Source: Haplodiscus bocki
Lineage: Eukaryota
Assembly: GCA_965655095.1 (NCBI GenBank)
Contig: OZ296648.1
Coordinates: 5,394,001-5,458,000 of the forward strand
Direction of reading: 5' to 3'
Length of the DNA: 64,000 nucleotides
In this document: positions 1-64,000 of the stretch, one piece after another
How the letters are laid out: every line of letters starts with the position of its first letter
How positions within the stretch are numbered: position 1 is the stretch's first letter
The notes under the pieces: model-generated
What the model saw: the letters and a program-made list of their open reading frames with translations, nothing else
Told to the model about the DNA's origin: nothing
The model's database searches: none
Position numbers and translations under genes: made by a program

Positions 1-48
1 GAAAAAGAGAGGGGAACACAGAGATTTGTATATTACAGCAAATTTTTT

Positions 49-3000
49 CTATGGAAAGCCCATTTCAAACACTGGGGCGGCACGTCGATCACGCCCACTC
101 CGACGCGACTTGCCACGAGAAGCCTGTGCTGCCAGAACGGACGCAAAACTTGAATCTCCTCCTAAAGATCGCATCTGTGGATAAGCTGGGGGACTGGACA
201 TTTCAGATATCCGCGGCAACTTCAAGGGGCTCCGAGAGATTTGTCTCTTCCGCTTACTGGGGGAAGAACGAATTTTCCTTGGCTCAGGATGACCAAGAGC
301 ACGGGAAACAACTGGCACATATCAACGAGCTCCTCCTCAACGACATCTGAGATTCTCACCCCTGGCTTTTATGCTGTCTCACTGCGAGGGGTGCCACCAT
401 GATACCAGCGCTCACTCGTGTCTCTGGCAGTGCGACGGTGCAACAAAAGCCGATCCCAGCAGGCGCGCAGATCAGTGATGACTTGGCTCGCATATGCTGA
501 CTCCACCATTCTCCACGGGGCCTAGACTGGACTTGATGTAATGCTATCCGCGATAGCAACAGACTCAGACAACATTGTCAAGCCGGAATCTGAGAATAAA
601 CTTCTCTGTGTGAAGTGCCGGCTCCGAACACAATCCTGCACACGCACTTCTTCTCCTTTGGGGGCGAGACTGATAGGAATTTTTTCGCCACGAGTTGCAG
701 GCCCACGGATCACAACTATCGTCAACTGGATTACCTAAAACAGCAGAATCTCATGAGAAAAAGAAACAACTCTTGGAGGCCAGAACAACATGTTTGATAG
801 GACAGGATACATACTTTGTACAGGTGCTGACGAGCACGGAAATCAGCCTGTGCAGAAGAGAACGACAGAGCGTCACTTTCGTCAGGGCGGCTCCTTGTGG
901 TAGACCGTTCAAGCTGCAGCTGTTACTGCACACAGGACTGGTACTCAGCCCTGCATGCCTCAACTTTGCTCTCCCTGGTCCAACCCTTCTCCAAAAGCCC
1001 ATCCAAGAGCTTGTTAAACAGCTGAAAATGAGCGACGTCATCACCACCTACCACACTTGCAGGGCAGAAGTAGCCCATACCCTGTCCTATGACTAATCCA
1101 GCAGCAACGGTCGACAGACTACAAATCACAAATTCTTCTAGAAGGCGACGGGCATCACAGCAAAACTCTGTCCGTAGGCACTGGCTACCAACTTTGTCCA
1201 GTGCAGTCATCACACGCGAGTGCCGGAGAAAAAGTCTTTCTCATCAATCGCAGGAAACCGCGGGTGATTCGCAACAACGTAACCCACAAGTGGCAATCAT
1301 GAAGTTTTCTTAATGTTCTGCAGCAAGCAGTAGACATATCGTGCCAATTCTCCGAAGGCGAGGTATCTTTGATCTGCTGCAGTGGACGACTGAATAAAAC
1401 TGTTGGCAACTGAAACAGAATTATGTATCATAGACATGGCAAAAAAACCACCACACCCATGCTTTGCTATGATGGAGAAATCCACCCGAAAAAAAATATG
1501 GAAGCATTGTTGAAAGATACTAGTGTGTTCCTATGAAATGAGGAGTAAAAATTTTCCGGAATCGCTACGTGCCCATGGAAACTCAGCAGAAGAATATATG
1601 GGATTACTTACAGATTTCAATGATAAGATGCAGCAGACGCCACTTCATCCACGCCATTTGGTCCAGGTAGAAGAACCCGTCAATCTGATTCTTCCAAACA
1701 TTACAGATACAATAATTGCCGGTATGAAAATACACTAACACAATCGAAACAGGAAGAACTTACCACAAGACTATTGCCGCCCAGATACTCGCAAAGGGAT
1801 TCCGCGAGAACGGTCGATCCGCCGCTGATTGACGCCACCGACACGTCAAGCCACAGTGCACCTATTATTCGACCCAATGCTGAAACTTCTTCATGAAGAT
1901 TGCTGCCGTAGCAATCCAACGTTGCCACACAAGCTCTCCGCAACATTTTTATGTCCCAGGTGCGAAGAAACACCAGCACTTCGTCGCCTTGTTCCTCAAA
2001 CTCGGCGCGGCAGCTCCCGTGTGACTTTGCCCAATTGATGCAGCAAGAAAAACTCCGAGACGACATCCCATTCAGTATGATGGACCGAAGCATGCAACAA
2101 ACTGGATGCACACAGGCTACGTAGAAAATACAGGGCAACTGTAAATACTAACCAAGATCTCGTCGCGTGACCACGTAACATCCACTTTGACACGGACAGC
2201 AGACAAAGTAAACTGCGCCTTGAGCTGGTACACCAGCTCATAACTTCCGCCCGGATGCAGGACTTCAATGAAGGAGGAAAATTTCGCCATAATCCTAAGG
2301 TTCGGGTCCACTGCAGCACTCTCTTTGACAATGACGTCCTCGGAAAAAGGGTACTCCCTGTCTCTCACGACCAAAGGAGCCTTCATTATCTTCTCCCGTT
2401 GTCGCTCCACTTGTTCTGGACTCATGACATTCCCCTCATAATCCAACACTTCCCAGCCTGGCGTCTCCAATCTCAAAAGTTGGTCACAGGGGAAATGTTT
2501 GCTGCCCCGGAAGTGTCGCAAAACTTCATGGTGACCATCAGTCAATACAGAGACGTCCTTGCGCCAAATACGGCAGAAGAAACATTGGGTTTTGTAGCAA
2601 CATCCGTGAGCCCAGTCACAAAAAACTGCCCAAAATCACTGGCCCCAAGTTTTCTTCATTTTGTACGTCCTTTTGCACCGCAACTTTCGCCGGGGCTCAC
2701 CCATGTCCCACTCATCGCCACTTGTGTCACTGGTGTCGCCCAACCGAAGAACAGCACCGGGCGGCTTCTGCTCTACCTGCTCCAACCGGCTCAAGACATC
2801 ATCTAGTCCTGTGAACAGCAAATTTGCGTGAAAGATTTGGCGCATGGAAAGAAATATCAGGAGTGTGACCAAGAAACTTTGGTGAACTACAAACAATACG
2901 AAGAAAATAAAACAAAAAATGACGATGAAAACAAGTAACACTAACTAGTCACAATGGGGTGAAGAAATTATGCCCGCTCCTCAGCACAAATCGCACGACA

Positions 3001-3900
3001 AAAACCGACCAGCTGGTGACCTGTCGCCTTGATGGGCGTGATAGCATGATCGGCGGAAAAGTAGTATAAAACAAAACAACGGAATTGAGGAGCCGCCATG
3101 GAGCGCCACTAAAGAAATCCTCATTTCAGTTGATACACACCATCGTTGAAAGCCTGCTCCAACGACGTTCGACTGTGCTCGCGACTCGGGAAGTCTTTTG
3201 GGTCTGATGCACTTCGCGCTAGAGGCACTAAACGGCGAGATATTCTGGCACTTCTGAATCTCCTCTGCCTCTTCGTTTCAGCCTCTGTCGAGCTGTCCCC
3301 CTCTCCAGAAGCTAGTGGGACTTCCACTGGACTTGAAAACAGCGGAGATGAAAACTGACTCAAACCTCGCCTAATACAAAAGTTAAATTAACTCATAGTT
3401 GACTCACAATCCATGGGAGCATCTACTCTGGCGCCAACACCTTCCTCGCTCAACGTGGTGCGCCCAACCTCGAACTCAGTCCCGGAATAACCCGGAGCAC
3501 AGGAATCACTAATTTCTGGATGAACAGCAGGCTCACCAGATGAATCGAACACTAAAACACAATAGCCCCATGATGCCTTCTTCATGAACAGCCGCGCGCT
3601 GAATACTAGCTTACGGTATACATGAGTGGCCACCATATTATTCCTACACACTAAAAGCTATACAGCAATGAAGACACCCTCTGCCAACGTCTCCACTGAC
3701 AAATTTGCACGTGCCAGCGCATCCGCAAAAGTCCAGCAGACTCATCATCACCGACTGCAGTGATACCGCCCAGGATATCAACAAAACTATCATTGTCATC
3801 AGCTTCTTCTTCCAGAACACAATGACATGCAGCACTCTCCTCAGGACTCAGATGATCCACAAACTCCTGGCCTTCTTGCACAGCCACAGACACACCTGGT
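49..3900 (-). pseudogene. Multi-exon antisense cargo gene of element C; C2H2 zinc-finger protein, hAT-transposase-like (decayed)
   Basis: Chain of minus-strand ORFs (3651-3893, 3388-3651, 3121-3363, 2636-2941, 2117-2545, 1701-2138, 923-1213, 522-725). Zinc finger C-R-I-W(C)-x16-H-x5-H at ~2490-2572. Introns join the ORFs in frame: 814-735 (GTATGT..TTTTAG) gives HLYK|VIQL; 2152-2085 (GTTAGT donor, degenerate CGG acceptor) gives DEIL|SIIL. Homologous to 21900-25730 and 9273-10480. Confidence 0.7.
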
Positions 3901-4039
3901 ACAACACAAAAATTTGAGAATAGACTGGCCGTTCACGCAGTCTAATCAATTGCCAACTCCCACTTCGCAGAGCTTGACATACCCTCAGTGAATAGGGCGG
4001 TCACTTCACCCTCACCGCAAGACCTAGCCATTACAGATT

Positions 4040-4200
4040 TGGTGCAAGACGCGGCTAATGAGCTATTACATGATGGATTTACATAGTTATTCATGAAATT
4101 CCTAATTATTTCGATTTAGGTCAATACTTTGTCTGTCAACAATGACGTCAGCATGCATTTTCAGGGACACATTGAGGAACGATACGCAAATGTTCCTTCG
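4040..4200. promoter_or_regulatory. Putative bidirectional promoter between the antisense gene and the sense ORF3
   Basis: Non-coding block between two divergent ORFs. It is conserved with element A: 4131-4179 GTCTGTCAACAATGACGTCAGCATGCATTTTCAGGGACACATTGAGGAA vs reverse complement of 9130-9178 GTCTGCCAGCAAAAACATCAGCATGACATTTCAAGGATACGTTGAGGAA. Contains TGACGTCA (4143-4150). Confidence 0.45.
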
Positions 4201-4428
4201 ATTTAAAGACTCCATTTGCGAGATTTAATTACATCTCATAACTCCATCTTCAATCCTTACTTCCTAACTTCATCGACGCTGAGCAGGAACGCGGGAAAAT
4301 CAAAGGAAATCCCGTTCGATGAAAAGTGAATTATGATTACCTGAAATACTGATCACTTTCTGATTTCAATTGCTTCCATTCAGTTACTCCAATAAAAGGA
4401 GATTCCTTAAGTTTTTAATGTTTAATGT

Positions 4429-5202
4429 TTGAAGATGGCCTCCAATATGTCAACCAAATCGATTGACTCGGATGTATTTTATGTTGAGCAGTCGTCCAAC
4501 GACCCAAGTCTACCCAAACCAAACACGCCGATTGTCCTCAGCTCCACAGAGTTGTCAGGCAATGATACCCGAGAAATGATATTAATATCATCCATTGCAT
4601 TGCATGAAACGCAGTTTGTGACAATCGACTCTGGTTCGAATGAGCCGACAATGTCATATGGATTTGGACGGCAACTCCCAATTATTCCACCAAGCCTGAA
4701 TGATCTGAATCTGCGGCCTAATCCATTCAACATTCTGGCAACAATGGCGCTGCTAAACCCTACAGGAGATAGAAATGACAATAATTGTAGCCCCCAGTCA
4801 CCGGAGCCATCTGACTTTTCGCCCATCTCAACACGAGCCATGAACCTAAGTACTTTTGATACTTGGGAAACTCCGCATACCACAACGGACGACAACACTT
4901 TCTATCCGGAGGACGAGCCAAAACGAGTACACTGGACTTCTCCCCTGGATGAAACCTTCCATTCGGAAGGCAAACCCAGATGAATCTATCTGTTGTCCAG
5001 TCCATCCCCGCCGTCACCACCTCGCAAGATGCAGTGGAAGTTGGAGATGGGAATGTCCTTTTCAAAAAAAGAGGGAGTGTCACAGCACGTCTGCGAAGCC
5101 TGCCGACTAGTGATTCCCCCAACAAAGGACATTCAATTACCGTCGACTCTACTGAGGACTGAAGACAGTAAGACCATTTTTATGAAGCTAAAAAACCTAT
5201 AA
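4429..5202 (+). pseudogene. ORF3 of element C: Ser/Thr/Pro-rich protein crossing the PPT into U3 (one frameshift near 4980)
   Basis: ORF 4429-4983 plus ORF 4993-5202 (..GMSFSKKEGVSQHVCEACRL..) spans the PPT and LTR start. The VFYVE(Q/H)SS and CEAC motifs recur in element A at 8700-8850. Confidence 0.6.
5064..5077 (+). other. Polypurine tract of element C
   Basis: AAAAAAAGAGGGAG immediately 5' of the LTR start TGTCACAG. Confidence 0.8.
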
Positions 5203-6809
5203 GTTTTATCACTTACATATACCGCATCATATTTCATCAATTGTATTTTAAGGATACGTAGTAGTTACGTATCCACCTAGTACACATATATGTAATCCAT
5301 GCCAACGATACGTAGTAATTACGTATCGTTCCATAGCATGTAGTTCATGTAAAAAGCACGGATCCTATACGTGTAATTCTGAGGAACTGATCCGGATTGG
5401 GACGGGGCAGATACGGAGCAAATGGATATTCATCTACTTCCGTAATGTAGTTTTATGTTATTATTAGGTGGTATTTCTTTATAATTATTCTAACTAGTTT
5501 TTATATAAATCCACCTTTTTAACTGACTGGTGCAGTGAGTAATTTAATCGAACTGACAGTTTCAACAAGTTTTCAATAGCGGTTATCTATTATTACGGAG
5601 CGTGACTTTAAAAGTGAATCTTTGTTCCGTATGTGTTCCGTCGTAACTAATCTGGTAACGTCAGCAGAATTTCAGCCAATCCGCTGCGCTACTATCCTGT
5701 GTCACTTTGGACGGAGACGGAACGATTTCGTAGCCACCTGATTCATTCTCCTCAGTAGTACTGCGGAGAGCAGTGCTACAAGCGGTTACGTGGTCGCTCC
5801 GGATTGCTCCGGCCAAAGCTAGGCCTGAGCTGGCAGAACTCTGGAACGGACTAGGAAAATCCCTAGTTTTGTTCCCATCAAGGGAATTAATCGATGCAGT
5901 ATACGACCACATGAAAACAATAGTTTTTCCAGCTTTTATATGAACTTTATTTTAGGTATTTCATTTATTTTTCGAGGTATTTTTATTAATTTCCTCTGAT
6001 GGAAAACTTCTTTGATCTTTGTTTATGTTATTATTTATTGTGTCGGCGCGGGAATAGCCGCTTTGATGTCCATTTCTGACGGATTGGACTCGTATCCGAA
6101 AAATGGAAAGGAGGACGTCCATGAAGGAAGAAATGGACGGAGAGGTGTTTATTTCCTGCCAGAGTCGGCATTTATCCCTTTATAGATAATATGATTGAAG
6201 TACTTTTCCCTATTTGTACCTTGATTTAGCGTGTAATTAATTACGTTTCCCGCCAAGGAAACGCATAAATAGGAGAAAAGAAAGTACTATTATTATTATA
6301 TAAATTGCAGCCTTTCGGTATTGTACTGAATTTGATATCATTAACTGCTTGCATTTATTGAACCCTTCTCCCTCATAATAAGATGAGATTAACACCTATG
6401 TTTTAAAAAACAAAACTTCAATTCAGTCTTCACAGCTGACAACACTTTTCCTTCAGTATCATGGCAACTATGGGAAATAAGAGAAAATTAGCGGCAGTTT
6501 CGAGAGAAACACCTGAAAACACAAGGAACAGTCAGTCACAGAACACACTTGATCAAGAAATGGCTCAGGATTATAGCTCCCAGGTTTCTGAAGAGATCGA
6601 AGGGAGAGTAACTAAAAAAATTTCAAAAGAATTCAGCTGGACGGAGTCCCGCATTTTGGCTGCTTTGTCTAAACTTGTTGAATTTCTTCTGATCCCGCAA
6701 GTTCGGACTTGTTCCATAGCCGTTCCAGGAACATCCAGGAACAGCGACTCATAAAACCGGGAACCCATTGGTGATCGTTCCCCAAACGATCCCTGTCCCA
6801 AAGTGTTTT
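5078..6809 (+). repeat. 3' LTR of element C, left part (continues at 15525-15586)
   Basis: Begins with TG right after the PPT, is homologous along its length to the element A LTR, and contains the gag N-terminal ORF starting at 6461. Confidence 0.75.
6461..6809 (+). pseudogene. gag: gag N-terminal segment encoded inside the LTR of element C
   Basis: MATMGNKRKLAAVSRE..QVSEEIEGRVTKKISKEFS.TESRIL is homologous to the N-terminus of element A gag (14106 downward). Premature stop at 6752-6754. Confidence 0.7.
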
Positions 6810-8749
6810 TGTCATAGTCCCTTTCTGTACCAGAGTTATGTTCCATCTGACCGTGGAAGAGACTTGCTTCAGGATGAGGATCATTCTGGGAGTTGTCCTC
6901 ATTTGTTCCCTGGTTTATACCTGATGCGTTCCGGGTGGGCTCCGGAGTGGTTCCGGAGCCACTTGGTAGTAGTGGGTTCATAAAAAAATCATCGAGCCGC
7001 GCTAGTGCACCTAGGATGCGGCTTTTGTTCTGCTGAACTCCTTTGACAACCTCTTTGTGACCCTTCCCTCAATCTTCTCGGAAACTTGAGTTATGTAGTC
7101 CTCCTGCGATCTAGGAGCGCTTGAGTTTTGTGCCAAGTTGCTCCTAGGATGCTCTTCACAATTTTCCTTATTTAATGCTGCCAATTTCCTCTTGTTTCGA
7201 GTTGTCATCTTTTACGAGAAAAATAAAGATCAGTAAGTAATACTTGATTATTTTTCTGAAGGAGAAATCATATTCGGTCTTTTTAACAGTTTTTATCGAC
7301 ATCGAAGGGAAATACTATACTGGAATATTATCATCAGTATATTACAATAAATAAAAATTGTGTCCTCTGTACCTTCATTTCTCCTATTTATACCTTTTCC
7401 TGGCGGGAAACATAATTGTTTACACGCCAAGTCAAGGTACAAATAAGGAAAAGTACTGTCTAAAAGTAAAACATCAAAGTTAGAAATGCCGACTCTGGCG
7501 GGAACTAAACAACCTTTCCATCCATCTCTTCCATCATAAGACGCGCCTTTTCCATCTTCCGACAGAAAATGGACGGTCCTAATCCGTCGGAGATGAACAT
7601 CAAAGCCTTTATTCCCGCGCCGACATGTTGTTTACAGTCTTATTAAACTAATTTCCTTAATTGGGAAAGGAAAATAAAATGAGTAAAATGAAAAAAAGAA
7701 GAAATAAAATAAAATACAAAATTCATGACTTCATTCTAGAAACACATTAAATCATCATTTCCATGTTCATTTCATCATCACTTGATTATTTAGTCTTTTG
7801 GAAATGAGGAGAAACTAGTATCACTACTAGTTTACTCCTCGTTCCGACTAGTGGCTACTAGTGGTGTCCGGAACAGCTCCGTAGCCACTAGTAGTATTAG
7901 TTGAATTTCAGGTAGATACTAGTGGTATCCGGAACAGTTCCGTAGCCACTGGTAGCATTCGCTTCAATTCAGTCTGCTACTAGTGGTATCCGGAACAGTT
8001 CCGTAGCCACTGGTAGCATTCGTTTCAATTCAGTCTGCTACTAGTGGTGTCCGGAACAGCTCCGTAGCCACTAGTAGTACAAGTTAATTCAGTCAGCGTT
8101 ACTAGTGGTATCCGGAACAGTTCCGTAGCCACTGGTAGCATTCGCTTCAATTCAGTCTGCTACTAGTGGTATCCGGAACAGCTCCGTAGCCACTAGTAGT
8201 ACAAGTTAATGCAGTCAGCGCTACTAGTGGTATCCGGAACAGTTCCGTAGCCACTAGTAGTACTAGCTTCAATACAGTCAGGCGTGCTCAAAGTAGGAGT
8301 GAATACGGAGTCACTCCGTATTCACCATAGCACTGCAGCACAGCATAGCTATAAGAATGATTGTGACGTCACCAGACTAGTAGCGACGGAACGCGTACGG
8401 AACAAATATTCACTCCGAGAGTCAATTTGATAGCACTTTAGCACAGTAAGCTAAGTTAATAACACTCAAAAGGTGGATGTAAATCAAATAAAATGAATAA
8501 GTTATAACAAATTATAGCACCTTTTAGAATGAAACGCTCTGTGAATATCCCTTTGTTCCGTAACGGTTCCGTATTAGTCCGGATCAGTTCACTAGGGTGA
8601 TCCGTATATGATACGGATCAGTAACATGAAAATTAAGAGAAATATGAAATATTGTGTTTTATTTACAGCTCATCAATTCCCTTGAGAGTCTGGGAATGTT
8701 CTTTTCTTCTGCAGCTCTAATCCGCAGGCTTCACAAGCATACTGCGACA
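6810..8749 (-). repeat. 3' LTR of element A (1940 bp)
   Basis: Direct repeat of 13707-15524. Starts TGTCGCAG after the PPT and ends GACTATGACA. Confidence 0.9.
7850..8280. repeat. ~61-bp tandem repeat (7 units) inside the 3' LTR of A; each unit contains an inverted repeat
   Basis: Unit CTACTAGTGGT(A/G)TCCGGAACAG(T/C)TCCGTAGCCACT(A/G)GTAG plus a variable tail; arms CTACTAGTGG and CCACTAGTAG. Confidence 0.9.
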
Positions 8750-8930
8750 CTCCCCTTCTTTAAGAAAGGACATTCCACGGTCAATGTTTTTTGCCTGTTG
8801 TCATTGGGCTCTGCTCTTGACGAATGTTCCACATAGAAAACACAATTGTCACGATGTAGCCAATCACATGAATTGCATCAACTCGTAAATGAAGATTTTT
8901 GTATGTTGATAGAATCCATTGAAAAAACCA
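8700..8930 (-). pseudogene. Internally deleted ORF3 remnant of element A
   Basis: DNCVFYVEHSS (~8818-8850) matches IDSDVFYVEQSS of C. The downstream GGAATGTCCTTT..PPT..TGTCGCAGTATGCTTGTGAAGCCTGC (VSQYACEAC) matches C 5050-5103. Confidence 0.55.
8750..8761 (-). other. Polypurine tract of element A
   Basis: AAAGAAGGGGAG abuts the 3' LTR start and is absent in front of the 5' LTR. Confidence 0.85.
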
Positions 8931-9272
8931 AGGAGAACTTGTGAAGTGGCGGGGCAAATACGGAAACATTCCGTAGCTTTCTTGTCAGGCAGGAATTCCT
9001 TTGCAGTGTGAGTCGTGAAAGGTAAAAGAATGAAGTTAAGTGACATTAAGTGTAGTGTGATGTAAAGGATATTAGTCTTTAAACAAGACAAGGAATTGAA
9101 TATTTGAAATGAGGAAATTTTGAGTCCCATTCCTCAACGTATCCTTGAAATGTCATGCTGATGTTTTTGCTGGCAGACACATCCATCAAAATTAGATAAT
9201 ATAGGGGTAAAAGATAAAGTATGTAAATACACAGTTTAATAACTTGATAGTCTAATAGCCCCGTGCTTCAAT

Positions 9273-10480
9273 TTGAACAAGAAGAAAATTTTGTCAGTCA
9301 ATACAAAGGAGAGTGTTGTGGGTGTAGAAGACGTGGGCTCATCTCAGGGTGAGTTCGTCACTCAGGTTGCTGGAGCTGGCGAGCGAGAATTTCCAGTAAT
9401 TCCCGTGATGTCCCGGTTGAGAAGTTGCAGAGAAGTGAAGAAAAGGCGAGGTTGGAGAATCCGGAGTCAGTCCGTATCGAAACTGCATGCGTTGCTGCTG
9501 ATTTGGGTGTCCAGTACCCTGTCGTTTCCAGAGACTTTATCAAGGATGGGGATAAACGTCCCATGCCTGGAGAATGTGCCACTATAACTGCTGATGAGGC
9601 GGATGATTATGTGGATGTCGTTGGGAGCGGTACCCCGGTGCATAGTTATATGGAATCTGAGGGGTTCACCTTCAGAGAGTCCGTGAGCAATGCTTTCTTG
9701 AAAGACTTAAGCGGGGTTCTTGATACTTCTGGCATTCCCTCGTTAAAATTTTTAATTAATCTTATCTTCACTCTGCTTTAGCTTTTCTCGGTAGACTTTA
9801 CATATTCGCGACTATGTAAGTCTTTTTAAGCTAGTTATATCCGTGCGCACTATATCCTGAAGATGGCATCATGAGGTTGTTGGATTTCAGTGTATGGATC
9901 ATCTGGAGGGCCTGCTGGTCGTCCGCAGTGCTCCCGGGCAGTTTCCACTGAACTGTGTGGATCGGAATTTGACGTTGGTGGGCGACCTCTGAAAATGGGG
10001 TGCGGAAGAGAGCTTCCAGGAAAGGCGGCCTCATGGATATCCTTGAGAGTTGATTTTCTTCACATATAATTCAAATTCTCCGTTCATGTGCATTCATGTT
10101 TTAGCAACGTCTTTATGTGTAGGTGCTAATGAGGAGAGGCCTGTGAGATTTGGCCAGGAGAAATTTTCTACTGGGGTTGAGAGCGAGAGCCAGATTCGAC
10201 TGAAGAAGGCGATTGTAAGGAGACGTTTGGCTCCTTTTTCAAAATGCCGCATTGTCAAGAAAGATCCCCTTTGTTCCAGTTTTGATCGGAGCCGCACCTT
10301 CTTGAGGCGAGTTCTTGATGAGGGTAATGCTTTGGTTTCCTTGTGGAGATTTCTAGTATGATTCCTCATTTGATCCTAATTGCACCTTGTTTCCGTGTTA
10401 TGGACCAGTTTACTGCAGATCCTGCTTCTACGAGCACAAATGTCACCGGGCACCAGGTCGTGTTTAATAAGTGTCCGCTC
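9273..10480 (+). pseudogene. 5' part of the antisense cargo gene in element A
   Basis: SGGPAGRPQCSRAVSTELCGSEFDVG matches C SGEPAVHPEISDSCAPGYSGTEFEVG. STGVESESQIRLKKAIVRRRLAPF..SRTFLRRVLDEG matches C STEAETKRQRRFRSARISRRLVPL..SRTSLEQAFNDG. TGHQVV matches C TGHQLV. Candidate acceptor TGTGTAG|G at ~10122. Confidence 0.6.
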
Positions 10481-10559
10481 GGGTAGTTTTCGTGGATTAC
10501 TGGGATGACTCTAGTTTCCATACTACTTTTTCCCTAATTTTGGTAATGGTCAAATTTGG

Positions 10560-10850
10560 GGGTTCCGGCAGTACTCCGTACTCCTTTCCTGTTTATCGTC
10601 ACTAATCCATGGGAACTAGGAGATTTTTAGTAGCGTTCCTAGTCAGTTCCTCATTTTGTCGTGATAACAGCAGCTTGTACTAGGAAACTTCCAGGAGTAC
10701 TCCAAGGTGACTCCTCATTTGGTCGGGCGTCATCAGGGGGAAAACTAGGAAAGTTTCCGGACCACTCCTAGTTTCTGACTCATTCAGTTGGACGTTTCGG
10801 GGCAAACTAGGAAAGTTTCCGTATCACTCCTGGTTCAATCCTCATTTGGT
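10560..10850. repeat. Degenerate ~63-bp tandem repeat (4-5 units) in the internal region of element A
   Basis: Recurring ACTAGGA(A/G)A..TT...A..(A/T)CC...CTCATT at ~10615, 10679, 10744, 10807. Confidence 0.6.
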
Positions 10851-11577
10851 AGTCTGCTTCAGAGGTGGGAGGGAGTATCCAGTTTCTGCCATTCTCTGGT
10901 CACCTTGTTTGTGTCGTTTCAGTTGCACACAATTTCACCGAATTGGTCTAGGAGCGTGCTGATTATGGCTATTTGGCATTCGGGGAGCTCTCCCACTTTG
11001 TGTATTGTTTGCTACAAAAAGTGAAGCGGAGTAGCGATTTGCCAGTCATTGAGAAGTGGGGTGCGAGAAGAAGTAGTCGTGATTGCCGTAGTGCCCCAGT
11101 TTTCCAAGGGGGTTACCAATTACAAATTAATTGTTTTTATGTATAGACTTCTCGCATTTGAAAATTAGTAAAAGTTTGTATGAATTCAATTAGATTAGCC
11201 GTCAATTTTGCATGGGTAAAATGAGTAGGAAGCGTGTCGCTGTACAGGAAATATCCTCAAAACACAAGGAATATTTGTGTGTATTCCGTATTGTACCCGG
11301 AATCAAATTTTGGTGGATTTTCCGGAATGGTTCCGGAAACGCTCCGGATACCATCTAGTGATATATTAGGGCAGTGTGATGAGGATCCAATTTCCAGTAT
11401 CTGCAAGTGCCAAAAATTGTATTGTTCCATCTGTTGTGCTCGGTAGTTATTTCAGAACGTCTTCTAGGCGCTTGAAAGAATATATAGATTTTCCGCGTAT
11501 CATTTCCATAACACGTTCCTAGGGTTTCCGGAAAGTGTACGTATCCGTTCCATAGCACATACTAGGACAGGTTCCGA

Positions 11578-12360
11578 AATTCGATGTCTGTAATTGTCGT
11601 TGGAATTTAGCTTCAGGGTCTGACGTAGACCATTTTTACGCTTTGGGTGGTTGATCGAATTAGGGTTATGATGGTCCAAATTTGTGTCCCTCGTGTAGCT
11701 AGTGTTACGATCCGTATCCATTCCGTCATCTATCCCTCCTTTTCATGAAGACTTTCTGGGCAAAATTCTGGTGTTGTGTCTGGTATACTACTAGTCAAAT
11801 GGACTGTCTCAACAAACTGTTTTTGAAATCCAGAGGAACTTACAGTTTTGAAGAACTAGGATAGAGGACAGTGGCAAATAGAAGTCGTTCATCCCTCGCC
11901 TCTTTTAAGATTTTCCGAAATAGTGAAATTCTTTTTGTGAGAGGGGAAAATTGTCATCTCCGTCACATGTGAGCTGTGATATCGTCATTCGTGTCTAGGG
12001 TTACGTTTTGACTGTTCTGGGAGTGATTGAGGCACAGTACTGGTTTGCTCCTAGTTTGATTTTCTATTCCGTAGCGGTTCCGGATTCTGAAGTGAGATTC
12101 TTTTTAATGGCGACGTTTTTGATTCTAAATCATCTCTCTGTTTTAGTTCAGGTGTATGTGTGTTTTAGTCAGTTTCAGCAGTAGAGTTGTTATAAATATT
12201 AGCTAACTTGAACTATCCACAGATGTCTCCAGAAATTGCTGCCAGACAACAACTGGGATTACTGGAATTTTCTTCTGGTGGTCTCCGGTCTCTCACTCAC
12301 AGTTCCGGAGCGAAAATGTGGCATTTGTAGTTAAGATATTGGGTTGTGGCCCGGACACAA
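11578..12360 (-). pseudogene. Remnant of pol in element A (extreme C-terminus recognisable; PR, RT, RH and IN missing)
   Basis: C-terminal motif HPKRKNGLRQTLKLNSNDNYRH (~11580-11650) is homologous to the element B pol end HGGKYNQRLNANSNFSDS*RY (~25886-25950). Only ~0.8 kb separates it from the gag end. Confidence 0.55.
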
Positions 12361-12416
12361 CCAGTTATACTGTTCTGTGCGTCCTGTTGAAAATGTCCAC
12401 TTTGTTCTTCCGGTTT

Positions 12417-14106
12417 TCACTTCCAGGGAAGTGGCCTGTTTGCTGCATTGGCTCCAACATAACATCTCTCTGCGGAGTGGTTCGTTTTTCCACATGTCTC
12501 ACAAGGAGGATGAACTGTTTCTGGCTTCGTTTCAGCTCTGTTACTGTTTTTGAAGTTGTTGTGGTCATTATTATTGGTGTTGTTGTGTGGGATATAGTTA
12601 TTGGCGTCACTGTTTTTGTTTCCAGGATTATTTTGATTATTTTCACTTTCTTCTATCTGATTTTTCAACAGGCGACACTGATTTCTATAATGCCCTGGTT
12701 TTCCGCAGTGGTGGCACCTTGGTTTGGATCTGTCATCCTTAGCGTTTTTGAGTTGTTGGCTCACAGTGTTTATCTGTAGCTAATCAGGGGCTTCGAAACC
12801 ATTCAGCTCTAATTCCCTTTCCAGGTGTGTGACAATCTGTTCATACGTGCCATTCTCCAGATGGGCCTGATTTATTGCTTTCTTCAGGTCTGGTGGCATT
12901 TTGGCATATATGAATTGTTCAATGATGGCATGAGCAGCTATTCCGAATGCCTCTTTGGCCAGTTTTTGAAGTTCGTCAAGAAACTCTACTAACTTTTGCT
13001 TTGCTGGATTGAAGACGAGTTTCTGGAATTTGTGTTTTGCTGTTGCCATCGATTGGGGTTTTACATACTTCCTTCGGAAAACTGCTAGAAGTTTTCCCAG
13101 ATTCTCTCGGGTTGTGCCATTAATGTTTTTAAAGGTTTGTAGGGCATCTCCCCTCATGAGAGAATGGAAGTAGTTGATTCTGTCATCTTCGGCCAGTTGG
13201 TTATGGATTTTGAGACTCGTCTGAAAAAGGTCTTCAAAAAGCTCAATTTTCTCAGTTTTCCTGTCAAACGTGGGCATCGTTGTGGTTAATGATTTTGGCA
13301 GTTTGGAAATTCTGTTGATATTATTGTGAAAGTTCGCAGAATTGTTGTTATTTGCCAACTGTTGAAGGGCCAACAAAATTTGGTCTGCTTCGATCGTCGC
13401 AGGTGTGTTTTCACTGCGGAATTGTGGTTGACCGGTAGAGCGGTTTTTCTTCTGCTTCCCTGAATATGTACTAGGGGGCAGTATGTGACTTCCTCGTAAA
13501 CTCCAGTCATATCGTGGCAATTACCAATCCGTTTTGTGGCTCCTGTCACCCTGTCATGATCGTAGGCTCTCTCTCTGTGTGTTCCTGTTACATTTCGTGG
13601 CGATTCCTATTCATTTCTGTAGCTCCTGTCACCATGTCATAGTCCCAGAGACTCTCTTCCTGAACTGCTCTCACCATGTCGTGGCGTTCTGTAACTCCTG
13701 TCACCATGTCATAGTCCCTTTCTGTGCCAGAGTTTTGTTCCCTCTGACCGTGGAAGAGACTTGCTTCAGAATGAGGATCATTCTGGGAGTCGCCCTTATT
13801 CGTTCCCTGGTTTATACCTGATGCGTTCCGGGTGGGCTCCGGAGTGGTTCCGGAGCCACCTGGTAGTAGTGGGTTCATAAGAAAATCATCGAGTCGCGCT
13901 AGTGCACCTAGGATGCGGTTTTTCGTTCTGCTGAACTCCTTTGACAACCTTTTTGTGACCCTTCCCTCAATTTCCTCGGAAACTTGAGTTATGTAGTCCT
14001 CCTGCGATCTAGGAGCGCTTGAGTTTTGTGCCAAGTTGCTCCTAGGATGCTCTTCACAATTTTCCTTATTTAATGCTGCCAATTTCCTCTTGTTTCGAGT
14101 TGTCAT
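12417..14106 (-). pseudogene. gag: gag of element A (starts inside the 5' LTR; capsid-like domain and two CCHC zinc knuckles; 2-3 disruptions)
   Basis: ORFs 13588-14106, 12780-13520 (MPTFD..FEDLFQTSLKI..YFHSLMRGDALQTF..) and 12417-12764 with CHHCGKPGHYRNQC and CETCGKTNHSAERC. In-frame TAG at 12780-12782. Confidence 0.9.
13500..13706 (-). repeat. Primer-binding site plus five degenerate tandem copies (tRNA-Leu-like PBS array, in frame with gag)
   Basis: TGGTGACAGGAG at 13706-13695 lies directly after the LTR end, followed by TGGTGAGAGCAG, TGGTGACAGGAG, TGTAACAGGAA, GGGTGACAGGAG and TGACTGGAG. Each copy is preceded by an LTR-end-like GACA/GAAA/GATA. Confidence 0.75.
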
Positions 14107-15524
14107 CTTTTACGAGAAAAATAAAGATCAGTAAGTAATACTTGATTATTTTTCTGAAGGAGAAATCATATTCGGTCTTTTTAACAGTTTTTATCGACAA
14201 CGAAGGGAAATACTATACTGGAATATTATCATCAGTATATTACAATAAATAAAAATTGTGTCCTCTGTACCTTCATTTCTCCTATTTATACCTTTTCCTG
14301 GCGGGACACATAATTGTTTAAGCGCCAAGTCAAGGTACAAATAAGGAAAAGTACTGTCTAAAAGTATAACATCAAAGTTAGAAAAGCCGACTCTGGCGGG
14401 AACTAAACAACCTTTCCATCCATCTCTTCCATCATAAGACGCGCCTTTTCCATCTTCCGACAGAAAATGGACGGTCCTAATCCGTCGGAGATGAACATCA
14501 AAGCCTTTATTCCCGCGCCGACATGTTGTTTACAGTCTTATTAAACTAATTTCCTTAATTGGGAAAGGAAAATAAAATGAGTAAAATGAAAAAAAGAAGA
14601 AATAAAATAAAATACAAAATTCATGACTTCATTCTAGAAACACATTAAATCATCATTTCCATGTTCATTTCATCATCACTTGATTATTTAGTCTTTTGGA
14701 AATGAGGAGAAACTAGTATCACTACTAGTTTACTCCTCGTTCCGACTAGTGGCTACTAGTGGTGTCCGGAACAGCTCCGTAGCCACTAGTAGTATTAGTT
14801 GAATTTCAGGTAGATACTAGTGGTATCCGGAACAGTTCCGTAGCCACTGGTAGCATTCGCTTCAATTCAGTCTGCTACTAGTGGTATCCGGAACAGTTCC
14901 GTAGCCACTGGTAGCATTCGTTTCAATTCAGTCTGCTACTAGTGGTGTCCGGAACAGCTCCGTAGCCACTAGTAGTACAAGTTAATTCAGTCAGCGTTAC
15001 TAGTGGTATCCGGAACAGTTCCGTAGCCACTAGTAGTACTAGCTTCAATACAGTCAGGCGTGCTCAAAGTAGAGTGAATACGGAGTCACTCCGTATTCAC
15101 CATAGCACTGCAGCACAGCATAGCTATAAGAATGATTGTGACGTCACCAGACTAGTAGCGACGGAACGCGTACGGAACAAATATTCACTCCGAGAGTCAA
15201 TTTGATAGCACTTTAGCACAGTAAGCTAAGTTAATAACACTCAAAAGGTGGATGTAAATCAAATAAAATGAATAAGTTATAACAAATTATAGCACCTTTT
15301 AGAATGAAACGCTCTGTGAATATCCCTTTGTTCCGTAACGGTTCCGTATTAGTCCGGATCAGTTCACTAGGGTGATCCGTATATGATACGGATCAGTAAC
15401 ATGAAAATTAAGAGAAATATGAAATATTGTGTTTTATTTACAGCTCATCAATTCCCTTGAGGGTCTGGGAATGTTCTTTTCTTCTGAAGCTCTAATCCTC
15501 AGGCTTCGCAAGCATACTGCGACA
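13707..15524 (-). repeat. 5' LTR of element A (1818 bp; 5 units of the 61-bp repeat at ~14750-15056)
   Basis: Direct repeat of 6810-8749. The 122-bp length difference equals two repeat units. Confidence 0.9.
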
Positions 15525-15586
15525 GGTGTTCTCTTCCCATCACTCTGGTAATCTAAATGGTTGAGAGCTGGAAGAGTCCTCCCACA
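15525..15586 (+). repeat. Right-hand end of the element C 3' LTR
   Basis: Removing element A and one TSD restores the gag frame NDPCPKVVFSSHHSGNLNG*ELEESSH. The segment ends in CA at the position equivalent to the element A LTR end. Confidence 0.7.
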
Positions 15587-15971
15587 AAGGGGATAGCTTT
15601 TGAGGAATGACATCAATAATTTAGAGATTTTAGAATGATTATATGAACCATATTTGTTCCACAATATAGATCGCTGGTTTATACGCTCAACTTCAGTTTT
15701 TGGAACAGTTTCAGTTCGCAAACCCCCAAATGCATCACTGTGAAGACAAAAACGGTTTTATAAAGTCAAAAGTCTGGTTTTCATTTTTTCATGGAATCAG
15801 GGCAACAATATTATGGGCACTTGTGGATTCAGACTGACTATAATCTGGACCATAAATGTCCAGACTATGGTCAACCCGAAACATAAACATTTATGACTAA
15901 ACTATGATCAGCCTGGAATCATGCTCTGTTTATTATGACAGAGTATGATCAGCCTGCTCTTGTAAGGGAGG

Positions 15972-16162
15972 TCAACCCGGGGTATTCAATTCTGATCTAA
16001 TTCAAGTTTACCATGGTAAGTTTGATTTAGATCAGAATTGAGTGCCCCGGGTTGAGCATAAATCCAGAAGCTCGTGTGGCCACTTATAAACTGAAAATCA
16101 CAACACTGCAGTGGTGTGATTTTCAGTTTCTAAGTGGCCACACGAACTTTTGAAATTATGCT
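15972..16162. repeat. Two abutting long palindromes (15972-16055 and 16055-16162), foldback/MITE-like
   Basis: TCAACCCGGGG..CCATGG..CCCCGGGTTGA and AGCATAA..GTGTGGCCACTTA..CTGCAG..TAAGTGGCCACAC..TTATGCT. Confidence 0.85.
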
Positions 16163-16290
16163 ATATTTAGAGTTCTTACACTTTTTTAAGCATTCATTTA
16201 ACATTTCTAAGTTAATTTTTCAACATTAACCAAGAAATAGTGCAATATTTGAACCTGAATCAAATATAACGCCTCGGGACAAAAATCTTT

Positions 16291-16374
16291 TGCTACCACT
16301 GGGATTCGAACCCAGGCGGACTTTTGTCCATTTGGATCTTATGTCCAACGCCTTAACCACTCGGCCATAGTAGC
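16291..16374 (-). tRNA. trnL-TAA: tRNA-Leu(TAA), variant or possible pseudogene (U33->A)
   Basis: GCTACTATGGCCGAGTGGTTAAGGCGTTGGACATAAGATCCAAATGGACAAAAGTCCGCCTGGGTTCGAATCCCAGTGGTAGCA has a 7-bp acceptor stem, A and B boxes, a long variable arm and discriminator A. A TTTTT terminator lies just downstream. Confidence 0.85.
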
Positions 16375-16739
16375 TTAAAATTTGGTTAGGTCAATCAATG
16401 TTCCAAATCATATATCTGAATCTCATTATACATTTTACATCATTCAGTTACGCATTTTTTGAGACCAGTCGAATTTATGCACTTTACGTAAAGAGAATTA
16501 TGAGCACACTCAAAAGCAATTGTGTGCTGAAAACGTACGTTTCAAATTTTAATAAAAGTTGAAGATATACTTAAAGAAAATACAGTAAGGTAAGAAAATA
16601 TTAGATCCCTTTGTTGGGAGTTTATTGGTAACTACAATTGGCAAGATCGAGATTTCGCTTACCAGTGTTGTCGAACTGATACTCAGGTGCACTTAAATTA
16701 GAGCTGGTACCTTCCATTGGGTAATAATTCGGATGTAAT

Positions 16740-17236
16740 GCTGTTGCCATTCCTCGGACAAACCGAGCCAAATCCTGTAGCTGTCTCGTGAGGGGTGCAA
16801 GGAAACATTTAATCTGCTCATCGACTTCCTCTTGAGTTATTGTGTGGATTACAGGCCCTTCATCTTCGTTAGCCTCAGGCGTTCATGACGGGACTACCTT
16901 CGGAGCTGCTGTTTTCGCTCATAACTGTTTGTCAAGCGAGTATCCGTGCGCGTTACGGCCCGTGTCGGTATCCGCCCTTGGGTAATGATTCGGATGCGAT
17001 GCGACCAATAATATTTGGACGAGCCGAGTCAAATCTTCTGGCTGTCTCGCGAGTGGCGCGATGAAGCTCTTGGTTTGTTCATTTACTTCTTCTTGCGTTA
17101 AAGTGCAGACTTCGGGCGCTTCGCTTTCGTTGGTGTGAAAGTTAGGTGTTGAGGCCGGGAAGTCGCCATCATCCAAGATTTCAACATTACGAGTCTCATC
17201 ATTTCTGTCGTGATCAACGTTTAAATCTATTAGGTT
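16740..17236 (-). pseudogene. Fragment of a related retroelement ORF, with an internally duplicated motif
   Basis: NLIDLNVDHDRNDETRNVE resembles the LTR-encoded RIDLNFDRYRKDETCKV of element B. TLTQEEVNEQTKSFIAPLARQPEDLTRLV is repeated as TITQEEVDEQIKCFLAPLTRQLQDLARFV. Confidence 0.45.
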
Positions 17237-17270
17237 GGTAATATAGGTGACCAGTGGGGTTGTGGCGACT

Positions 17271-18990
17271 TTAGTTTGCAAGATTCTTTAGAATAGATGT
17301 CGGTGCATTTTGAGTTGACGTTCCTGGTTTATGACTTTCGTCTGTGGAATCCTTACGAGTTTCAGTTTTGTGCATTTTGGTTCTGTTAGCCGCATTTGAG
17401 CCATTCCAGCACATATCAGCCGTATGATTACTTCTCTGGCAGTGCGGACAGGATAGGAATTTTTTTGACTTTTGTTTTTCGGTATTTTGCTTTTCATATT
17501 GTCGTTCCTGCTTCTTACGAATGCGTTTGAGGCATTCTTTGATAACATGGCCTGCTTTTTTGCAGTATCGGCATAATATTTGTAGTTTTTCTGAGTTCTG
17601 TGGTTGGTTTTGCTTTCTTACTATTTTTGTTGTAGTTGCCATGGTGGTTATTGCTAGTTCTCAATCTGTTTCCAACGCGATAATTTCAAGTTCACGCTCT
17701 AGGTGTGCAAAAATTCGAGCATAGATGGCATTTTCTAGAAATGCAACGTTGATTGATCTTTTAAGGTGTGGGGTTGTTCTGCCTATGGTAAACTGACTAT
17801 CATTTGTTTTGCAAGAGATCCAACAGCTTGCTCGGCACATTCATTTTCTTCATCGAGGAAATCTGGTATTGATTTCGTGTTTGAATCGAAAGTGGGTTTA
17901 TGCCATTTGCTGTGGCTTGTGATTTGTGGTCTAACGTACTTTCGCCAGAATTTGAGGAGTACAAACTTGATTTTTCGTTTTTTTTGTGGCATTCATGTTT
18001 CTAAATGTTTGTAATGCCTCTTTCGGAAGTTTTGAATGGAAATGGTTTATTTTCCTTGATTCTGACTTCTCGGGTTGCTTTTTCAGGATAGTTTGAAAAA
18101 AGTCTTCGAACATGTCAAATTTGAATTTTTACCATCCAAGATCGATATGTTTGTTGTTGTTGTCTTCAATATTGCTGAAGACTTTTGTAGTCGTTGTTGG
18201 GATGCAATGCCTGCGAATGCAGCAGCAAATTCCCTGACGGGGTTGCCCGATTCTGAGTTTTATCTCTGCGGTGTTTGTTCACCATTGTCAATGTGCTGTA
18301 GGATGCAATGTGTGTTGCCACATTTGGCGATTGTGTAAAATGATGAGGCAATGGGTTGTTTTGAGTTTGAATTCGTCCTTTGAAATAATCAGGGATAAAG
18401 TTTTGTGGGGCAACAACTTCTGTCATCATTTGATGAGCGTCTGCTCGGCGGTTATAGTTAGGTCCTTTTACCGTATAGTCGGTATCTTTTTATTTTGCAA
18501 CCTTACAAGTCTCATCCTTTCTATATCGATCAAAGTTCAAATCTATTCGACTAGAGCCCGACATGAGAGGGGTTTCTTTAGCATTCAATGTGAAATCCCC
18601 CTGATCATTTATTTGGACCAGATTGTTGGGTCCCCTTTCTGATGACTCGGTGATAGATCTCACGGCTATTTCATCTCTCGGCTCTACCAAATTGTTCACC
18701 ACCATCAAAATTGCGCCAAACATTACACTTTTGACAGCCATAACAGCTCTATCAACCATATTTCTGATTTCGTCGACAATTTTTTTTCATTGACTCGATC
18801 CTGACATACACCATCTCCGTTAGCTGTAATCCCTTCGAAATTATTAGAACTACTGTTGGGTTGGGATTCGAAGATGTCATGTCCTATTGCACCTGCATTG
18901 GTATCATTACCAATGGCAAAATCGTTTACAGTTTGGTTCAACTGACTAATCTGTCTTTTGTATCGGAGTGTCTTCTTTCCTTTAGAATCT
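17271..18990 (-). pseudogene. gag: gag (element B family) starting inside the downstream LTR; frameshifted
   Basis: FEDFFQTILKKQPE..KINHFHSKLPKEALQTF, RKYVRPQ, and knuckles CRYCKKAGHVIKEC and CPHCQRSNHTADMC. PBS-like TGATGACAGAAG at 18428-18417. Confidence 0.85.
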
Positions 18991-20285
18991 ATGTTGTGTA
19001 AAAATGTAAGAAGGACTCAAAGTCAAAATCAACAGAGTGAAACACCAATCAGAACTATCAAATTTTATAATTGATGTGAGTTATGGATACAAAGATCAAT
19101 TGTTTTGCCAAATGACCAAATTGAGTCATCAACTGTCGAGTAGAATAGGCGAGGATAATAATGATTTTCCTTTTCTTGACTTCGGGCAAAGGGGAACTGA
19201 GGCTCTTCTTCTCTTCTCGTCACCCAAGCAAGTTCTCCCGGAGGTGACGAGGTATGTGAAACTATAACTAAAAGTGTAACTTTAAATGGAAAACTTCCGC
19301 CAAAATCATGACGTCATATTTACATGTTTTTAAAAAAAATAGACTTTCTAAATAAAAGTCAACAAAGAAAAGAATAGTTCTTTTGCATGACATTCAAAAA
19401 ATAAAATAACGGCTGTAAGGGTGATATTATATGTAGATGAATGCATTTCATCTAATTTAGATGCACAAATAAAATTGTGTAAACGGAATAGCGTCAAAAT
19501 TTAATATGTATGACATACTTATGACATAGCAGTAAATGAGGATGAGATAGGGCGGTTATTACTTTTTTCAAAATATGTAGTTTGACGTACGTTTGACTTT
19601 AGTCTTAAATCCTTTACATTAATTCCCTGTGGTGTAAATAAAGGGAAATACTTTTACATCAGTTTCACAATTAATATATAGATATTCTTATGTTAATTCA
19701 TCATCACTGGAAGCATAAAATTACTCTTGGCTATTTTTGGTACCGCCGTCATGTTTAATGCTGCTTTACTTTACGTCAATTTCCTGGTCAGTGACGTGAT
19801 TTAGACACATATTCTGAGTAGTAGTGCGGCGGAAGAAGTAAAAGCCTGGCTGACGTCAGCTACGTCAAAGTCACGTCAATAGCACTTTTTATGACATGAA
19901 AAATTGAAGGCGCCTGTTCGTTGTCAATAGATAATCAGTTTAGCCTTAGCCGACCAGAATTTGACAGAGCAATGAACAAACTGATAATATTGTACTACAC
20001 TGAATTTGTTTCCCTCTTTCCGCTCCTGTGTGCTTCTTATTGTTAATATTAGTAGGGATTTACAACTCACATTAAACATAACTTATAAACTTCATAGCCT
20101 CGTAAAATATTAGGTTCTCCTATAGGTACAAAAGGACTTGTAGTTTTAGGAATCTGTGCATGTGTTCAAACGTGTACCTTAGTTTTAATCTTGAAACAGA
20201 GGCAAAAGTTTTCCTTGAGTTTCCTGACAGGTTCCTCCGTTGTTGATTTAAATTATTATGCCGTCACAGGCAGCAGCTTGCGGCA
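18429..20285 (-). repeat. Downstream (3') LTR of element B
   Basis: Homologous to 33447-35326. It ends just before a PBS-like sequence and contains TGACGTCA at 19309 and 19851. Confidence 0.65.
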
Positions 20286-20999
20286 CTCAGCGGGGTACAA
20301 AAGTGACCACACCGGACTGTAAACCGTCTAGAAATGCCTGTCGTTTAATGTGGCAGTTTCTGATCGTTTTTCCAGGCTCAGCTGTGCGGTGTATATAATC
20401 GGCGACTGTTTCCTTGAGTACCTGGGCGTATGGTTTGCCACATACTGTTCATCTTGTAACTTGTTTGTTTATTTCTGAGCAGGCATTTACTGCACGCTCT
20501 TGTAGATCTTGTACTACCGAATTGATAACTGGTATTGAATGAGAGTTTTTCGCGGGGGAGTATCTGTCAATTTATATGGTCGGATATTATTTGTCTGACC
20601 TCTGTTTGACGGCACTGGTGATTCGGATGAATCTGGCATTGGTTATTTTTGTCGACGTATTTCTGTAAAGTGGGGTCCAGTTTGAGAAAAGTAACTTGTG
20701 GTTGCCTCATATACGTTGTGTAAATGTTTGGTCAGTTGTGATCAAGAATTTGTTGTCATAGATAGGGATGGTTCGGTCGGATCGGTGTCATAAGTTGAGA
20801 TTGTGACTGCGTCTGACAGTTCATTAGGACAGACCAGAAATTGATTCCATGTCTCATTTTGGGTGTTATCATCTTTCGTCAAGTACTGGTCAGACATAGT
20901 GTATTGTGACGCGGTGTCTTCATTGCTTGACAGATATATGGGGTCTGGTTGCATGGTTTCATCTTCATCCATCACGACTTGGGTTGTTTCTCCAGCCAT
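20250..20999 (-). pseudogene. ORF3 of element B: acidic Ser/Thr-rich ORF running towards/into the 3' LTR
   Basis: MAGETTQVVMDEDETMQPDPIYLSS..AVTISTYDTDPTEPS occupies the same position and orientation as ORF3 of C (..FVTIDSGSNEPT). Confidence 0.45.
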
Positions 21000-21899
21000 G
21001 GCTTTCTCTTTAAAATAGCGGATACTCCCTTCGAGAGGTCCTTCTTTCTTTTCGGAAAAACTTGAAGAGTTTTATCAAATTCTTCGATGTGAGCGTAAGA
21101 TGTGAGCTGAATTAAATGCGTTTTGGTTCGGAGAAGGGACAGAGCTGGAGAACCCACTGAAACGCCTTCCAGTCCTTGAGAGGCGGCATTTCCTTTTAAA
21201 ATTGAGGCGAGTAAATAGATTTGAAGGTAAATATTGATGAGGAGATGCAGGTGAGAAGTGGTGAGAGGGTTGTCTTGTGATTTTAAGTAAATGTTGAGCT
21301 TCTTATAAGGATTTTTTGATGAGCAAAGTAAAAAAAGCAAAGCAGTTTTGTTTGCATTTGAAGGTAGTGATAGGTAACTTAGGATTAGCTAATCATGCGA
21401 ATGAGACTTAGCCAATCAGATGATTGGGATTACTTTTGATTAAATGAAAATTTGATAAAGCTTGAAATATGAGTAAAATGCTATTTTTATGTCAATGAAA
21501 TACTGATGTGATGTAATATTGATGTCGCTGGAGAAAGATGACAGGGAAACTGTATGTCAGCTCTGACAGAAGTGTACAATACTTGATTTAAATAATTATG
21601 TACTGGTATGTTTAAGTCGAAGAATAATAATATGACATAGTTGTGACCCAAATTCATATTGTACAGCCACGACATCCACACATTTGTAAAATGTTTTTAA
21701 AGTAACTATCTCATTGTATTTAGCTTATTATTCCTTTTTGTATTTATTTGTAGACCTCTGGAAGACTCAATATTTGTTGTTGTACATATTGTCTGATTTA
21801 GAGTCAGTGTTCTAACTAAAGAGTGTCTAGTTCTGTGAGAGTTACGGACATCAGCATCTTGTACAGAATGGGCGAGTTTGCTTTTTCCTTCTTATTCAT

Positions 21900-24800
21900 A
21901 TTGGGATAGCAAATCAAGAACTACCTGATCAGCGAATTTTTGTTCGTTTGGCCAGAGTGCTTTTCTTCACTTTCTAAAACCCGCGGTTCAACTGTGACAT
22001 GAACAAACACCTGGTTCCTCAGTTAGACGTCTATGAAAAATGAGGGATTTTGCTGGTAATTTACGGCGAACTTTCATAAGTTTTCGTTTTTCTGAGAGAA
22101 GAACCCAATTGCATGAGGAAGAGCAAAGCGAATAAGCTAGAGCGAGATGTTTACCCGATTGTGTAACCCGAGATGTGAAAATCCCAGAAACTGAAACTTC
22201 CCCAAAAAAACCAAAAACCGTTCTGCAAGGAGTTTCTTCTAAGGCCCATATTGAAAGACCAGAAGTTGTTGTTGACGTGAGTGGATAGTCTAGTGAGGGC
22301 AATGATGGGATCAGTGTTGGCAAATATTGTGCCTAGAAGTTACAGCCTTTAGTGAAGTGGAATTGAAAAAATTTGTTGAATTGGGTGAAGATTCAGTTGC
22401 TGAGGTTCTGGGCAAAAGAGAGGTGCAAGAGCAGATTACTTCTGGAAGGAAACTGTGGTGGAAATTGTTGATTAGTCAAGAGTTGGTCATGTTGTGGGTA
22501 GTTTGACGCCTGTGAAAGTCCTGGAAGAAGTGCGACGGACGTGGGTCATCGTCATTGAATGTTACTCCTGTTAGTATGCCTTCGAAACGTATTTTTATGG
22601 TATTTTTTACTCTGCATGAAGCCCCTGGAGACATACTTCATAGTTCTCAGCCTACGAAGTTCAGTGGACGTGATTTGAGGAATGGTAGTAAAACTGCGAC
22701 ATCAGTTGGAGGAGTTACTACAGTTACTAGGTGGTCAGAGATCGATTCAATGACTGCACGTTTTACTGCTGGAAAAACCGGGCCATATAGGTTGTCTGCC
22801 GGGAACGTGCACATTGAGGTGCCACCGAGGGAAGAGTTGCTTGCGCAGGAGAAATCGTCTCAGAGAACAAAGTGTTTTCATAGTCAGTCTGCGAAGACTT
22901 TGTTAAAAGACTTTGTTGAATCGAATCCACCCAACAAGTTAGACCCTGGTCATACCACCACCAGTTTGAGTGCGTATCAAATGATACAATTTACTAGAGC
23001 AGTATGGTTAGAAGTTACCTTGGAGTCATACGGGTTTTTGGAAGACTTTTTGCAACGGGCTCGAGGTGTTAGTAATTTGTGTGCCCATGATCAGCAAGGA
23101 CGGTCTCTTTTCCCTAGTGTAGCGGAATGTGCAGTAATTGATAGTGTGGCATCGCAGTCAAGATATTCGCTGCCAACTGTCTCTGGGTTTAAGGCCACAA
23201 ATGCGAAGGAGGGTGCCGCTCAAGCAGATGAAGCTCAACGGTTGGCAGTTGCTGATCAACCAGGGGGCTCATGTTCGATGGAAGCTGTCACAAAATTGTC
23301 AAGGCACGACGATATGCCATTAGCTGATATATCTTCGAAATTAAAGTCGAAGGAAAGAAGAAAATGGATCCTTTCAAATTATCCCGTGAAGGCCGTCCAA
23401 ATCCAATTCCTGTCTGTGGTAGAGACGAAAGTGGGTGGGTATTGAGTGAGGAGATGTTGCAACAAGTTCCATTGGCTAAATTGGTTGCGACTAGAAACAA
23501 AAACACGCTGGAACATCGGCTTAAATTTTAATGTAAAAGTTGCAGAGTCAATGCCTCGTTGCGTTCCTGTGGCGTTTACGAGATTAAACGGCACTACCAG
23601 ATTGCAACTCTTCTTCGGCAAGACTAGCGTTTTCTGGATCAATATTTCCCTGAGGCATTGAGGGGAAATGATGCTGGAGTGTTGCATGTTGAAAGTTGGT
23701 AGCTGAACGTGAAGTATACATGGACTCTCTTACACTCGAAATGGATCATAAAGAACCCCTTCGTTATGGTGTGGTGTAGGCAAAGCAGTTCATGTTCACA
23801 AATGAAGAAGATCGCGTGCGTTATCAGCTGCAACGATTAGCAAAGTTTCTGAAGGGGATTGGACAGTTGTGGGTGTTGGACGACGTGTGGACGCCGGTGG
23901 GGATCTTTGCCGGTAATTCCGCTGCGACATCGGATTTGAATTGGAGCAAAGAGCTTATCAGTGTAAGTTGGTTCATTTAGTCACGGTTTTGTAAATTGAC
24001 GTAGTTATGCCACTGATGTTAGAAATAACTGGGATTGTAGTGCATAAGGGTTTCCATTTCATTTAACTGGAAGTATGACGCTGGGTTTGTTACTTCAGGG
24101 AATTCTTCATCAATATTTCGTCCGTCTGTTGCTACATTTGAAAGCTGTTTTGGTCAATTGGAATTGTGCTTCATCAGATTTGTTGTGATGCGCTGCAAAA
24201 GGAGTGTAGGCTTGTGGGAAGGGAGACGGCTTCTAGATTTTGCTATGCAGCGTGTTGACCTGAACGCACCTTCAGTGTGGAGTCATTTGTCAATGAATGC
24301 AGTGTCTTTGTGCGTTGTTTCGAGGACCCCTGAAATTATTAGTAGTGGTGATGTTGGAGAGGACGTTATTAAAACTCTTTGGATAGGTGTCTTAGTTGCA
24401 AAGTGGACGTGCATTACCCATTTGATATCAAAAGCTTGCATATGCAAAACTGTTGCGAAAGCAAAGTTATAGCACGATGGGGTGCAATGATATGTCCGCC
24501 CTTTTGAGATCACTTTTAGCCCGATTGTTGGATACTTTGGATCTGAAATGGACGCAAAGCACTCAATATTTGCAAAGAGTAAGTCGTATTTGTGTCATTT
24601 GCCTTAATTGTGATGTGTGTTATGAGAAATGCGGTGTAATGTTAAAGGCTCGTGAGGAAGAAGTCCTAGAAATCTCAACTCTCAATTTGGTGGCCCAGGA
24701 ATTATATCGGCACGGAAACAATGTCTGTGATTTCAAAGAGTCAACTGGACAGAAACAAGAGCTTCAAATGGTGAAGAGGCATGTAAGTGTAATTTGAAAA

Positions 24801-25730
24801 TTTGGTTGGAAAATTTCCCTTCAGTTATGTGTTTTGTGACATGTTTCGTTTCGCCGCAAGCAAATAATTCCTAAATTATGAGTGATGTGAGTGTGCTTAC
24901 CACCGGAGGATGATTTGGAAGTCGTCCACAATTTATATTTTGCTGACAAGACATTGATGTGCTTGAGTGGCTTCTAACGAAAAACGCAATTCCGGAATTC
25001 TGTTTTGCGAGTTGCAAAATCTACTGTGGATGTGTTCTAGTGTTTGTGGGTGGGTAGCTAAGGAAATACGCACAGTTCACATCGAGGAGTACCTGCATTT
25101 TGTCAATGATTTGAGGTTTGCATATGAGGATGAGGACGGCGTTGGACCTGAAGTAGGGGATAAGATTTCTCTTTTGTCTGGTTGTCCCGAGTTGAGTCGT
25201 GAAACGAGGACTATGACTTTGTTCCGCATTAGATGTTTGTTTTTTTTTAGCATGGAAAAATGGATTTGCCTCAAGTCGACTTTGGGTCAACGACTGGGGT
25301 TGGTGACGGATCGGTTGTTTTGAGGCTCTTCGAGCCCTTGACGAAATTATTTGCTTTGAAACAATGGCGAGTTTAATTTATTTATCGATGCCTATTCAAT
25401 AATTGAACTTTTGGTGCGTTTGGAGACTTTTGCTGGAATTGCCGTTGAACCTGGTTATAGTTCGTGCACTTTTGTGGATTTCTTTGACACAGACGAAGTT
25501 TTAAAGGAACCTTTGAATTGCTATAAGGAGATACGAGTAGCTGCTGCTGTTGGAAGTGATACGCTAAATGTTTCAGCCTCCGAAGTTCTGTGCGTTGAAA
25601 GTTCTTTGCCAGCTCAACATCCAAAGTTTAATGTCAGTTAAGTCAATTCAACGGAGTCTGTGACGACTTTAGTGAAGAAAATCAGAAGTACTCGGAGTCG
25701 TTGTGGTGCCGGTTCTTCAAAATGGTGAAC
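21900..25730 (+). pseudogene. Multi-exon antisense cargo gene of element B (C2H2 zinc finger, hAT-transposase-like; decayed)
   Basis: ORFs 22555-23445, 23792-23980, 24453-24797, 24967-25323 and 25411-25641. Zinc finger CKSC-x16-H-x5-L(H) at ~23532-23610. Intron 23963-24098 (GTAAGT..TTCAG) and a further donor GTAAGT at 24783. GWVAKEIRTVHIEEYLHFV..GPEVGDKISLLS matches C KGWTRESKVEACRAEYQSCVQ..RPDESDALSFLS. Confidence 0.7.
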
Positions 25731-25885
25731 TCATTTCATTTGCTTTGGAACTGTAGCGCAGTTGTTTTTGTTTCTTATTGATTGTTATAACCCGATAGAT
25801 GTTGAAAAAAAGAAAAGAATTATTAAAAAAGAAAAAGACAGACGCTCTGTGCGCCGTCGTGTTGATTGAATACTTGGCACCTGTC

Positions 25886-28800
25886 TAATATCTTTATGAG
25901 TCTGAGAAGTTTGAGTTAGCGTTAAGTCGTTGGTTGTATTTACCTCCATGCGAAAATTTTTCAATTTGAATAGTTTCATCACCTTCATTGGCAAGAAAGT
26001 TCACTTCTGCAGATGCGGTAAAAATTGTATCATGTCGAGCATTCGAATTGTGACATGACTTTAAAGTATCGTCGTTTTCATTAGGAGCGTCACTGACTAC
26101 GCGTGTATCATTTTTGAGCCTTTATGTAACCTTGTTTTGAGTGTGTATCGGAGTGTACTTCGTCATTAACGAAATCTGATGCGTTGTTGTGTCTTTGAGA
26201 TGAAGTTTCTTTAATAATATGTTGAGTCACAACGTCTCGACTGCTTGCTGTTTCGGACGTTATAAGATCACGGTATATTTAGGGGTGACCTAAATCTGAG
26301 GGATTAGATTCTGCTTCCATTTCTATACTGTACACTTCAGCGTGAGGAAAGACAATATCGTCGTCGATTCTTAACTTTTCGTTGGTTTAGCTGTCTTCTA
26401 AGGACGTGTTCGTAGTATACTTGCGAAGTCTGATACGGTGTAAATTTTGAGTTTTGTTGGTATTAATTTTGCGAACAATGTATTTTTCGTTTGGGAACAC
26501 TTCGTCTACTACATAAGGACCAATCCACCTACAGTCTCCAAATTGTACTTTTGACCATTGTTGATATGCTTTAGGTTGCATTATGTAGAACCTTTTCTTA
26601 CAATGGCGAGTTTTTTGATTATTTTCATAACATTTTCTGTATCTGATGTATAACTGCATTACCTTTTTTGTTTTGTTTCACAAAAAGCATTGCATTTTTT
26701 TCAAAAATTTGCCCGCAAAATCTGTAGTTTGAACTAAACGTTTATCAAGTTTTAGTCCGAGTTTGCGGTTTTGTATATTGTATGGTACCCAACCTTTAAA
26801 AATTCGGTTAGGTTCACGTCCAAACTTTGTGTGATGCATTGTGTTTTGTTTAAAAAACTAGTGATAAATTCTTGTGCCATTGTTTGCGAAACTCTCTTGA
26901 CGATTTTTTTGGTGACGTCCTTATTGTGATATGCGTTCTTTCCAACACTCCGATAGTTTGTGAATCGTTTGTTGTTGCATGGCGGAGTGTGATGCCTAGA
27001 CCTTCGGCAATTTCGTGTATCACATTTGAGACAAAGATTGAGCCTTTGTCAGTTATCACTAATGTAGATAAATAGGCAAGTCTAGTCATGATGTCGGTGA
27101 TCATTTTTGCGGTGTTAACGGCAGTAGGATTAGTTAGCTGGAAGGCGAAAGCGTATCGTTGAATTACATCAATTGTTTTAATTTGACTTTCTTCTACAAA
27201 TTTGCGAACGTGGTTCGATATTGATTGAAAATAAAACTCTTATCTGATTTCTTGCATCATTTTTGAGATACCTGGATGTTTGCCTGCTTCACCATGCAAT
27301 GAATTTAGTGGTGTGTTTTTTAGTTGCACTGGTAGTAACACTTGTGGTTATGTCTTCATAAAATATAGTCTCAGATTATGATGGGGTTTTCTTTCAACAA
27401 TAATGAGTGTATCTAGGGTTTGTTGCTAATACTTGTTCGTCGAAAGTTAATCCAAACATTTGGGTTTTGTGATGAACAAGCATTGGCTCTTAATCCTGTT
27501 CAATGAGTATGCGTGGGACTTCATTGAATGGTTCCATGCTTTACATCAGGGTGTTTGTGTACTTGTCATTTTATGACAGTGTCACACGGCTATTACTGGA
27601 GGTTCCATTTGTACAATATTACGTCGTTCTTGTTTGGGTTGCCATAATTCTTCTTCAGACGGCGCTTCAGAGTCCTCTATGTGAAAAAACTGCCTTCTTG
27701 TGCTATTCCTGTTGATTCAAGGTTGATTACGATTGGTTGTGTGGGAACGTCTTCTCAGATTTTAAGGACATTTTTTTCATTTGGGATTGTTTCCAAACGT
27801 GATAGGAAATCAACAGCAGTGTTCATTTGCCAGGAGTGTGTGCTAGAGTGAAGTTGATTTGTAAAACAAAGTCACATGCATTGCATTATGGTGGTGGAAT
27901 CATTTAGGTTTGGAAACATCGTGACACTGAATTGCTATCTCTGATAATGATGAGTAGTTTTGGTGTTCCCCAAAATATATGTCCAAATACTTTAACTGCC
28001 AAACAAATCACTAAAAATTCCTTGGGGTAAAAAGACATAATTTGTGACGGCGTAAATCTTTTGGAACCATATGCTACTGGGGCATATGTTTTGCGTGTTG
28101 ACGTGAATTTATGATCAGAATCATCTCCCGTCAAAACTGCATACCTTGCGTTTTTCCTTGGGATTAATTGTGCGTCTGATTACTGCTGTCTGAGTACTAC
28201 TTGACAACATTTGTCCAAGACATCGTTAATCTCACGCAATTCATTCATCCGTTCTGGCCTGATGATGGTTTTGACTCTGTTTTATGATATTTTGAGGAGT
28301 TCAAAGAAAGAGTTTAGTCTTTCCGCTAAACGGGGTGTCTCATTTGTGGTAATAGTTCAGAAAGCCAACATACCGTTTTAGAGATTTTTTAAGGCGAGAA
28401 ATATTAATTTTTTTCCAAAAAATTCGTAATATCTTGTTTCTGTGGAGTTACTCCTTTTGAAGTTACAGTTCGTCCAAGGAAATCAGTTTTTTCCAGTTCC
28501 AAAGTGGCGGTTTGCTATGGGTAGTTTGAATCCTGCGATTTGAATGCATTTGAAAAGTGCGAAAAATGCTCGTAAGTTGATGATCAGTTGCTTGAGAACT
28601 TGAGGCAATGCCGATGTCATCGACATCTTGTGCGAACTGGTCTGCTTTGATGACATGGTCTAAGTATTCTGGTGTATAACTTGAGAATGCTCACATAGAT
28701 CTGCTAAAGCCTTGTGCTGGTCTTTGATATGCAAAATATCTGCTGGCAAAAACTAAAGCGAGCTTTTCTACAGGTTGTTCGTCTGCCATTTGTAAACAGT

Positions 28801-30720
28801 GGTACGCTCGGGAGCCATCAAGTTTCCAAAATAATTTTTACCGACATGTGATTTACAGCATCTGTCAATGTGCTGACCGGATGTTTAATATTTTGGTAGT
28901 CGTCTGATATCAGGTTGTTGTTTTTTCGTAGATTTACAAGAAGACGTGAATTACTGTTTGGTTTTCTTTTCTCGAAAATAGTGATCACGTATTTGCCGAT
29001 GTTCCAATGCTAGAATGGTATTATTGCTTTATTTATGTAAAAGGGCTGATTCTAATCTAATGTATTTTTTCAGATTCATTGAAGTTGGCAACCTCTGACT
29101 ATAAGCTGGGCTTTCATCAATAGGAGTCATTTTTAAGTGAAGTCATTTTTGATGCCAATGTCGGATCTGTGCCTTACAAATATGTCGTGGATTTCAACGA
29201 GTAAATCCTCAATTGCTTGACGTGCTTCTTTGTCCAAGTTTGAAACAGTCCAAACAAAGTGGGACAAAATTTGGTCACATTATTCTTGCTTGTCCTGTGG
29301 GTTTAGTTGTCGAAGCTTCTGTAAAGCTATCATTTCTTGGATATACGTTTCTGCATTGGTGTATGTTGAGTCTCATCATCGGGTTCCTGAGGTGTAGCTG
29401 ACCAATATGTTTCGTTAGGTTCTTCAAATTTGGGCATTTTCAATACAGAGTTTGCGTATGGAAATGCATAATCGTGATTTGTGTCTAGAAGATAACGCAA
29501 TGGTGCTAGGTTGATTGTTTCGATATACTTCGCTGGCTCTGGTGTTAGTATTGAGAAAGTAGCGATGTGCCTCACCTTTTTCAGTGTACATCTGTGTTCT
29601 GAGAAGTTGCTAATGAGTACTGTGTATAGCTTTCTTTCAGATTTTGTTAAGGCTGGGCAAATGATGAGATCGTCATTGTCTCCTAGATCAAGAGAGTGCT
29701 GTATTTTGTCTGTTACTTCATTTACTGGGTAAACTTGCAATTTGATGTAGATCACAGTTCCTTTTTCTGGTTCAATCACCATGTCTGTTGAATTTAATAA
29801 AGTTTTGTTTAGAATGGAGTGCGTGTTGTAGGTATGTTTGAGCTGCATGGAAAAGAAAAAAAAATAATTACTCCTTGACGCATGTCTAGAATGGTGATGT
29901 TCCCTTCGAAAAAAGTCAATACACATATTGGCCTTGTTAGATTGATCATGAATATGAAGCTTTCTTTGAAAAACATGTCACCAACTACTAATTGAGTTTT
30001 AATTGTTGCACTTGGTGTTTCTAAATGTTCATTCGATTCTGTTTTTTAAATTTCCGGGGTGGTCCAACATTTAAATTGTTTGCGTTGCTGACAGTTGAAT
30101 TTTCCGTAACTGTGCTTCTGAATTGGCACTTGCCAAGGCGCTTGTATCATTAAGGCCATCAATGTTTAGTTCTCTGGGACCCATCGGAAAATATAGCACC
30201 TTCCTTTTGATTTTCAACAAGGAGTTTGTTGACAAAGTACAAATTTCTTGCTTTTCCCAGGAATTGATTGAAGTTGTGGGATGATTTCTGTGTCAAGGCC
30301 CGGATTTCTACAATTTGGTGAAATTGGATTATGGGTTGATTTTAGTAAAGGTTGATTGTTGGGAAATTGTGGATTGACTGTCCATTAAAGAATCATCGCC
30401 TATCTGAGATTGTCTCATAAGTGTGAGACTGTTAAGTCATCATCTTCAATTTGTTCCGGTGATTTGTCAAAATTGTGTAAGAACTCAAAGTTTTCTTGAT
30501 CATAAAAATCATCATCCCAGTAACGGTCTCGATGATATAAATAGTCAGTAAAATGTGATTCTAATTCAACAATTACTGTTTGTGATCGAAATCATGTAGG
30601 ATTGTTTATGAAAACTGTTTTCATCTGTTGCTGCCAGACAACTGATGCGACACTTTTACACAATGTATCATATGTTCGGTAAATTAAATTAGCTGGATCG
30701 GATGTTACCTATTTTGTTGC
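25886..30720 (-). pseudogene. pol: pol polyprotein of element B: aspartic protease, reverse transcriptase, RNase H, integrase (many stops and frameshifts)
   Basis: PR LNIDGLNDTSAL (~30140-30170). RT LDGSRAYHCLQMADE..AYQRPAQG..AQDVDDIGIA (~28600-28830). RH APVAYGSKRFTPSQ..KEFL..FGHIFWG (27904-28134). IN LHGEAGKHPGISKM, VITDKGSIF..QTIGVLERTH (26850-27104) and GPY/F module WIGPYVV (26387-26659). Confidence 0.92.
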
Positions 30721-30988
30721 GGGTAATATAGGTGACCAGTTGGGTTGTGGCGACTTTAGTTTGCGGGTTTGGTTTTATAAAGTCAAAAGTCTGGTTTTCA
30801 TTTTTTCATGGAATCAGGGCAACAATAGTATGGGCACTTGTGGATTCAGACTGACTATAATCTGGACCATAAATGTCCAGACTATGGTCAACCCGAAACA
30901 TAAACATTTATGACTAAACTATGATCAGCCTGGAATCATGCTCTGTTTATTATGACAGAGTATGATCAGCCTGCTCTTGTAAGGGAGG

Positions 30989-31179
30989 TCAACCCGGGGT
31001 ATTCAATTCTGATCTAATTCAAGTTTACCATGGTAAGTTTGATTTAGATCAAAATTGAGTGCCCCGGGTTGAGCATAAATCCAGAAGCTCGTGTGGCCAC
31101 TTATAAACTGAAAATCAGAACACTGCAGTGGTGTGATTTTCAGTTTCTAAGTGGCCACACGAACTTTTGAAATTATGCT
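30989..31179. repeat. Second copy of the twin palindromes
   Basis: Matches 15972-16162 with ~2 substitutions. Confidence 0.85.
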
Positions 31180-31307
31180 ATATTTAGAGTTCTTACAATT
31201 TTTTAAGCATTCATTTAACATTTCTAAGTTAATTTTTCAACATAAACCAAGAAATAGTGCAATATTTGAACCTGAATCAAATATAACGCCTCGGGACAAA
31301 AATCTTT

Positions 31308-31391
31308 TGCTACCACTGGGATTCGAACCCAGGCGGACTTTTGTCCATTTGGATCTTATGTCCAACGCCTTAACCACTCGGCCATAGTAGC
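31308..31391 (-). tRNA. trnL-TAA: tRNA-Leu(TAA), identical copy of 16291-16374
   Basis: Same sequence, including the CATAAGA anticodon loop and downstream TTTTT. Confidence 0.85.
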
Positions 31392-32287
31392 TTAAAATTT
31401 GGTTAGGTCAATCAATGTTCCAAATCATATATCTGAATCTCATTATACATTTTACATCATTCAGTTACGCATTTTTTGAGACCAGTCGAATTTATGCACT
31501 TTACGTAAAGAGAATTATGAGCACACTCAAAAGCAATTGTGTGCTGAAAACGTACGTTTCAAATTTTAATAAAAGTTGAAGATATACTTAAAGAAAATAC
31601 AGTAAGGTAAGAAAATATTAGATCCCTTTGTTGGGAGTTTATTGGTAACTACAATTGGCAAGATCGAGATTTCGCTTACCAGTGTTGTCGAACTGATACT
31701 CAGGTGCACTTAAATTAGAGCTGGTACCTTCCATTGGGTAATAATTCGGATGTAATGCTGTTGCCATTCCTCGGACAAACCGAGCCAAATCCTGTAGCTG
31801 TCTCGTGAGGGGTGCAAGGAAACATTTAATCTGCTCATCGACTTCCTCTTGAGTTATTGTGTGGATTACAGGCCCTTCATCTTCGTTAGCCTCAGGCGTT
31901 CATGACGGGACTACCTTCGGAGCTGCTGTTTTCGCTCATAACTGTTTGTCAAGCGAGTATCCGTGCGCGTTACGGCCCGTGTCGGTATCCGCCCTTGGGT
32001 AATGATTCGGATGCGATGCGACCAATAATATTTGGACGAGCCGAGTCAAATCTTCTGGCTGTCTCGCGAGTGGCGCGATGAAGCTCTTGGTTTGTTCATT
32101 TACTTCTTCTTGCGTTAAAGTGCAGACTTCGGGCGCTTCGCTTTCGTTGGTGTGAAAGTTAGGTGTTGAGGCCGGGAAGTCGCCATCATCCAAGATTTCA
32201 ACATTACGAGTCTCATCATTTCTGTCGTGATCAACGTTTAAATCTATTAGGTTGGTAATATAGGTGACCAGTGGGGTTGTGGCGACT

Positions 32288-34010
32288 TTAGTTTGCAAGA
32301 TTCTTTAGAATAGATGTCGGTGCATTTTGAGTTGACGTTCCTGGTTTATGACTTTCGTCTGTGGAATCCTTACGAGTTTCAGTTTTGTGCATTTTGGTTC
32401 TGTTAGCCGCATTTGAGCCATTCCAGCACATATCTGGCGTATGATTACTTCTCTGGCAGTGCGGACAATATAGGAATTTTTTTGACTTTTGTTTTTCGGT
32501 ATTTTGCTTTTCATATTGTCGTTCCTGCTTCTTACGAATGCGTTTGAGGCATTCTTTGATAACACGGCCTGCTTATTTGCAGTATCGGCATAATATTTGC
32601 AGTTTTTCTGAGTTCTGTGGTTGGTTTTGCTTTCTTACTATTTTTGTTGTAGTTGCCATGGTGGTTATTGCTAGTTCTCAATCTGTTTCCAACACGATAA
32701 TTTCAAGTTCACGCTCTGGGTGTGCAAAAATTCGAGCATAGATGACATTTTCTAGGAATGCAACGTTGATTGAACGTTTAAGGTGTGGGGTTGTCCTGCC
32801 TATGGTAAACTGACTATCATTTGTTTTGCAAGAAATCCAACAGCTTGCTCGGCACATTCATTTTCTTCATCGAGGAAATCTGGTATTGATTTCGTGTTTG
32901 AATCGAAAGTGGGTTTATGCCATTTGCTGTGGCTTGTGATTGTGGTCTAACGTTCATTCGCCAGAATTTGAGGAGTACAAAATTGATTTTTTGTTTTTTT
33001 TTGTGGCATTCATGTTTCTAAATGTTTGTAATGCCTCTTTCGGAAGTTGTGGATGGAAATGGTTTATTTTCTTTGATTCTGACTTCTCCTGGTTGCTTTT
33101 TCAGCATACTTTGAAAAAAGTCTTCGAACTTGTCAAACTTGAATTTTTACCATCCAAGATCAATATGTTCGTTGTTGTTGGCTTCAATATTGCTGAAGAC
33201 TTTTGGAATCGTTGTTGGGATGCAATGCCTGAGATTGCAGCAGCAAATTCCCTGACGGGGTTGCCCGATTCTGAGTTTTATCTCTGCGGTGTTTGTTCAC
33301 CATTGTCAATGTGCTGTAGGATGCAATGTGTGTTGCCACATTTGGCGATTGTGTAAAATGATGAGGCAATGGGTTGTTTTGAGTTTGAATTCGTCCTTTG
33401 AAATAATCAGGGATAAAGTTTTGTGGGGCAACAACTTCTGTCATCATTTGATGAGCGTCCCTTCGGCGGTTATAGTTAGGTCCTTTTACCGTATAGTCGG
33501 TATCTTTTTATTTTGCAACTTTACAAGTCTCATCCTTTCTATATCGATCAACGTTTAAATCTTTTCGACTAGAGCCCGACATGAGAGGGGTTTCTTTAGT
33601 ATTCAATGTGATCCCAGCAATCCCCCTGATCATTTATTTGGACCACATTGTTGGGTCCCCTTTCTGATGACTCGGTGATAGATCTCACGGCTATTTCATC
33701 TCTCTGCATTACCAAATTGTTCACCACCATCAAAATTGCGCCAAGCATTACCTTTTTCACAGCCATAACAGCTCTATCAACCACATTTCTGATTTCGTCG
33801 ACAATTTTTTTTCCTTGACTCGATCCTGACATACACCATCTCCGTTCGCTGTAAACCCTTCAAAAATATTAGAACTACTGTTGGGTTGGGGTTCGAAGAT
33901 CTCATGCCCTATTGCACCTGCATTGGTATCATTACCAATGGCAAAATCGTTTACAGTTTGATTCAACTGACTAATCTGTCTTTTGTATCGGAGTGTCTTC
34001 TTTCCTTCAG
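32288..34010 (-). pseudogene. gag: gag of element B (starts within the 5' LTR; frameshifted)
   Basis: Close homolog of 17271-18990, with CCHC knuckles near 32420-32590 and a PBS-like TGATGACAGAAG directly after the LTR end at 33447. Confidence 0.85.
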
Positions 34011-35326
34011 AATCTATGTTGTGTAAAAATTTAAGAAGGACTCAAAGTCAAAATCAACAGAGTGAAACAACAATCAAAAGTATCAAATTTTATATTTGAT
34101 GTGAGTTATGGATACAAAGATCAATTGTTTTAACTAATGACCAAATTGAGTCATCAACTGTCGAGTAGAATAGTCGAGGATATTAATGATTTTCCTTTTC
34201 TTGACTTCGGGCAAAGGGGAACTGACGGTCTTGTTCTCTTCTCGTCACCCAATCAAGTTCTCCCGAAGGTGACGTTGTATTTGAAACATTAACTAAAAAT
34301 GTAACTTTAAGTGGAAAACTACCGCCATAATCATGACATCATATTTACATGTTTCGAAAAATAACATGAGCATTCTGAATATAAGTCAACAAAGAAAAGA
34401 ATACCTCCTTTGCATGACATTCGGAAAAATTATCAATGGCTGTGATGGTGATAATATATGTGGAGGAAAGGGCTTCATCTAATTTACATGCACAGATAAA
34501 ATTTTGTAAATAAGATGGCTTCATAATCTCTTGTATAAGACATATTTATGAATTAGCACAAATTGAGACTGATTAGGGGTGGTTATTATTTATGTCGAAA
34601 ATAGTTAGTGTGACGTAATTTTGATTTTAGTCGTAGAGTCCTGTACATTAATTCTCAGTCATTGTAAAATAGTAGAGGAAAACGTTTAAATGATTTCCAA
34701 AAAAAAAGATTTTTATGTAATTCCGTGAATAATTCAACATCAGTGGAAGCCTAAGATCACTGTTAGCTAATTTATTGTACCGCCGTCTTTTTTAATGCTG
34801 TTTTTTGCATCAATTTACCCGTCATTGGGTTGAGATTGACAGAAGTTCTGAATGGTAGTGCGGCGGAGGAACTAAAGCCTTGGCTGCCGTCGGCGACGTC
34901 AAAAGCACTTTTTCTGACATGATAAGTTAAAGGCGCTTGTTCTTTTTCAACGGTTAGTCAGTGTACCGTTAGCCAATCAGAATCTGACGGAAGAGCGAAA
35001 AATATTATAATATGAGACTACACTGAATTCGTTTCCTTCTTTGCGCTCAAGTTTGCTTCTTTTAGTGATATTTGTATGGATTTATATCTGACATAAAATA
35101 TAACATATTAGCTTCATAGGCTCATAAACTTATACATTCTCGTATAGGTCGTAAGGTACTCACAAATATAGAAATTTCTCGAAAAACTTCATTTCTGTGA
35201 ATGTATTCATAAGTGTACCTTAGTTTTGATCTTGGAACAGTGGCAAAACGTTTCGTTGGTGTTCCCCGCAGGTGTCTTCCTTGTCGTTTTGATATAATAT
35301 GCCGTAACAGGTGGCAGCATGTGACA
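33447..35326 (-). repeat. Upstream (5') LTR of element B
   Basis: Starts TGTCACA; homology to 18429-20285 stops at about this point. Confidence 0.65.
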
Positions 35327-36839
35327 CTAAGTGCCATGAGAAATTATTCCGGAATTTCTTTAGTCAGTTTTCAAGTCATTTGCAATTTTCAGGACTTTAA
35401 TTTGTTACTGAATTTAGGTTAGATGAGATTTCAAAACAAAGTTTCTGTTTTCTGACGTAAATTGGATGACAGAAGTTGATTTCGGTGAAAACTAAAGGCA
35501 GGCGGGAAAAACTGCAAGGGGCAAAGTATTTTCTACTCGGCTCACTCTATTGGTTGCTTGTTGTTCCTGGAGATGATTCGAGCTTTTCCATTGTAAGTTA
35601 CACGTTGGTCTATTGATTGCGCAAACTTTTTGTTGATTTTGATGAAAAAGCGTTGTCAAGTAACCGATGGTATAGCGCAAGTTTTACCATGGGCGAGTTG
35701 CCATTGGCTCCTCAGATGGCGTGCTAAAAAGTTAATTAGTGTCTGAAATCAATTTCACCTCAAAAATTGTGGATACTTTTCCAAAACTTTATAATTTTAG
35801 CGCTATAGACTTGCATAAAATCCATTGAGTGGAATAGATATCACAAACAGCACTTCTTTTAGCGAGATGTTTTTTTTGGCTGAAGTTCTAAAAACCCCTA
35901 TGTTTTTGAGTGTATTCAAGATGTTGGTAGTATTGTATTGTGTCGTTTTGCGGTGAGTGTCAGTTTCATCGGAATTCATCCTTCTGCTCGGTCTTATTTT
36001 TCAGATTGTTCTATTGTTGCCATTCAGCAAATGGTTCAATTAGTTTATTGTGCTTGGATGATTTCCTATGTAATTCATTCAAAATAAACTTCATAAAGGA
36101 TACTATGGTTTAGTAGTAGGGCCTTTAGTTCACGTTTTTCATGGCAGTTTTTGAAGAATGATGGATAATGGTGTTATTATCTACTTTCAGAATGTTACCT
36201 TCTCCTGGATGAAAAACCGATAATGCTCAAAAAAATGCTGCGATTGCTAATCAGTGCGGCTGTCGTTCTTTCGATGAAAACCAATGAACTCAAAAAATCC
36301 TTACGACAGGCAGTATAGCCGGTTCTCGTGGCATTGATCGAAACTGACGAAGATAAAATAGTCGTTACTTCGCTATGATTTGTTCACACCACTCGAATAT
36401 TCACCGATAAAAACTGTAACAAACAATAATCTGTTTTGTTGCTTTTTGCACACTAGTGCAAGTTCTTTTTTGAACCTAGACGAGTTTATGTTATTTAGAA
36501 TAGAAAAATGGGTTTAAAATATCAAGCTGATATTTTCCGGAGAAAGTGTAATCAGGCCCTTTGTTTTTGTCTGTCTCGTAGGCAGATGTTGTGGCGTTTA
36601 ATTTTGCGGTCTGAATTTATTGGGGTCGTTTATGTGGCTTATATTGTACGCGAGCCTTTATTGCAATTTGTAATATTAGCAGAATCGTTCTAGCACTCCG
36701 ATGCTCGACGGATAGAGACACCTATGTACACTCAGCAAAGCCATGTAGATAGAACATTTGGTTGATCAAACAATACATTATCTCTTTCATACTAGAAAGT
36801 AATAGTACAAAGTTGCACCTATACTTTCAGCAGTTTCTG

Positions 36840-37120
36840 GCTACAGTGGTAGCTGGAAAATAGTTTCTACCAACAACAACCCATTCCATATCACCCTCAC
36901 TTTTATTTTCCTTCTTTTTTCTACATTTTTACCGCAATTTCCCCGATTTCACGGCAATATGGATAAACTGATCCCTGCTCCTATGCATTTTGATAAAAAT
37001 GAGGAGCAAACTGAGGGAAAATAGGAACAGATTTAAGGTGATCGAGGGAAACAAGGCAAAGAGCAGGAGTTCGGTCGGGTTGTTGAAGGAAAACACTGTT
37101 TTCTAGGCTACTGGTAGGCC
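36840..37120. mobile_element. Old foldback/MITE-like element
   Basis: Degenerate inverted ends CTACAGTGGTAGCTGGAAAATAGTTT..CAACAACCC and GGGTTGTTG..AAACACTGTTTTCTAGGCTACTGGTAG. The left arm is pyrimidine-rich and the right arm purine-rich. Confidence 0.4.
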
Positions 37121-37599
37121 AAAACTAGGACCGAAGAGAAGTAATTTACTCCTTATCCATGTCCACTCAAGGTCACAGCAAGTTTTGTGCTCACTATCCA
37201 CGCGCACCCAATGTCAATTTCAACTAATACAAAACAATTGTCCTTAAATTCAAATATATTATCGTATAAATTTCCAATTAAAAAACTTTATGCAGGTGTG
37301 CTAAATTATTAATCAAAAAAGTATACAATGTGAGTAAAAACCTCACTATCCATATTGGCGGCTCTCTGAGCCGCCAAGCTGCCTGTGGCAATGAACACAC
37401 TACTTCATCCAAAAGTAAAAAAATATTATACTTATATGTCAGAACTTTTATAAGATAAAAAAGATTTTATTGATCTATTGATTCCAGAGAACTTTTCGGA
37501 AACTGTAGAATAATAACTCGATACACAGAAAACAGTTGTGAAACGCAATGATTATTCTATCGAGTTTGGATTTTTTATATATGGTTTATTTTGATATAA

Positions 37600-38290
37600 A
37601 AAGTGATAGAGGACAAAGACACATTTTGATAGTGAGTGAGAATTTCAGCGAATATGGATAAGGAATATCATGAAAATGATTCTTCTCAGACTGTTACAAA
37701 CGAATTTATCAACACCTTTTCTAATTCCAATCATGAACCATGTCTACTTGAAACAGATGATCGAGAAAATCTTTCGAACAAACTTTTTATAGAGATCCTC
37801 AAAAAACAAGAAATTTATAAAACTAGCCTAAGCAACCTGAAAGGGCAGTCATTCCCTTAAGCTATAACATAACACTTTGCAATCATCTTAACAAACCAGT
37901 TTTTTTTCAAAAAGGAAATGCAAATTAAAAACTAAATACCAAAAGTACTTCAATAGAATTTTACCAGTATCTAGTCGTCAACAATAATGACACCAATAAA
38001 AGCCCCAATAAAATCAAATGAAAATGGAATATACAATATTGTTGGAGGCAAACGTAAAAGAAGACAACCAAAAGTTATTGTAGGTGATTTATTGAAGACA
38101 ATTATTTTATGTGAATACGTTTCCAAAGCAGACACTACAAATTGGGGTTATAATAAATGTACAAGTACAAAAAAAATTATAGATAATACCATTCCCAGCT
38201 AAGTTTCAGAATTTTTTCGTAAAAGAGACAACGAAGCGTCATTGAAGAAGCCGATTCTAACAAATGAGAAGTTGACAACGTAATTGAAAA
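37600..38290 (+). pseudogene. Polinton-type integrase (rve) pseudogene
   Basis: SQTVTNEF..LLETDDRENL.NKLF.EILKKQEI and MTPIKA..KRKRRQPKVIVGDLLK..SKADTTNWGY..IIDNTIPS match the pattern of Polinton integrase core and C-terminus. Confidence 0.75.
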
Positions 38291-39849
38291 ACTGAAATTT
38301 TTTGAATAGCGAAAAGTTGCCTTTGGTAACATTAAATCGATTAGATTTGTACTAAATAAAGATCAATGAAAGAAACTTCCGTTTTTTTTGTTTGTGATAG
38401 TGAATACGGACGACTAAAACTTTACCAACATTCAAAATCAAATAAACACCTACTTTAACGGGTTTAATATTTTGGTAAAATTTGTACAAGAGTTGCAAGA
38501 GATAGAAAAGTCAAATTGTCTTTGTCCGTTCCACTATTTGAAAAACTTCGTTTATAGATTAATAGAATGAGCAGGAGAAAAATTTTTGAAAACGGCAATC
38601 AAAACATATAAATTATAAATTGTGTACAAATGCATTTCCATCTCTTCCAGAATTCTCAGTCCTAAAATCTTCCTGTTATATATAAGGTTGTAAGACTTTA
38701 TCTTTAGTGAAAAAGTCTAAAACATGAAACGATGACAATATAAGCTTTAGAGTTTTTATCTTGAAGAAATTCACAACTTAAACCATCTTCGGGAATTTTT
38801 TTCTGTAAGAATAGTACAATGGGGTTCTAAGGAAGGTACCATTATAACGTTGATTTTTTTTTCAACCATTCTCTGTGCCGAAATCCTATCATTATACAAA
38901 CAGTAACAATAACGCCATTGCCTAATCAAATCAAAAACCATTTCTTTTAACATTCACATTTTCTGCACCAACAGATCTTTCAATATATCTCAATTCAATT
39001 AACGTTTTCGGAAATATTATATGTACTCGGCCTTGCATTATCTCGTATACCCGGTATATATTGTGGTAGACACCAACTAATATCTTTTACATCAATTTTG
39101 CTTCAGCACCACCTCCAGAGTTAAAGACATCACAATCAATACTTCTTTTTGAATATAAGTTTTTTTTTGCCAATCCAATTTACCAGTTTCAAGATGCTCT
39201 GCGAATCCAAAAACGTCTTTTGAAAAATTCCTAGCATGGAATTTTCCTCTGACTGATTTATTCATCAATTCTTCCTTTCTCTGATCATGAACTCGATCTA
39301 GACCATTTTTCTCTCTTTTACTTGTTGTAATCACGTTGTACAGTAAACAAATTATATCAGCATGATCAAAATTTTCTAGATGTTCTCCGCTAACAGTGGT
39401 AAATTTGAATTCAGAGAAAGAGCAACCGGTCCTAGAAAAGTATTTCTTACAATAGTTCCAAGTGGAAGTTCAGCAACATTTGCTTGAGTTAGATCAAAAA
39501 TCATTTCAAGACACTTATCGCGAAAAAAAACCCACCTTCCCAATGAATCTCAATAAGAACTTGGGGAAAGAATTGATGAAGAGTGCGTATTGAAGGAGAC
39601 GCAGAGCGAATGTAATCACATATATGAACTGTTCACTTTTCATGGCATGTCTTTTCATCTTAAACATTCATTCGATATAAATTTCAAAAAGTATTTGTAT
39701 TGACTTTTGGTTAAGCATTTGTTTTGTGAAATTTCAACAATTATAGAAACAGTTGCATTATCACTTATTTTTGTGTCTTTTCCAATTTGTTTTTCTAGTT
39801 CTATTAAAATTAATTTATCAACTATAATATCTGGTTTCTCTGAAAGCTA

Positions 39850-42800
39850 CGTCACAAGCAGTGAAGCTGACAATCTAGACATTGAAAACACTGATATGTT
39901 TTGCGCAATCTGGTCTATATTAGCAAAAAAGATTCCCACAACAACAAATTGAAAGAGTACATCTAGTTATCAACAACGCTTCCAAAAAAACATATAAGTT
40001 GTATTGATTTCAGTAATCGGTTGATAATTGACGATATTCCAAAGTTAGAATCAACGAATGTTTAAATCCTAATCTATTTGAAATAAATATTAGGGTTAAA
40101 GATGATTCAAGCATAGCTTCTAAGTTCTTACCAATATTTATTTGGGATAGTGAAAGGGAACCAATAGACTTTTTGTGTTATGAGAATCTTCATTGTTTAA
40201 TTTAAAAAATGCATAGATTCATAGTAGATCATAAAAAGACACATATTTGAAGAAAGTGTTTAGGTTACTTTCATGATGAGTGTAAACTTTTAAAACATCA
40301 ACTAATTTGTCTGCCAAAGGAACCCTGTATAGTGAAAGTTCCTAGAGAAGACTGGGTAATATTTAAACCAAAAAAATATATAAAGGCTCTGTACCTTTTA
40401 GAAACTTGCGAATTTGAGTGTTTTAACGCTAGACTTGATTTAAGCGAAGGTTCACTGACTCAAAAAATTTATCACCCGAACCCTGTTGCTCCCGGTTATT
40501 ATATTATATTTGACTTACCTAGGGTGTTAAAACCAGCTTATATTGAATATTTTGGATCATGTAGTGTTGAATGGTTTGTTACTGAAACGATAAAACTGGA
40601 ATATAAAATGGAATATCACTTCAAAAACACATATATAGCTCTGAATACGTCAGAAGGGACGAGGAAAAATTCATTTAAACCAATGCGTGTTGGTTATGTA
40701 ATCAACCTTTCACACAACCAGTCTCAACTGCAGACACTAAAGAACAGAGATCATTGTAATCCAAGTGGTATATATCGGAATGTGGCTCTTAACCCATGTA
40801 GTATCAATGCAAAACAGCCAAAACTGTACCAGTGATTTTTCATCACCTAAATGGGTTTGATAGTCAATTATTTTTCACAGAATTGGTTGCAAGGATTAAT
40901 CCAAAAGTTCAGCTAAAGATATATCAAATAACAACTGAGAATTTTATATCCAATACTAACGGTTGTTTAAGTTTAATAATTCGGGTAGATTTTTGAATGT
41001 AAATATAAATGTTTCATCAAGCAGTCTAAAACGGGACGATTTATTTATAACAAAAAAATAGGGGCTCTTTAGAAGTTTTGTTGCAAAAATATGTCATTTC
41101 CTTATGAGTACTTCAATTGGAATAAAGATTACTATAAACCAAAAGAATTTCTTAACAAAGAACGATTCAAAAACATTTTTTAATCATCTGAGTCAGAAGG
41201 AGTTCAAAGGACGTTTGAGATCATTAAGGAATATAACATAAAGGATGGAAAAGAATAATTATTGTTATGTTTAAAATCGGAAGCGCGTTTCCGAAGTGGT
41301 GTTTTTGAAATATTCATCAGAGTCTCAATTGAGGAGTAGAAATTAGTCCGTTGTACCTTGTGAGTTTACCTGGGTTTACATGGCAATGTGCTTTGAAATA
41401 TAATGGAAGTAAATTACAGAAAACAAAAGATCAAGACCCATTTTTAACGAAAGAAAAAGATACAGGTGGGGGTATTTCAGGAGTAATGGTTGATATATTC
41501 GTAGAAAGCACTGAAAATAGAAATAGTTTTCATATAGGTGCCAACAATTTATATAGATAGGCTATGAGTCAACCTGTGCCATACAAAAATATTCTTTTTA
41601 ATAGGTTATTTGATTTAAAAGAAGTATTGGAAACTGATGATTATGCAGATTTTGGATTTTTTCGAGAAGTTTTTTTGCCTTATCCATTTGAAATCAGAGA
41701 AAAAGCAAAACGTTTCCCTCCTTGTCCACTAAACAGAAAAGCAAGTAAAAATGATTTCTTTGAGTACCTGACTTCCAATAAACCAAAAAAAACTATAGAC
41801 CTCATGATCAACTAACATGTCTTTGGACTGATCAGGAGAGTAGTTTGTACATTTTATAGAGACATAATTTTTTTGCTGAGAATGGGTATGAAAATTATAA
41901 AGATGCACGGCGTGGTCATTTCGACGAAAAACCATAGTTGGCTCCATACTTTGGCCTAAAAAGAAAAAAGAGAGCTTCAACAACAGCTCTATTGAAAAAA
42001 AAATTCTGTATATTAATAAAAAAAGCTTTCTTTGGAAAAACAGTGGAGAATGTTCGCAATAAAATTCGAGTAAAATTTATAAGTGATAAAGAAGTACATT
42101 TATTGTTCAAATGGCAAAGTAAAATAGATTTCGATGATATAAAATCATACGACGGTTTAATGTTTATAACTTTGAGATAAAGATGTATGGTTCAATAAAC
42201 CAATTTATTCAGGACATAATATTTTAGAATTGTCCAAACAATTCATGCATGAAACCTTTATTGACACATTGCAAACTTTTTTTTAGCAAGAAGACATAAA
42301 ATTAGGTTATATGGATTGTGTCTCATTTGTAATGAGTTTAAAAGCGATGATCTTGATCTTTTAAAAGATTTGATTAAGTTGCAAGAAGAAAAGGATTTGT
42401 TTTGTTTTTAATGGAATTGCCAAAGATCATTCCTTATATTGTAATAAGAATACAATTGTAATTGGTAAATTTCAAAATTTAGACTCCTGATACAATATGC
42501 CTATACAAATTTTGCGCATAGATATCAAAAGCAAATGGTTGTAAAAAAACAAATGGAAAAGAAAAGAAAACGTATAAAGGTAAAACCAGCAGGGTAACAA
42601 AAAAATTAAATTTTGTTGAATATTTAAAATACGTGAATTGGGTTCTATAAAATGGTGAAAATGATTAAATGAAAAAGTTGGTAATTACGTTTTTTGAAAT
42701 GAAAATAGTGAACTGTATTTGCAAAAAGTTAACAGACTTGCATTGAATGAATTTGATGTCAAAAAAAGCTAGAAATAATCAAAAGCGAACCGTGGTCCTT
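39850..42800 (+). pseudogene. Protein-primed family B DNA polymerase pseudogene
   Basis: Motifs FCAIWSILA, CEFECFN, RDHCN.SG.YR (endonuclease-VII-like insert), IFHHLNGFDS, SLPGFTWQCALKY, GGISGVM, GANNLY..MSQPVPY, K..FFGKTVENVRN, NKPIYSG..ILELSK and YMDCVSF occur in canonical order. Confidence 0.9.
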
Positions 42801-44099
42801 AATTGTCTTGAAAGTATGGATGTTGCTGACTCTGTGAGTCAAGCTGGCTCTGCGATTGAATTATTGGTATGCTCTGTTTGCAGAACATACTTTTCAAAAG
42901 TTGTTGTTTTTTTAACATGCAGGTTTCGAATACAGTTGGTTTTTAAATATTTCATTGGGTGAGAAGCACCCAAAAAGCAATCAATCACCACATGAAACCC
43001 ATTGATTGAAACTACAGAAGAGTGGATTTCTTCTATTAATTGCTGTGTTAAGAATTGTCGGGTTTTCAATTAATATTTCAAAAAACTTTAGACATGTAAT
43101 TTCGGTATACGTAAATTTCAAGAATAAGAATTAAAGTTGTATGATGGGTTGACATTTTTTAAATTGTTATTTTCATGAGTTCCTTGAAATTGTTTTCGTA
43201 TACATCAATTTTTTTATTGCAACATCTCAGCTTGGATTATGAATAGTTCAAAATCGTTCTGAAATTGGGAAAGAAAATATTTCGCCAGATGACTTTTGTT
43301 CGAATGTTGTATCAAATTCACAACTAAACCCAAATATGTGAAAAAAAATTATGTTGACGACCTTTATTAACATTTATAAGTACATTATCTATCAGAGCAA
43401 CTACTGGAGTATCAATTTCGTAATTTTTTAACAATGAAGGCAAGTCGTTTTCTGCGCTCATGAAAATTAAAATCGTTGTGTGTCCAGTTCCACTAAATTC
43501 ATTCTTGGTTTTATCGCATAAAGTGCATTACCACGTTCTTTGAATATTTATGCTTGGCATTTATGCTATAAAAAAAATTAATTTGTTTTCATTATTCCTT
43601 CTATGTATATGCATATGCGCATGCAGCTGAACAAACTGTGGTATTAGCTTGCATGTGCAGTAATTTTTATCAATTTTATGTTTGCTTTGCACACTGTAGG
43701 TGTACCCTGCATTTTCATATAAATGTGGAATAAAATATACGAGAGCTCATGCATGCATGTTTCCTCTATAATTCGCATGTACACTTCGTGTACTGTCAGC
43801 TTCGCTGCCTTAACGAACGTCGTTGCCTAATCCTACTACGGTGTAGAAAAACTGGTATGTCAAAGAAATCTGCTGTTTAATTCAATCCTATGTACCATCC
43901 TTGATATAGTATAATTTTGCGTAGTTTGCTCAATTTGCGTGGTTTGCTCTGCTTTCCCGTGTAACCCCATTGATACAATTGTGCGTTGTGCACTTTATTG
44001 GGTGGTTAAAGTATTTTATATGGTTATCCCAGAGTGCTTCTACCATCGTGTCCATTAGCATAGTGCATTTTCGTACCGCAAAAGCTAAACTCAGATTGC

Positions 44100-44720
44100 T
44101 CTTTTGAACACTCTACAATCCATCACGATTTCCAACTTTCTCACCTTACATGCTACATTGTTTTTCCATACAATTCAGTACTCATATCTTTCGGTAAAGG
44201 TTTTTGGAACTCAGTATACTCAATTGCTTTGTTTTCAGTCTTTTTCGCTTTTTTCTTTCTTACCCATGAATTTTGTTCAAACTTTGTGATTCTTTCTATC
44301 TTTGTAACTACCATACCAAGTCTGACAAAATTTTTTTAATATTATATACTGAAAAAAGTAACGTTTTTTGCCTTTCCATTAACAAATCAATTTTGACAGG
44401 TCCGTTATTACGATGCATTGTTTTTGATGTAGAGGCCGAGAATGATGATACATCTACTTTTCTACATACTGGAGGAACAAAAAACTTTTGTTTTTTGTTC
44501 TATATTATCTGGATTTTTTAAATCTACGTCTACAAAACAACCAATTTCACCATCATTTTCTTTGGGAGATAAATTGATCAAATTCAAAATCCGCACAAGG
44601 TAAAGGATTTGTCATAAGTATTACATTCAAATTACTAGCATCACTATGTGAAGTTTCTCTTTTTCAATCACTTTCAACATAATTAGTTCAGTTAACACCC
44701 GACACCTCCCTTGGAATCCG
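44100..44720 (-). pseudogene. Second PolB fragment, opposite orientation
   Basis: Reverse strand reads GGVG.., DASNLNVILMTNPLPCADFEF, NPDNIEQKTK, VRLGMVVTKIERITKFEQNSW and LYGKTM*HVR. Confidence 0.7.
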
Positions 44721-45354
44721 CTTTCAACTGGAAAGTTTTATTAATTTAACAAGTATCAAACAAAAGGTATTTGAGATTGACGTTGGAAAAAAATTTGAAA
44801 GCCAAGCATTCATTGACCTTTATGGAATTGAAGAAAGAAAAAAGATATAGCCACAATCCACCAAGAGGTGCGGTTTTCGCTGAAAGATATAAAAAGAATG
44901 AATGAAGTTTATATACTAACAAAACCGTTACTGAAAAAACAAGTATTGTTAACTGAGTAGATGGAAAAAGTTTACCAGCCAAAAGACATTTAAAAAAATA
45001 GTAATATTCAAATAAAGTAACACCAATCTAAGCGTCCTTCAAAAGAAGTAATTAGTTTTTTTAAGAAATTCACTAGACAAGAGAAAGGAGCAAAGAAAAT
45101 CGAAATGTAAACTAAGATGTTTAGTTAGGACAATACAGAGAAAAATTATTTCCGGGAGTGATACAAAATACTAGATATTGAGCTAAGTACAATTATAGAA
45201 AATATTACGAAAACAAAACCAACTTATTCCTAAAGAAATACATAAGATATAGAACGAAGCATTGCTAAAGGAAACAGAACTACTGAAGAAAAAAAGTAGA
45301 AAAACAAAGAAAGAACTGAATAAACTCGGGTAGCTAACTGTTGTCTTCGGCATT

Positions 45355-45745
45355 TTTTATATTGAGTCAAACTGTCTTTGCCCATCAATAACTTTTGATA
45401 ATGCTTCGGTAGTAAGAAAGAGAGCACACTCATTCTACTTCGTCTCAGCTGGAACAGCTGGTCTCATATCAAATATTACTTCTGTAGGTTGAGGAGAGGA
45501 AGAAAATTGTTGATGACGTGTATCAAAAACTTGTATTTCATAACCAGGATCTACAAAAAAAATTTTAACATCTTTCAATTTAAAAAATGGTTGAACACTT
45601 TTATCTTTAGCTACTTTTCTAAAACATGAGACAATTCTTCCAAATGCTTGATGAAAAATATCATTAGCAAAATCAAGCTTTGTCCCTCCATCGGCTTTTT
45701 TTTCTCTTCCAATAATTTATTGAGAACTTGTTACAATTGTTTTGT
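45355..45745 (-). pseudogene. Putative Polinton major-capsid-like C-terminal fragment
   Basis: QAFGRIVSCFRKVAKDKSVQPF..DPGYEIQVFDTRHQQ..QPTEVIFDMRPAVPA..DGQRQFDSI; assignment rests on recalled similarity and context only. Confidence 0.4.
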
Positions 45746-47779
45746 AGAATGAATCCTTTTTGAAGTTTGTAGTTTTATTTGACCTCATTGCACGATATCT
45801 ATTATAAACAAAAATGTTTCATCAATTCCTTTTTCTACTCCGAATTCGGAACTCCAAATTTTTTTCAGAATTCACCTCCTTCGTAAAAATTGATCTATTT
45901 ATTACAAGATAAAAATTCTGCGGCTCTAGAGACAAGGTCCTCTAACATTTCTTTCATCTGGAAATTGTTAGAAGTATTTGTGGTACACCCCGGCTAATAT
46001 CATTCCTAACAAAGATTTCTGCTCTAGCACCATTTTCAGCATCAATTCCCGCGACAAGGCATAAAAAGTTAATATCAGTATCTCTTTGCAGTGTTGTTTT
46101 ATATCATAATGTTTAGGTAGCATTTTCTTGGTGCTCAAGAAAACCAAAAACGTTCATTAAAAAATGTATTTCGACTATATCCCTATTATGTTATATGTTT
46201 TTGTCAATTTCTGTGCAGGTGTTTGTAAACTTGTACGAAAACAAAAAGACAAGGCATCACTTTCTTTGATTTTTGCTTCTCATTTGTACATCAAGCATAC
46301 AATAGGAAGAAAAGCAATTTCTCTATTTCACTTTCAGTACGACTAGTCAATTAATTCTTACTAAATAAAGCAAAGGACTCAAGTTCACTAATCTTATACG
46401 ACATCATTTATACATCAATCACAAGCACCAGTTTCAAGAGTCAATGTAAATTTTAGTTCAATTTATTTAATTTTACTAAGAAAACACTATTTTTTCTTCG
46501 TTTTACAATTTAAATGTGAGCATTTTCTCCAATGTGAAGATTCAGCATTTGGGGAGTTTAAGAATATAGAATCACATTTAAGAATAGGTGTCCCCACAAT
46601 CATTTGTGTGCTAACTCAAACAATCATAAGGCATTAAAAAACATAATTTTTTGTGTTGAAATCGAGTAATACATTTGTCTGCTGAAAACTATTAACTATT
46701 GGAAAAATTTCATCATCAAATTCTCCCCTGTCAGTTCCAGCTTGCCTTCCTTATGTTTTCAAACCTAATCTGTTGCATATTTCACCTGGACGCTCTAAGA
46801 TTAAAGTTAATCAACTCAGGCCATCGCAGCTATTATCACAATGACTAAAAATAATTAACAATCTCATCATCGTTCGAGACGCTAACGTGACTCTCCGAGT
46901 CACTCTCTTCACCTATACTGGAGGATCTGACCCAACTCTCCGAGGAGCCACTTTCATTGTGAAAGCGTGTATTCGAGCTACTTGAAGGACCATTTCAATG
47001 GTCCTGTTTTCAGCAACATTGCATTCATTACCTGCTAGAGTGATTCATTCTAAATAAAAAAAAGGCTTAGCAGTTTCTCTTCTATCATTTGCTCTGTTTT
47101 TTTTATTGAGGTAGCAATTAATTTGAACTAAAAAATATTTGAAAGTTTCAGCTTGTTTTTTTCCGTTAAACAGCTTTTTTTCGTCAAACTTTCCATCTGT
47201 CATTTTCAAATGATCGTCTTACAAATCAAAAGATTCAGTTTTTTCACCCATAACGTCTTGAAAAATATTACTATCTCACTCATTTTACTTGAAGAAATAT
47301 TAATTAGAAATAGATATGTTTCATAGTTTATATCTGGCTTTTAAGGATCTTGCTTTAATGCAAACTGACTGGTATCAAAAGCCTTTGCATTTTTACACAA
47401 CTTACTAAGTATGCTTGGTTCTTCTGCACTTTTTTCTTAGTTTTGACGTCTTTTTAGGACATTCTCGTGCGTCAGCTAAAACATTAGTCTTTTTAGAAAA
47501 ATATGCGTTATTACCTTCAATTTCTGTAGTTGTAGTTTTACTTTCGTCTTGTAAATTTTTGCTATTTTGTTTGATAGTTTTTGGTAATTGGTTCAAACGA
47601 TTCTTCTGCATCATAACAAAAAACATGTCTACCAAAAATTTCTTGTAAAGGTACACGCTTCACTTTTGATTGTTACTCTGCTAATTCATCCAATTCTCTT
47701 AAAGCATCTTAAATTTCAACTGAAAAAATCATTTTTCCAATCTCTTGACAACGATTCGTTTCTGATCTAGCCTGTCTAT

Positions 47780-48330
47780 ATCTTTCTTTCCTTTCCTTGC
47801 AAAAAAATAATCAACAACACCTCATTTTGGATCTGTCAAAAGAAAGATAATTGAATTCTTCCTCTTTCCATTCTTCCCCGCAAAGATAACCAAAATCGTC
47901 CTAACTGATATCAATTCCAGCATTAACTCTAAATCAATTTGCACATACTTCCCATATCGGCAAATGAACGTAACATACAAATTTGTTGGAGTAAAAATTC
48001 TATGTTAAGTTTTTTACTGTTTCCTCGTTCACTAAATCAGAAAAGAATTGGATTGAATAGTTTATATCTAAGTCTTTATGAAGTCCTTTTTGGGAAAATC
48101 GATCAAATTTGCTCTTTAAGATGTGACACCTCACCAAATAGGACAATACCTTTTTTTTATTCTTCGTAAACTAAAACTTCTTTTGTTGCTTCAATGCCTT
48201 CATATTTGTCAGGAGATCTGGTTAGTATGAATAAAACTCTATCAATTACGTTTTTCTTTTTGTTCAAAAAATGTAAAGTTTCCCAGAAAAGAATGATCTG
48301 CACCTAATTTTATCCTTTTATTTACAGGTT
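47780..48330 (-). pseudogene. A32/FtsK-like DNA-packaging ATPase pseudogene (Polinton), copy 1
   Basis: Degenerate Walker A (SFFSGKLY), ILTRSPDKY, Walker-B-like GIVLFGE, DRFSQKGLHKDLDINYSIQ (RGRH-like arginine motif) and AGIDIS*DDFGYLCGEEWKEEEFNYL. Confidence 0.6.
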
Positions 48331-51300
48331 TGCTTTCGGCAACATGTTCTCCTTGGAAACGCTCGGCTTCACCGATATTTTCTTATTTAACAAAGCTAGC
48401 CTTCCATTGTTGACAAGAAAAATTTCCAGAAATCTGACATTCATTTATTTATTTGAGCAGTTTTTAGATCATTGCTCAAGTTTTGTACAAACATTATCGT
48501 CTCCTAAATTGTTTAAAAAATCTTCACAAAAATTAAATCTAATAAATAAAAAAACATTTGTAGTGGATACAATTCCGCGAATTATTTCAGGGCACCTCGA
48601 TGAACCGCGGCAGCTCAAAGAGATGAGTTCACTTCTGGGAAGCTTCCAGAGTGATTCCGGGAATCACGACTACTCCATGATTGTTTGCTGAAACCGCAAT
48701 GTTGTCTCCTGTGAAGTCTGTTTTCATATTATTAATAGTAAAAATTATTTTTTATAAGTGCAATTCTAAAGAAAGAATCCTTTTTGTTTTGCTCAACCTA
48801 TTTAGTAAAAATCTTACAAGCAAGATTCATGTTCCTTCTTATCTGTTTCTTTGTTCGGAAACTTTTGTTGATAAATCAACGGAAGTGATATAAATTTTGG
48901 CTTCCTGAAAATATTTTCTATTTTCTCTATAAGTTTTAACTGTTGCATAAAAAACTTCATTGCTCCATGATAATCCGCAAGCAACAACAATTGATTTAAG
49001 TAATACTAACAAACCAAATCCTGTAAAAGATAAAGTAACCGAAGGTGAGTTATTACGAAATATAACAGCTTTAGCATCTGATTTTTAACATCCTTCATTC
49101 GATTTAGTGTTTTGGTCTTAGGAATAGGTAAGAAATTGTTTAATTATGATAATTAAATTTTTGACACTAATAGTCAAACCCCTGTGAGGAAAATATGAGA
49201 TATCTACGTTTTCCTAAACTTACGGTATGTCAATCTTTTGTGAAGCCATTATCAATATTAGGACATTAGTGCAAGTTCTATAGCCAAAGTTGCCTTGAGG
49301 TATGAACGCAATTATGTACTATCCCTTACCTTCCCCTCGTGTGGGCGAGATTCGTGTCTTCTGTAAACAACAAATTGTAATAGCTAGAAAATTTTGCTGA
49401 GCAAATTTGAGCGACTTTATCCTTCTAAAACCATTGTGCCGGACCACTTTATTGAGAAAGACAGACTCCAATTAAGACTCTAGGTAACTTTAACCGACGG
49501 TTAAGACACCGGGTTACTCCAATCAGGACAAAATACGCCACTACTAGTGCCCTCTGTAGTGGCCAGACTTATACAATAAAAGTATTAGCGAAAATAAGTT
49601 TTCTTAGGAAAAAAATCAACTTGATGTTTCCCCCTAATTGAACAAAGAAGTTGTATAGACGTAGACGTAAGGACAGATTGAATCAATGGCCAAAACCAAA
49701 TCAATCGGTTACATCAGACCGTCATAACCATCTGACTGTCCTGTATTCAGTATTTTAATTTTTCGTTGGTTTTCATCCAAGCGATGAAAACCTCAAGTAG
49801 AAATCACTAGACTATTAAAAAGACATCATTTTTTTATCGTCATGGTGAAAACAGTTTCATCAGAAGTGCTACTTCCTAACCTCAAGTTGTTTCCTGCTAA
49901 AGTATTCTACATCGTTATTCATCTGCGCAAGGCTATGTTGATTTACTCGTCCCACTCATGAGACACAATGGAACAATAAGATGTGCTATGAGTAAAATGC
50001 ATCGGAGTTCATCCAACTTAGGAATTAACAGCTTCTATACAAATAATAGCAAAAATAGAAATGAACGAAATGATGAAATTTGTGGAAAACCAAAAATGCC
50101 TGAAAGTGACAAAGGAAAACGATGAGACCATCTGGAAAGCAGTAGTGAACGTACCAAATAACCAATTTTTGCCCCTTAGAAGTATTTTACAATAATAATT
50201 GATGTACTTACATGTAATCAGCCATCTTGGGTTCAGTGGAATTAATTGCAATAGAGTAGAAAACTTTACATGTTGTACAAGCTTAGCTCCCATAGTTGCC
50301 GAGCATTTGCGTTCACACCTTGATTAGTTAAATAGAGATAAATTAAATGAGGCAATCCGAACTCACCGATGGTAAAAATTGCGTCCTACCATCGGTCACG
50401 TGATCAGGCAAATCCACCGAGGACCACTGCAACTTTCGTGCAATCAATTGGCTAGTCTTCACGAACGAGAGAACCACTAAGTGTTAGCTACACAATCCTA
50501 AAAGTTTTTCTCTCAGTCGATGTTTTGCTCGCAGTAATCACTAGACTACATTTCGTCACTTTTCGTCAGAATTTGTAAGTCAGCCTATTTCTAGATTCCC
50601 ACATATAGTAAACTTAGAAGTACAACAAAAACAATCGCTAAATTCAAGTCTTGAAACATGAACGCTTACTTTTGGCTCACGCCGAGAACTGAGGAATGGT
50701 AGAAGGTAAAAAAAAGCCACAGACCACAAAATGACTGAAAACTGTAGATTTGAAGATAAGAAGTTAGGTATTTGTCAGGAAACACCGGAAAAGAAGTTTC
50801 CAAAGACCATACTTTGACTCAAAAGACAGTCAACGAACAAAATGAGATTTCCTTGCCCCATTCATAAGCCCACTAGAGAGTATGACTCGGCTGGCACAAG
50901 GGATAGTCACAACACCGCATACGAGCTATTACCCAAATGCCGACTAGTTCCATTTCTGGGGCTGCCAAACTCCAGCGCGACACTTCTTATATCACTTTCT
51001 TGTGAACAAAATTAGCTAAAAGAGCTGCGTTTACCTCTGGCCAACTTCTCAAGTGATTGCAAAAACCATGTTCTTCTGTACAAGTATGCTTGGTTCTTCT
51101 GCACTTTTTTCTTAGTTTTGACGTCTTTTTAGGACATTCTCGTGCGTCAGCTAAAACATTAGTCTTTTTAGAAAAATAATCGTTATTATCTTCAATTTCT
51201 GTAGTTGTAGTTTTACTTTCGTCTTGTAAATTTTTGCTTTTTTGTTTGATAGTTTTTTGTAATTGGTTCAAACGATTCTTCTGCATCATAACAAAAAACA

Positions 51301-51454
51301 TGTCTACCAAAAATTTCTTGTAAAGGTACACGCTTCACTTTTGATTGTTACTCTGCTAATTCATCCAGTTCTCTTAAAGCATCTTAAATTTCAACTGAAA
51401 AAATCATTTTTCCAATCTCTTGACAACGATTCGTTTCTGATTTAGCCTGTCTAT

Positions 51455-52007
51455 ATCTTTCTTTCCTTTCCTTGCAAAAAAAATAATCAACAACACCTCA
51501 TTTTGGATCTGTCAAAAGAAAGATAATTGAATTCTTCCTCTTTCCATTCTTCCCCGCAAAGATAACCAAAATCGTCCTAACTGATATCAATTCCAGCATT
51601 AACTCTAAATCAATTTGCACATACTTCCCATATCGGCAAATGAACGTAACATACAAATTTGTCGGAGTAAAAATTCTATGTTAAGTTTTTTACTGTTTCC
51701 TCGTTCACTAAAACAGAAAAGAATTGGATTGAATAGTTTATATCTGAGTCTTTATGAGGTTCTTTTTGGGAAAATCGATCAAATTTGCTCTTTAAGATGT
51801 GACACCTCACCAAATAGGACAATACCTTTTTTTTTATTCTTCGTAAACTAAAACTTCTTTTGTTGCTTCAATGCCTTCATAATTGTCAGGAGATCTGGTT
51901 AGTATGAATAAAACTCTATCAATTACGTTTTTCTTTTTGTTCAAAAAATGTAAAGTTTCCCAGAAAAGAATGATCTGCACCTAATTTTATCCTATTATTT
52001 ACAGGTT
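51455..52007 (-). pseudogene. Packaging ATPase pseudogene, copy 2
   Basis: Duplicate of 47780-48330. Confidence 0.6.
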
Positions 52008-55000
52008 TGCTTTCGGCAACATGTTCTCCTTGGAAACGCTCGGCTTCACCGATATTTTCTTATTTAACAAAGCTAGCCTTCCATTGTTGACAAGAAAAAT
52101 TTCCAGAAATCTGACATGCATTTATTTATTTGAGCAGTTTTTAGATCATTGTTCAAGTTTTGTACAAACATTATCGTCTCCTAAATTGTTCAAAAAATCT
52201 TCACAAAAATTAAATCTAATAAATAAAAAAACATTTGTAGTTGATACAATTCCGCGAATTATTTCAGGGCAGCTCGATGAACCACGGCAGCTCAAAGAGA
52301 TGCGTTCACTTCTGGGAAGCTTCCAGAGTGATTCCGGGAATCACGACTACTCCATGATTGTTTGCTGAAACCGCAATGTTGTCTCCTGTGAAGTTTGTTT
52401 TCATATTATTAATAGTAAAAATTATTTTTTATAAGTTCAATTCTAAAAAAAAGAATCCTTTTTGTTTTGCTCAGCCTATTTAGTAAAAATCTTACAAGCA
52501 AGATTCATGTTCCTTCTTATCTGTTTCTTTGTTCGGAAACTTTTGTTGATAAATCAACGGAAGTGATATAAATTTTGGCTTCCTGAAAATATTTTCTATT
52601 TTCTCTATAAGTTTTAACTGTTGCATAAAAAACTTCATTGCTCCATGATAATCCGCAAGCAACAACAATTGATTTAAGTAATACTAACAAACCAAATCCT
52701 GTAAAAGATAAAGTAACCGAAGGTGAGTTATTACGAAATATAACAGCTTTAGCATCTGATTTTTAACATCCTTCATTCGATTTAGTGTTTTGGTCTTAGG
52801 AATAGGTAAGAAATTGTTTAATTATGATAATTAAATTTTTGACACTAATAGTCAAACCCCTGTGAGGAAAATATGAGATGTCTACGTTTTCCTAAACTTA
52901 CGGTATGTCAATCTTTTGTGAAGCCATTATCATTATTAGGACATTAGTGCAAGTTCTATAGCCAAAGCTGCCTTGAGGTATGAACGCAATTATGTACTTC
53001 CCCTTACCTTCCCCTCGTGTGGGCGAGATTCGTGTCTTCTGTAAACAACAAATTGTAATAGCTAGAAAATTTTGCTGAGCAAATTAAAGCGACTTTATCC
53101 TTCTAAAACCATTGTGCCGGACCACTTTATTGAGAAAGACAGACTCCAATTAAGACTCTAGGTAACTTTAACCGACGGTTAAGACACCGGGTTACTCCAA
53201 TCAGGACAAAATACGCCACTACTAGTGCCCTCTGTAGTGGCCAGACTTATACAATAATACTATTAGCGAAAATAAGTTTTCTTAGGAAAAAAATCAACTT
53301 GATGTTTCCCCCTAATTGAACAAAGAAGTTGTATAGACGTAGACGTAAGGACAGATTGAATCAATGGCCAAAACCAAATCAATCGGTTACATCAGACCGT
53401 CATAACCATCTGACTGTCCTGTATTCAGTATTTTAATTTTTCGTTGGTTTTCATCCAAGCGATGAAAACCTCAAGTAGAAATCACTAGACTATTAAAAAG
53501 ACATCATTTTTTTATCGTCATGGTGAAAACAGTTTCATCAGAAGTGCTACTTCCTAACCTCAAGTTGTTTCCTGCTAAAGTATTCTACATCGTTATTCAT
53601 CTGCGCAAGGCTATGTTGATTTACTCGTCCCACTCATGAGACACAATGGAACAATAAGATGTGCTATGAGTAAAATGCATCGGAGTTCATCCAACTTAGG
53701 AATTAACAGCTTCTATACAAGTAATAGCAAAAATAGAAATGAACGAAATGATGAAATTTGTGGAAAACCAAAAATGCCTGAAAGTGACAAAGGAAAACGA
53801 TGAGACCATCTGGAAAGCAGTAGTGAACGTACCAAATAACCAATTTTTGCCCCTTAGAAGTATTTTACAATAATAATTGATGTACTTACATGTAATCAGC
53901 CATCTTGGGTTCAGTGGAATTAATTGCAATAGAGTAGAAAACTTTACATGTTGTACAAGCTTAGCTCCCATAGTTGCCGAGCATTTGCGTTCACACCTTG
54001 ATTAGTTAAATAGAGATAAATTAAATGAGGCAATCCGAACTCACCGATGGTAAAAATTGCGTCCTACCATCGGTCACGTGATCAGGCAAATCCACCGAGG
54101 ACCACTGCAACTTTCGTGCAATCAATTGGCTAGTCTTCACGAACGAGAGAACCACTAAGTGTTAGCTACACAATCCTAAAAGTTTTTCTCTCAGTCGATG
54201 TTTTGCTCGCAGTAATCACTAGACTACATTTCGTCACTTTTCGTCAGAATTTGTAAGTCAGCCTATTTCTAGATTCCCACATATAGTAAACTTAGAAGTA
54301 CAACAAAAACAATCGCTAAATTCAAGTCTTGAAACATGAACGCTTACTTTTGGCTCACGCCGAGAACTGAGGAATGGTAGAAGGTTTAAAAAAGACACAG
54401 ACCACAAAATGACTGAAAACTGTAGATTTGAAGATAAGAAGTTAGGTATTTGTCAAGAAACACCGGAAAAGAAGTTTCCAAAGACCATACTTTGACTCAA
54501 AAGACAGTCAACGAACAAAATGAGATTTCCTTGCCCCATTCATAAGCCCACTAGAGAGTATGACTCGGCTGGTTCAAGGGATAGTCACAACACCGCATAC
54601 GAGCTATTACCCAAATGCCGACTAGTTCCATTTCTGGAAGTGCCAAACTCCAGCGCGACACTTCTTATATCACTTTCTTGTGAACAAAATTAGCTAAAAG
54701 AGCTGCGTTTACCTCTGGCCAACTTCTCATGTGATTTCAAAAACCATGTTCGCACCTCCAGTAAAGTATACTTTCAGGATTTTATAACCCATAAAAATCT
54801 TCATGACTTTATCTCCGAAAACGAATCTTCTTCATTTTCATTAACGCATTTAGTGAAAAAATTTCACACGGGATCATTTCTCATTTTTCATCGATTATAT
54901 TATATGGCAAATTTTTTCTTCAGAAAGTATCAAAAAAATGTCAATAGTTTGTTTTACTTTCTCATAATAAATTTTTCACCTATTTTTTTATATCGATCTC

Positions 55001-55337
55001 ATATAAGACTGTATTACAGAACGATAATCAACAAGCAACACCAACTGATAATAGTTTCACCATCAAACCAAATGTTTAAAAAGATATTGTAATGCAGAAC
55101 GAATTTGCGGCAAGAAAAACAATCGAGTATCCTTGTTTTAGTGTTGTAGATTACTTTTTTTCTGTCCGTTTTTATTTGTTGTTTTCGTGTTTGGAAAATG
55201 TTCAAATTTGTTTAATGTTATCAATACAATTGCTGAGTTTGTTTATGCCATTTTTCTCCTGTATAAAAAATAATTAACTCAACATTACAATCAGTTATGG
55301 TCGAGCAGATAGTTTTAACTTAGTCCTATTCATTATT

Positions 55338-55664
55338 CTACAAAAGTTTCCCAAGACCTGATCCTATACCAGTAAGATAAGTCATTATGACATCTGGAAT
55401 AGTAGACAGAGTTGCTTTAGGATTTCTAGACACTGTCGCACTACAAATTTTGGTCCTACTTCCAACACTCTTCCAGGACATTTCATCACCTACTTTCTTA
55501 CCTGCCTTAGCAGAAGCTCTCCCTATATGTTTCAAAAGATGACCCAGTCGTTCAGCTTCATATGTAGTAGAAAGAACAACTAATTGTTTACTTCTATCAG
55601 AAAATATACAGTTTCCGAAGAAAAGCCTTCTACCAATTTCAGTTGCATCAGCTTGGATTTTCAT
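55338..55664 (-). pseudogene. Small basic Polinton-associated protein (amphipathic EAERLGHLLKHIG..; core or membrane-lytic protein-like)
   Basis: 108-aa basic ORF ..TYEAERLGHLLKHIGRASAKAGKK..SRNPKATLSTIPDVI..TGIGSGLGKLL in Polinton context; function is inferred. Confidence 0.35.
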
Positions 55665-55761
55665 TGTACCAGAAGAATGAGATCCGCTAAAACTGTCGTT
55701 AACAGCCCTTGATTTTCTTTATATAGCATTCAATAAACTTGCCAGCAAACATTTTAGGCTG

Positions 55762-58700
55762 TTGTTGCCAAGATTGGGAAGTTTGAAGGTATTGCAAAAA
55801 ATGCCAAGTTTGCCAAATAAGCCAAAATTGCCAAGAATGCGAAGATTGCCAACTTTGCCAGGATTGCCAGGACTGCCAAAGTTGCCAAGGTAGCCGAGAT
55901 TGCCGAAATTGCCAAGATTGACAAATTTTCAAAGAGTGCCAAGATAGCCAAGATTGTCGAAGTTGCAAAGATTGCCGTGGCTGCCCATCTTGCCGAGACG
56001 AAGAGATTGCCAAAATTACCAAACTTGGCGAGATTTCCAGGATTGCCGTGAACGCAAATATAGCCATTCTTGCAAAGATTGCCACGATTGCCGAAAAAAC
56101 CAAGATTGTCAGGATTGCCAATACTACCAGGATTTCCAAAATCGATAGATTGTGAAGATTGCCAAGAATGCCAAAAATGTAAACGTTCAATGTTTGCCAA
56201 TTTGGGCAAGAGTGCTGAAAATGTCTAGATTGCCAGTATTGCCAAGATTGCCAAAAGTGCCGAGTTTTCCCAGAGTGCTCAGATTGCCATTATTGCCGAA
56301 GTTACAGAAGATTGCCAAAGTTTCCCATATTGCTGAGTTGCCGATGTTAAGGAAAGTACCAAAGTTGGCAAGATTTCCAGAATTGTGGTGAATACCAATA
56401 TATGCAAAATTGACAAGAGTGACAGGATTGCCGAAGAAGCCAAGATTGCCAAGATTGCCATTCTTACCAAGATTTCCGAGATTGGCGAGTTTGCCAAGAT
56501 TGACAAGAGTGCCAAATTTTTCAATATTGCCAAAATTGCCCAGATTTCCAAGTTTGTCAAGAATGTCAAGATTACCAGGGTTGCCAAGAACGTCAAGATT
56601 GCAAGGATTGTCAAGATGCCGAGATTGCTGGAATTTCCAAGATTGCCAAGATTGCCGAAGTTACCAAGATTGCCAAAGTTTCCCATATTGCTGAGTTGCC
56701 GATGTTAAGGAAAGTACCAAAGTTGGTAAGATTTCCCGGATTGTGGTGAATACCAATATATGCAAAATTGACAAGAGTGACAGGATTGCCGAAAAAGCCA
56801 AGATTGCCAAGATTGCCATTATTACCAAGATTTCCAAGATTGGCGAGTTTGCCAAGATTGACAAGAGTGCCAATTTTTTCAATATTGTCAATATTGCCAA
56901 GATTGCCAAGTTTGCCCGTATATTCAGAATTGTCAATCGTACCAAAAGTGCCGAGATTGCCCAGAGTGCGCATATTGCCAAGATTGCCGAGGTTTCCAAG
57001 ATTGCCAAAGTTGCCCAATTTGCCGAGATGCCGAGATTGCCAAAATTGCCAAGATTTCCAAGTTTGTCAAGATTGTCAAGATTACCAGGGTTGCCAAGAA
57101 TGTCAAGATTGCCAGGATAGTCAAGATGCCGAGATTGCCAAAATTGCCAAGATTGGCAAGATTGCCGACGTTGCCAAGATTGCAAAGTTGGCCCAATTTG
57201 CCAAGATGCCGATATTGCCGAAAACGCCCAGACTTCCAAGTTTGCCAATATTGTCAAGATTGACCAGACTGACAAAAACGTCAAGATTCGATGATTGCTA
57301 AACTGGCCGAAAGTTCCAAATCTATCAAGATTGCCAATATTGCCAAGATTTTCAAGATTGCCAAGATTGCCAAGATGTCGAGATTGCCGAAATTGCAATG
57401 ACTGAAAATGTTTCCAAGAGTGCCAAGATTGCCAAGCTTACCGAGGTTGCCAAGAATGCCTTGTTTGCGCATATTGCCAAGATTCCCTCATGGCCGAAGT
57501 TCCCTAGATTTCCAAGCCTTCCAAGATCGTCAAGATTCGATGATTGCTAAACTGGCCAAGAGTGCCAAAATTATCAAAATTGCCAATATTACCGAGATTG
57601 CTAAGATTGCCAGGATGTCGAGATTGCCGAAAATGCCTAGACTGAAAATTTTTCCAAGAGTGCCAATATTGCCAATGTTGACGAGTTTGCCAAGATTGCC
57701 AAGGTTGCGCAAAATGCTGAGATGCCGAGAATAACGAATATAGCAGAAATGCCAAGAGTGCCAAGATTGCCGAAAAAGACAAGATTGCCAAGATTGCAAT
57801 TATCACCAAGATTTCCAAGATTGACAAGATTGTCAAGATTGACAAGACTGCCAAATTTGTCAAGATTGCCAAAATTGCCAAGATTGCCAAGATTACCGAG
57901 GTTGCCGAGATTGCCAAAGTTGTCCATAGTGCCGAGATGCCGAGAGTGCCAAAAAAACCAAAATTTACACGATTGCCATGATAGCCAAATTGCCAAGATT
58001 GCCGAAAATGTCAAGAATGCCAAGATTGCCAGGCTTTCCAATTTTGCCCAAGTTTCCATGAGCGCCATGCTTGTCAAAGTTGCCAATATTGCCGAAATTG
58101 CTAAGATTGCCAGGATGTCGAGATTGCCGAAAATGCCTAGACTGAAAATTTTTCCAAGAGTGCCAAGACTGCCAAGGTTGACGAGTTTGCCAAGATTTCC
58201 AAGGTTGAGCAAAATGCTGAGATGCCGAGAATAACGAATATAGCAGAAATGCCAAGAGTGCCAAGATTGCCAGGCTTTCCAGTTTTGCCCAAGTTTCCAT
58301 GAGTGCCATGCTTGTCAATAATGCCAAGATTGCCAAGTTCGTCCATTTATCCAATATTGCCATCCTTGCCAAAAGTGCCGAGATTGCCCACACTACGCAG
58401 ATTGCCAAGACTGCCGAGGTTGCCAAGGTTGCCAAAGTTGCCCATATTGCCTAGATTCCGAAATAGCCGAAAATACAGACTTTGGCAAAATGGCCAAGAT
58501 TGCCATGATAGACCAAAATGCCAAGAAGGCCAAGTTTGCCAAAAATGGGAAGACTGCCAGGATTGCCAGGATTTCCAATATTGACAATGTTTCCAAGAAT
58601 GCCAAGATTTTCAAGGTTGCCAAGACTGCCAAAAAGGTTGAAATTCCATGATTTCTAAGTTGGTCCAGAGTGTCGAAACTGCAAGATTTGCCGCCTTTGC

Positions 58701-61700
58701 GAAGAATACCAATTTTCCCCATATTGCCAAGATGTCGAAATTGCCAAAATTGCCAAGATTTCCAAGTTTGTCAAGATTGTCAAGATTACAAGTTTTGCCA
58801 AGAATGTCAAGATTGCAAGGATTGTCAAGATGCCGAGACTGCCGAAATTTCCAAGATTGCCAAGATTGCCGAGGTTGCGAAGATTGCAAAGTTGGCCCAA
58901 TTTGCCAAGAAGCCGATATTGCCGAAAATGCCTAGACTTCCAAGTTTAGCAATATTGTCAAGATTGACAAGACTGCCAAAATTGTTAAGATTCGATTATG
59001 GCTAAACTGGCCAAAATTGCCAAATTTATCAAGATTGCCAATATTGCCAAGATAGCCAAGATGTCGAGATTGCCGAAAATGCGTTGACTGAAAATGTTTC
59101 CAAGAGTGCCAAGATTGCAAAGCTTACCGAGGTTGCCAAGAATGCCATGTTTGCCCATTTTGCCAAGAAGCCGTCATTGCCGAAGTTCCCTAGACTCACA
59201 AGTTTGCCAAGATCGTCAAGATTCGCTGATTGCTAAACTGGCCAAGAGTGCCAAAAATGCCAAGATTGCCAAAGTTGCCCATATTGCCGAGATTCCGAGA
59301 TAGCCGAAAATACCAACTTTGGCAAAATAGCCAAGATTGCCATGGTAGACGAAAATGCCAAGAAGGCCAAGTTTGCCGAAAATGGGAAGACGGCCAAGAT
59401 CGCCAGAATTTCCAATATCGTCAATGTTTCCAGGAATGCCAAGATTTTCAAGGTTGCCAAAACTGCCAAAATGGTTGAAATTCCATGATTTCTAAGTTGG
59501 TCCAGACTGCCGAAACTGCAAGAGTTGCCGCTTTTGCGAAAAATGCCAATTATTCCCATTTTGCCAAGATGCCGAGATTGCCGAAATTGCCAAGTTTGCC
59601 AAAATTTCCGACGTTGCCAAGATTGCAAAGTTCGACCAATTTGCCAAGATGCCGATATTGCCGAAAATGCCTACACTTCCAAGTTTGCCAATATTGTCAA
59701 GATTGACAAGACTGCCAAAAACGTCAAGATTCGATGATTGCTAAACTGGCCAAAAGTGCCAAACTTGTCAAAATTGCCGAAATTACCGAGATTGCTAAGA
59801 TTGCCAGGATGTCGAGATTGCCGAAAATGCCTAGACTGAAAATTTTTCCAAGAGTACCAAGCTTGCCAAGGTTGCGCAAAATGCTAAGATGCCGAGAATA
59901 ATGAATATAGCAGAAATGCCAAGAGTGCCAAGATTGCCGAAAAAGCCAAGATTGCCAAGATTGCCATTATCACCAAGATTTCCAAGTTTGGCAAGGCTGC
60001 CAAAATTGTCAAAGTTCGATGATTGCTAAACTGGCCAAGAGTGCCAAAAATGCCAAGATTGCCAAAGTTGCCCATATTGCCGAGATTCCGAGATAGCCGA
60101 AAATACCAACTTTGGCAAAATAGCCAAGATTGCCATGGTAGACGAAAATGCCAAGAAGGCCAAGTTTGCCGAAAATGGGAAGACGGCCAAGATCGCCAGA
60201 ATTTCCAATATCGTCAATGTTTCCAGGAATGCCAAGATTTTCAAGGTTGCCAAAACTGCCAAAATGGTTGAAATTCCATGATTTCTAAGTTGGTCCAGAC
60301 TGCCGAAACTGCAAGAGTTGCCGCTTTTGCGAAAAATGCCAATTTTTCCCATTTTGCCAAGATGCCGAGATTGCCGAAATTGCCAAGTTTGCCAAAATTT
60401 CCGACGTTGCCAAGATTGCAAAGTTCGACCAATTTGCCAAGATGCCGATATTGCCGAAAATGCCTACACTTCCAAGTTTGCCAATATTGTCAAGATTGAC
60501 AAGACTGCCAAAAACGTCAAGATTCGATGATTGCTAAACTGGCCAAAAGTGCCAAACTTGTCAAAATTGCCGAAATTACCGAGATTGCTAAGATTGCCAG
60601 GATGTCGAGATTGCCGAAAATGCCTAGACTGAAAATTTTTCCAAGAGTACCAAGCTTGCCAAGGTTGCGCAAAATGCTAAGATGCCGAGAATAACGAATA
60701 TAGCAGAAATGCCAAGAGTGCCAAGATTGCCGAAAAAGCCAAGATTGCCAAGATTGCCATTATCACCAAGATTTCCAAGTTTGGCAAGGCTGCCAAAATT
60801 GTCAAAGTTCGATGATTGCTAAACTGGCCTAGAGTGCCAAATTTTTCAAGATTGCCAAAACTGCCAAGATTGCCAAGATTACCGAGGTTGCCGAGATTGC
60901 CAAAATTGTCCATAGTGCCGAGATGCCGAGAGTGCCGAAAAAACCAAAATTTACACGATTGCCATGATAGCCAAATTGCCAAGAAGGCCAAGTTTGCCGA
61001 AAATAGGAAGAGAGCCAGGATTGCCAGAACTTCCAATATTGTCAATGTTTCCAAGGATGCCAAGATTTTCAAGGTTGCCAAGACTGCCAAAATTGCCAAG
61101 ATTCGATTATTGCTAAACTGGCCAAAATTGCCAAATTTATCAAGATTGCCAATATTGCCAAGATTGCCAAGATGTCGAGATTGCCGAAATTGCGTTGACT
61201 GAAAATGTTTCCAAGATTGCCAAGATTGCCGAGCTTACCGAGGTTGCCAAGAATGCCATGTTTGCGCATATTGCCAAGATGCCGTCATCGCCGAAGTTCC
61301 CTAGATTGCCATGTTTGCCAAGATCGTCAAGATTCGCTGATTGCTAAACTGGCCAAGAGTGCCAAAAATGCCAAAGTTGCCAAAGTTGCCCATATTGCCG
61401 AGATTCCGAGATAGCCGAAAATACCAACTTTGGCAAAATGGCCAAGATTGCCATGGTAGACGAAAATGCCAAGAAGGCCAAGTTTGCCGAAAATGGGAAG
61501 ACGGCCAAGATCGCCAGGATTTCCAATATCGTCAAGGTTTCCAGGAATGCCAAGAATTTCAAGGTTGCCAAAACTGCCAAAATGGTTGAAATTCCATGAT
61601 TTCTAAAATGTTCCAGAGTGCCGAAACTGCAAGAGTTGCCGCTTTTGCGAAGAATGCCAATTATTCCCATTTTGCCAAGATGCCGAGATTGCCGAAATTG

Positions 61701-64000
61701 CCAAGTTTGCCAAGATTGCCGACGTTGCCAAGATTGCAAAGTTCGACCAATTTGTCAAGATGCCGATATTGCCGAAAATGCCTAGACTTCCAAGTTTGCC
61801 AATGTTGTCAAGATTGACAAGACTGCCAAAAACGTCAAGATTCGATGATTGCTAAACTGGCCAAAAGTTCCAAAATTATCAAGATTGCCAATATTGCCAA
61901 GATTTCAAAGATTGCCAAGATTGCCAAGATGTCGAGCTTACCGAGGTTGCCAAGAATGCCATGTTTGCGCATAATGCCAAGATGCCGTCATTGCCGAAGT
62001 TCCCTAGATTTCCAAGTTTGCCAAGATCGTCAAGATTCGATGATCGCTAAACTGGCCAAAAGTGCCAAAATTGTCAAAATTGCCAATGATGTCGAGCTTG
62101 TCGAAATTGCCTAGACTGACAATTTTTCCAAAAGTGCCAAGCTTGCCAAGGTTGACGAGTTTGCCAAGATTGCCAAGGTTGCGCAAAATGCTGAGATGCC
62201 GAGAATAATGAATATAGCAGAAATGCCAAGAGTGTCAAGATTGCCGAAAAAGCCAAGATTGCCAAGATTGCCATTATCACCAAGATTTCCAAGTTTGGCA
62301 AGGCTGCCAAAATTGTCAAGGTTCGATGATTGCTAAACTGGCCAAGAGTGCCAAATTTGTCAAGATTGCCAAAACTGCCAAGATTGCCAAGATTACCGAG
62401 GTTGCCGAGATTGCCAAAGTTGTCCATAGTGCCGAGATGCCGAGAGTGCCGAAAAAACCAAAATTTACACGATTGCCATGATAGCCAAATTGCCAAGATT
62501 GCTGAAAATGTCAAGAATGCCAAGATTGCCAGGCTTTCCAATTTTGCCCAGGTTTCCATGAGTGCCATGCTTGTCAATATTGCCAAGATTGCCAAGTTTG
62601 TCCATATATCCAATATTGCCAGCCTTGCCAAATGTGCCGAGATTGCCCAAACTGCCCAGATTGCCAAGACTGCCGAGGTTGCCAAGATTGCCAAAGTTGC
62701 CCATTTTGCCGAGATTCCGAGATAGCCGAGAATACCGACTTTGGCAAAATGGCCAAGATTGCCATGATAGACGAAAATGCCAAGAAGGCCAAATTTGCCG
62801 AAAATGGGAAGACTGCCAGAATTGCCAGGACTTCCAATATTGTCAATGTTTCCAAGAATGCCAAGATTTTCAAGGTTGCCAAGACTGACAAAATTGTCAA
62901 GATTTGATGATTGCTAAACTGGCGAAAATTGCCAAATTTATCAAGATTGCCAATATTGCCAAGATAGCCAAGATGTCGAGATTGCCGAAAATGCGTTGAT
63001 TGAAAACGTTTCCAAGAGTGCCAAGATCGCCAAGCTTACCGAGGTTGCCAAGAATGCCATGTTTGCCCATTTTGCCAAGATGCCGTCATTGCCGAAGTTC
63101 CCTAGACTCCCAAGTTTGCCAAGATCGTCAAGATCCGCTGATTGCTAAACTGCCCAAGAGTGCCAAAATTGTCAAGATTGCCAACGATGTCGAGCTTGTC
63201 GAAATTGCCTAGACTGACAATTTTTTCAAGAGTGCCAATATTGCCGAGGTTGCCGAGTTTGCCAAGATTGCCAAGGTTGTCCATATTGCTGAGATGCCGA
63301 GAATAAATATAAATTACCAAAATTGGCAAGATTTCCAGGATTGTCCTGAATGCCAATATAGCCAAAAATGCCGAGAGTGCCATGATTGCCGAAAGAGACA
63401 AGATTGCCAAGTTTGCCAAAATTATCAAGATTTCCAAGATTGTCAAAATTGACAAGACTGCGAAAATTGTCAAGATTCGATGATTGGTAAACTGACCAAG
63501 AGTGCCAAAGTTGTCAAGCTTGCAATATTGTCACGTTTGACAAGTCTGCGCTCCACATATCCAATATTGCCAACATTGCTAAAAGTGCCAAGATTGCCCA
63601 GAGCGCCCAGATTGCCAAGATTACCGAGGTTGGCGAGATTGCCAAAGTTGCCCATATTGGCGAGATGCCGAGAGTGCCGAAATTAACAAAATTGACACGA
63701 TTGTCATGATAGCCAAAAATGCCAAGACTGCCGAAAATGTCAAGAATGCCAAGATTGCCAAGCTTTCCAATTTTGCCCAGCTTCCCATGAGTGCCACGAT
63801 CGTCAATATTGCCAAGATTGCGAGTTTGCACATTAATCCAATAGTGCAAGCCTTGCCAAAAATTGCCCAGATTGCCCAGATTACCCAGATTGCCCAGATT
63901 GCCAAGAATACCAATGTTGCCCATAATGCCGAGATGCCGAGACTGCCGAAAAGACCAATGTTGAGAAGATTTCCAGGATTGCCAGGATAGTCAAAATAGT
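55762..64000. repeat. Satellite array of a degenerate 9-bp monomer TTGCCAAGA with higher-order repeats; runs off the window
   Basis: Hundreds of (GA)TTGCCAA(G/A) units. Higher-order periods of 358 bp (56385/56743) and 793 bp (59230/60023), with further diverged copies near 58400, 61341 and 62700. Confidence 0.97.

Follow-up and report, generated by a model that had tools for sequence, protein, structure and literature searches.

The closest known cases to the arrangement described here are the antisense extra ORFs of the plant Retand/Grande elements and HBZ of HTLV-1, a spliced gene whose nuclear product regulates the transcription of the virus. In plant Tat/Retand-type Ty3/gypsy elements, an antisense ORF (aORF-3R) is found in Grande (gene23), RIRE2, and Retand; most copies have it, as do related lineages, and its product, which is without clear relatives, is considered a nuclear DNA-binding regulator (PMC7264820, PMC11963269). 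Descriptions of the plant aORFs give each as one ORF of modest size, mostly with Transposase_28 (PF04195), and the Grande antisense gene has been reported to have its own promoter (PMC7264820, PMC11963269). The word "intron" is absent from the review text on additional ORFs (PMC7264820). Retroviral antisense genes comprise HTLV-1 HBZ, HTLV-2 APH-2, and HIV-1 ASP (summarised in PMC11963269). According to the available part of a study on bdelloid rotifers, the ORF3s of their LTR retrotransposons encode recognisable enzymes or env-like proteins and are typically expressed from spliced messages, from which their sense orientation can be inferred; in the main text "intron" is absent and the sole "antisense" refers to small-RNA reads (PMC5408684). 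Documented antisense extra genes come from plants and a few retroviruses. Extra genes offer LTR retrotransposons a route to regulatory independence, and the same step made complex retroviruses of some of them.

Here we describe a Ty3/gypsy LTR lineage in which the gap between pol and the 3' LTR probably holds a two-gene accessory module, composed of an antisense gene (gene 1) and a sense ORF3.

Elements in the Window

The window, which is the whole stretch of 64,000 nucleotides of Haplodiscus bocki DNA that was analysed, contains three LTR elements, C on the plus strand and A and B on the minus strand (Table 1). LTR, PPT, and direct-repeat mapping located them at about the places given in an earlier note on this DNA. 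The note assigned the same module to all three; in C both genes are recognisable though decayed, A has only remnants of them, and in B there is an antisense gene that matches that of C in the finger alone. All three elements are dead relics of the module design.

In C, a spacer separates the antisense gene from a sense ORF that extends into the PPT and LTR, as had been described; the end of the gene also agrees with the earlier reading, whereas its start lies at 4031 rather than 3900. The gene is heavily decayed. The donor region of exon 1 is deleted, the donor of exon 2 and the acceptors of exons 3 and 4 are mutated, exon 4 has a stop at 2638-2636, exons 1, 7, and 8 contain in-frame stops, and the second half of exon 5 has been lost to a 309-nt deletion. 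The 3' LTR, which contains the gag start codon (6461, gag tblastn), is interrupted by element A at 6809/6810, and what seems to be its continuation covers ~40 nt from 15525. The pol of C lies outside the window.

Element A carries a PBS (TGGTGACAGGAG, from 13706 downward), a PPT (AAAGAAGGGGAG), and gag, with neither protease nor pol found in it and no clean target-site duplication seen. It is a non-autonomous, pol-less relative of C, with which it is colinear in patches (tblastx, blastn). The possibility that its "LTR" is a tandem-copy artefact was rejected on the basis of the proper TGT..ACA ends, PBS, and PPT. The antisense gene formerly placed at 9273 to 10480 has left traces, but only as fragments (9845-10322 and 10958-11116) that lack the finger exon and exons 5-6. 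Of the sense ORF that was thought to lead into the PPT of A, no more than the final ~35 codons (of ORF3) remain.

The 4.5-kb "LTRs" of element B contain gag, so that B looks like a tandem of LTR, interior, LTR, and partial interior. B belongs to a distant lineage, its pol being ~40% identical. The weak coding signal of its antisense gene runs to ~25,400; frame-wise pN/pS between B and a relative (L007) is 0.32-0.50 in the plus frames, and since the values of the mirrored minus frames are low as well, this measure does not settle the strand of the downstream part. Compared directly with C or A, B shows no BLAST-level similarity (best E ~1). The homology between the B-type and C-type proteins was found through relatives of B (P0124 and P0125; tblastn E = 7e-4) and with a C-type exon 4 profile, which matches L007 and L006 with E = 2e-8 and 1e-7, respectively, and it is demonstrable only over the zinc finger of ~53 residues. 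The proposed mutual homology of the antisense products stands for the C and A fragments and for the finger of B and C, but not for B beyond the finger. The homologous finger gene of the B lineage occupies the same place despite the pol divergence.

Table 1. Coordinates of the features in the window
Feature	Position	Strand	Details
C interior	1..5076	+	
C decayed 8-exon antisense gene	49..4031	-	ATG 4031, stop 51-49; tblastn of L004 protein and exon mapping from L004
C exons 1-4 (approx.)	ex1 4031-3674, ex2 3551-3399, ex3 3332-3141, ex4 2823-2153	-	mapped from L004
C exons 5-8 (approx.)	ex5 2084-1779, ex6 ~1693-1612, ex7 1409-815, ex8 ~735-49	-	mapped from L004
C zinc-finger core of exon 4	2471..2581	-	C-x2-C-x16-H-x5-H in intact copies; second Cys lost in C
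C spacer between the two divergent start codons (antisense gene, ORF3)	4032..4434	.	about 400-410 bp
C sense ORF3	4435..5154	+	premature stop 4981-4983
C PPT and 3' LTR	5063..6809	+	PPT 5063-5076, LTR from 5077, starting TGTCAC..; LTR alignment to A, blastn
Element A	6810..15524	-	LTRs 6810-8749 and 13707-15524, TGT..ACA ends, 98% identical
A gag	14103-12330	-	Retrotrans_gag and zf-CCHC (Pfam)
A antisense-gene remnants	9845..11116	+	exon 2-like 9845-9979, exon 3 10143-10322
A exon 7 start fused to exon 8 end	10958-11059 and 11063-11116	+	tblastx, profile search, tblastn
Element B	15754..35331	-	direct repeats 15754-20290 and 30771-35331, 91.8% identical, containing gag
B degraded pol	30235-26327	-	rve, RT_RNaseH by Pfam
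B antisense gene	22489..23693	+	N-terminal ORF 22516-23442; finger region 23343-23693 in another frame, two stops

Conservation of the Module among Copies

Copies related to C were fetched for comparison, and the retrieval route of all of them was the antisense gene itself. In all C-type copies fetched (L001-L005 and L009), the module occupies the identical position between pol and the 3' LTR, gene 1 being tail-to-tail with pol and head-to-head with ORF3; this layout includes L009, a contig from a coral metagenome. In L001-L005, the pol domains RVT_1, RT_RNaseH, Integrase_H2C2, and rve follow in this order on the strand opposite to the antisense gene, and precomputed Pfam matches on single ORFs of L001 and L003-L005 (RVT_1, RT_RNaseH_2, RT_RNaseH, Integrase_H2C2, and rve) give the order of Ty3/gypsy (Metaviridae). 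Other hallmarks of Ty3/gypsy LTR elements are also present, namely TG..CA LTR ends, a PBS, and a gag with a CCHC knuckle in A, and a PPT in both A and C. The comparison of these sequences supports the view that the antisense gene and ORF3 are an integral conserved part of the lineage in C-type copies.

The family is large: at 90% identity, two of the exons give 840 and 1,109 protein clusters, and at 50% identity there are 818. It includes young subfamilies of 28-58 near-identical members each. A copy census attempted from the sense-strand protein returned the same locus and nothing else.

Structure and Selection of the Antisense Gene

In the intact natural copy L004, removal of seven short GT..AG introns joins eight exons into one uninterrupted ORF of 1,142 aa. 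L001-L005 agree in splice sites and exon lengths, which bears out the introns reported earlier, and an AATAAA lies ~170 nt downstream of the antisense stop codon. A dN/dS comparison had been proposed as a check; among copies 15-25% different in DNA, the ratio is 0.14-0.20 for the antisense gene (up to 1,125 codons) versus ~1.5 in the wrong frames, and is 0.15 for pol. By this sequence measure, the antisense gene is shown to be constrained by purifying selection to the same degree as pol. A reading in which there is no antisense gene, its open frames being sense-coding shadows or chance ORFs in GC-rich DNA, could appeal to the ORFs of 100-200 codons on both strands at 2120-2800 of C, but it has practically no probability and is refuted by the spliced ORF of L004 (3.4 kb through seven canonical introns), the conserved splice sites, and the frame-specific dN/dS, which are beyond chance, and sense-strand ORF conservation across the region is absent.

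The product begins with an acidic N-terminus (exons 1-3), which is probably disordered. Exon 4 encodes a basic patch and a single C2H2-like zinc finger followed by helices, exons 5-6 an alpha/beta domain, exon 7 a helical region, and exon 8 a Ser/Pro/Arg-rich tail with KRKRK at residue 1075. The ligand spacing of the finger (C-x2-C-x16-H-x5-H) is common to the C-type and B-type proteins. This motif and the strings "LLEKGW..EACRAEYQS" and "HLYK|V(I/F)QL" had all been singled out before and are indeed present, the last being an exon-exon junction.

Pfam searches of the window ORFs, the L001 and L002 exons, natural read-through proteins, and 154 family members (E <= 10) yielded no informative family. 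For the finger, there are only sub-threshold matches of C2H2 type: zf-BED in one of 103 members (E = 0.16), ZN292-like in eight, DHX34-like in four, and zf-met in two. PDB chain sequences gave no match to two profiles and two single exons. An AlphaFold model of exons 7-8 with the retained intron (P0312) has a pLDDT of 44 and was for that reason left out of the fold search, whereas one extending from the finger in exon 4 to mid-exon 5 (P0092) has a pLDDT of 65; Foldseek found no meaningful match of the latter in PDB or BFVD (best in PDB, E = 0.09, TM < 0.2). The antisense protein is thus classed, at the level of such searches, as an orphan, and a protein family with no detectable relatives is a candidate for a new fold or function.

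Sense ORF3 and the Spacer

In intact copies, ORF3 encodes ~240 aa of low complexity, rich in Ser, Pro, and Asp, for which Pfam returns nothing. Its frame crosses the PPT and ends ~78 nt inside the 3' LTR. The dN/dS estimate for ORF3 was discarded because its synonymous differences (pS) are above saturation. The spacer is 74-81% identical between copies and ranks among the best-conserved stretches of a three-copy alignment; a patch at 4130-4197 of C is still recognisable in A at 9179-9112. We infer that the spacer is a candidate internal bidirectional promoter.

Origin of the Antisense Gene

The earlier note derived the antisense gene from a hAT transposase. In this explanation, a DNA transposase without catalytic residues would have been domesticated as a DNA-binding or targeting factor for the retrotransposon. 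Several features recall such an origin: the finger spacing is BED-like, and one member has the sub-threshold zf-BED match, the other C2H2-type families being equally weak; the AlphaFold model predicts helices followed by beta-beta-beta-alpha-beta, which is how the strands of an RNase H-like core are ordered; and the exon 7/8 junction "DVLSFC..HLYK|VFQL..GSSAKSDEF" resembles the hAT C-terminal motif when compared by eye. However, no Dimer_Tnp_hAT, DUF4371, DUF659, or hAT RNase H-like family of Pfam was detected in the exons, the exon 7-8 read-through proteins, or the 154 members (E <= 10), and PF05699, the hAT dimerisation domain with ..S-E-R-x-F-S.., has no match in the read-through proteins or in 51 members at the same threshold. 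The PDB sequence searches with profiles and single exons were likewise negative, and the Foldseek comparison that had been suggested for a hAT or RNase H-like fold recovered no transposase or RNase H-like structure with models that are partial and of low to medium confidence. The gene is also not flanked by TIRs and an 8-bp TSD, the only inverted pair being AT-rich, 12 nt long, and set in unlike flanks. A hAT ancestry is therefore unsupported by Pfam, PDB profiles, Foldseek, and the TIR/TSD search, and we regard it as unlikely.

It is quite improbable that a host gene or independent mobile element inserted a single time into an ancestral copy and has since been carried as a passive passenger. 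Gene transduction by retroelements is known (PMC7264820), and the presence of introns indicates that the sequence was not acquired as a processed sense-strand mRNA. A passive passenger, however, does not agree with purifying selection of the same strength as on pol at such divergence, with the conserved splice sites, or with a related finger gene at the corresponding position of the B lineage, whose pol is only ~40% identical. The gene is bounded by neither terminal repeats nor a target duplication, and no single-copy paralogue outside the elements was found among the 150 best of the 818 representative clusters, all of which are short ORF fragments.

Proposed Mechanism

For the accessory module of the lineage, transcription of gene 1 would start either at a promoter of its own within the spacer or in the 3' LTR; its splicing and expression are predicted from sequence alone. 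The introns would persist because the reverse-transcribed genomic RNA is the other strand, so that splicing never removes them from the template, a logic put forward earlier that fits the seven conserved GT..AG introns. An ordinary spliced eukaryotic gene can thus be kept by a retroelement if it is placed on the non-template strand of replication. The product may bind nucleic acids in the nucleus and be needed by the element for its spread. Its biochemical role is a guess based on the finger, the basic motif, and analogy, and could include control of its own transcription, counteraction of silencing, or guidance of integration. Deleted derivatives such as A would use the gene 1 product in trans, as they must pol.

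We tentatively propose a fuller, possible model, in which an animal Ty3/gypsy lineage has kept a self-contained divergently transcribed two-gene unit even as its sub-lineages diverged deeply, down to ~40% pol identity. The unit would have an internal bidirectional promoter, a disordered ORF3, and an 8-exon antisense gene for a fold-orphan zinc-finger protein that the element requires to propagate, be it for transcription, against silencing, or for the targeting of integration.

Comparison with Known Systems

The hAT transposases with BED/TTF fingers resemble the antisense protein only in finger ligand spacing and in the predicted order of alpha followed by beta-beta-beta-alpha-beta, and differ from it in that neither sequence or fold similarity nor TIRs and an 8-bp TSD are detectable here. 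The rotifer elements are similar in being animal LTR retrotransposons that capture and keep genes downstream of pol (PMC5408684). Like HBZ, APH-2, and ASP, the gene encodes a protein from the minus strand of an element that replicates by reverse transcription. The HBZ gene, which overlaps sense genes and is transcribed out of the 3' LTR, gives a small bZIP protein, whereas the present gene is five times larger, has its own non-overlapping space, and gives no bZIP family by Pfam. As in plant Retand/Tat elements, the extra gene is antisense to gag-pol, lies in the gap between pol and the 3' LTR, and is present across the lineage. Unlike them, it has an animal host, 8 exons, 1,142 codons, and a paired divergent sense ORF3, and Transposase_28 (PF04195) was not found by Pfam on any exon. 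What is new is the combination of an animal host, a very large, intron-split gene, selection matching that on pol, and about a thousand copies including young intact members; copy number and young intact members make this a well-powered system in which to ask the function of such genes. If the proposed model is true, the gene would be the first animal counterpart of the antisense regulatory genes of retroviruses and plants, and by far the most complex.

Structure and conservation of the antisense gene

To judge from sequence comparison, the antisense gene of the C-type Ty3/gypsy elements, which lies opposite gag-pol, is a real multi-exon gene. In the window element C, its zinc finger (C-x2-C-x16-H-x5-H in intact copies) falls within an ORF of 172 codons (2635-2120, minus strand), for which the large protein collection holds 840 relatives with 70-81% identity, all of them unnamed ORF calls from ENA assemblies. 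A profile of this ORF matched 818 clusters at 50% identity and another exon of the gene matched 1,109, and the presence of clusters with 28-58 near-identical members shows recent amplification. Five contigs encoding antisense-gene proteins (L001-L005), all from the ENA sample ERZ26859043, were picked and show a constant layout: gag and pol (with RVT_1, RT_RNaseH, Integrase_H2C2, and rve domains) on one strand, the finger gene on the opposite strand downstream of pol, then the sense ORF and the LTR. This is the module that the earlier note had placed between pol and the 3′ LTR, and its identical layout in all five contigs bears out that placement. Element C is 73-77% identical to L001 and L002 over the gene, the sense ORF (ORF3), and the LTR.

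Exon borders were set in L004, a young natural copy, by inspection of four-copy alignments. Its seven donors all have GT, with GT(A/G)AG or GTATG in five introns and GTTAGT in two, and TTCAG ends every acceptor except that of exon 4, which has TGCAG. Once the introns are removed, the gene in L004 runs without a break from ATG to stop over 1,142 codons, read from the natural sequence with neither base changes nor a consensus. The splice sites and exon lengths are repeated in L003, L005, L001, and L002, the older copies differing only by one- or three-base length changes, a few mutated splice dinucleotides, and, in L002, an exon 7 that is 41 nt longer; the GT..AG introns claimed earlier are thereby confirmed. 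The gene and pol are arranged tail-to-tail with a gap of ~455 nt between them, and in this gap an AATAAA lies ~170 nt 3′ of the stop codon of the antisense gene. Between copies, intron 1 (9154-9287 in L004, ~3673-3552 in C) reaches 95% and 87% identity, against 84% and 77% for the exons; being better conserved than the coding sequence, it may hold a regulatory element.

The expectation of purifying selection on the gene also held. The dN/dS values for the entire coding sequence were 0.14 for L004 against L001, 0.18 for L004 against L002, and 0.20 for L001 against L002, compared to ~1.5 in two wrong frames of the same gene. Since pol of the same copies gave 0.15, the constraint on the antisense gene equals that on the polymerase during family diversification.

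Coordinates of gene copies and elements (positions in L004 for its exons, window positions otherwise)
Feature	Coordinates	Strand	Remark
L004 exon 1	8766-9153		intron 1, 134 nt
L004 exon 2	9288-9437		intron 2, 67 nt
L004 exon 3	9505-9699		intron 3, 299 nt
L004 exon 4	9999-10672		intron 4, 68 nt
L004 exon 5	10741-11364		intron 5, 73 nt
L004 exon 6	11438-11519		intron 6, 208 nt
L004 exon 7	11728-12332		intron 7, 78 nt
L004 exon 8	12411-13121
A, exon 2-like remnant	9845-9979
A, exon 3-like remnant	10143-10322
A, exon 7/8 remnant	10958-11116		exon 7 start joined to exon 8 end
A, LTRs	6810-8749 and 13707-15524	-	TGT..ACA ends
C, interior	1-5076	+
C, PPT	5063-5076	+
C, LTR	from 5077	+
B	15754-35331	-
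B, direct repeats	15754-20290 and 30771-35331	-	4.5 kb, 91.8% identical
B, pol	30235-26327		heavily degraded

Copies and elements in the window

The copy in element C is a pseudogene, for which the end at 49 previously given agrees with the stop codon at 51-49, whereas the start at 3900 does not, the ATG lying at 4031. Its exon 1 donor region is deleted, the exon 2 donor and the exon 3 and 4 acceptors are mutated, the finger exon is broken by a stop at 2638-2636, the second half of exon 5 is lost through a 309-nt deletion, and exons 1, 7, and 8 contain stops and frameshifts. In element A, the span from 9273 to 10480 had been taken for the gene; homologous pieces do exist there, but the whole gene does not, only the three remnants in the table being kept.

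The elements were delimited by self-comparison of the window and inspection of boundaries. Element A is inserted within the 3′ LTR of C, which apparently picks up again at 15525 for ~40 nt on boundary inspection. A clean target-site duplication around A was not found (GTTTT at 6805-6809, GGTGT at 15525-15529), despite LTRs that are 98% identical. Directly after the 5′ LTR of A comes the PBS TGGTGACAGGAG, and a PPT stands ahead of the 3′ LTR. The 5-kb interior contains a gag with Retrotrans_gag/DUF1759 and zf-CCHC domains, 68% identical to that of L003, while protease and pol are absent from it, indicating that A is a non-autonomous derivative. Both LTRs of A carry 61-bp tandem-repeat arrays (7795-8296 and 14693-15072) with different copy numbers. 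In addition, the LTRs of C (6461-6809, plus strand) and A (14103-13707, minus strand) contain the start codon of gag and its first ~118-134 codons; the frame continues past the LTR end, through the PBS, and on into the interior, and each LTR, including the 3′ one, thus bears an N-terminal piece of gag.

Since the direct repeats of element B hold gag-like ORFs, they are more than LTRs, and the element appears to be arranged as LTR, interior, LTR, and partial interior. Each repeat carries a tRNA-Leu(TAA) gene (16291-16374 and 31308-31391, minus strand; Rfam 57.8 bits, ARAGORN) within ~1.5 kb of sequence separating gag from pol, which the B-type locus L007 lacks, and this stretch is possibly a tRNA-bearing insertion older than the duplication. 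Because the repeats take in gag and their boundary lies at most ~10 nt from the end of the tRNA-bearing stretch, a tandem array is suggested rather than a single element. Gag straight after the 3′ LTR is also seen in the C-type locus L009, where it may stem from the assembly of a high-copy repeat.

Outside these elements, and unrelated to them, is a 3.67-kb tandem duplication (47407-51073 and 51082-54751, 98.7% identical). At ~55700-64000 there is a long satellite-like array (9-bp period, ~790-bp higher-order units) in which several frames are open on either strand, so that ORF lists there are misleading.

ORF3 and the spacer

ORF3 has ~240 codons, is rich in Ser, Pro, Asp, and Asn, contains short conserved motifs, and has no match in Pfam. 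It starts ~410 bp from the antisense ATG, in the opposite direction, and stops ~78 nt within the 3′ LTR. In C it has a premature stop at 4981-4983, and in A only the last ~35 codons are left. The spacer between the antisense ATG and ORF3 is 74-81% identical among copies, ranks with the best-conserved stretches of the three-copy alignment, and is still partly discernible in A; we infer that it may serve as a shared bidirectional promoter.

The B lineage

For a 309-codon ORF of B (22516-23442), the protein collection contains only six relatives, two of which (P0124 and P0125) run on into the finger with ligand spacing and flanking residues as in the C-type. B's own finger, at 23343-23693, is in a different frame with two stops. 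The C-type exon 4 profile matches ORFs of the B-type loci L007 (E = 2e-8) and L006 (E = 1e-7) over 53 positions only, and the exon 5, 7, and 8 profiles match nothing in B, L006, or L007. Thus, of the homology among the antisense products of C, A, and B proposed earlier, the finger is upheld between C-type and B-type, but exons 5, 7, and 8 are not in the case of B; by profile comparison, homology of the two genes is demonstrable for the finger only. Given that the two types share only ~40% identity in pol (~30% in gag), an antisense finger gene occupies the same position in two distant sub-lineages.

L007 and B are colinear at ~68% DNA identity from the antisense region through pol and gag. At 22750-23650 and 24550-25450, frame-wise pN/pS between the two is low on the plus strand (0.32-0.50), but the mirrored minus-strand frames also give low values, which leaves the B-type gene's downstream exons uncertain. 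The collection entry P0121, a 420-aa 'protein' from 22489-23748 (plus strand), passes through stop codons; at the first, where the window has GGY*V, P0121 has W (GGYWV), and we take this W to be a TGA decoded by a non-standard code.

Tests of a hAT origin

The earlier note had seen a resemblance to hAT transposases, and the exon 7/8 junction, judged by eye, presumably resembles the hAT C-terminal motif. Pfam returned no hAT-related family for the window exons, the L001 and L002 exons, or read-through proteins over this junction (P0312 and others), nor, at E ≤ 10, for any member of the family in sets of 51 and 103; the sole recurrent matches were sub-threshold ones to C2H2-type finger families. 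No PDB chain was matched by profiles or single exons. The AlphaFold model of P0312 was unusable (pLDDT 44). That of P0092 (pLDDT 65), a natural ORF through intron 4 from the finger to mid-exon 5, showed the finger beta-hairpin, confident helices, and a beta-beta-beta-alpha-beta run; Foldseek gave a best E of 0.09 with TM < 0.2 against PDB, with no transposase or RNase H protein, and nothing against BFVD. The alignments for these models were shallow except in exon 4, and the models span only part of the protein. On these sequence searches and partial models, a hAT origin is unsupported and improbable. An independent DNA transposon insertion had also been considered, and neither TIRs nor a TSD of its own was found around the gene.

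Distribution

All the database relatives that were traced belong to one ENA assembly. In JGI metagenomes, a pattern scan turned up two contigs whose proteins are 84-90% identical. They belong to projects Ga0126343 and Ga0126342, of which the former is a 'Cyphastrea sp. 2' coral metagenome (bioRxiv 10.1101/391565), Cyphastrea being a scleractinian coral. These matches suggest a stony coral as the probable host. The coral-metagenome contig L009 has the identical layout with open reading frames.

Proposed function and comparison with known systems

Comparison of the copies reveals, on the non-template strand, a gene built of exons and introns that is conserved in hundreds of copies and constrained like pol. 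The genomic RNA of LTR elements is the sense transcript, so introns recognisable solely on the antisense strand stay through reverse transcription. The antisense gene would be transcribed from a promoter of its own, located in either the spacer or the 3′ LTR, and its protein would enter the nucleus via a KRKRK motif, bind nucleic acid through the finger and a basic patch, and favour propagation of the element. Deletion derivatives like A would depend on the protein in trans, as they do on pol.

In the open-access text searched, no animal LTR retrotransposon was found to be described as carrying an antisense gene with introns. In bdelloid rotifer LTR retrotransposons, an animal example, the extra ORFs described are recognisable enzymes or env-like proteins; the ORF3s there are typically expressed from spliced messages, and are thus taken as sense-oriented (PMC5408684). 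The plant elements Retand, Grande, and RIRE2 contain antisense additional ORFs that are presumed regulatory (PMC7264820, PMC11963269), and these, together with retroviral antisense genes such as HBZ, are the nearest known cases to the antisense gene.

Follow-up and report, generated by a model that had tools for sequence, protein, structure and literature searches.

Does an intron at the same place in two highly divergent antisense genes point to long vertical inheritance of a spliced, functional gene inside a retroelement? This question is raised by a 64,000-nt stretch of the Haplodiscus bocki genome (assembly GCA_965655095.1, contig OZ296648.1, positions 5,394,001-5,458,000 of the forward strand), which is referred to as the window and whose numbering is used throughout. 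It contains three copies of the gene: C on the minus strand, B on the plus strand, and A, of which only remnants (9109-11143, plus strand) are left antisense in a gag-only element. Both C and B are decayed; C carries frameshifts and an internal deletion, B several frameshifts and stops. The coordinates and letters that had been given for C and B in the original prediction were confirmed.

The family to which C belongs is very large: 10,090-13,207 contigs per run aligned to window positions 1-5200. Two protein searches for relatives of C gave 157 and 1555 matches, and 120 of the 157 were combined with the best 150 of the 1555, the latter all being close family members. Among the resulting 270 proteins, 173 reach the Trp that precedes the first intron, and the intron counts given below rest on these 173. 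Eight related DNA loci from metagenome contigs, including the 11.8-kb locus L001, were used to read introns at the level of single bases. Copy B was missed by BLASTP with the ORFs of C and was detected by profiles only. The B junction exon, used as a query for homologues, gave 0 matches at E ≤ 0.01 among 12 candidates and hence no intact B-family protein. No relatives of the gene were found among viral contigs, and a sequence-cluster look-up with 10 family proteins returned no names.

The upstream coding segments of C (2944-4013, minus strand, as for all parts of this gene) are conserved with L001 and are acidic and rich in Arg and Ser. The zinc-finger exon (2153-2808) is represented by 157 homologous ORFs; its 5' boundary was placed by means of an AG at 2810-2809, and frameshifts are located near 2641 and 2583. 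It is separated by intron 1 (2085-2152, 68 nt, phase 0) from an exon with a predicted RNase H-like fold (1764-2084), which has a large internal deletion compared to its relatives. Intron 2 (1694-1763) has the donor GTAAGT at 1763 and, in C, a non-canonical acceptor that was placed by eye. Intron 3 (1410-1611, 202 nt, phase 1) has the ends GTAAGT...TTTCAG, and intron 4 (735-814, 80 nt, phase 0) the ends GTATGT...TTTTAG. The last two exons (49-1409) comprise a helical region and a low-complexity basic tail ending in MGFP. In the related loci, introns 2, 3 and 4 have a GT donor wherever they were found by patterns, and AG acceptors where these were located.

For intron 1, the evidence was read base by base. 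In C, the Trp codon at 2173-2171 opens the sequence W-S-R-D-E-I-L. It is followed by a 68-nt gap, which runs from the donor GTTAGT at 2152 to 2085, and then by S-I-I-L. The acceptor at 2085 had been called degenerate; it is indeed non-canonical in C, whereas all eight relatives have an AG. In these eight loci, intron 1 has a length of 65-78 nt, has the ends GT...AG and blocks read-through, in four cases because it is out of frame and in four by an in-frame TAG at the acceptor. Its interior has diverged, with a core identity of 0.43-0.62 across 20 distant locus pairs. A Val (GTN) directly follows position W+6 in 154 of the 173 ORFs, as a GT donor requires. The downstream exon is in frame in 32 of these ORFs and in a shifted frame in 88, and the remaining 53 were not classified by the patterns. 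Direct joining of the two exons (to S-I-I-L) occurs in 0/173 ORFs; with this result and the blocked GT...AG segments at 8/8 loci, ordinary in-frame coding sequence was rejected as an explanation. On the other side, an uninterrupted frame across intron 1 is present in 21 ENA ORFs, which counts against an intron. The peptide encoded by the intron in these ORFs is only 26% identical in the most distant pairs, compared to 68% and 52% for the flanking exons. Intron 1 is thus a feature of the C family and not peculiar to copy C, and from these features we infer splicing of the antisense gene.

The spacing of the zinc finger is identical in both copies, as had been claimed, and follows the pattern C-x2-(C/W)-x16-H-x5-(H/L). 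The motif reads C-x2-W-x16-H-x5-H in C (2575-2495) and C-x2-C-x16-H-x5-L in B (23532-23612, plus strand). A C2H2 ancestor had been deduced from this complementary damage. The ancestor was indeed of the C2H2 type, but the argument from damage is not needed: the relatives carry an intact C-x2-C-x16-H-x5-H motif, with the two Cys residues present in 175/191 and 177/192 cases and the two His residues in 171/202 and 166/203, so that the ancestral finger can be read directly.

In B, the Trp at 23942 opens the sequence W-S-K-E-L-I-S, which is followed by a 136-nt segment from GTAAGT at 23963 to TTCAG at 24098 and then by G-I-L-H. The finger of B was detected by the C-family profile with 19.4 bits, compared to a maximum of 3.7 bits in 40 shuffles. 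A spliced, frameshift-tolerant alignment of B to 369 profile positions reached a score of 25.4, whereas 25 shuffles gave -73.6 +/- 7.4; the score dropped to -12.8 when introns were forbidden. Given no hint, the alignment selected the intron 23963-24098. The same intron was chosen under three of four further penalty settings, the fourth retaining the donor and shifting the acceptor to 24040, and it was also obtained with L001 as a second query. The junction required an end-to-end alignment, as a local HMM and local spliced alignments recovered the finger only. B is identical to the C family at 67 of the 369 positions, i.e. at ~18%, in agreement with the low identity noted before, and the colinearity is nearly gap-free over several hundred residues. 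Judged by these alignments, B and C are homologous. Furthermore, in other B-like contigs the exon ends at the same point and is followed by a GTAAGT or GTAACT donor; in some of them the match is confined to the part from 24094/24098 onward or to the part up to 23969, and the sequence becomes unlike at the borders of the intron. Within this intron, the stretch 23977-24020 is conserved at ~84-93% in several other contigs and is possibly an intronic signal.

The two introns had been placed at exactly the same position. Both are of phase 0 and both follow six codons after the Trp, as predicted; the exact coincidence was not confirmed. The distance from the Trp to the Arg of a downstream Y-P-R motif is one residue shorter in B. 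If the gap is set before the junction, the best register scores 17.7 bits and puts the B intron one codon after the C-family site; if the gap is set after the junction, which keeps the same codon, the best score is 13.1 bits. The +1 register is favoured by a Ser that is encoded by AGT in B and by TCC in C and L001, so that this residue may not be homologous. Moreover, B is decayed, and the one-residue indel can therefore not be placed firmly. The intron position is common to B and C to within one codon, being the same or the adjacent one. Other introns differ. B has a predicted 69-nt intron (24579-24647, GTAAGT...TAAAG) at a site where the C family has none, and its C-terminal segment (25045-25245) crosses the site of C intron 4 ungapped in an open frame, i.e. 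intron 4 is absent from B. A donor at 24783 in B lies about three codons after the second donor of C. The segment of B from 24783 to ~25040 is not reliably alignable, and the comparison covers the sites outside it and thus not C introns 2 and 3; among the introns testable in this way, one is common to B and C.

The carrier of the gene was identified from L001. An intact RNase H-integrase frame comes first in this locus, and the gene lies behind it in antisense orientation; further on there are a small sense ORF and an LTR, after which gag and protease of the next element appear. Pfam matches of L001 are RT_RNaseH, Integrase_H2C2 and rve. The order of domains is that of Ty3/Gypsy elements, with gag before protease and RNase H before integrase (in L001, and for RNase H-integrase in the B element); the RT core was seen only as decayed fragments. 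C and L001 are 69.7% identical over 3474 nt, in a colinear stretch that runs from the gene across the LTR. The C element (5064-6056, plus strand) has a polypurine tract at 5064-5077, an LTR that opens with TG at 5078 and extends to ~6040, and, at 6041, a PBS-like motif. An LTR with both signals is also present in the A element, and a polypurine tract was not found in the B element. B lies antisense directly behind the integrase of its host element, which is 35-55% identical to L001 in Pol and ~30% in Gag; the RNase H and integrase of this element (26300-28086, minus strand) are decayed. The antisense slot between pol and the 3' LTR, which is seen directly in L001 and B and follows from the layout in C and A, is identical in all four elements with readable context.

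Several further features of these elements were observed. The small sense ORF (4426-4983, plus strand; 3594-4325, minus strand, in L001) is located between the antisense gene and the polypurine tract, is rich in Pro and Ser, and is 58% identical to its L001 counterpart; it matches no Pfam family. The elements, B included, are head-to-tail tandems sharing an LTR; in C, A and L001, the LTR after the antisense gene leads into a PBS-like motif and a new gag (5078-6805 and 6810-8749; 1-3600 in L001). The PBS-like motifs at 6041, 7625 and 14523 start with TGT instead of the usual TGG. In B, a 4.5-kb LTR-gag block (15754-20290) is repeated at 92%, and both copies of the block contain a tRNA-Leu(TAA)-like gene downstream of gag (16291-16374 and 31308-31391, minus strand). 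Element A (8749-15524, minus strand) has gag and no pol, the remnants of the antisense gene, and a 61-bp tandem array in its LTR. Elsewhere in the window, a tandem duplication of ~3.67 kb with 98.7% identity (47407-54751) and a long array that is built from a 9-bp unit and contains higher-order repeats (55700-64000) were found.

Selection on the gene was assessed from seven of the eight loci; L002, which was not parsed, was excluded. In 20 of the 21 locus pairs, pN is 0.14-0.34 and pS 0.73-0.86, and the one close pair has a dN/dS of 0.41. Synonymous sites are saturated between subfamilies while pN is low, which is the signature of purifying selection. Together with the GT...AG ends at 8/8 loci, these values bear out a selected, intron-split antisense gene inside a retroelement. 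As judged from sequence, they also support long inheritance of this gene within its carrier, although on other grounds than originally proposed. The argument comes from the saturated synonymous sites and from the same slot and orientation in two distant lineages (Pol identity 35-55%), far more than from a single intron with a possible one-codon offset.

Two alternatives question what B and C have in common. The introns could have been gained independently at adjacent codons of a gene that is itself homologous and inherited. The +1 register is better by 4.6 bits, the other differences between B and C imply that introns are gained and lost, and an accidental pair within one codon has a chance of roughly 4-6%, all of which fits such a gain. 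However, the +1 register leans in part on a Ser-Ser match between codons of different classes (AGT and TCC), the one-residue indel is not firmly placeable in the decayed B, both introns share phase 0, and the chance of an exact match by accident is only ~0.3-0.5% in the same rough estimate; we regard independent gain as unlikely. The other alternative concerns the gene as a whole: B-type and C-type elements might have captured related transposase genes separately, so that the likeness would stem from the donors. With an identity of only ~18% (67/369), differing sets of introns and, in one alignment, an Asp of B near the second catalytic position, this scenario has some appeal. It would have to explain the same site and orientation in related Gypsy lineages, the nearly gap-free colinearity over several hundred residues and the identical spacing of the finger, and it appears rather improbable to us. 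A single capture is the reading that we prefer.

Which gene was captured? A hAT transposase was first suspected from motifs that we presumed to be characteristic of this superfamily, before any fold search. An AlphaFold model of the family protein P0003 (15 sequences) has a mean pLDDT of 37.5 and contains three strands and helices in RNase H order. With this model, Foldseek placed Hermes transposase on ranks 1-11, six of these at E ≤ 0.001 with a best E of 3e-4, at TM-scores of ~0.17; residues 221-344 of the model align to residues 141-263 of Hermes. VIA-align agreed with the fold class (RNase H-like) of this low-confidence model but listed Hermes only on rank 16 (Z 5.1, rmsd 5.4, 112 residues), below other RNase H-like and actin-like folds. 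For the C-terminal model, Foldseek yielded nothing at E ≤ 0.001 and VIA-align matched generic helical bundles alone, so that hAT is neither found nor excluded for this part. Pfam scans of the antisense gene yielded neither a hAT family nor BED, and only weak C2H2 matches at E 0.07-0.17. PDB sequence searches with the proteins of the gene gave 0 matches, and the ESM Atlas contained no usable match. We regard descent of the gene from a hAT transposase as likely.

The catalytic register of the family relative to Hermes is our assumption and was set by means of presumed hAT motifs. In this register, Asp occurs at the candidate catalytic positions in 7/76 (E260), 1/97 (G320) and 6/97 (G321) sequences, and at E262 it does not rank within the five most frequent residues. 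Glu and Gly predominate in the family at the positions deduced for both aspartates. The RW dipeptide is present in 0/23 ORFs that span the site. The residues essential in Hermes are D180, D248, R318, W319 and E572, according to the accessible text of PMC6027215. As regards E572 and the C-terminal dimerisation domain, six ORFs have an E-rich motif after intron 4, and neither Pfam nor the fold searches gave a match. The catalytic aspartates and the RW motif are predicted to be lost, and the gene would not qualify as an active hAT transposase.

These data also bear on two other origins. A hAT DNA transposon nested in the retroelements, moving or once moving by itself, would account for the hAT-like fold and for the introns, since intron-containing transposase genes are usual in DNA transposons. 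Searches of three regions for terminal inverted repeats bracketing C, B or A found none beyond chance-level matches, and colinearity between L001 and C extends past the gene across the LTR (69.7% over 3474 nt), for which reasons a free hAT element was rejected. The predicted loss of the aspartates and the same antisense slot in 4/4 readable elements likewise speak against it, and we consider such a nested transposon highly improbable. Alternatively, the captured gene might have had an RNase H fold but a source other than hAT, either another DDE transposase or a host gene. The low confidence of the model leaves room for this idea, as do the placement of Dom34, pantothenate kinases and others above Hermes by VIA-align and the generic helical bundles matched by the C-terminal model. 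Against it, Hermes alone passes E ≤ 0.001 in Foldseek and gives the longest of the VIA-align alignments listed (112 residues). The succession of a finger, the start of an RNase H fold and a long helical insertion moreover agrees with the hAT layout described in the available part of PMC6027215. A non-hAT source seems doubtful on this balance.

The reading that we consider reasonably probable as a whole is that a conserved, likely spliced gene, of which C and B are decayed copies, occupies the space between integrase and 3' LTR of Ty3/Gypsy elements in antisense orientation. It would stem from a hAT transposase that an ancestral element captured once. The catalytic aspartates have presumably been lost, and the protein likely serves the element in the nucleus as a DNA-binding accessory factor. 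A retroelement is copied from its sense-strand RNA. As the splice signals of an antisense gene are not recognised on this strand, such introns persist through every retrotransposition cycle. A promoter of antisense orientation close to the 3' LTR would yield a spliced mRNA, and the encoded protein would keep the finger and the transposase scaffold while being unable to cut DNA. It may bind the DNA of its own element, most likely in the LTR region, and thereby regulate transcription of the element or protect it against silencing. The common ancestor of the B and C lineages would already have had the intron behind the Trp, which may since have shifted by one codon, and the other introns would have been gained or lost. 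We also considered a bolder version, which we judge quite unlikely: a Gypsy lineage would have acquired, long ago, a hAT transposase gene together with its introns, and the non-cutting protein would recognise the element's own DNA and steer new integration next to existing copies. Such targeting would explain why a second primer site and/or gag comes after the LTR behind the gene in 4/4 elements read (C, A, B and L001); recombination between LTRs explains the tandems as well. If targeting were true, a DNA transposase would have become the targeting factor of a retroelement.

The gene itself is the main finding, and the intron match is a supporting detail. Within a class I element, a gene of probable class II transposase origin has persisted under selection in lineages with a Pol identity of only 35-55%. 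As its introns ride on a strand that is not read, the family offers a natural system in which gain, loss and sliding of introns can be followed in thousands of copies. A literature search, which covered mostly open texts and left aside supplements and Repbase entries, did not turn up any publication that describes an antisense gene of hAT origin in LTR retrotransposons. PMC12477816 treats DNA transposons, and such a gene is not described in the part of its text that is available.

The closest known arrangement is found in plants, where antisense ORFs between pol and the 3' LTR have been reported (PMC7264820; PMC11963269, in its accessible text). They are without similarity to other transposable elements and of unknown origin (PMC7264820). 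The gene described here resembles them in its slot and orientation, in being kept across families, and in a proposed nuclear, DNA-binding regulatory role. It differs from them by at least four predicted introns, the word "intron" occurring 0 times in the available text of PMC11963269, and by its C2H2 finger and a candidate donor (hAT). The TRP28 domain of Retand (PF04195) had no match in three Pfam scans. The hAT transposases would thus be a candidate donor for antisense accessory ORFs, whose origin and role are called unknown in reviews (PMC7264820 and, as far as its text is accessible, PMC11963269). With Hermes and other hAT transposases (PDB 4d1q, 8sjd, 2bw3), which are the best Foldseek match, the gene has in common an N-terminal zinc finger and a core of predicted RNase H-like fold with a helical region behind it. 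In contrast to these enzymes, the catalytic aspartates and the RW motif are predicted to be absent, terminal inverted repeats are lacking, the ends carry additional low-complexity segments, and the carrier is a retrotransposon. A third comparison leads to the retroviruses HTLV-1 and HTLV-2, whose HBZ and APH-2 are spliced antisense regulatory genes from the 3' end of a retroelement with demonstrated transcripts (PMC10186651, in its available portion). Both are of the bZIP type, overlap viral sequence and have no relationship to transposases, unlike the gene presented here. Common to these viruses and the present elements would be an antisense regulatory gene at the 3' end of a retroelement, the splicing of which is deduced from sequence in the present case.

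Follow-up and report, generated by a model that had tools for sequence, protein, structure and literature searches.

In LTR retrotransposons, the end of the LTR is usually viewed as fixed by one primer-binding site (PBS). During replication, primer position determines where the right end of the cDNA falls, this end being remade in each cycle, and reverse transcription on the tRNA primer usually stops after 18 nt. In yeast Ty1, the LTR contains the start of gag and the PBS is located within coding sequence; this copia-type element has one PBS and auxiliary tRNA-pairing boxes, and repeated LTR ends are absent. Engineered HIV-1 vectors with two PBSs were reportedly studied by Voronin and Pathak in 2004, with initiation, by the title of that work, at either site. 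No natural tandem array of PBSs, each preceded by its own LTR end (att), and with priming at distal units, surfaced in the full-text literature, in whose coverage subscription papers are mostly not included. A review (PMC7472051) states, in part of its text, that inheritance of the PBS is strict in Ty1 and Ty3 and that the tRNA is not copied; it also describes the silencing of mouse ERVs by 3′ tRNA fragments, these ERVs having PBS mismatches.

We analysed a 64,000-nt stretch of DNA from Haplodiscus bocki, referred to hereafter as the window, which contains an LTR element with six tandem att+PBS units. Like ordinary Ty3/gypsy elements, its family has TG...CA LTRs, a 5-bp target-site duplication (TSD), a tRNA PBS, a polypurine tract (PPT), a CCHC gag and, in the relative L090, the order PR-RT-RH-IN. 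Unlike them, it has one to 11 tandem att+PBS units, about 130 gag codons within the LTR and a PBS that abuts the LTR without a gap, and the window copy lacks pol. The PBS lies inside gag as in Ty1, so that changes in the PBS region must preserve the frame, but Ty1 is copia-type with a single PBS, whereas this family is Ty3/gypsy with repeated LTR ends. Initiation at more than one site would be shared with the HIV-1 vectors; the sites described here, however, are natural, lie in coding sequence and each have their own integrase end, and their distal use appears to have produced insertions that are viable and, in one case, a boundary shift that became fixed. Whereas the mouse ERVs have PBS mismatches, at least in the part of the review that treats them (PMC7472051), perfect sites are multiplied in this family.

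Results

The window copy and its array

The window copy lies on the minus strand. Its 5′ LTR (A; 15524-13707, 1818 bp) runs from TGTCGCAG to TATGACA and contains gag codons 1-133 together with five 61-bp repeats (14752-15057). The 3′ LTR (B; 8749-6810, 1940 bp) lies directly after the PPT (8761-8750) and contains seven 61-bp repeats (7854-8281). The two LTRs are direct, have TG...CA ends and are 95.6-98.0% identical. No TSD is common to A and B, so the window copy may be a recombinant.

The gag 5′ open reading frame (ORF; 14106-13588) has its ATG at 14106, within LTR A, and spans units 1-3 of the array; an intact homologue is present in L090. The frame breaks in unit 4, with a stop at 13590-13588. 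The gag 3′ part (13520-12420) carries Retrotrans_gag (PF03732), DUF1759 and a CCHC knuckle and is interrupted by stops, and the downstream ORF (13520-12780) is in a different frame from the 5′ ORF. A six-frame Pfam scan of 8749-13706 gave no pol match, and the possibility that this copy has a pol gene was rejected on that ground; it is gag-only and non-autonomous.

The six units occupy 13715-13501, directly after the 5′ LTR, with PBS starts spaced by 30, 42, 41, 42 and 39 nt. PBS 1 (13706-13695), which would be the main priming site of the family, has no mismatch to TGGTGACAGGAG and matches the 3′ end of the host tRNA-Leu perfectly, over 13 nt when the next base is counted. PBS 2 (13676-13665) has two mismatches, PBS 3 (13634-13623) none and PBS 5 (13551-13540) one; the att before PBS 3 is identical to the LTR end. 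PBS 4 (13593-13582), where the gag frame breaks, and PBS 6 (13512-13501), which belongs to the most decayed unit class of the family, are relics with four mismatches each. The att+PBS 16-mer, searched with up to three mismatches, gave four matches, all inside the array, as compared with 0.16 expected, and four were reached in none of 100 shuffles. Positions, spacing and shuffle test therefore bear out an earlier, sequence-only reading of this locus, which had described six LTR-end and PBS units on the minus strand. That reading had also assigned a single copy to B; B is the 3′ LTR, its right end is att 1 and no PBS comes after it.

Several other repeats were noted. An older inverted piece of a related LTR (window 5613-6287) is 77-86% identical to parts of A and B. 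The window also contains a 3.67-kb direct tandem duplication (47407-54751; 98.7% identical) and a satellite with a 9-bp unit in ~900 copies and with higher-order periods (55765-63947). Contigs of two public runs, the kind of which is unrecorded, contained variants of the array and joints skipping parts of it, and no piece spanning it; these contigs are left out of the evidence considered here.

The primer

The PBS matches the 3′ end of a host tRNA-Leu exactly over 12 nt, and over 13 nt when the next base is T. The tRNA 3′-end pattern complementary to the PBS had 690 genomic matches, as compared with none for the reversed control. At ten loci examined, ARAGORN identified tRNA-Leu(CAG) at two, and a further two were intron-bearing Leu genes by eye. 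The complementary host tRNA on which the sequence-only reading hinged is thus present. The motif had been placed one base from the canonical tRNA-Leu(CAG) PBS by comparison with the tRNA of another species, an offset that disappears with the host's own tRNA-Leu.

Most of the 690 matches probably lie in a big array (G000:C1:161.09-161.15 Mb) in which tRNA-Leu-like genes are repeated in tandem every ~424 bp. Six of the ten loci (L033, L034, L035, L036, L037 and L039, at about position 1500) are tRNA 3′ halves of ~40-47 nt with a genomic CCA, most of which stop just past the anticodon at G37, a base that is often methylated in tRNA. Four of these halves have ~300 nt of adjoining sequence in common, apparently from another LTR-like family, and the halves may be integrated read-through of the primer by reverse transcriptase. 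The initial 11 nt of the LTR (window 15524-15514) resemble, possibly by chance, the tRNA-Leu stretch right after the anticodon (L031:1441-1522). Within the window, a 4.6-kb duplication (15754-20290 and 30771-35331; 92% identical) carries in each duplicate one tRNA-Leu(TAA) gene and two adjoining palindromes of 84 and 108 nt.

The family: unit number and frame

The gag of L090 (553 aa) starts in the LTR, and its pol has the order PR-RT-RH-IN (PF13975, below its cut-off; PF00078; PF17917/PF17919; PF17921; PF00665); the closest match of solved structure is Ty3 Gag-Pol (PDB 7q5b, E 1.9e-29). From these gag and PR-RT-RH-IN domains, the family is assigned to the Ty3/gypsy (Metaviridae) LTR retrotransposons. 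An exact 5-bp TSD was present in 14 of 18 copies of a young subfamily. Full-length relatives measure ~13.8 kb between LTR ends and have antisense ORFs beyond integrase; the one scanned, in L090 (8815-9999, minus strand; 175 aa), had no Pfam match. Tandem PBS units also occur in a more distant family with another LTR end (L042, L058, L067, L089 and L275).

A search with the LTR end as anchor gave 2009 genomic matches, and the first 100 examined comprised 36 running into gag and 64 right ends. Counted as they stand in the assembly, the 36 gag-linked arrays had 1-11 units, which answers the call of the sequence-only reading for a count across copies; 31 had more than one unit and five a single unit. 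Unit and mismatch counts on the one hand and frame counts on the other came from separate parses. Unit lengths were multiples of three in 99 of 104 cases. With regard to a CRISPR-like acquisition array, the spacers of which would come from foreign sequence, the one spacer traced (L244) led to a sister subfamily's LTR end; the other spacers (74 distinct among 104) are alike by eye. In the young subfamily, one, two and three perfect PBSs were present in two, nine and five of 16 arrays, respectively, and seven copies, representing all three classes, had zero differences across 750 nt of flank. On this comparison, point mutation is slower than change in unit number.

The gag frame is intact in 32 of the 36 arrays. 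The earlier statement that the array is read in frame therefore stands for the family, but in the window copy only units 1-3 stay in frame from the ATG. An intact frame would be expected if the Gag peptide repeat (H/Y)DMVTG were what matters and the PBS likeness incidental, as would the loose repeat match (at least one) seen in 86 of the 87 homologous Gag proteins parsed, among 120 listed. However, the number of repeats varies from one to 11, LTR ends coincide with units (see below), and 11 of 49 middle-unit substitutions fell at synonymous sites, which make up three of 12 positions; there is thus no synonymous enrichment in these copies, which are not independent. The array did not undergo the synonymous scrambling that would accompany conservation of the protein only; this candidate was rejected on the synonymous-site count, and the mapping of LTR ends largely refutes it. 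The substitution pattern indicates that conservation of the array is at the nucleotide level, and we consider an explanation by the peptide highly improbable.

Selection might maintain the array, whose spare units would then stand in for a mutated PBS or act as a putative sponge for 3′ tRNA-Leu fragments that would block priming, the decoy role suggested in the sequence-only reading. The prevalence of multi-unit arrays (31/36) is consistent with this, and middle units often have a perfect PBS (39/73). In addition, a sister lineage survived the death of its PBS (see below), and the PBS of mouse ERVs is targeted by 3′ tRNA fragments in the part of the review concerned (PMC7472051). Against it, five arrays manage with a single unit, and the proportion of perfect PBSs drops from 23 of 31 in first units to one of 31 in last units. 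Perfect middle units are explicable by recent duplication, and more perfect sites might equally increase silencing. Selection for the array thus seems to us quite unlikely, and the array looks tolerated, not required.

LTR ends at distal units

A right end of an LTR at a given att would mean priming at the PBS that follows it. In the unbiased sample, 63 of the 64 right ends lay at att 1, the exception being at att 2, and all 18 right ends of the young subfamily were at att 1. Together with targeted searches, 20 distal right ends were found, at atts 2 to 6. Ten came from 43 of the 49 matches to one pattern, the other six matches having the spacer of the young subfamily's internal last unit. A second pattern (421 matches) gave three among 30 examined in order and five among 14 hand-picked for an unusual next base; one came from a search for long tRNA copies and one from the unbiased sample. 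An exact 5-bp TSD flanks ten of them (L071, L072, L075, L077, L079, L080, L258, L278, L282 and L283), among which L079 is of the same subfamily as the window copy, and a TSD matching at four of five positions flanks six (L074, L076, L219, L286, L293 and L294); the remaining four are untestable.

Distal ends could also be formed once the element has integrated, either through a deletion at microhomology that joins a distal att to the 3′ LTR end or through gene conversion with the 5′ array as donor; the array itself would then be an inert minisatellite. Because deletion yields a product identical to that of distal priming, with an intact TSD, solo LTRs are insufficient to demonstrate priming, and they account for 11 of the 18 distal ends that could be classified. 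The adjoining 61-bp repeats, moreover, are also variable. The other seven distal ends belong to 3′ LTRs preceded by a PPT, a proportion near that in the unbiased sample (17 of 38 classifiable ends), which argues that distal ends are not merely deletion products. Three of the elements (L278, L282 and L283) are full, having an internal region, a PPT and an exact TSD, and end at att 2. Divergence between the extension and the 5′ unit was about the same as that between the two LTRs in four of five full elements (2.9/4.0, 4.8/4.8, 7.1/8.0 and 7.5/6.6%), the odd one being L286 (4.8% as compared with 0.4%); this disfavours later gene conversion. Finally, the end is shifted in an entire sister lineage. 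An origin after integration is therefore unlikely.

We conclude from the inserted copies that distal priming is likely to be real and rare. The unbiased sample, taken with the total of 20 distal ends, suggests that distal PBSs are likely to prime about 1-2% of insertions. The sequence-only reading had proposed that the units offer alternative priming sites and LTR ends, and had suggested mapping 3′ LTR ends to them. The 16 distal ends with an exact or 4-of-5 TSD, and the seven that are 3′ LTRs, speak for this proposal, yet only about one end in 64 is distal.

A probable LTR boundary shift in a sister lineage

In a long sister lineage (699 matches), a dead 24-nt unit, with a PBS match of ~8/12, lies just before the first live PBS. 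Examination of 30 of these matches revealed 19 right ends past the dead unit, ten gag-linked copies and one end lying one unit further. In a short sister (105 matches), 23 right ends among the 25 matches examined lay at the homologous att that precedes the dead unit, and both gag-linked copies had a live PBS directly after that att. The LTR of the long sister thus ends 24 nt further out; the two sisters diverge by 15% over the preceding 400 nt. The simplest reading of these sequences is that the first PBS died, that priming moved one unit outward and that the LTR absorbed the relic. The boundary is therefore likely to have moved outward in one lineage.

Gain and loss of units

Copies of 18-19 nt of the tRNA were found at the first PBS in five of five matches, with L025 as a further, 17-nt case. 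In L243 and L244, the tRNA copy is followed by 87 nt aligning to the LTR end of the sister subfamily and then by the PBS. The unit-1 spacer of L244 scored 117 against the sister LTR end, as compared with at most 57 for shuffles. This unit looks like a new one, made when plus-strand transfer used a sister template and landed on it at a point upstream of the PBS. The 3′ LTR of L244 itself ends past the chimeric unit and has an exact TSD. A candidate hairpin in L244 that would occlude PBS 1 was dropped, the stretch being homologous to the end of the sister LTR.

In three elements with att-3 ends and an upstream array that was read (L073, L286 and L292), the 3′ LTR carries a pair of near-identical units, as compared with a single unit in the upstream array; a verified TSD is missing in two of the three. 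The mismatch in unit count fits an out-of-register transfer, and also fits later unequal exchange. The number of 61-bp LTR repeats varies as well (two to four among 15 young LTRs; five and seven in A and B of the window), and unit turnover therefore need not be PBS-specific. The strand-transfer slippage suggested in the sequence-only reading is thus upheld in part, by the 18-19 nt tRNA copies, the chimeric unit and the difference in count between 3′ LTR and array, while generic repeat instability acts too. Since long tRNA copies are rare (five matches) and the tRNA is not copied in Ty1 and Ty3, as far as the relevant part of the review goes (PMC7472051), we do not claim that the tRNA routinely resets PBS 1.

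Discussion

The comparisons made here suggest that the family works as an ordinary tRNA-primed Ty3/gypsy element with, in addition, several usable primer sites, each with an integrase end. The array probably consists of tolerated duplications, which provide alternative priming sites of minor use and which moved an LTR boundary once, an account in which we have good confidence. PBS 1 would prime nearly all reverse transcription and the outer PBSs a small share. Duplications would arise during reverse transcription, and strand transfers that are out of register would add and remove units. PBS pairing would involve 12-13 nt and reverse transcriptase would copy 18 nt of the tRNA, with the same landing site in every unit; with a short pairing, a longer tRNA copy and a site repeated in each unit, a transfer can miss its register. 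Since the reading frame of gag, from its start within the LTR, continues through the array, active lineages would keep only in-frame units. Death of the first PBS would lead to priming at the next unit, the dead unit becoming part of the LTR.

A more far-reaching form of this account is possible but doubtful. Here the process would act as a ratchet, in which mis-landed transfers add units and loss of PBS 1 pushes priming outward. Repeated rounds would have put the ~130 gag codons into both LTRs, and spare units would insure against PBS mutation or attack by tRNA fragments.

LTR finders may mis-set boundaries at repeated PBSs. The family constitutes a countable fossil record of what would be primer-site choice, mis-landed strand transfers and a single shift of the LTR boundary throughout one lineage, and with it primer-site competition and the evolution of LTR boundaries become testable by genome sequence alone.
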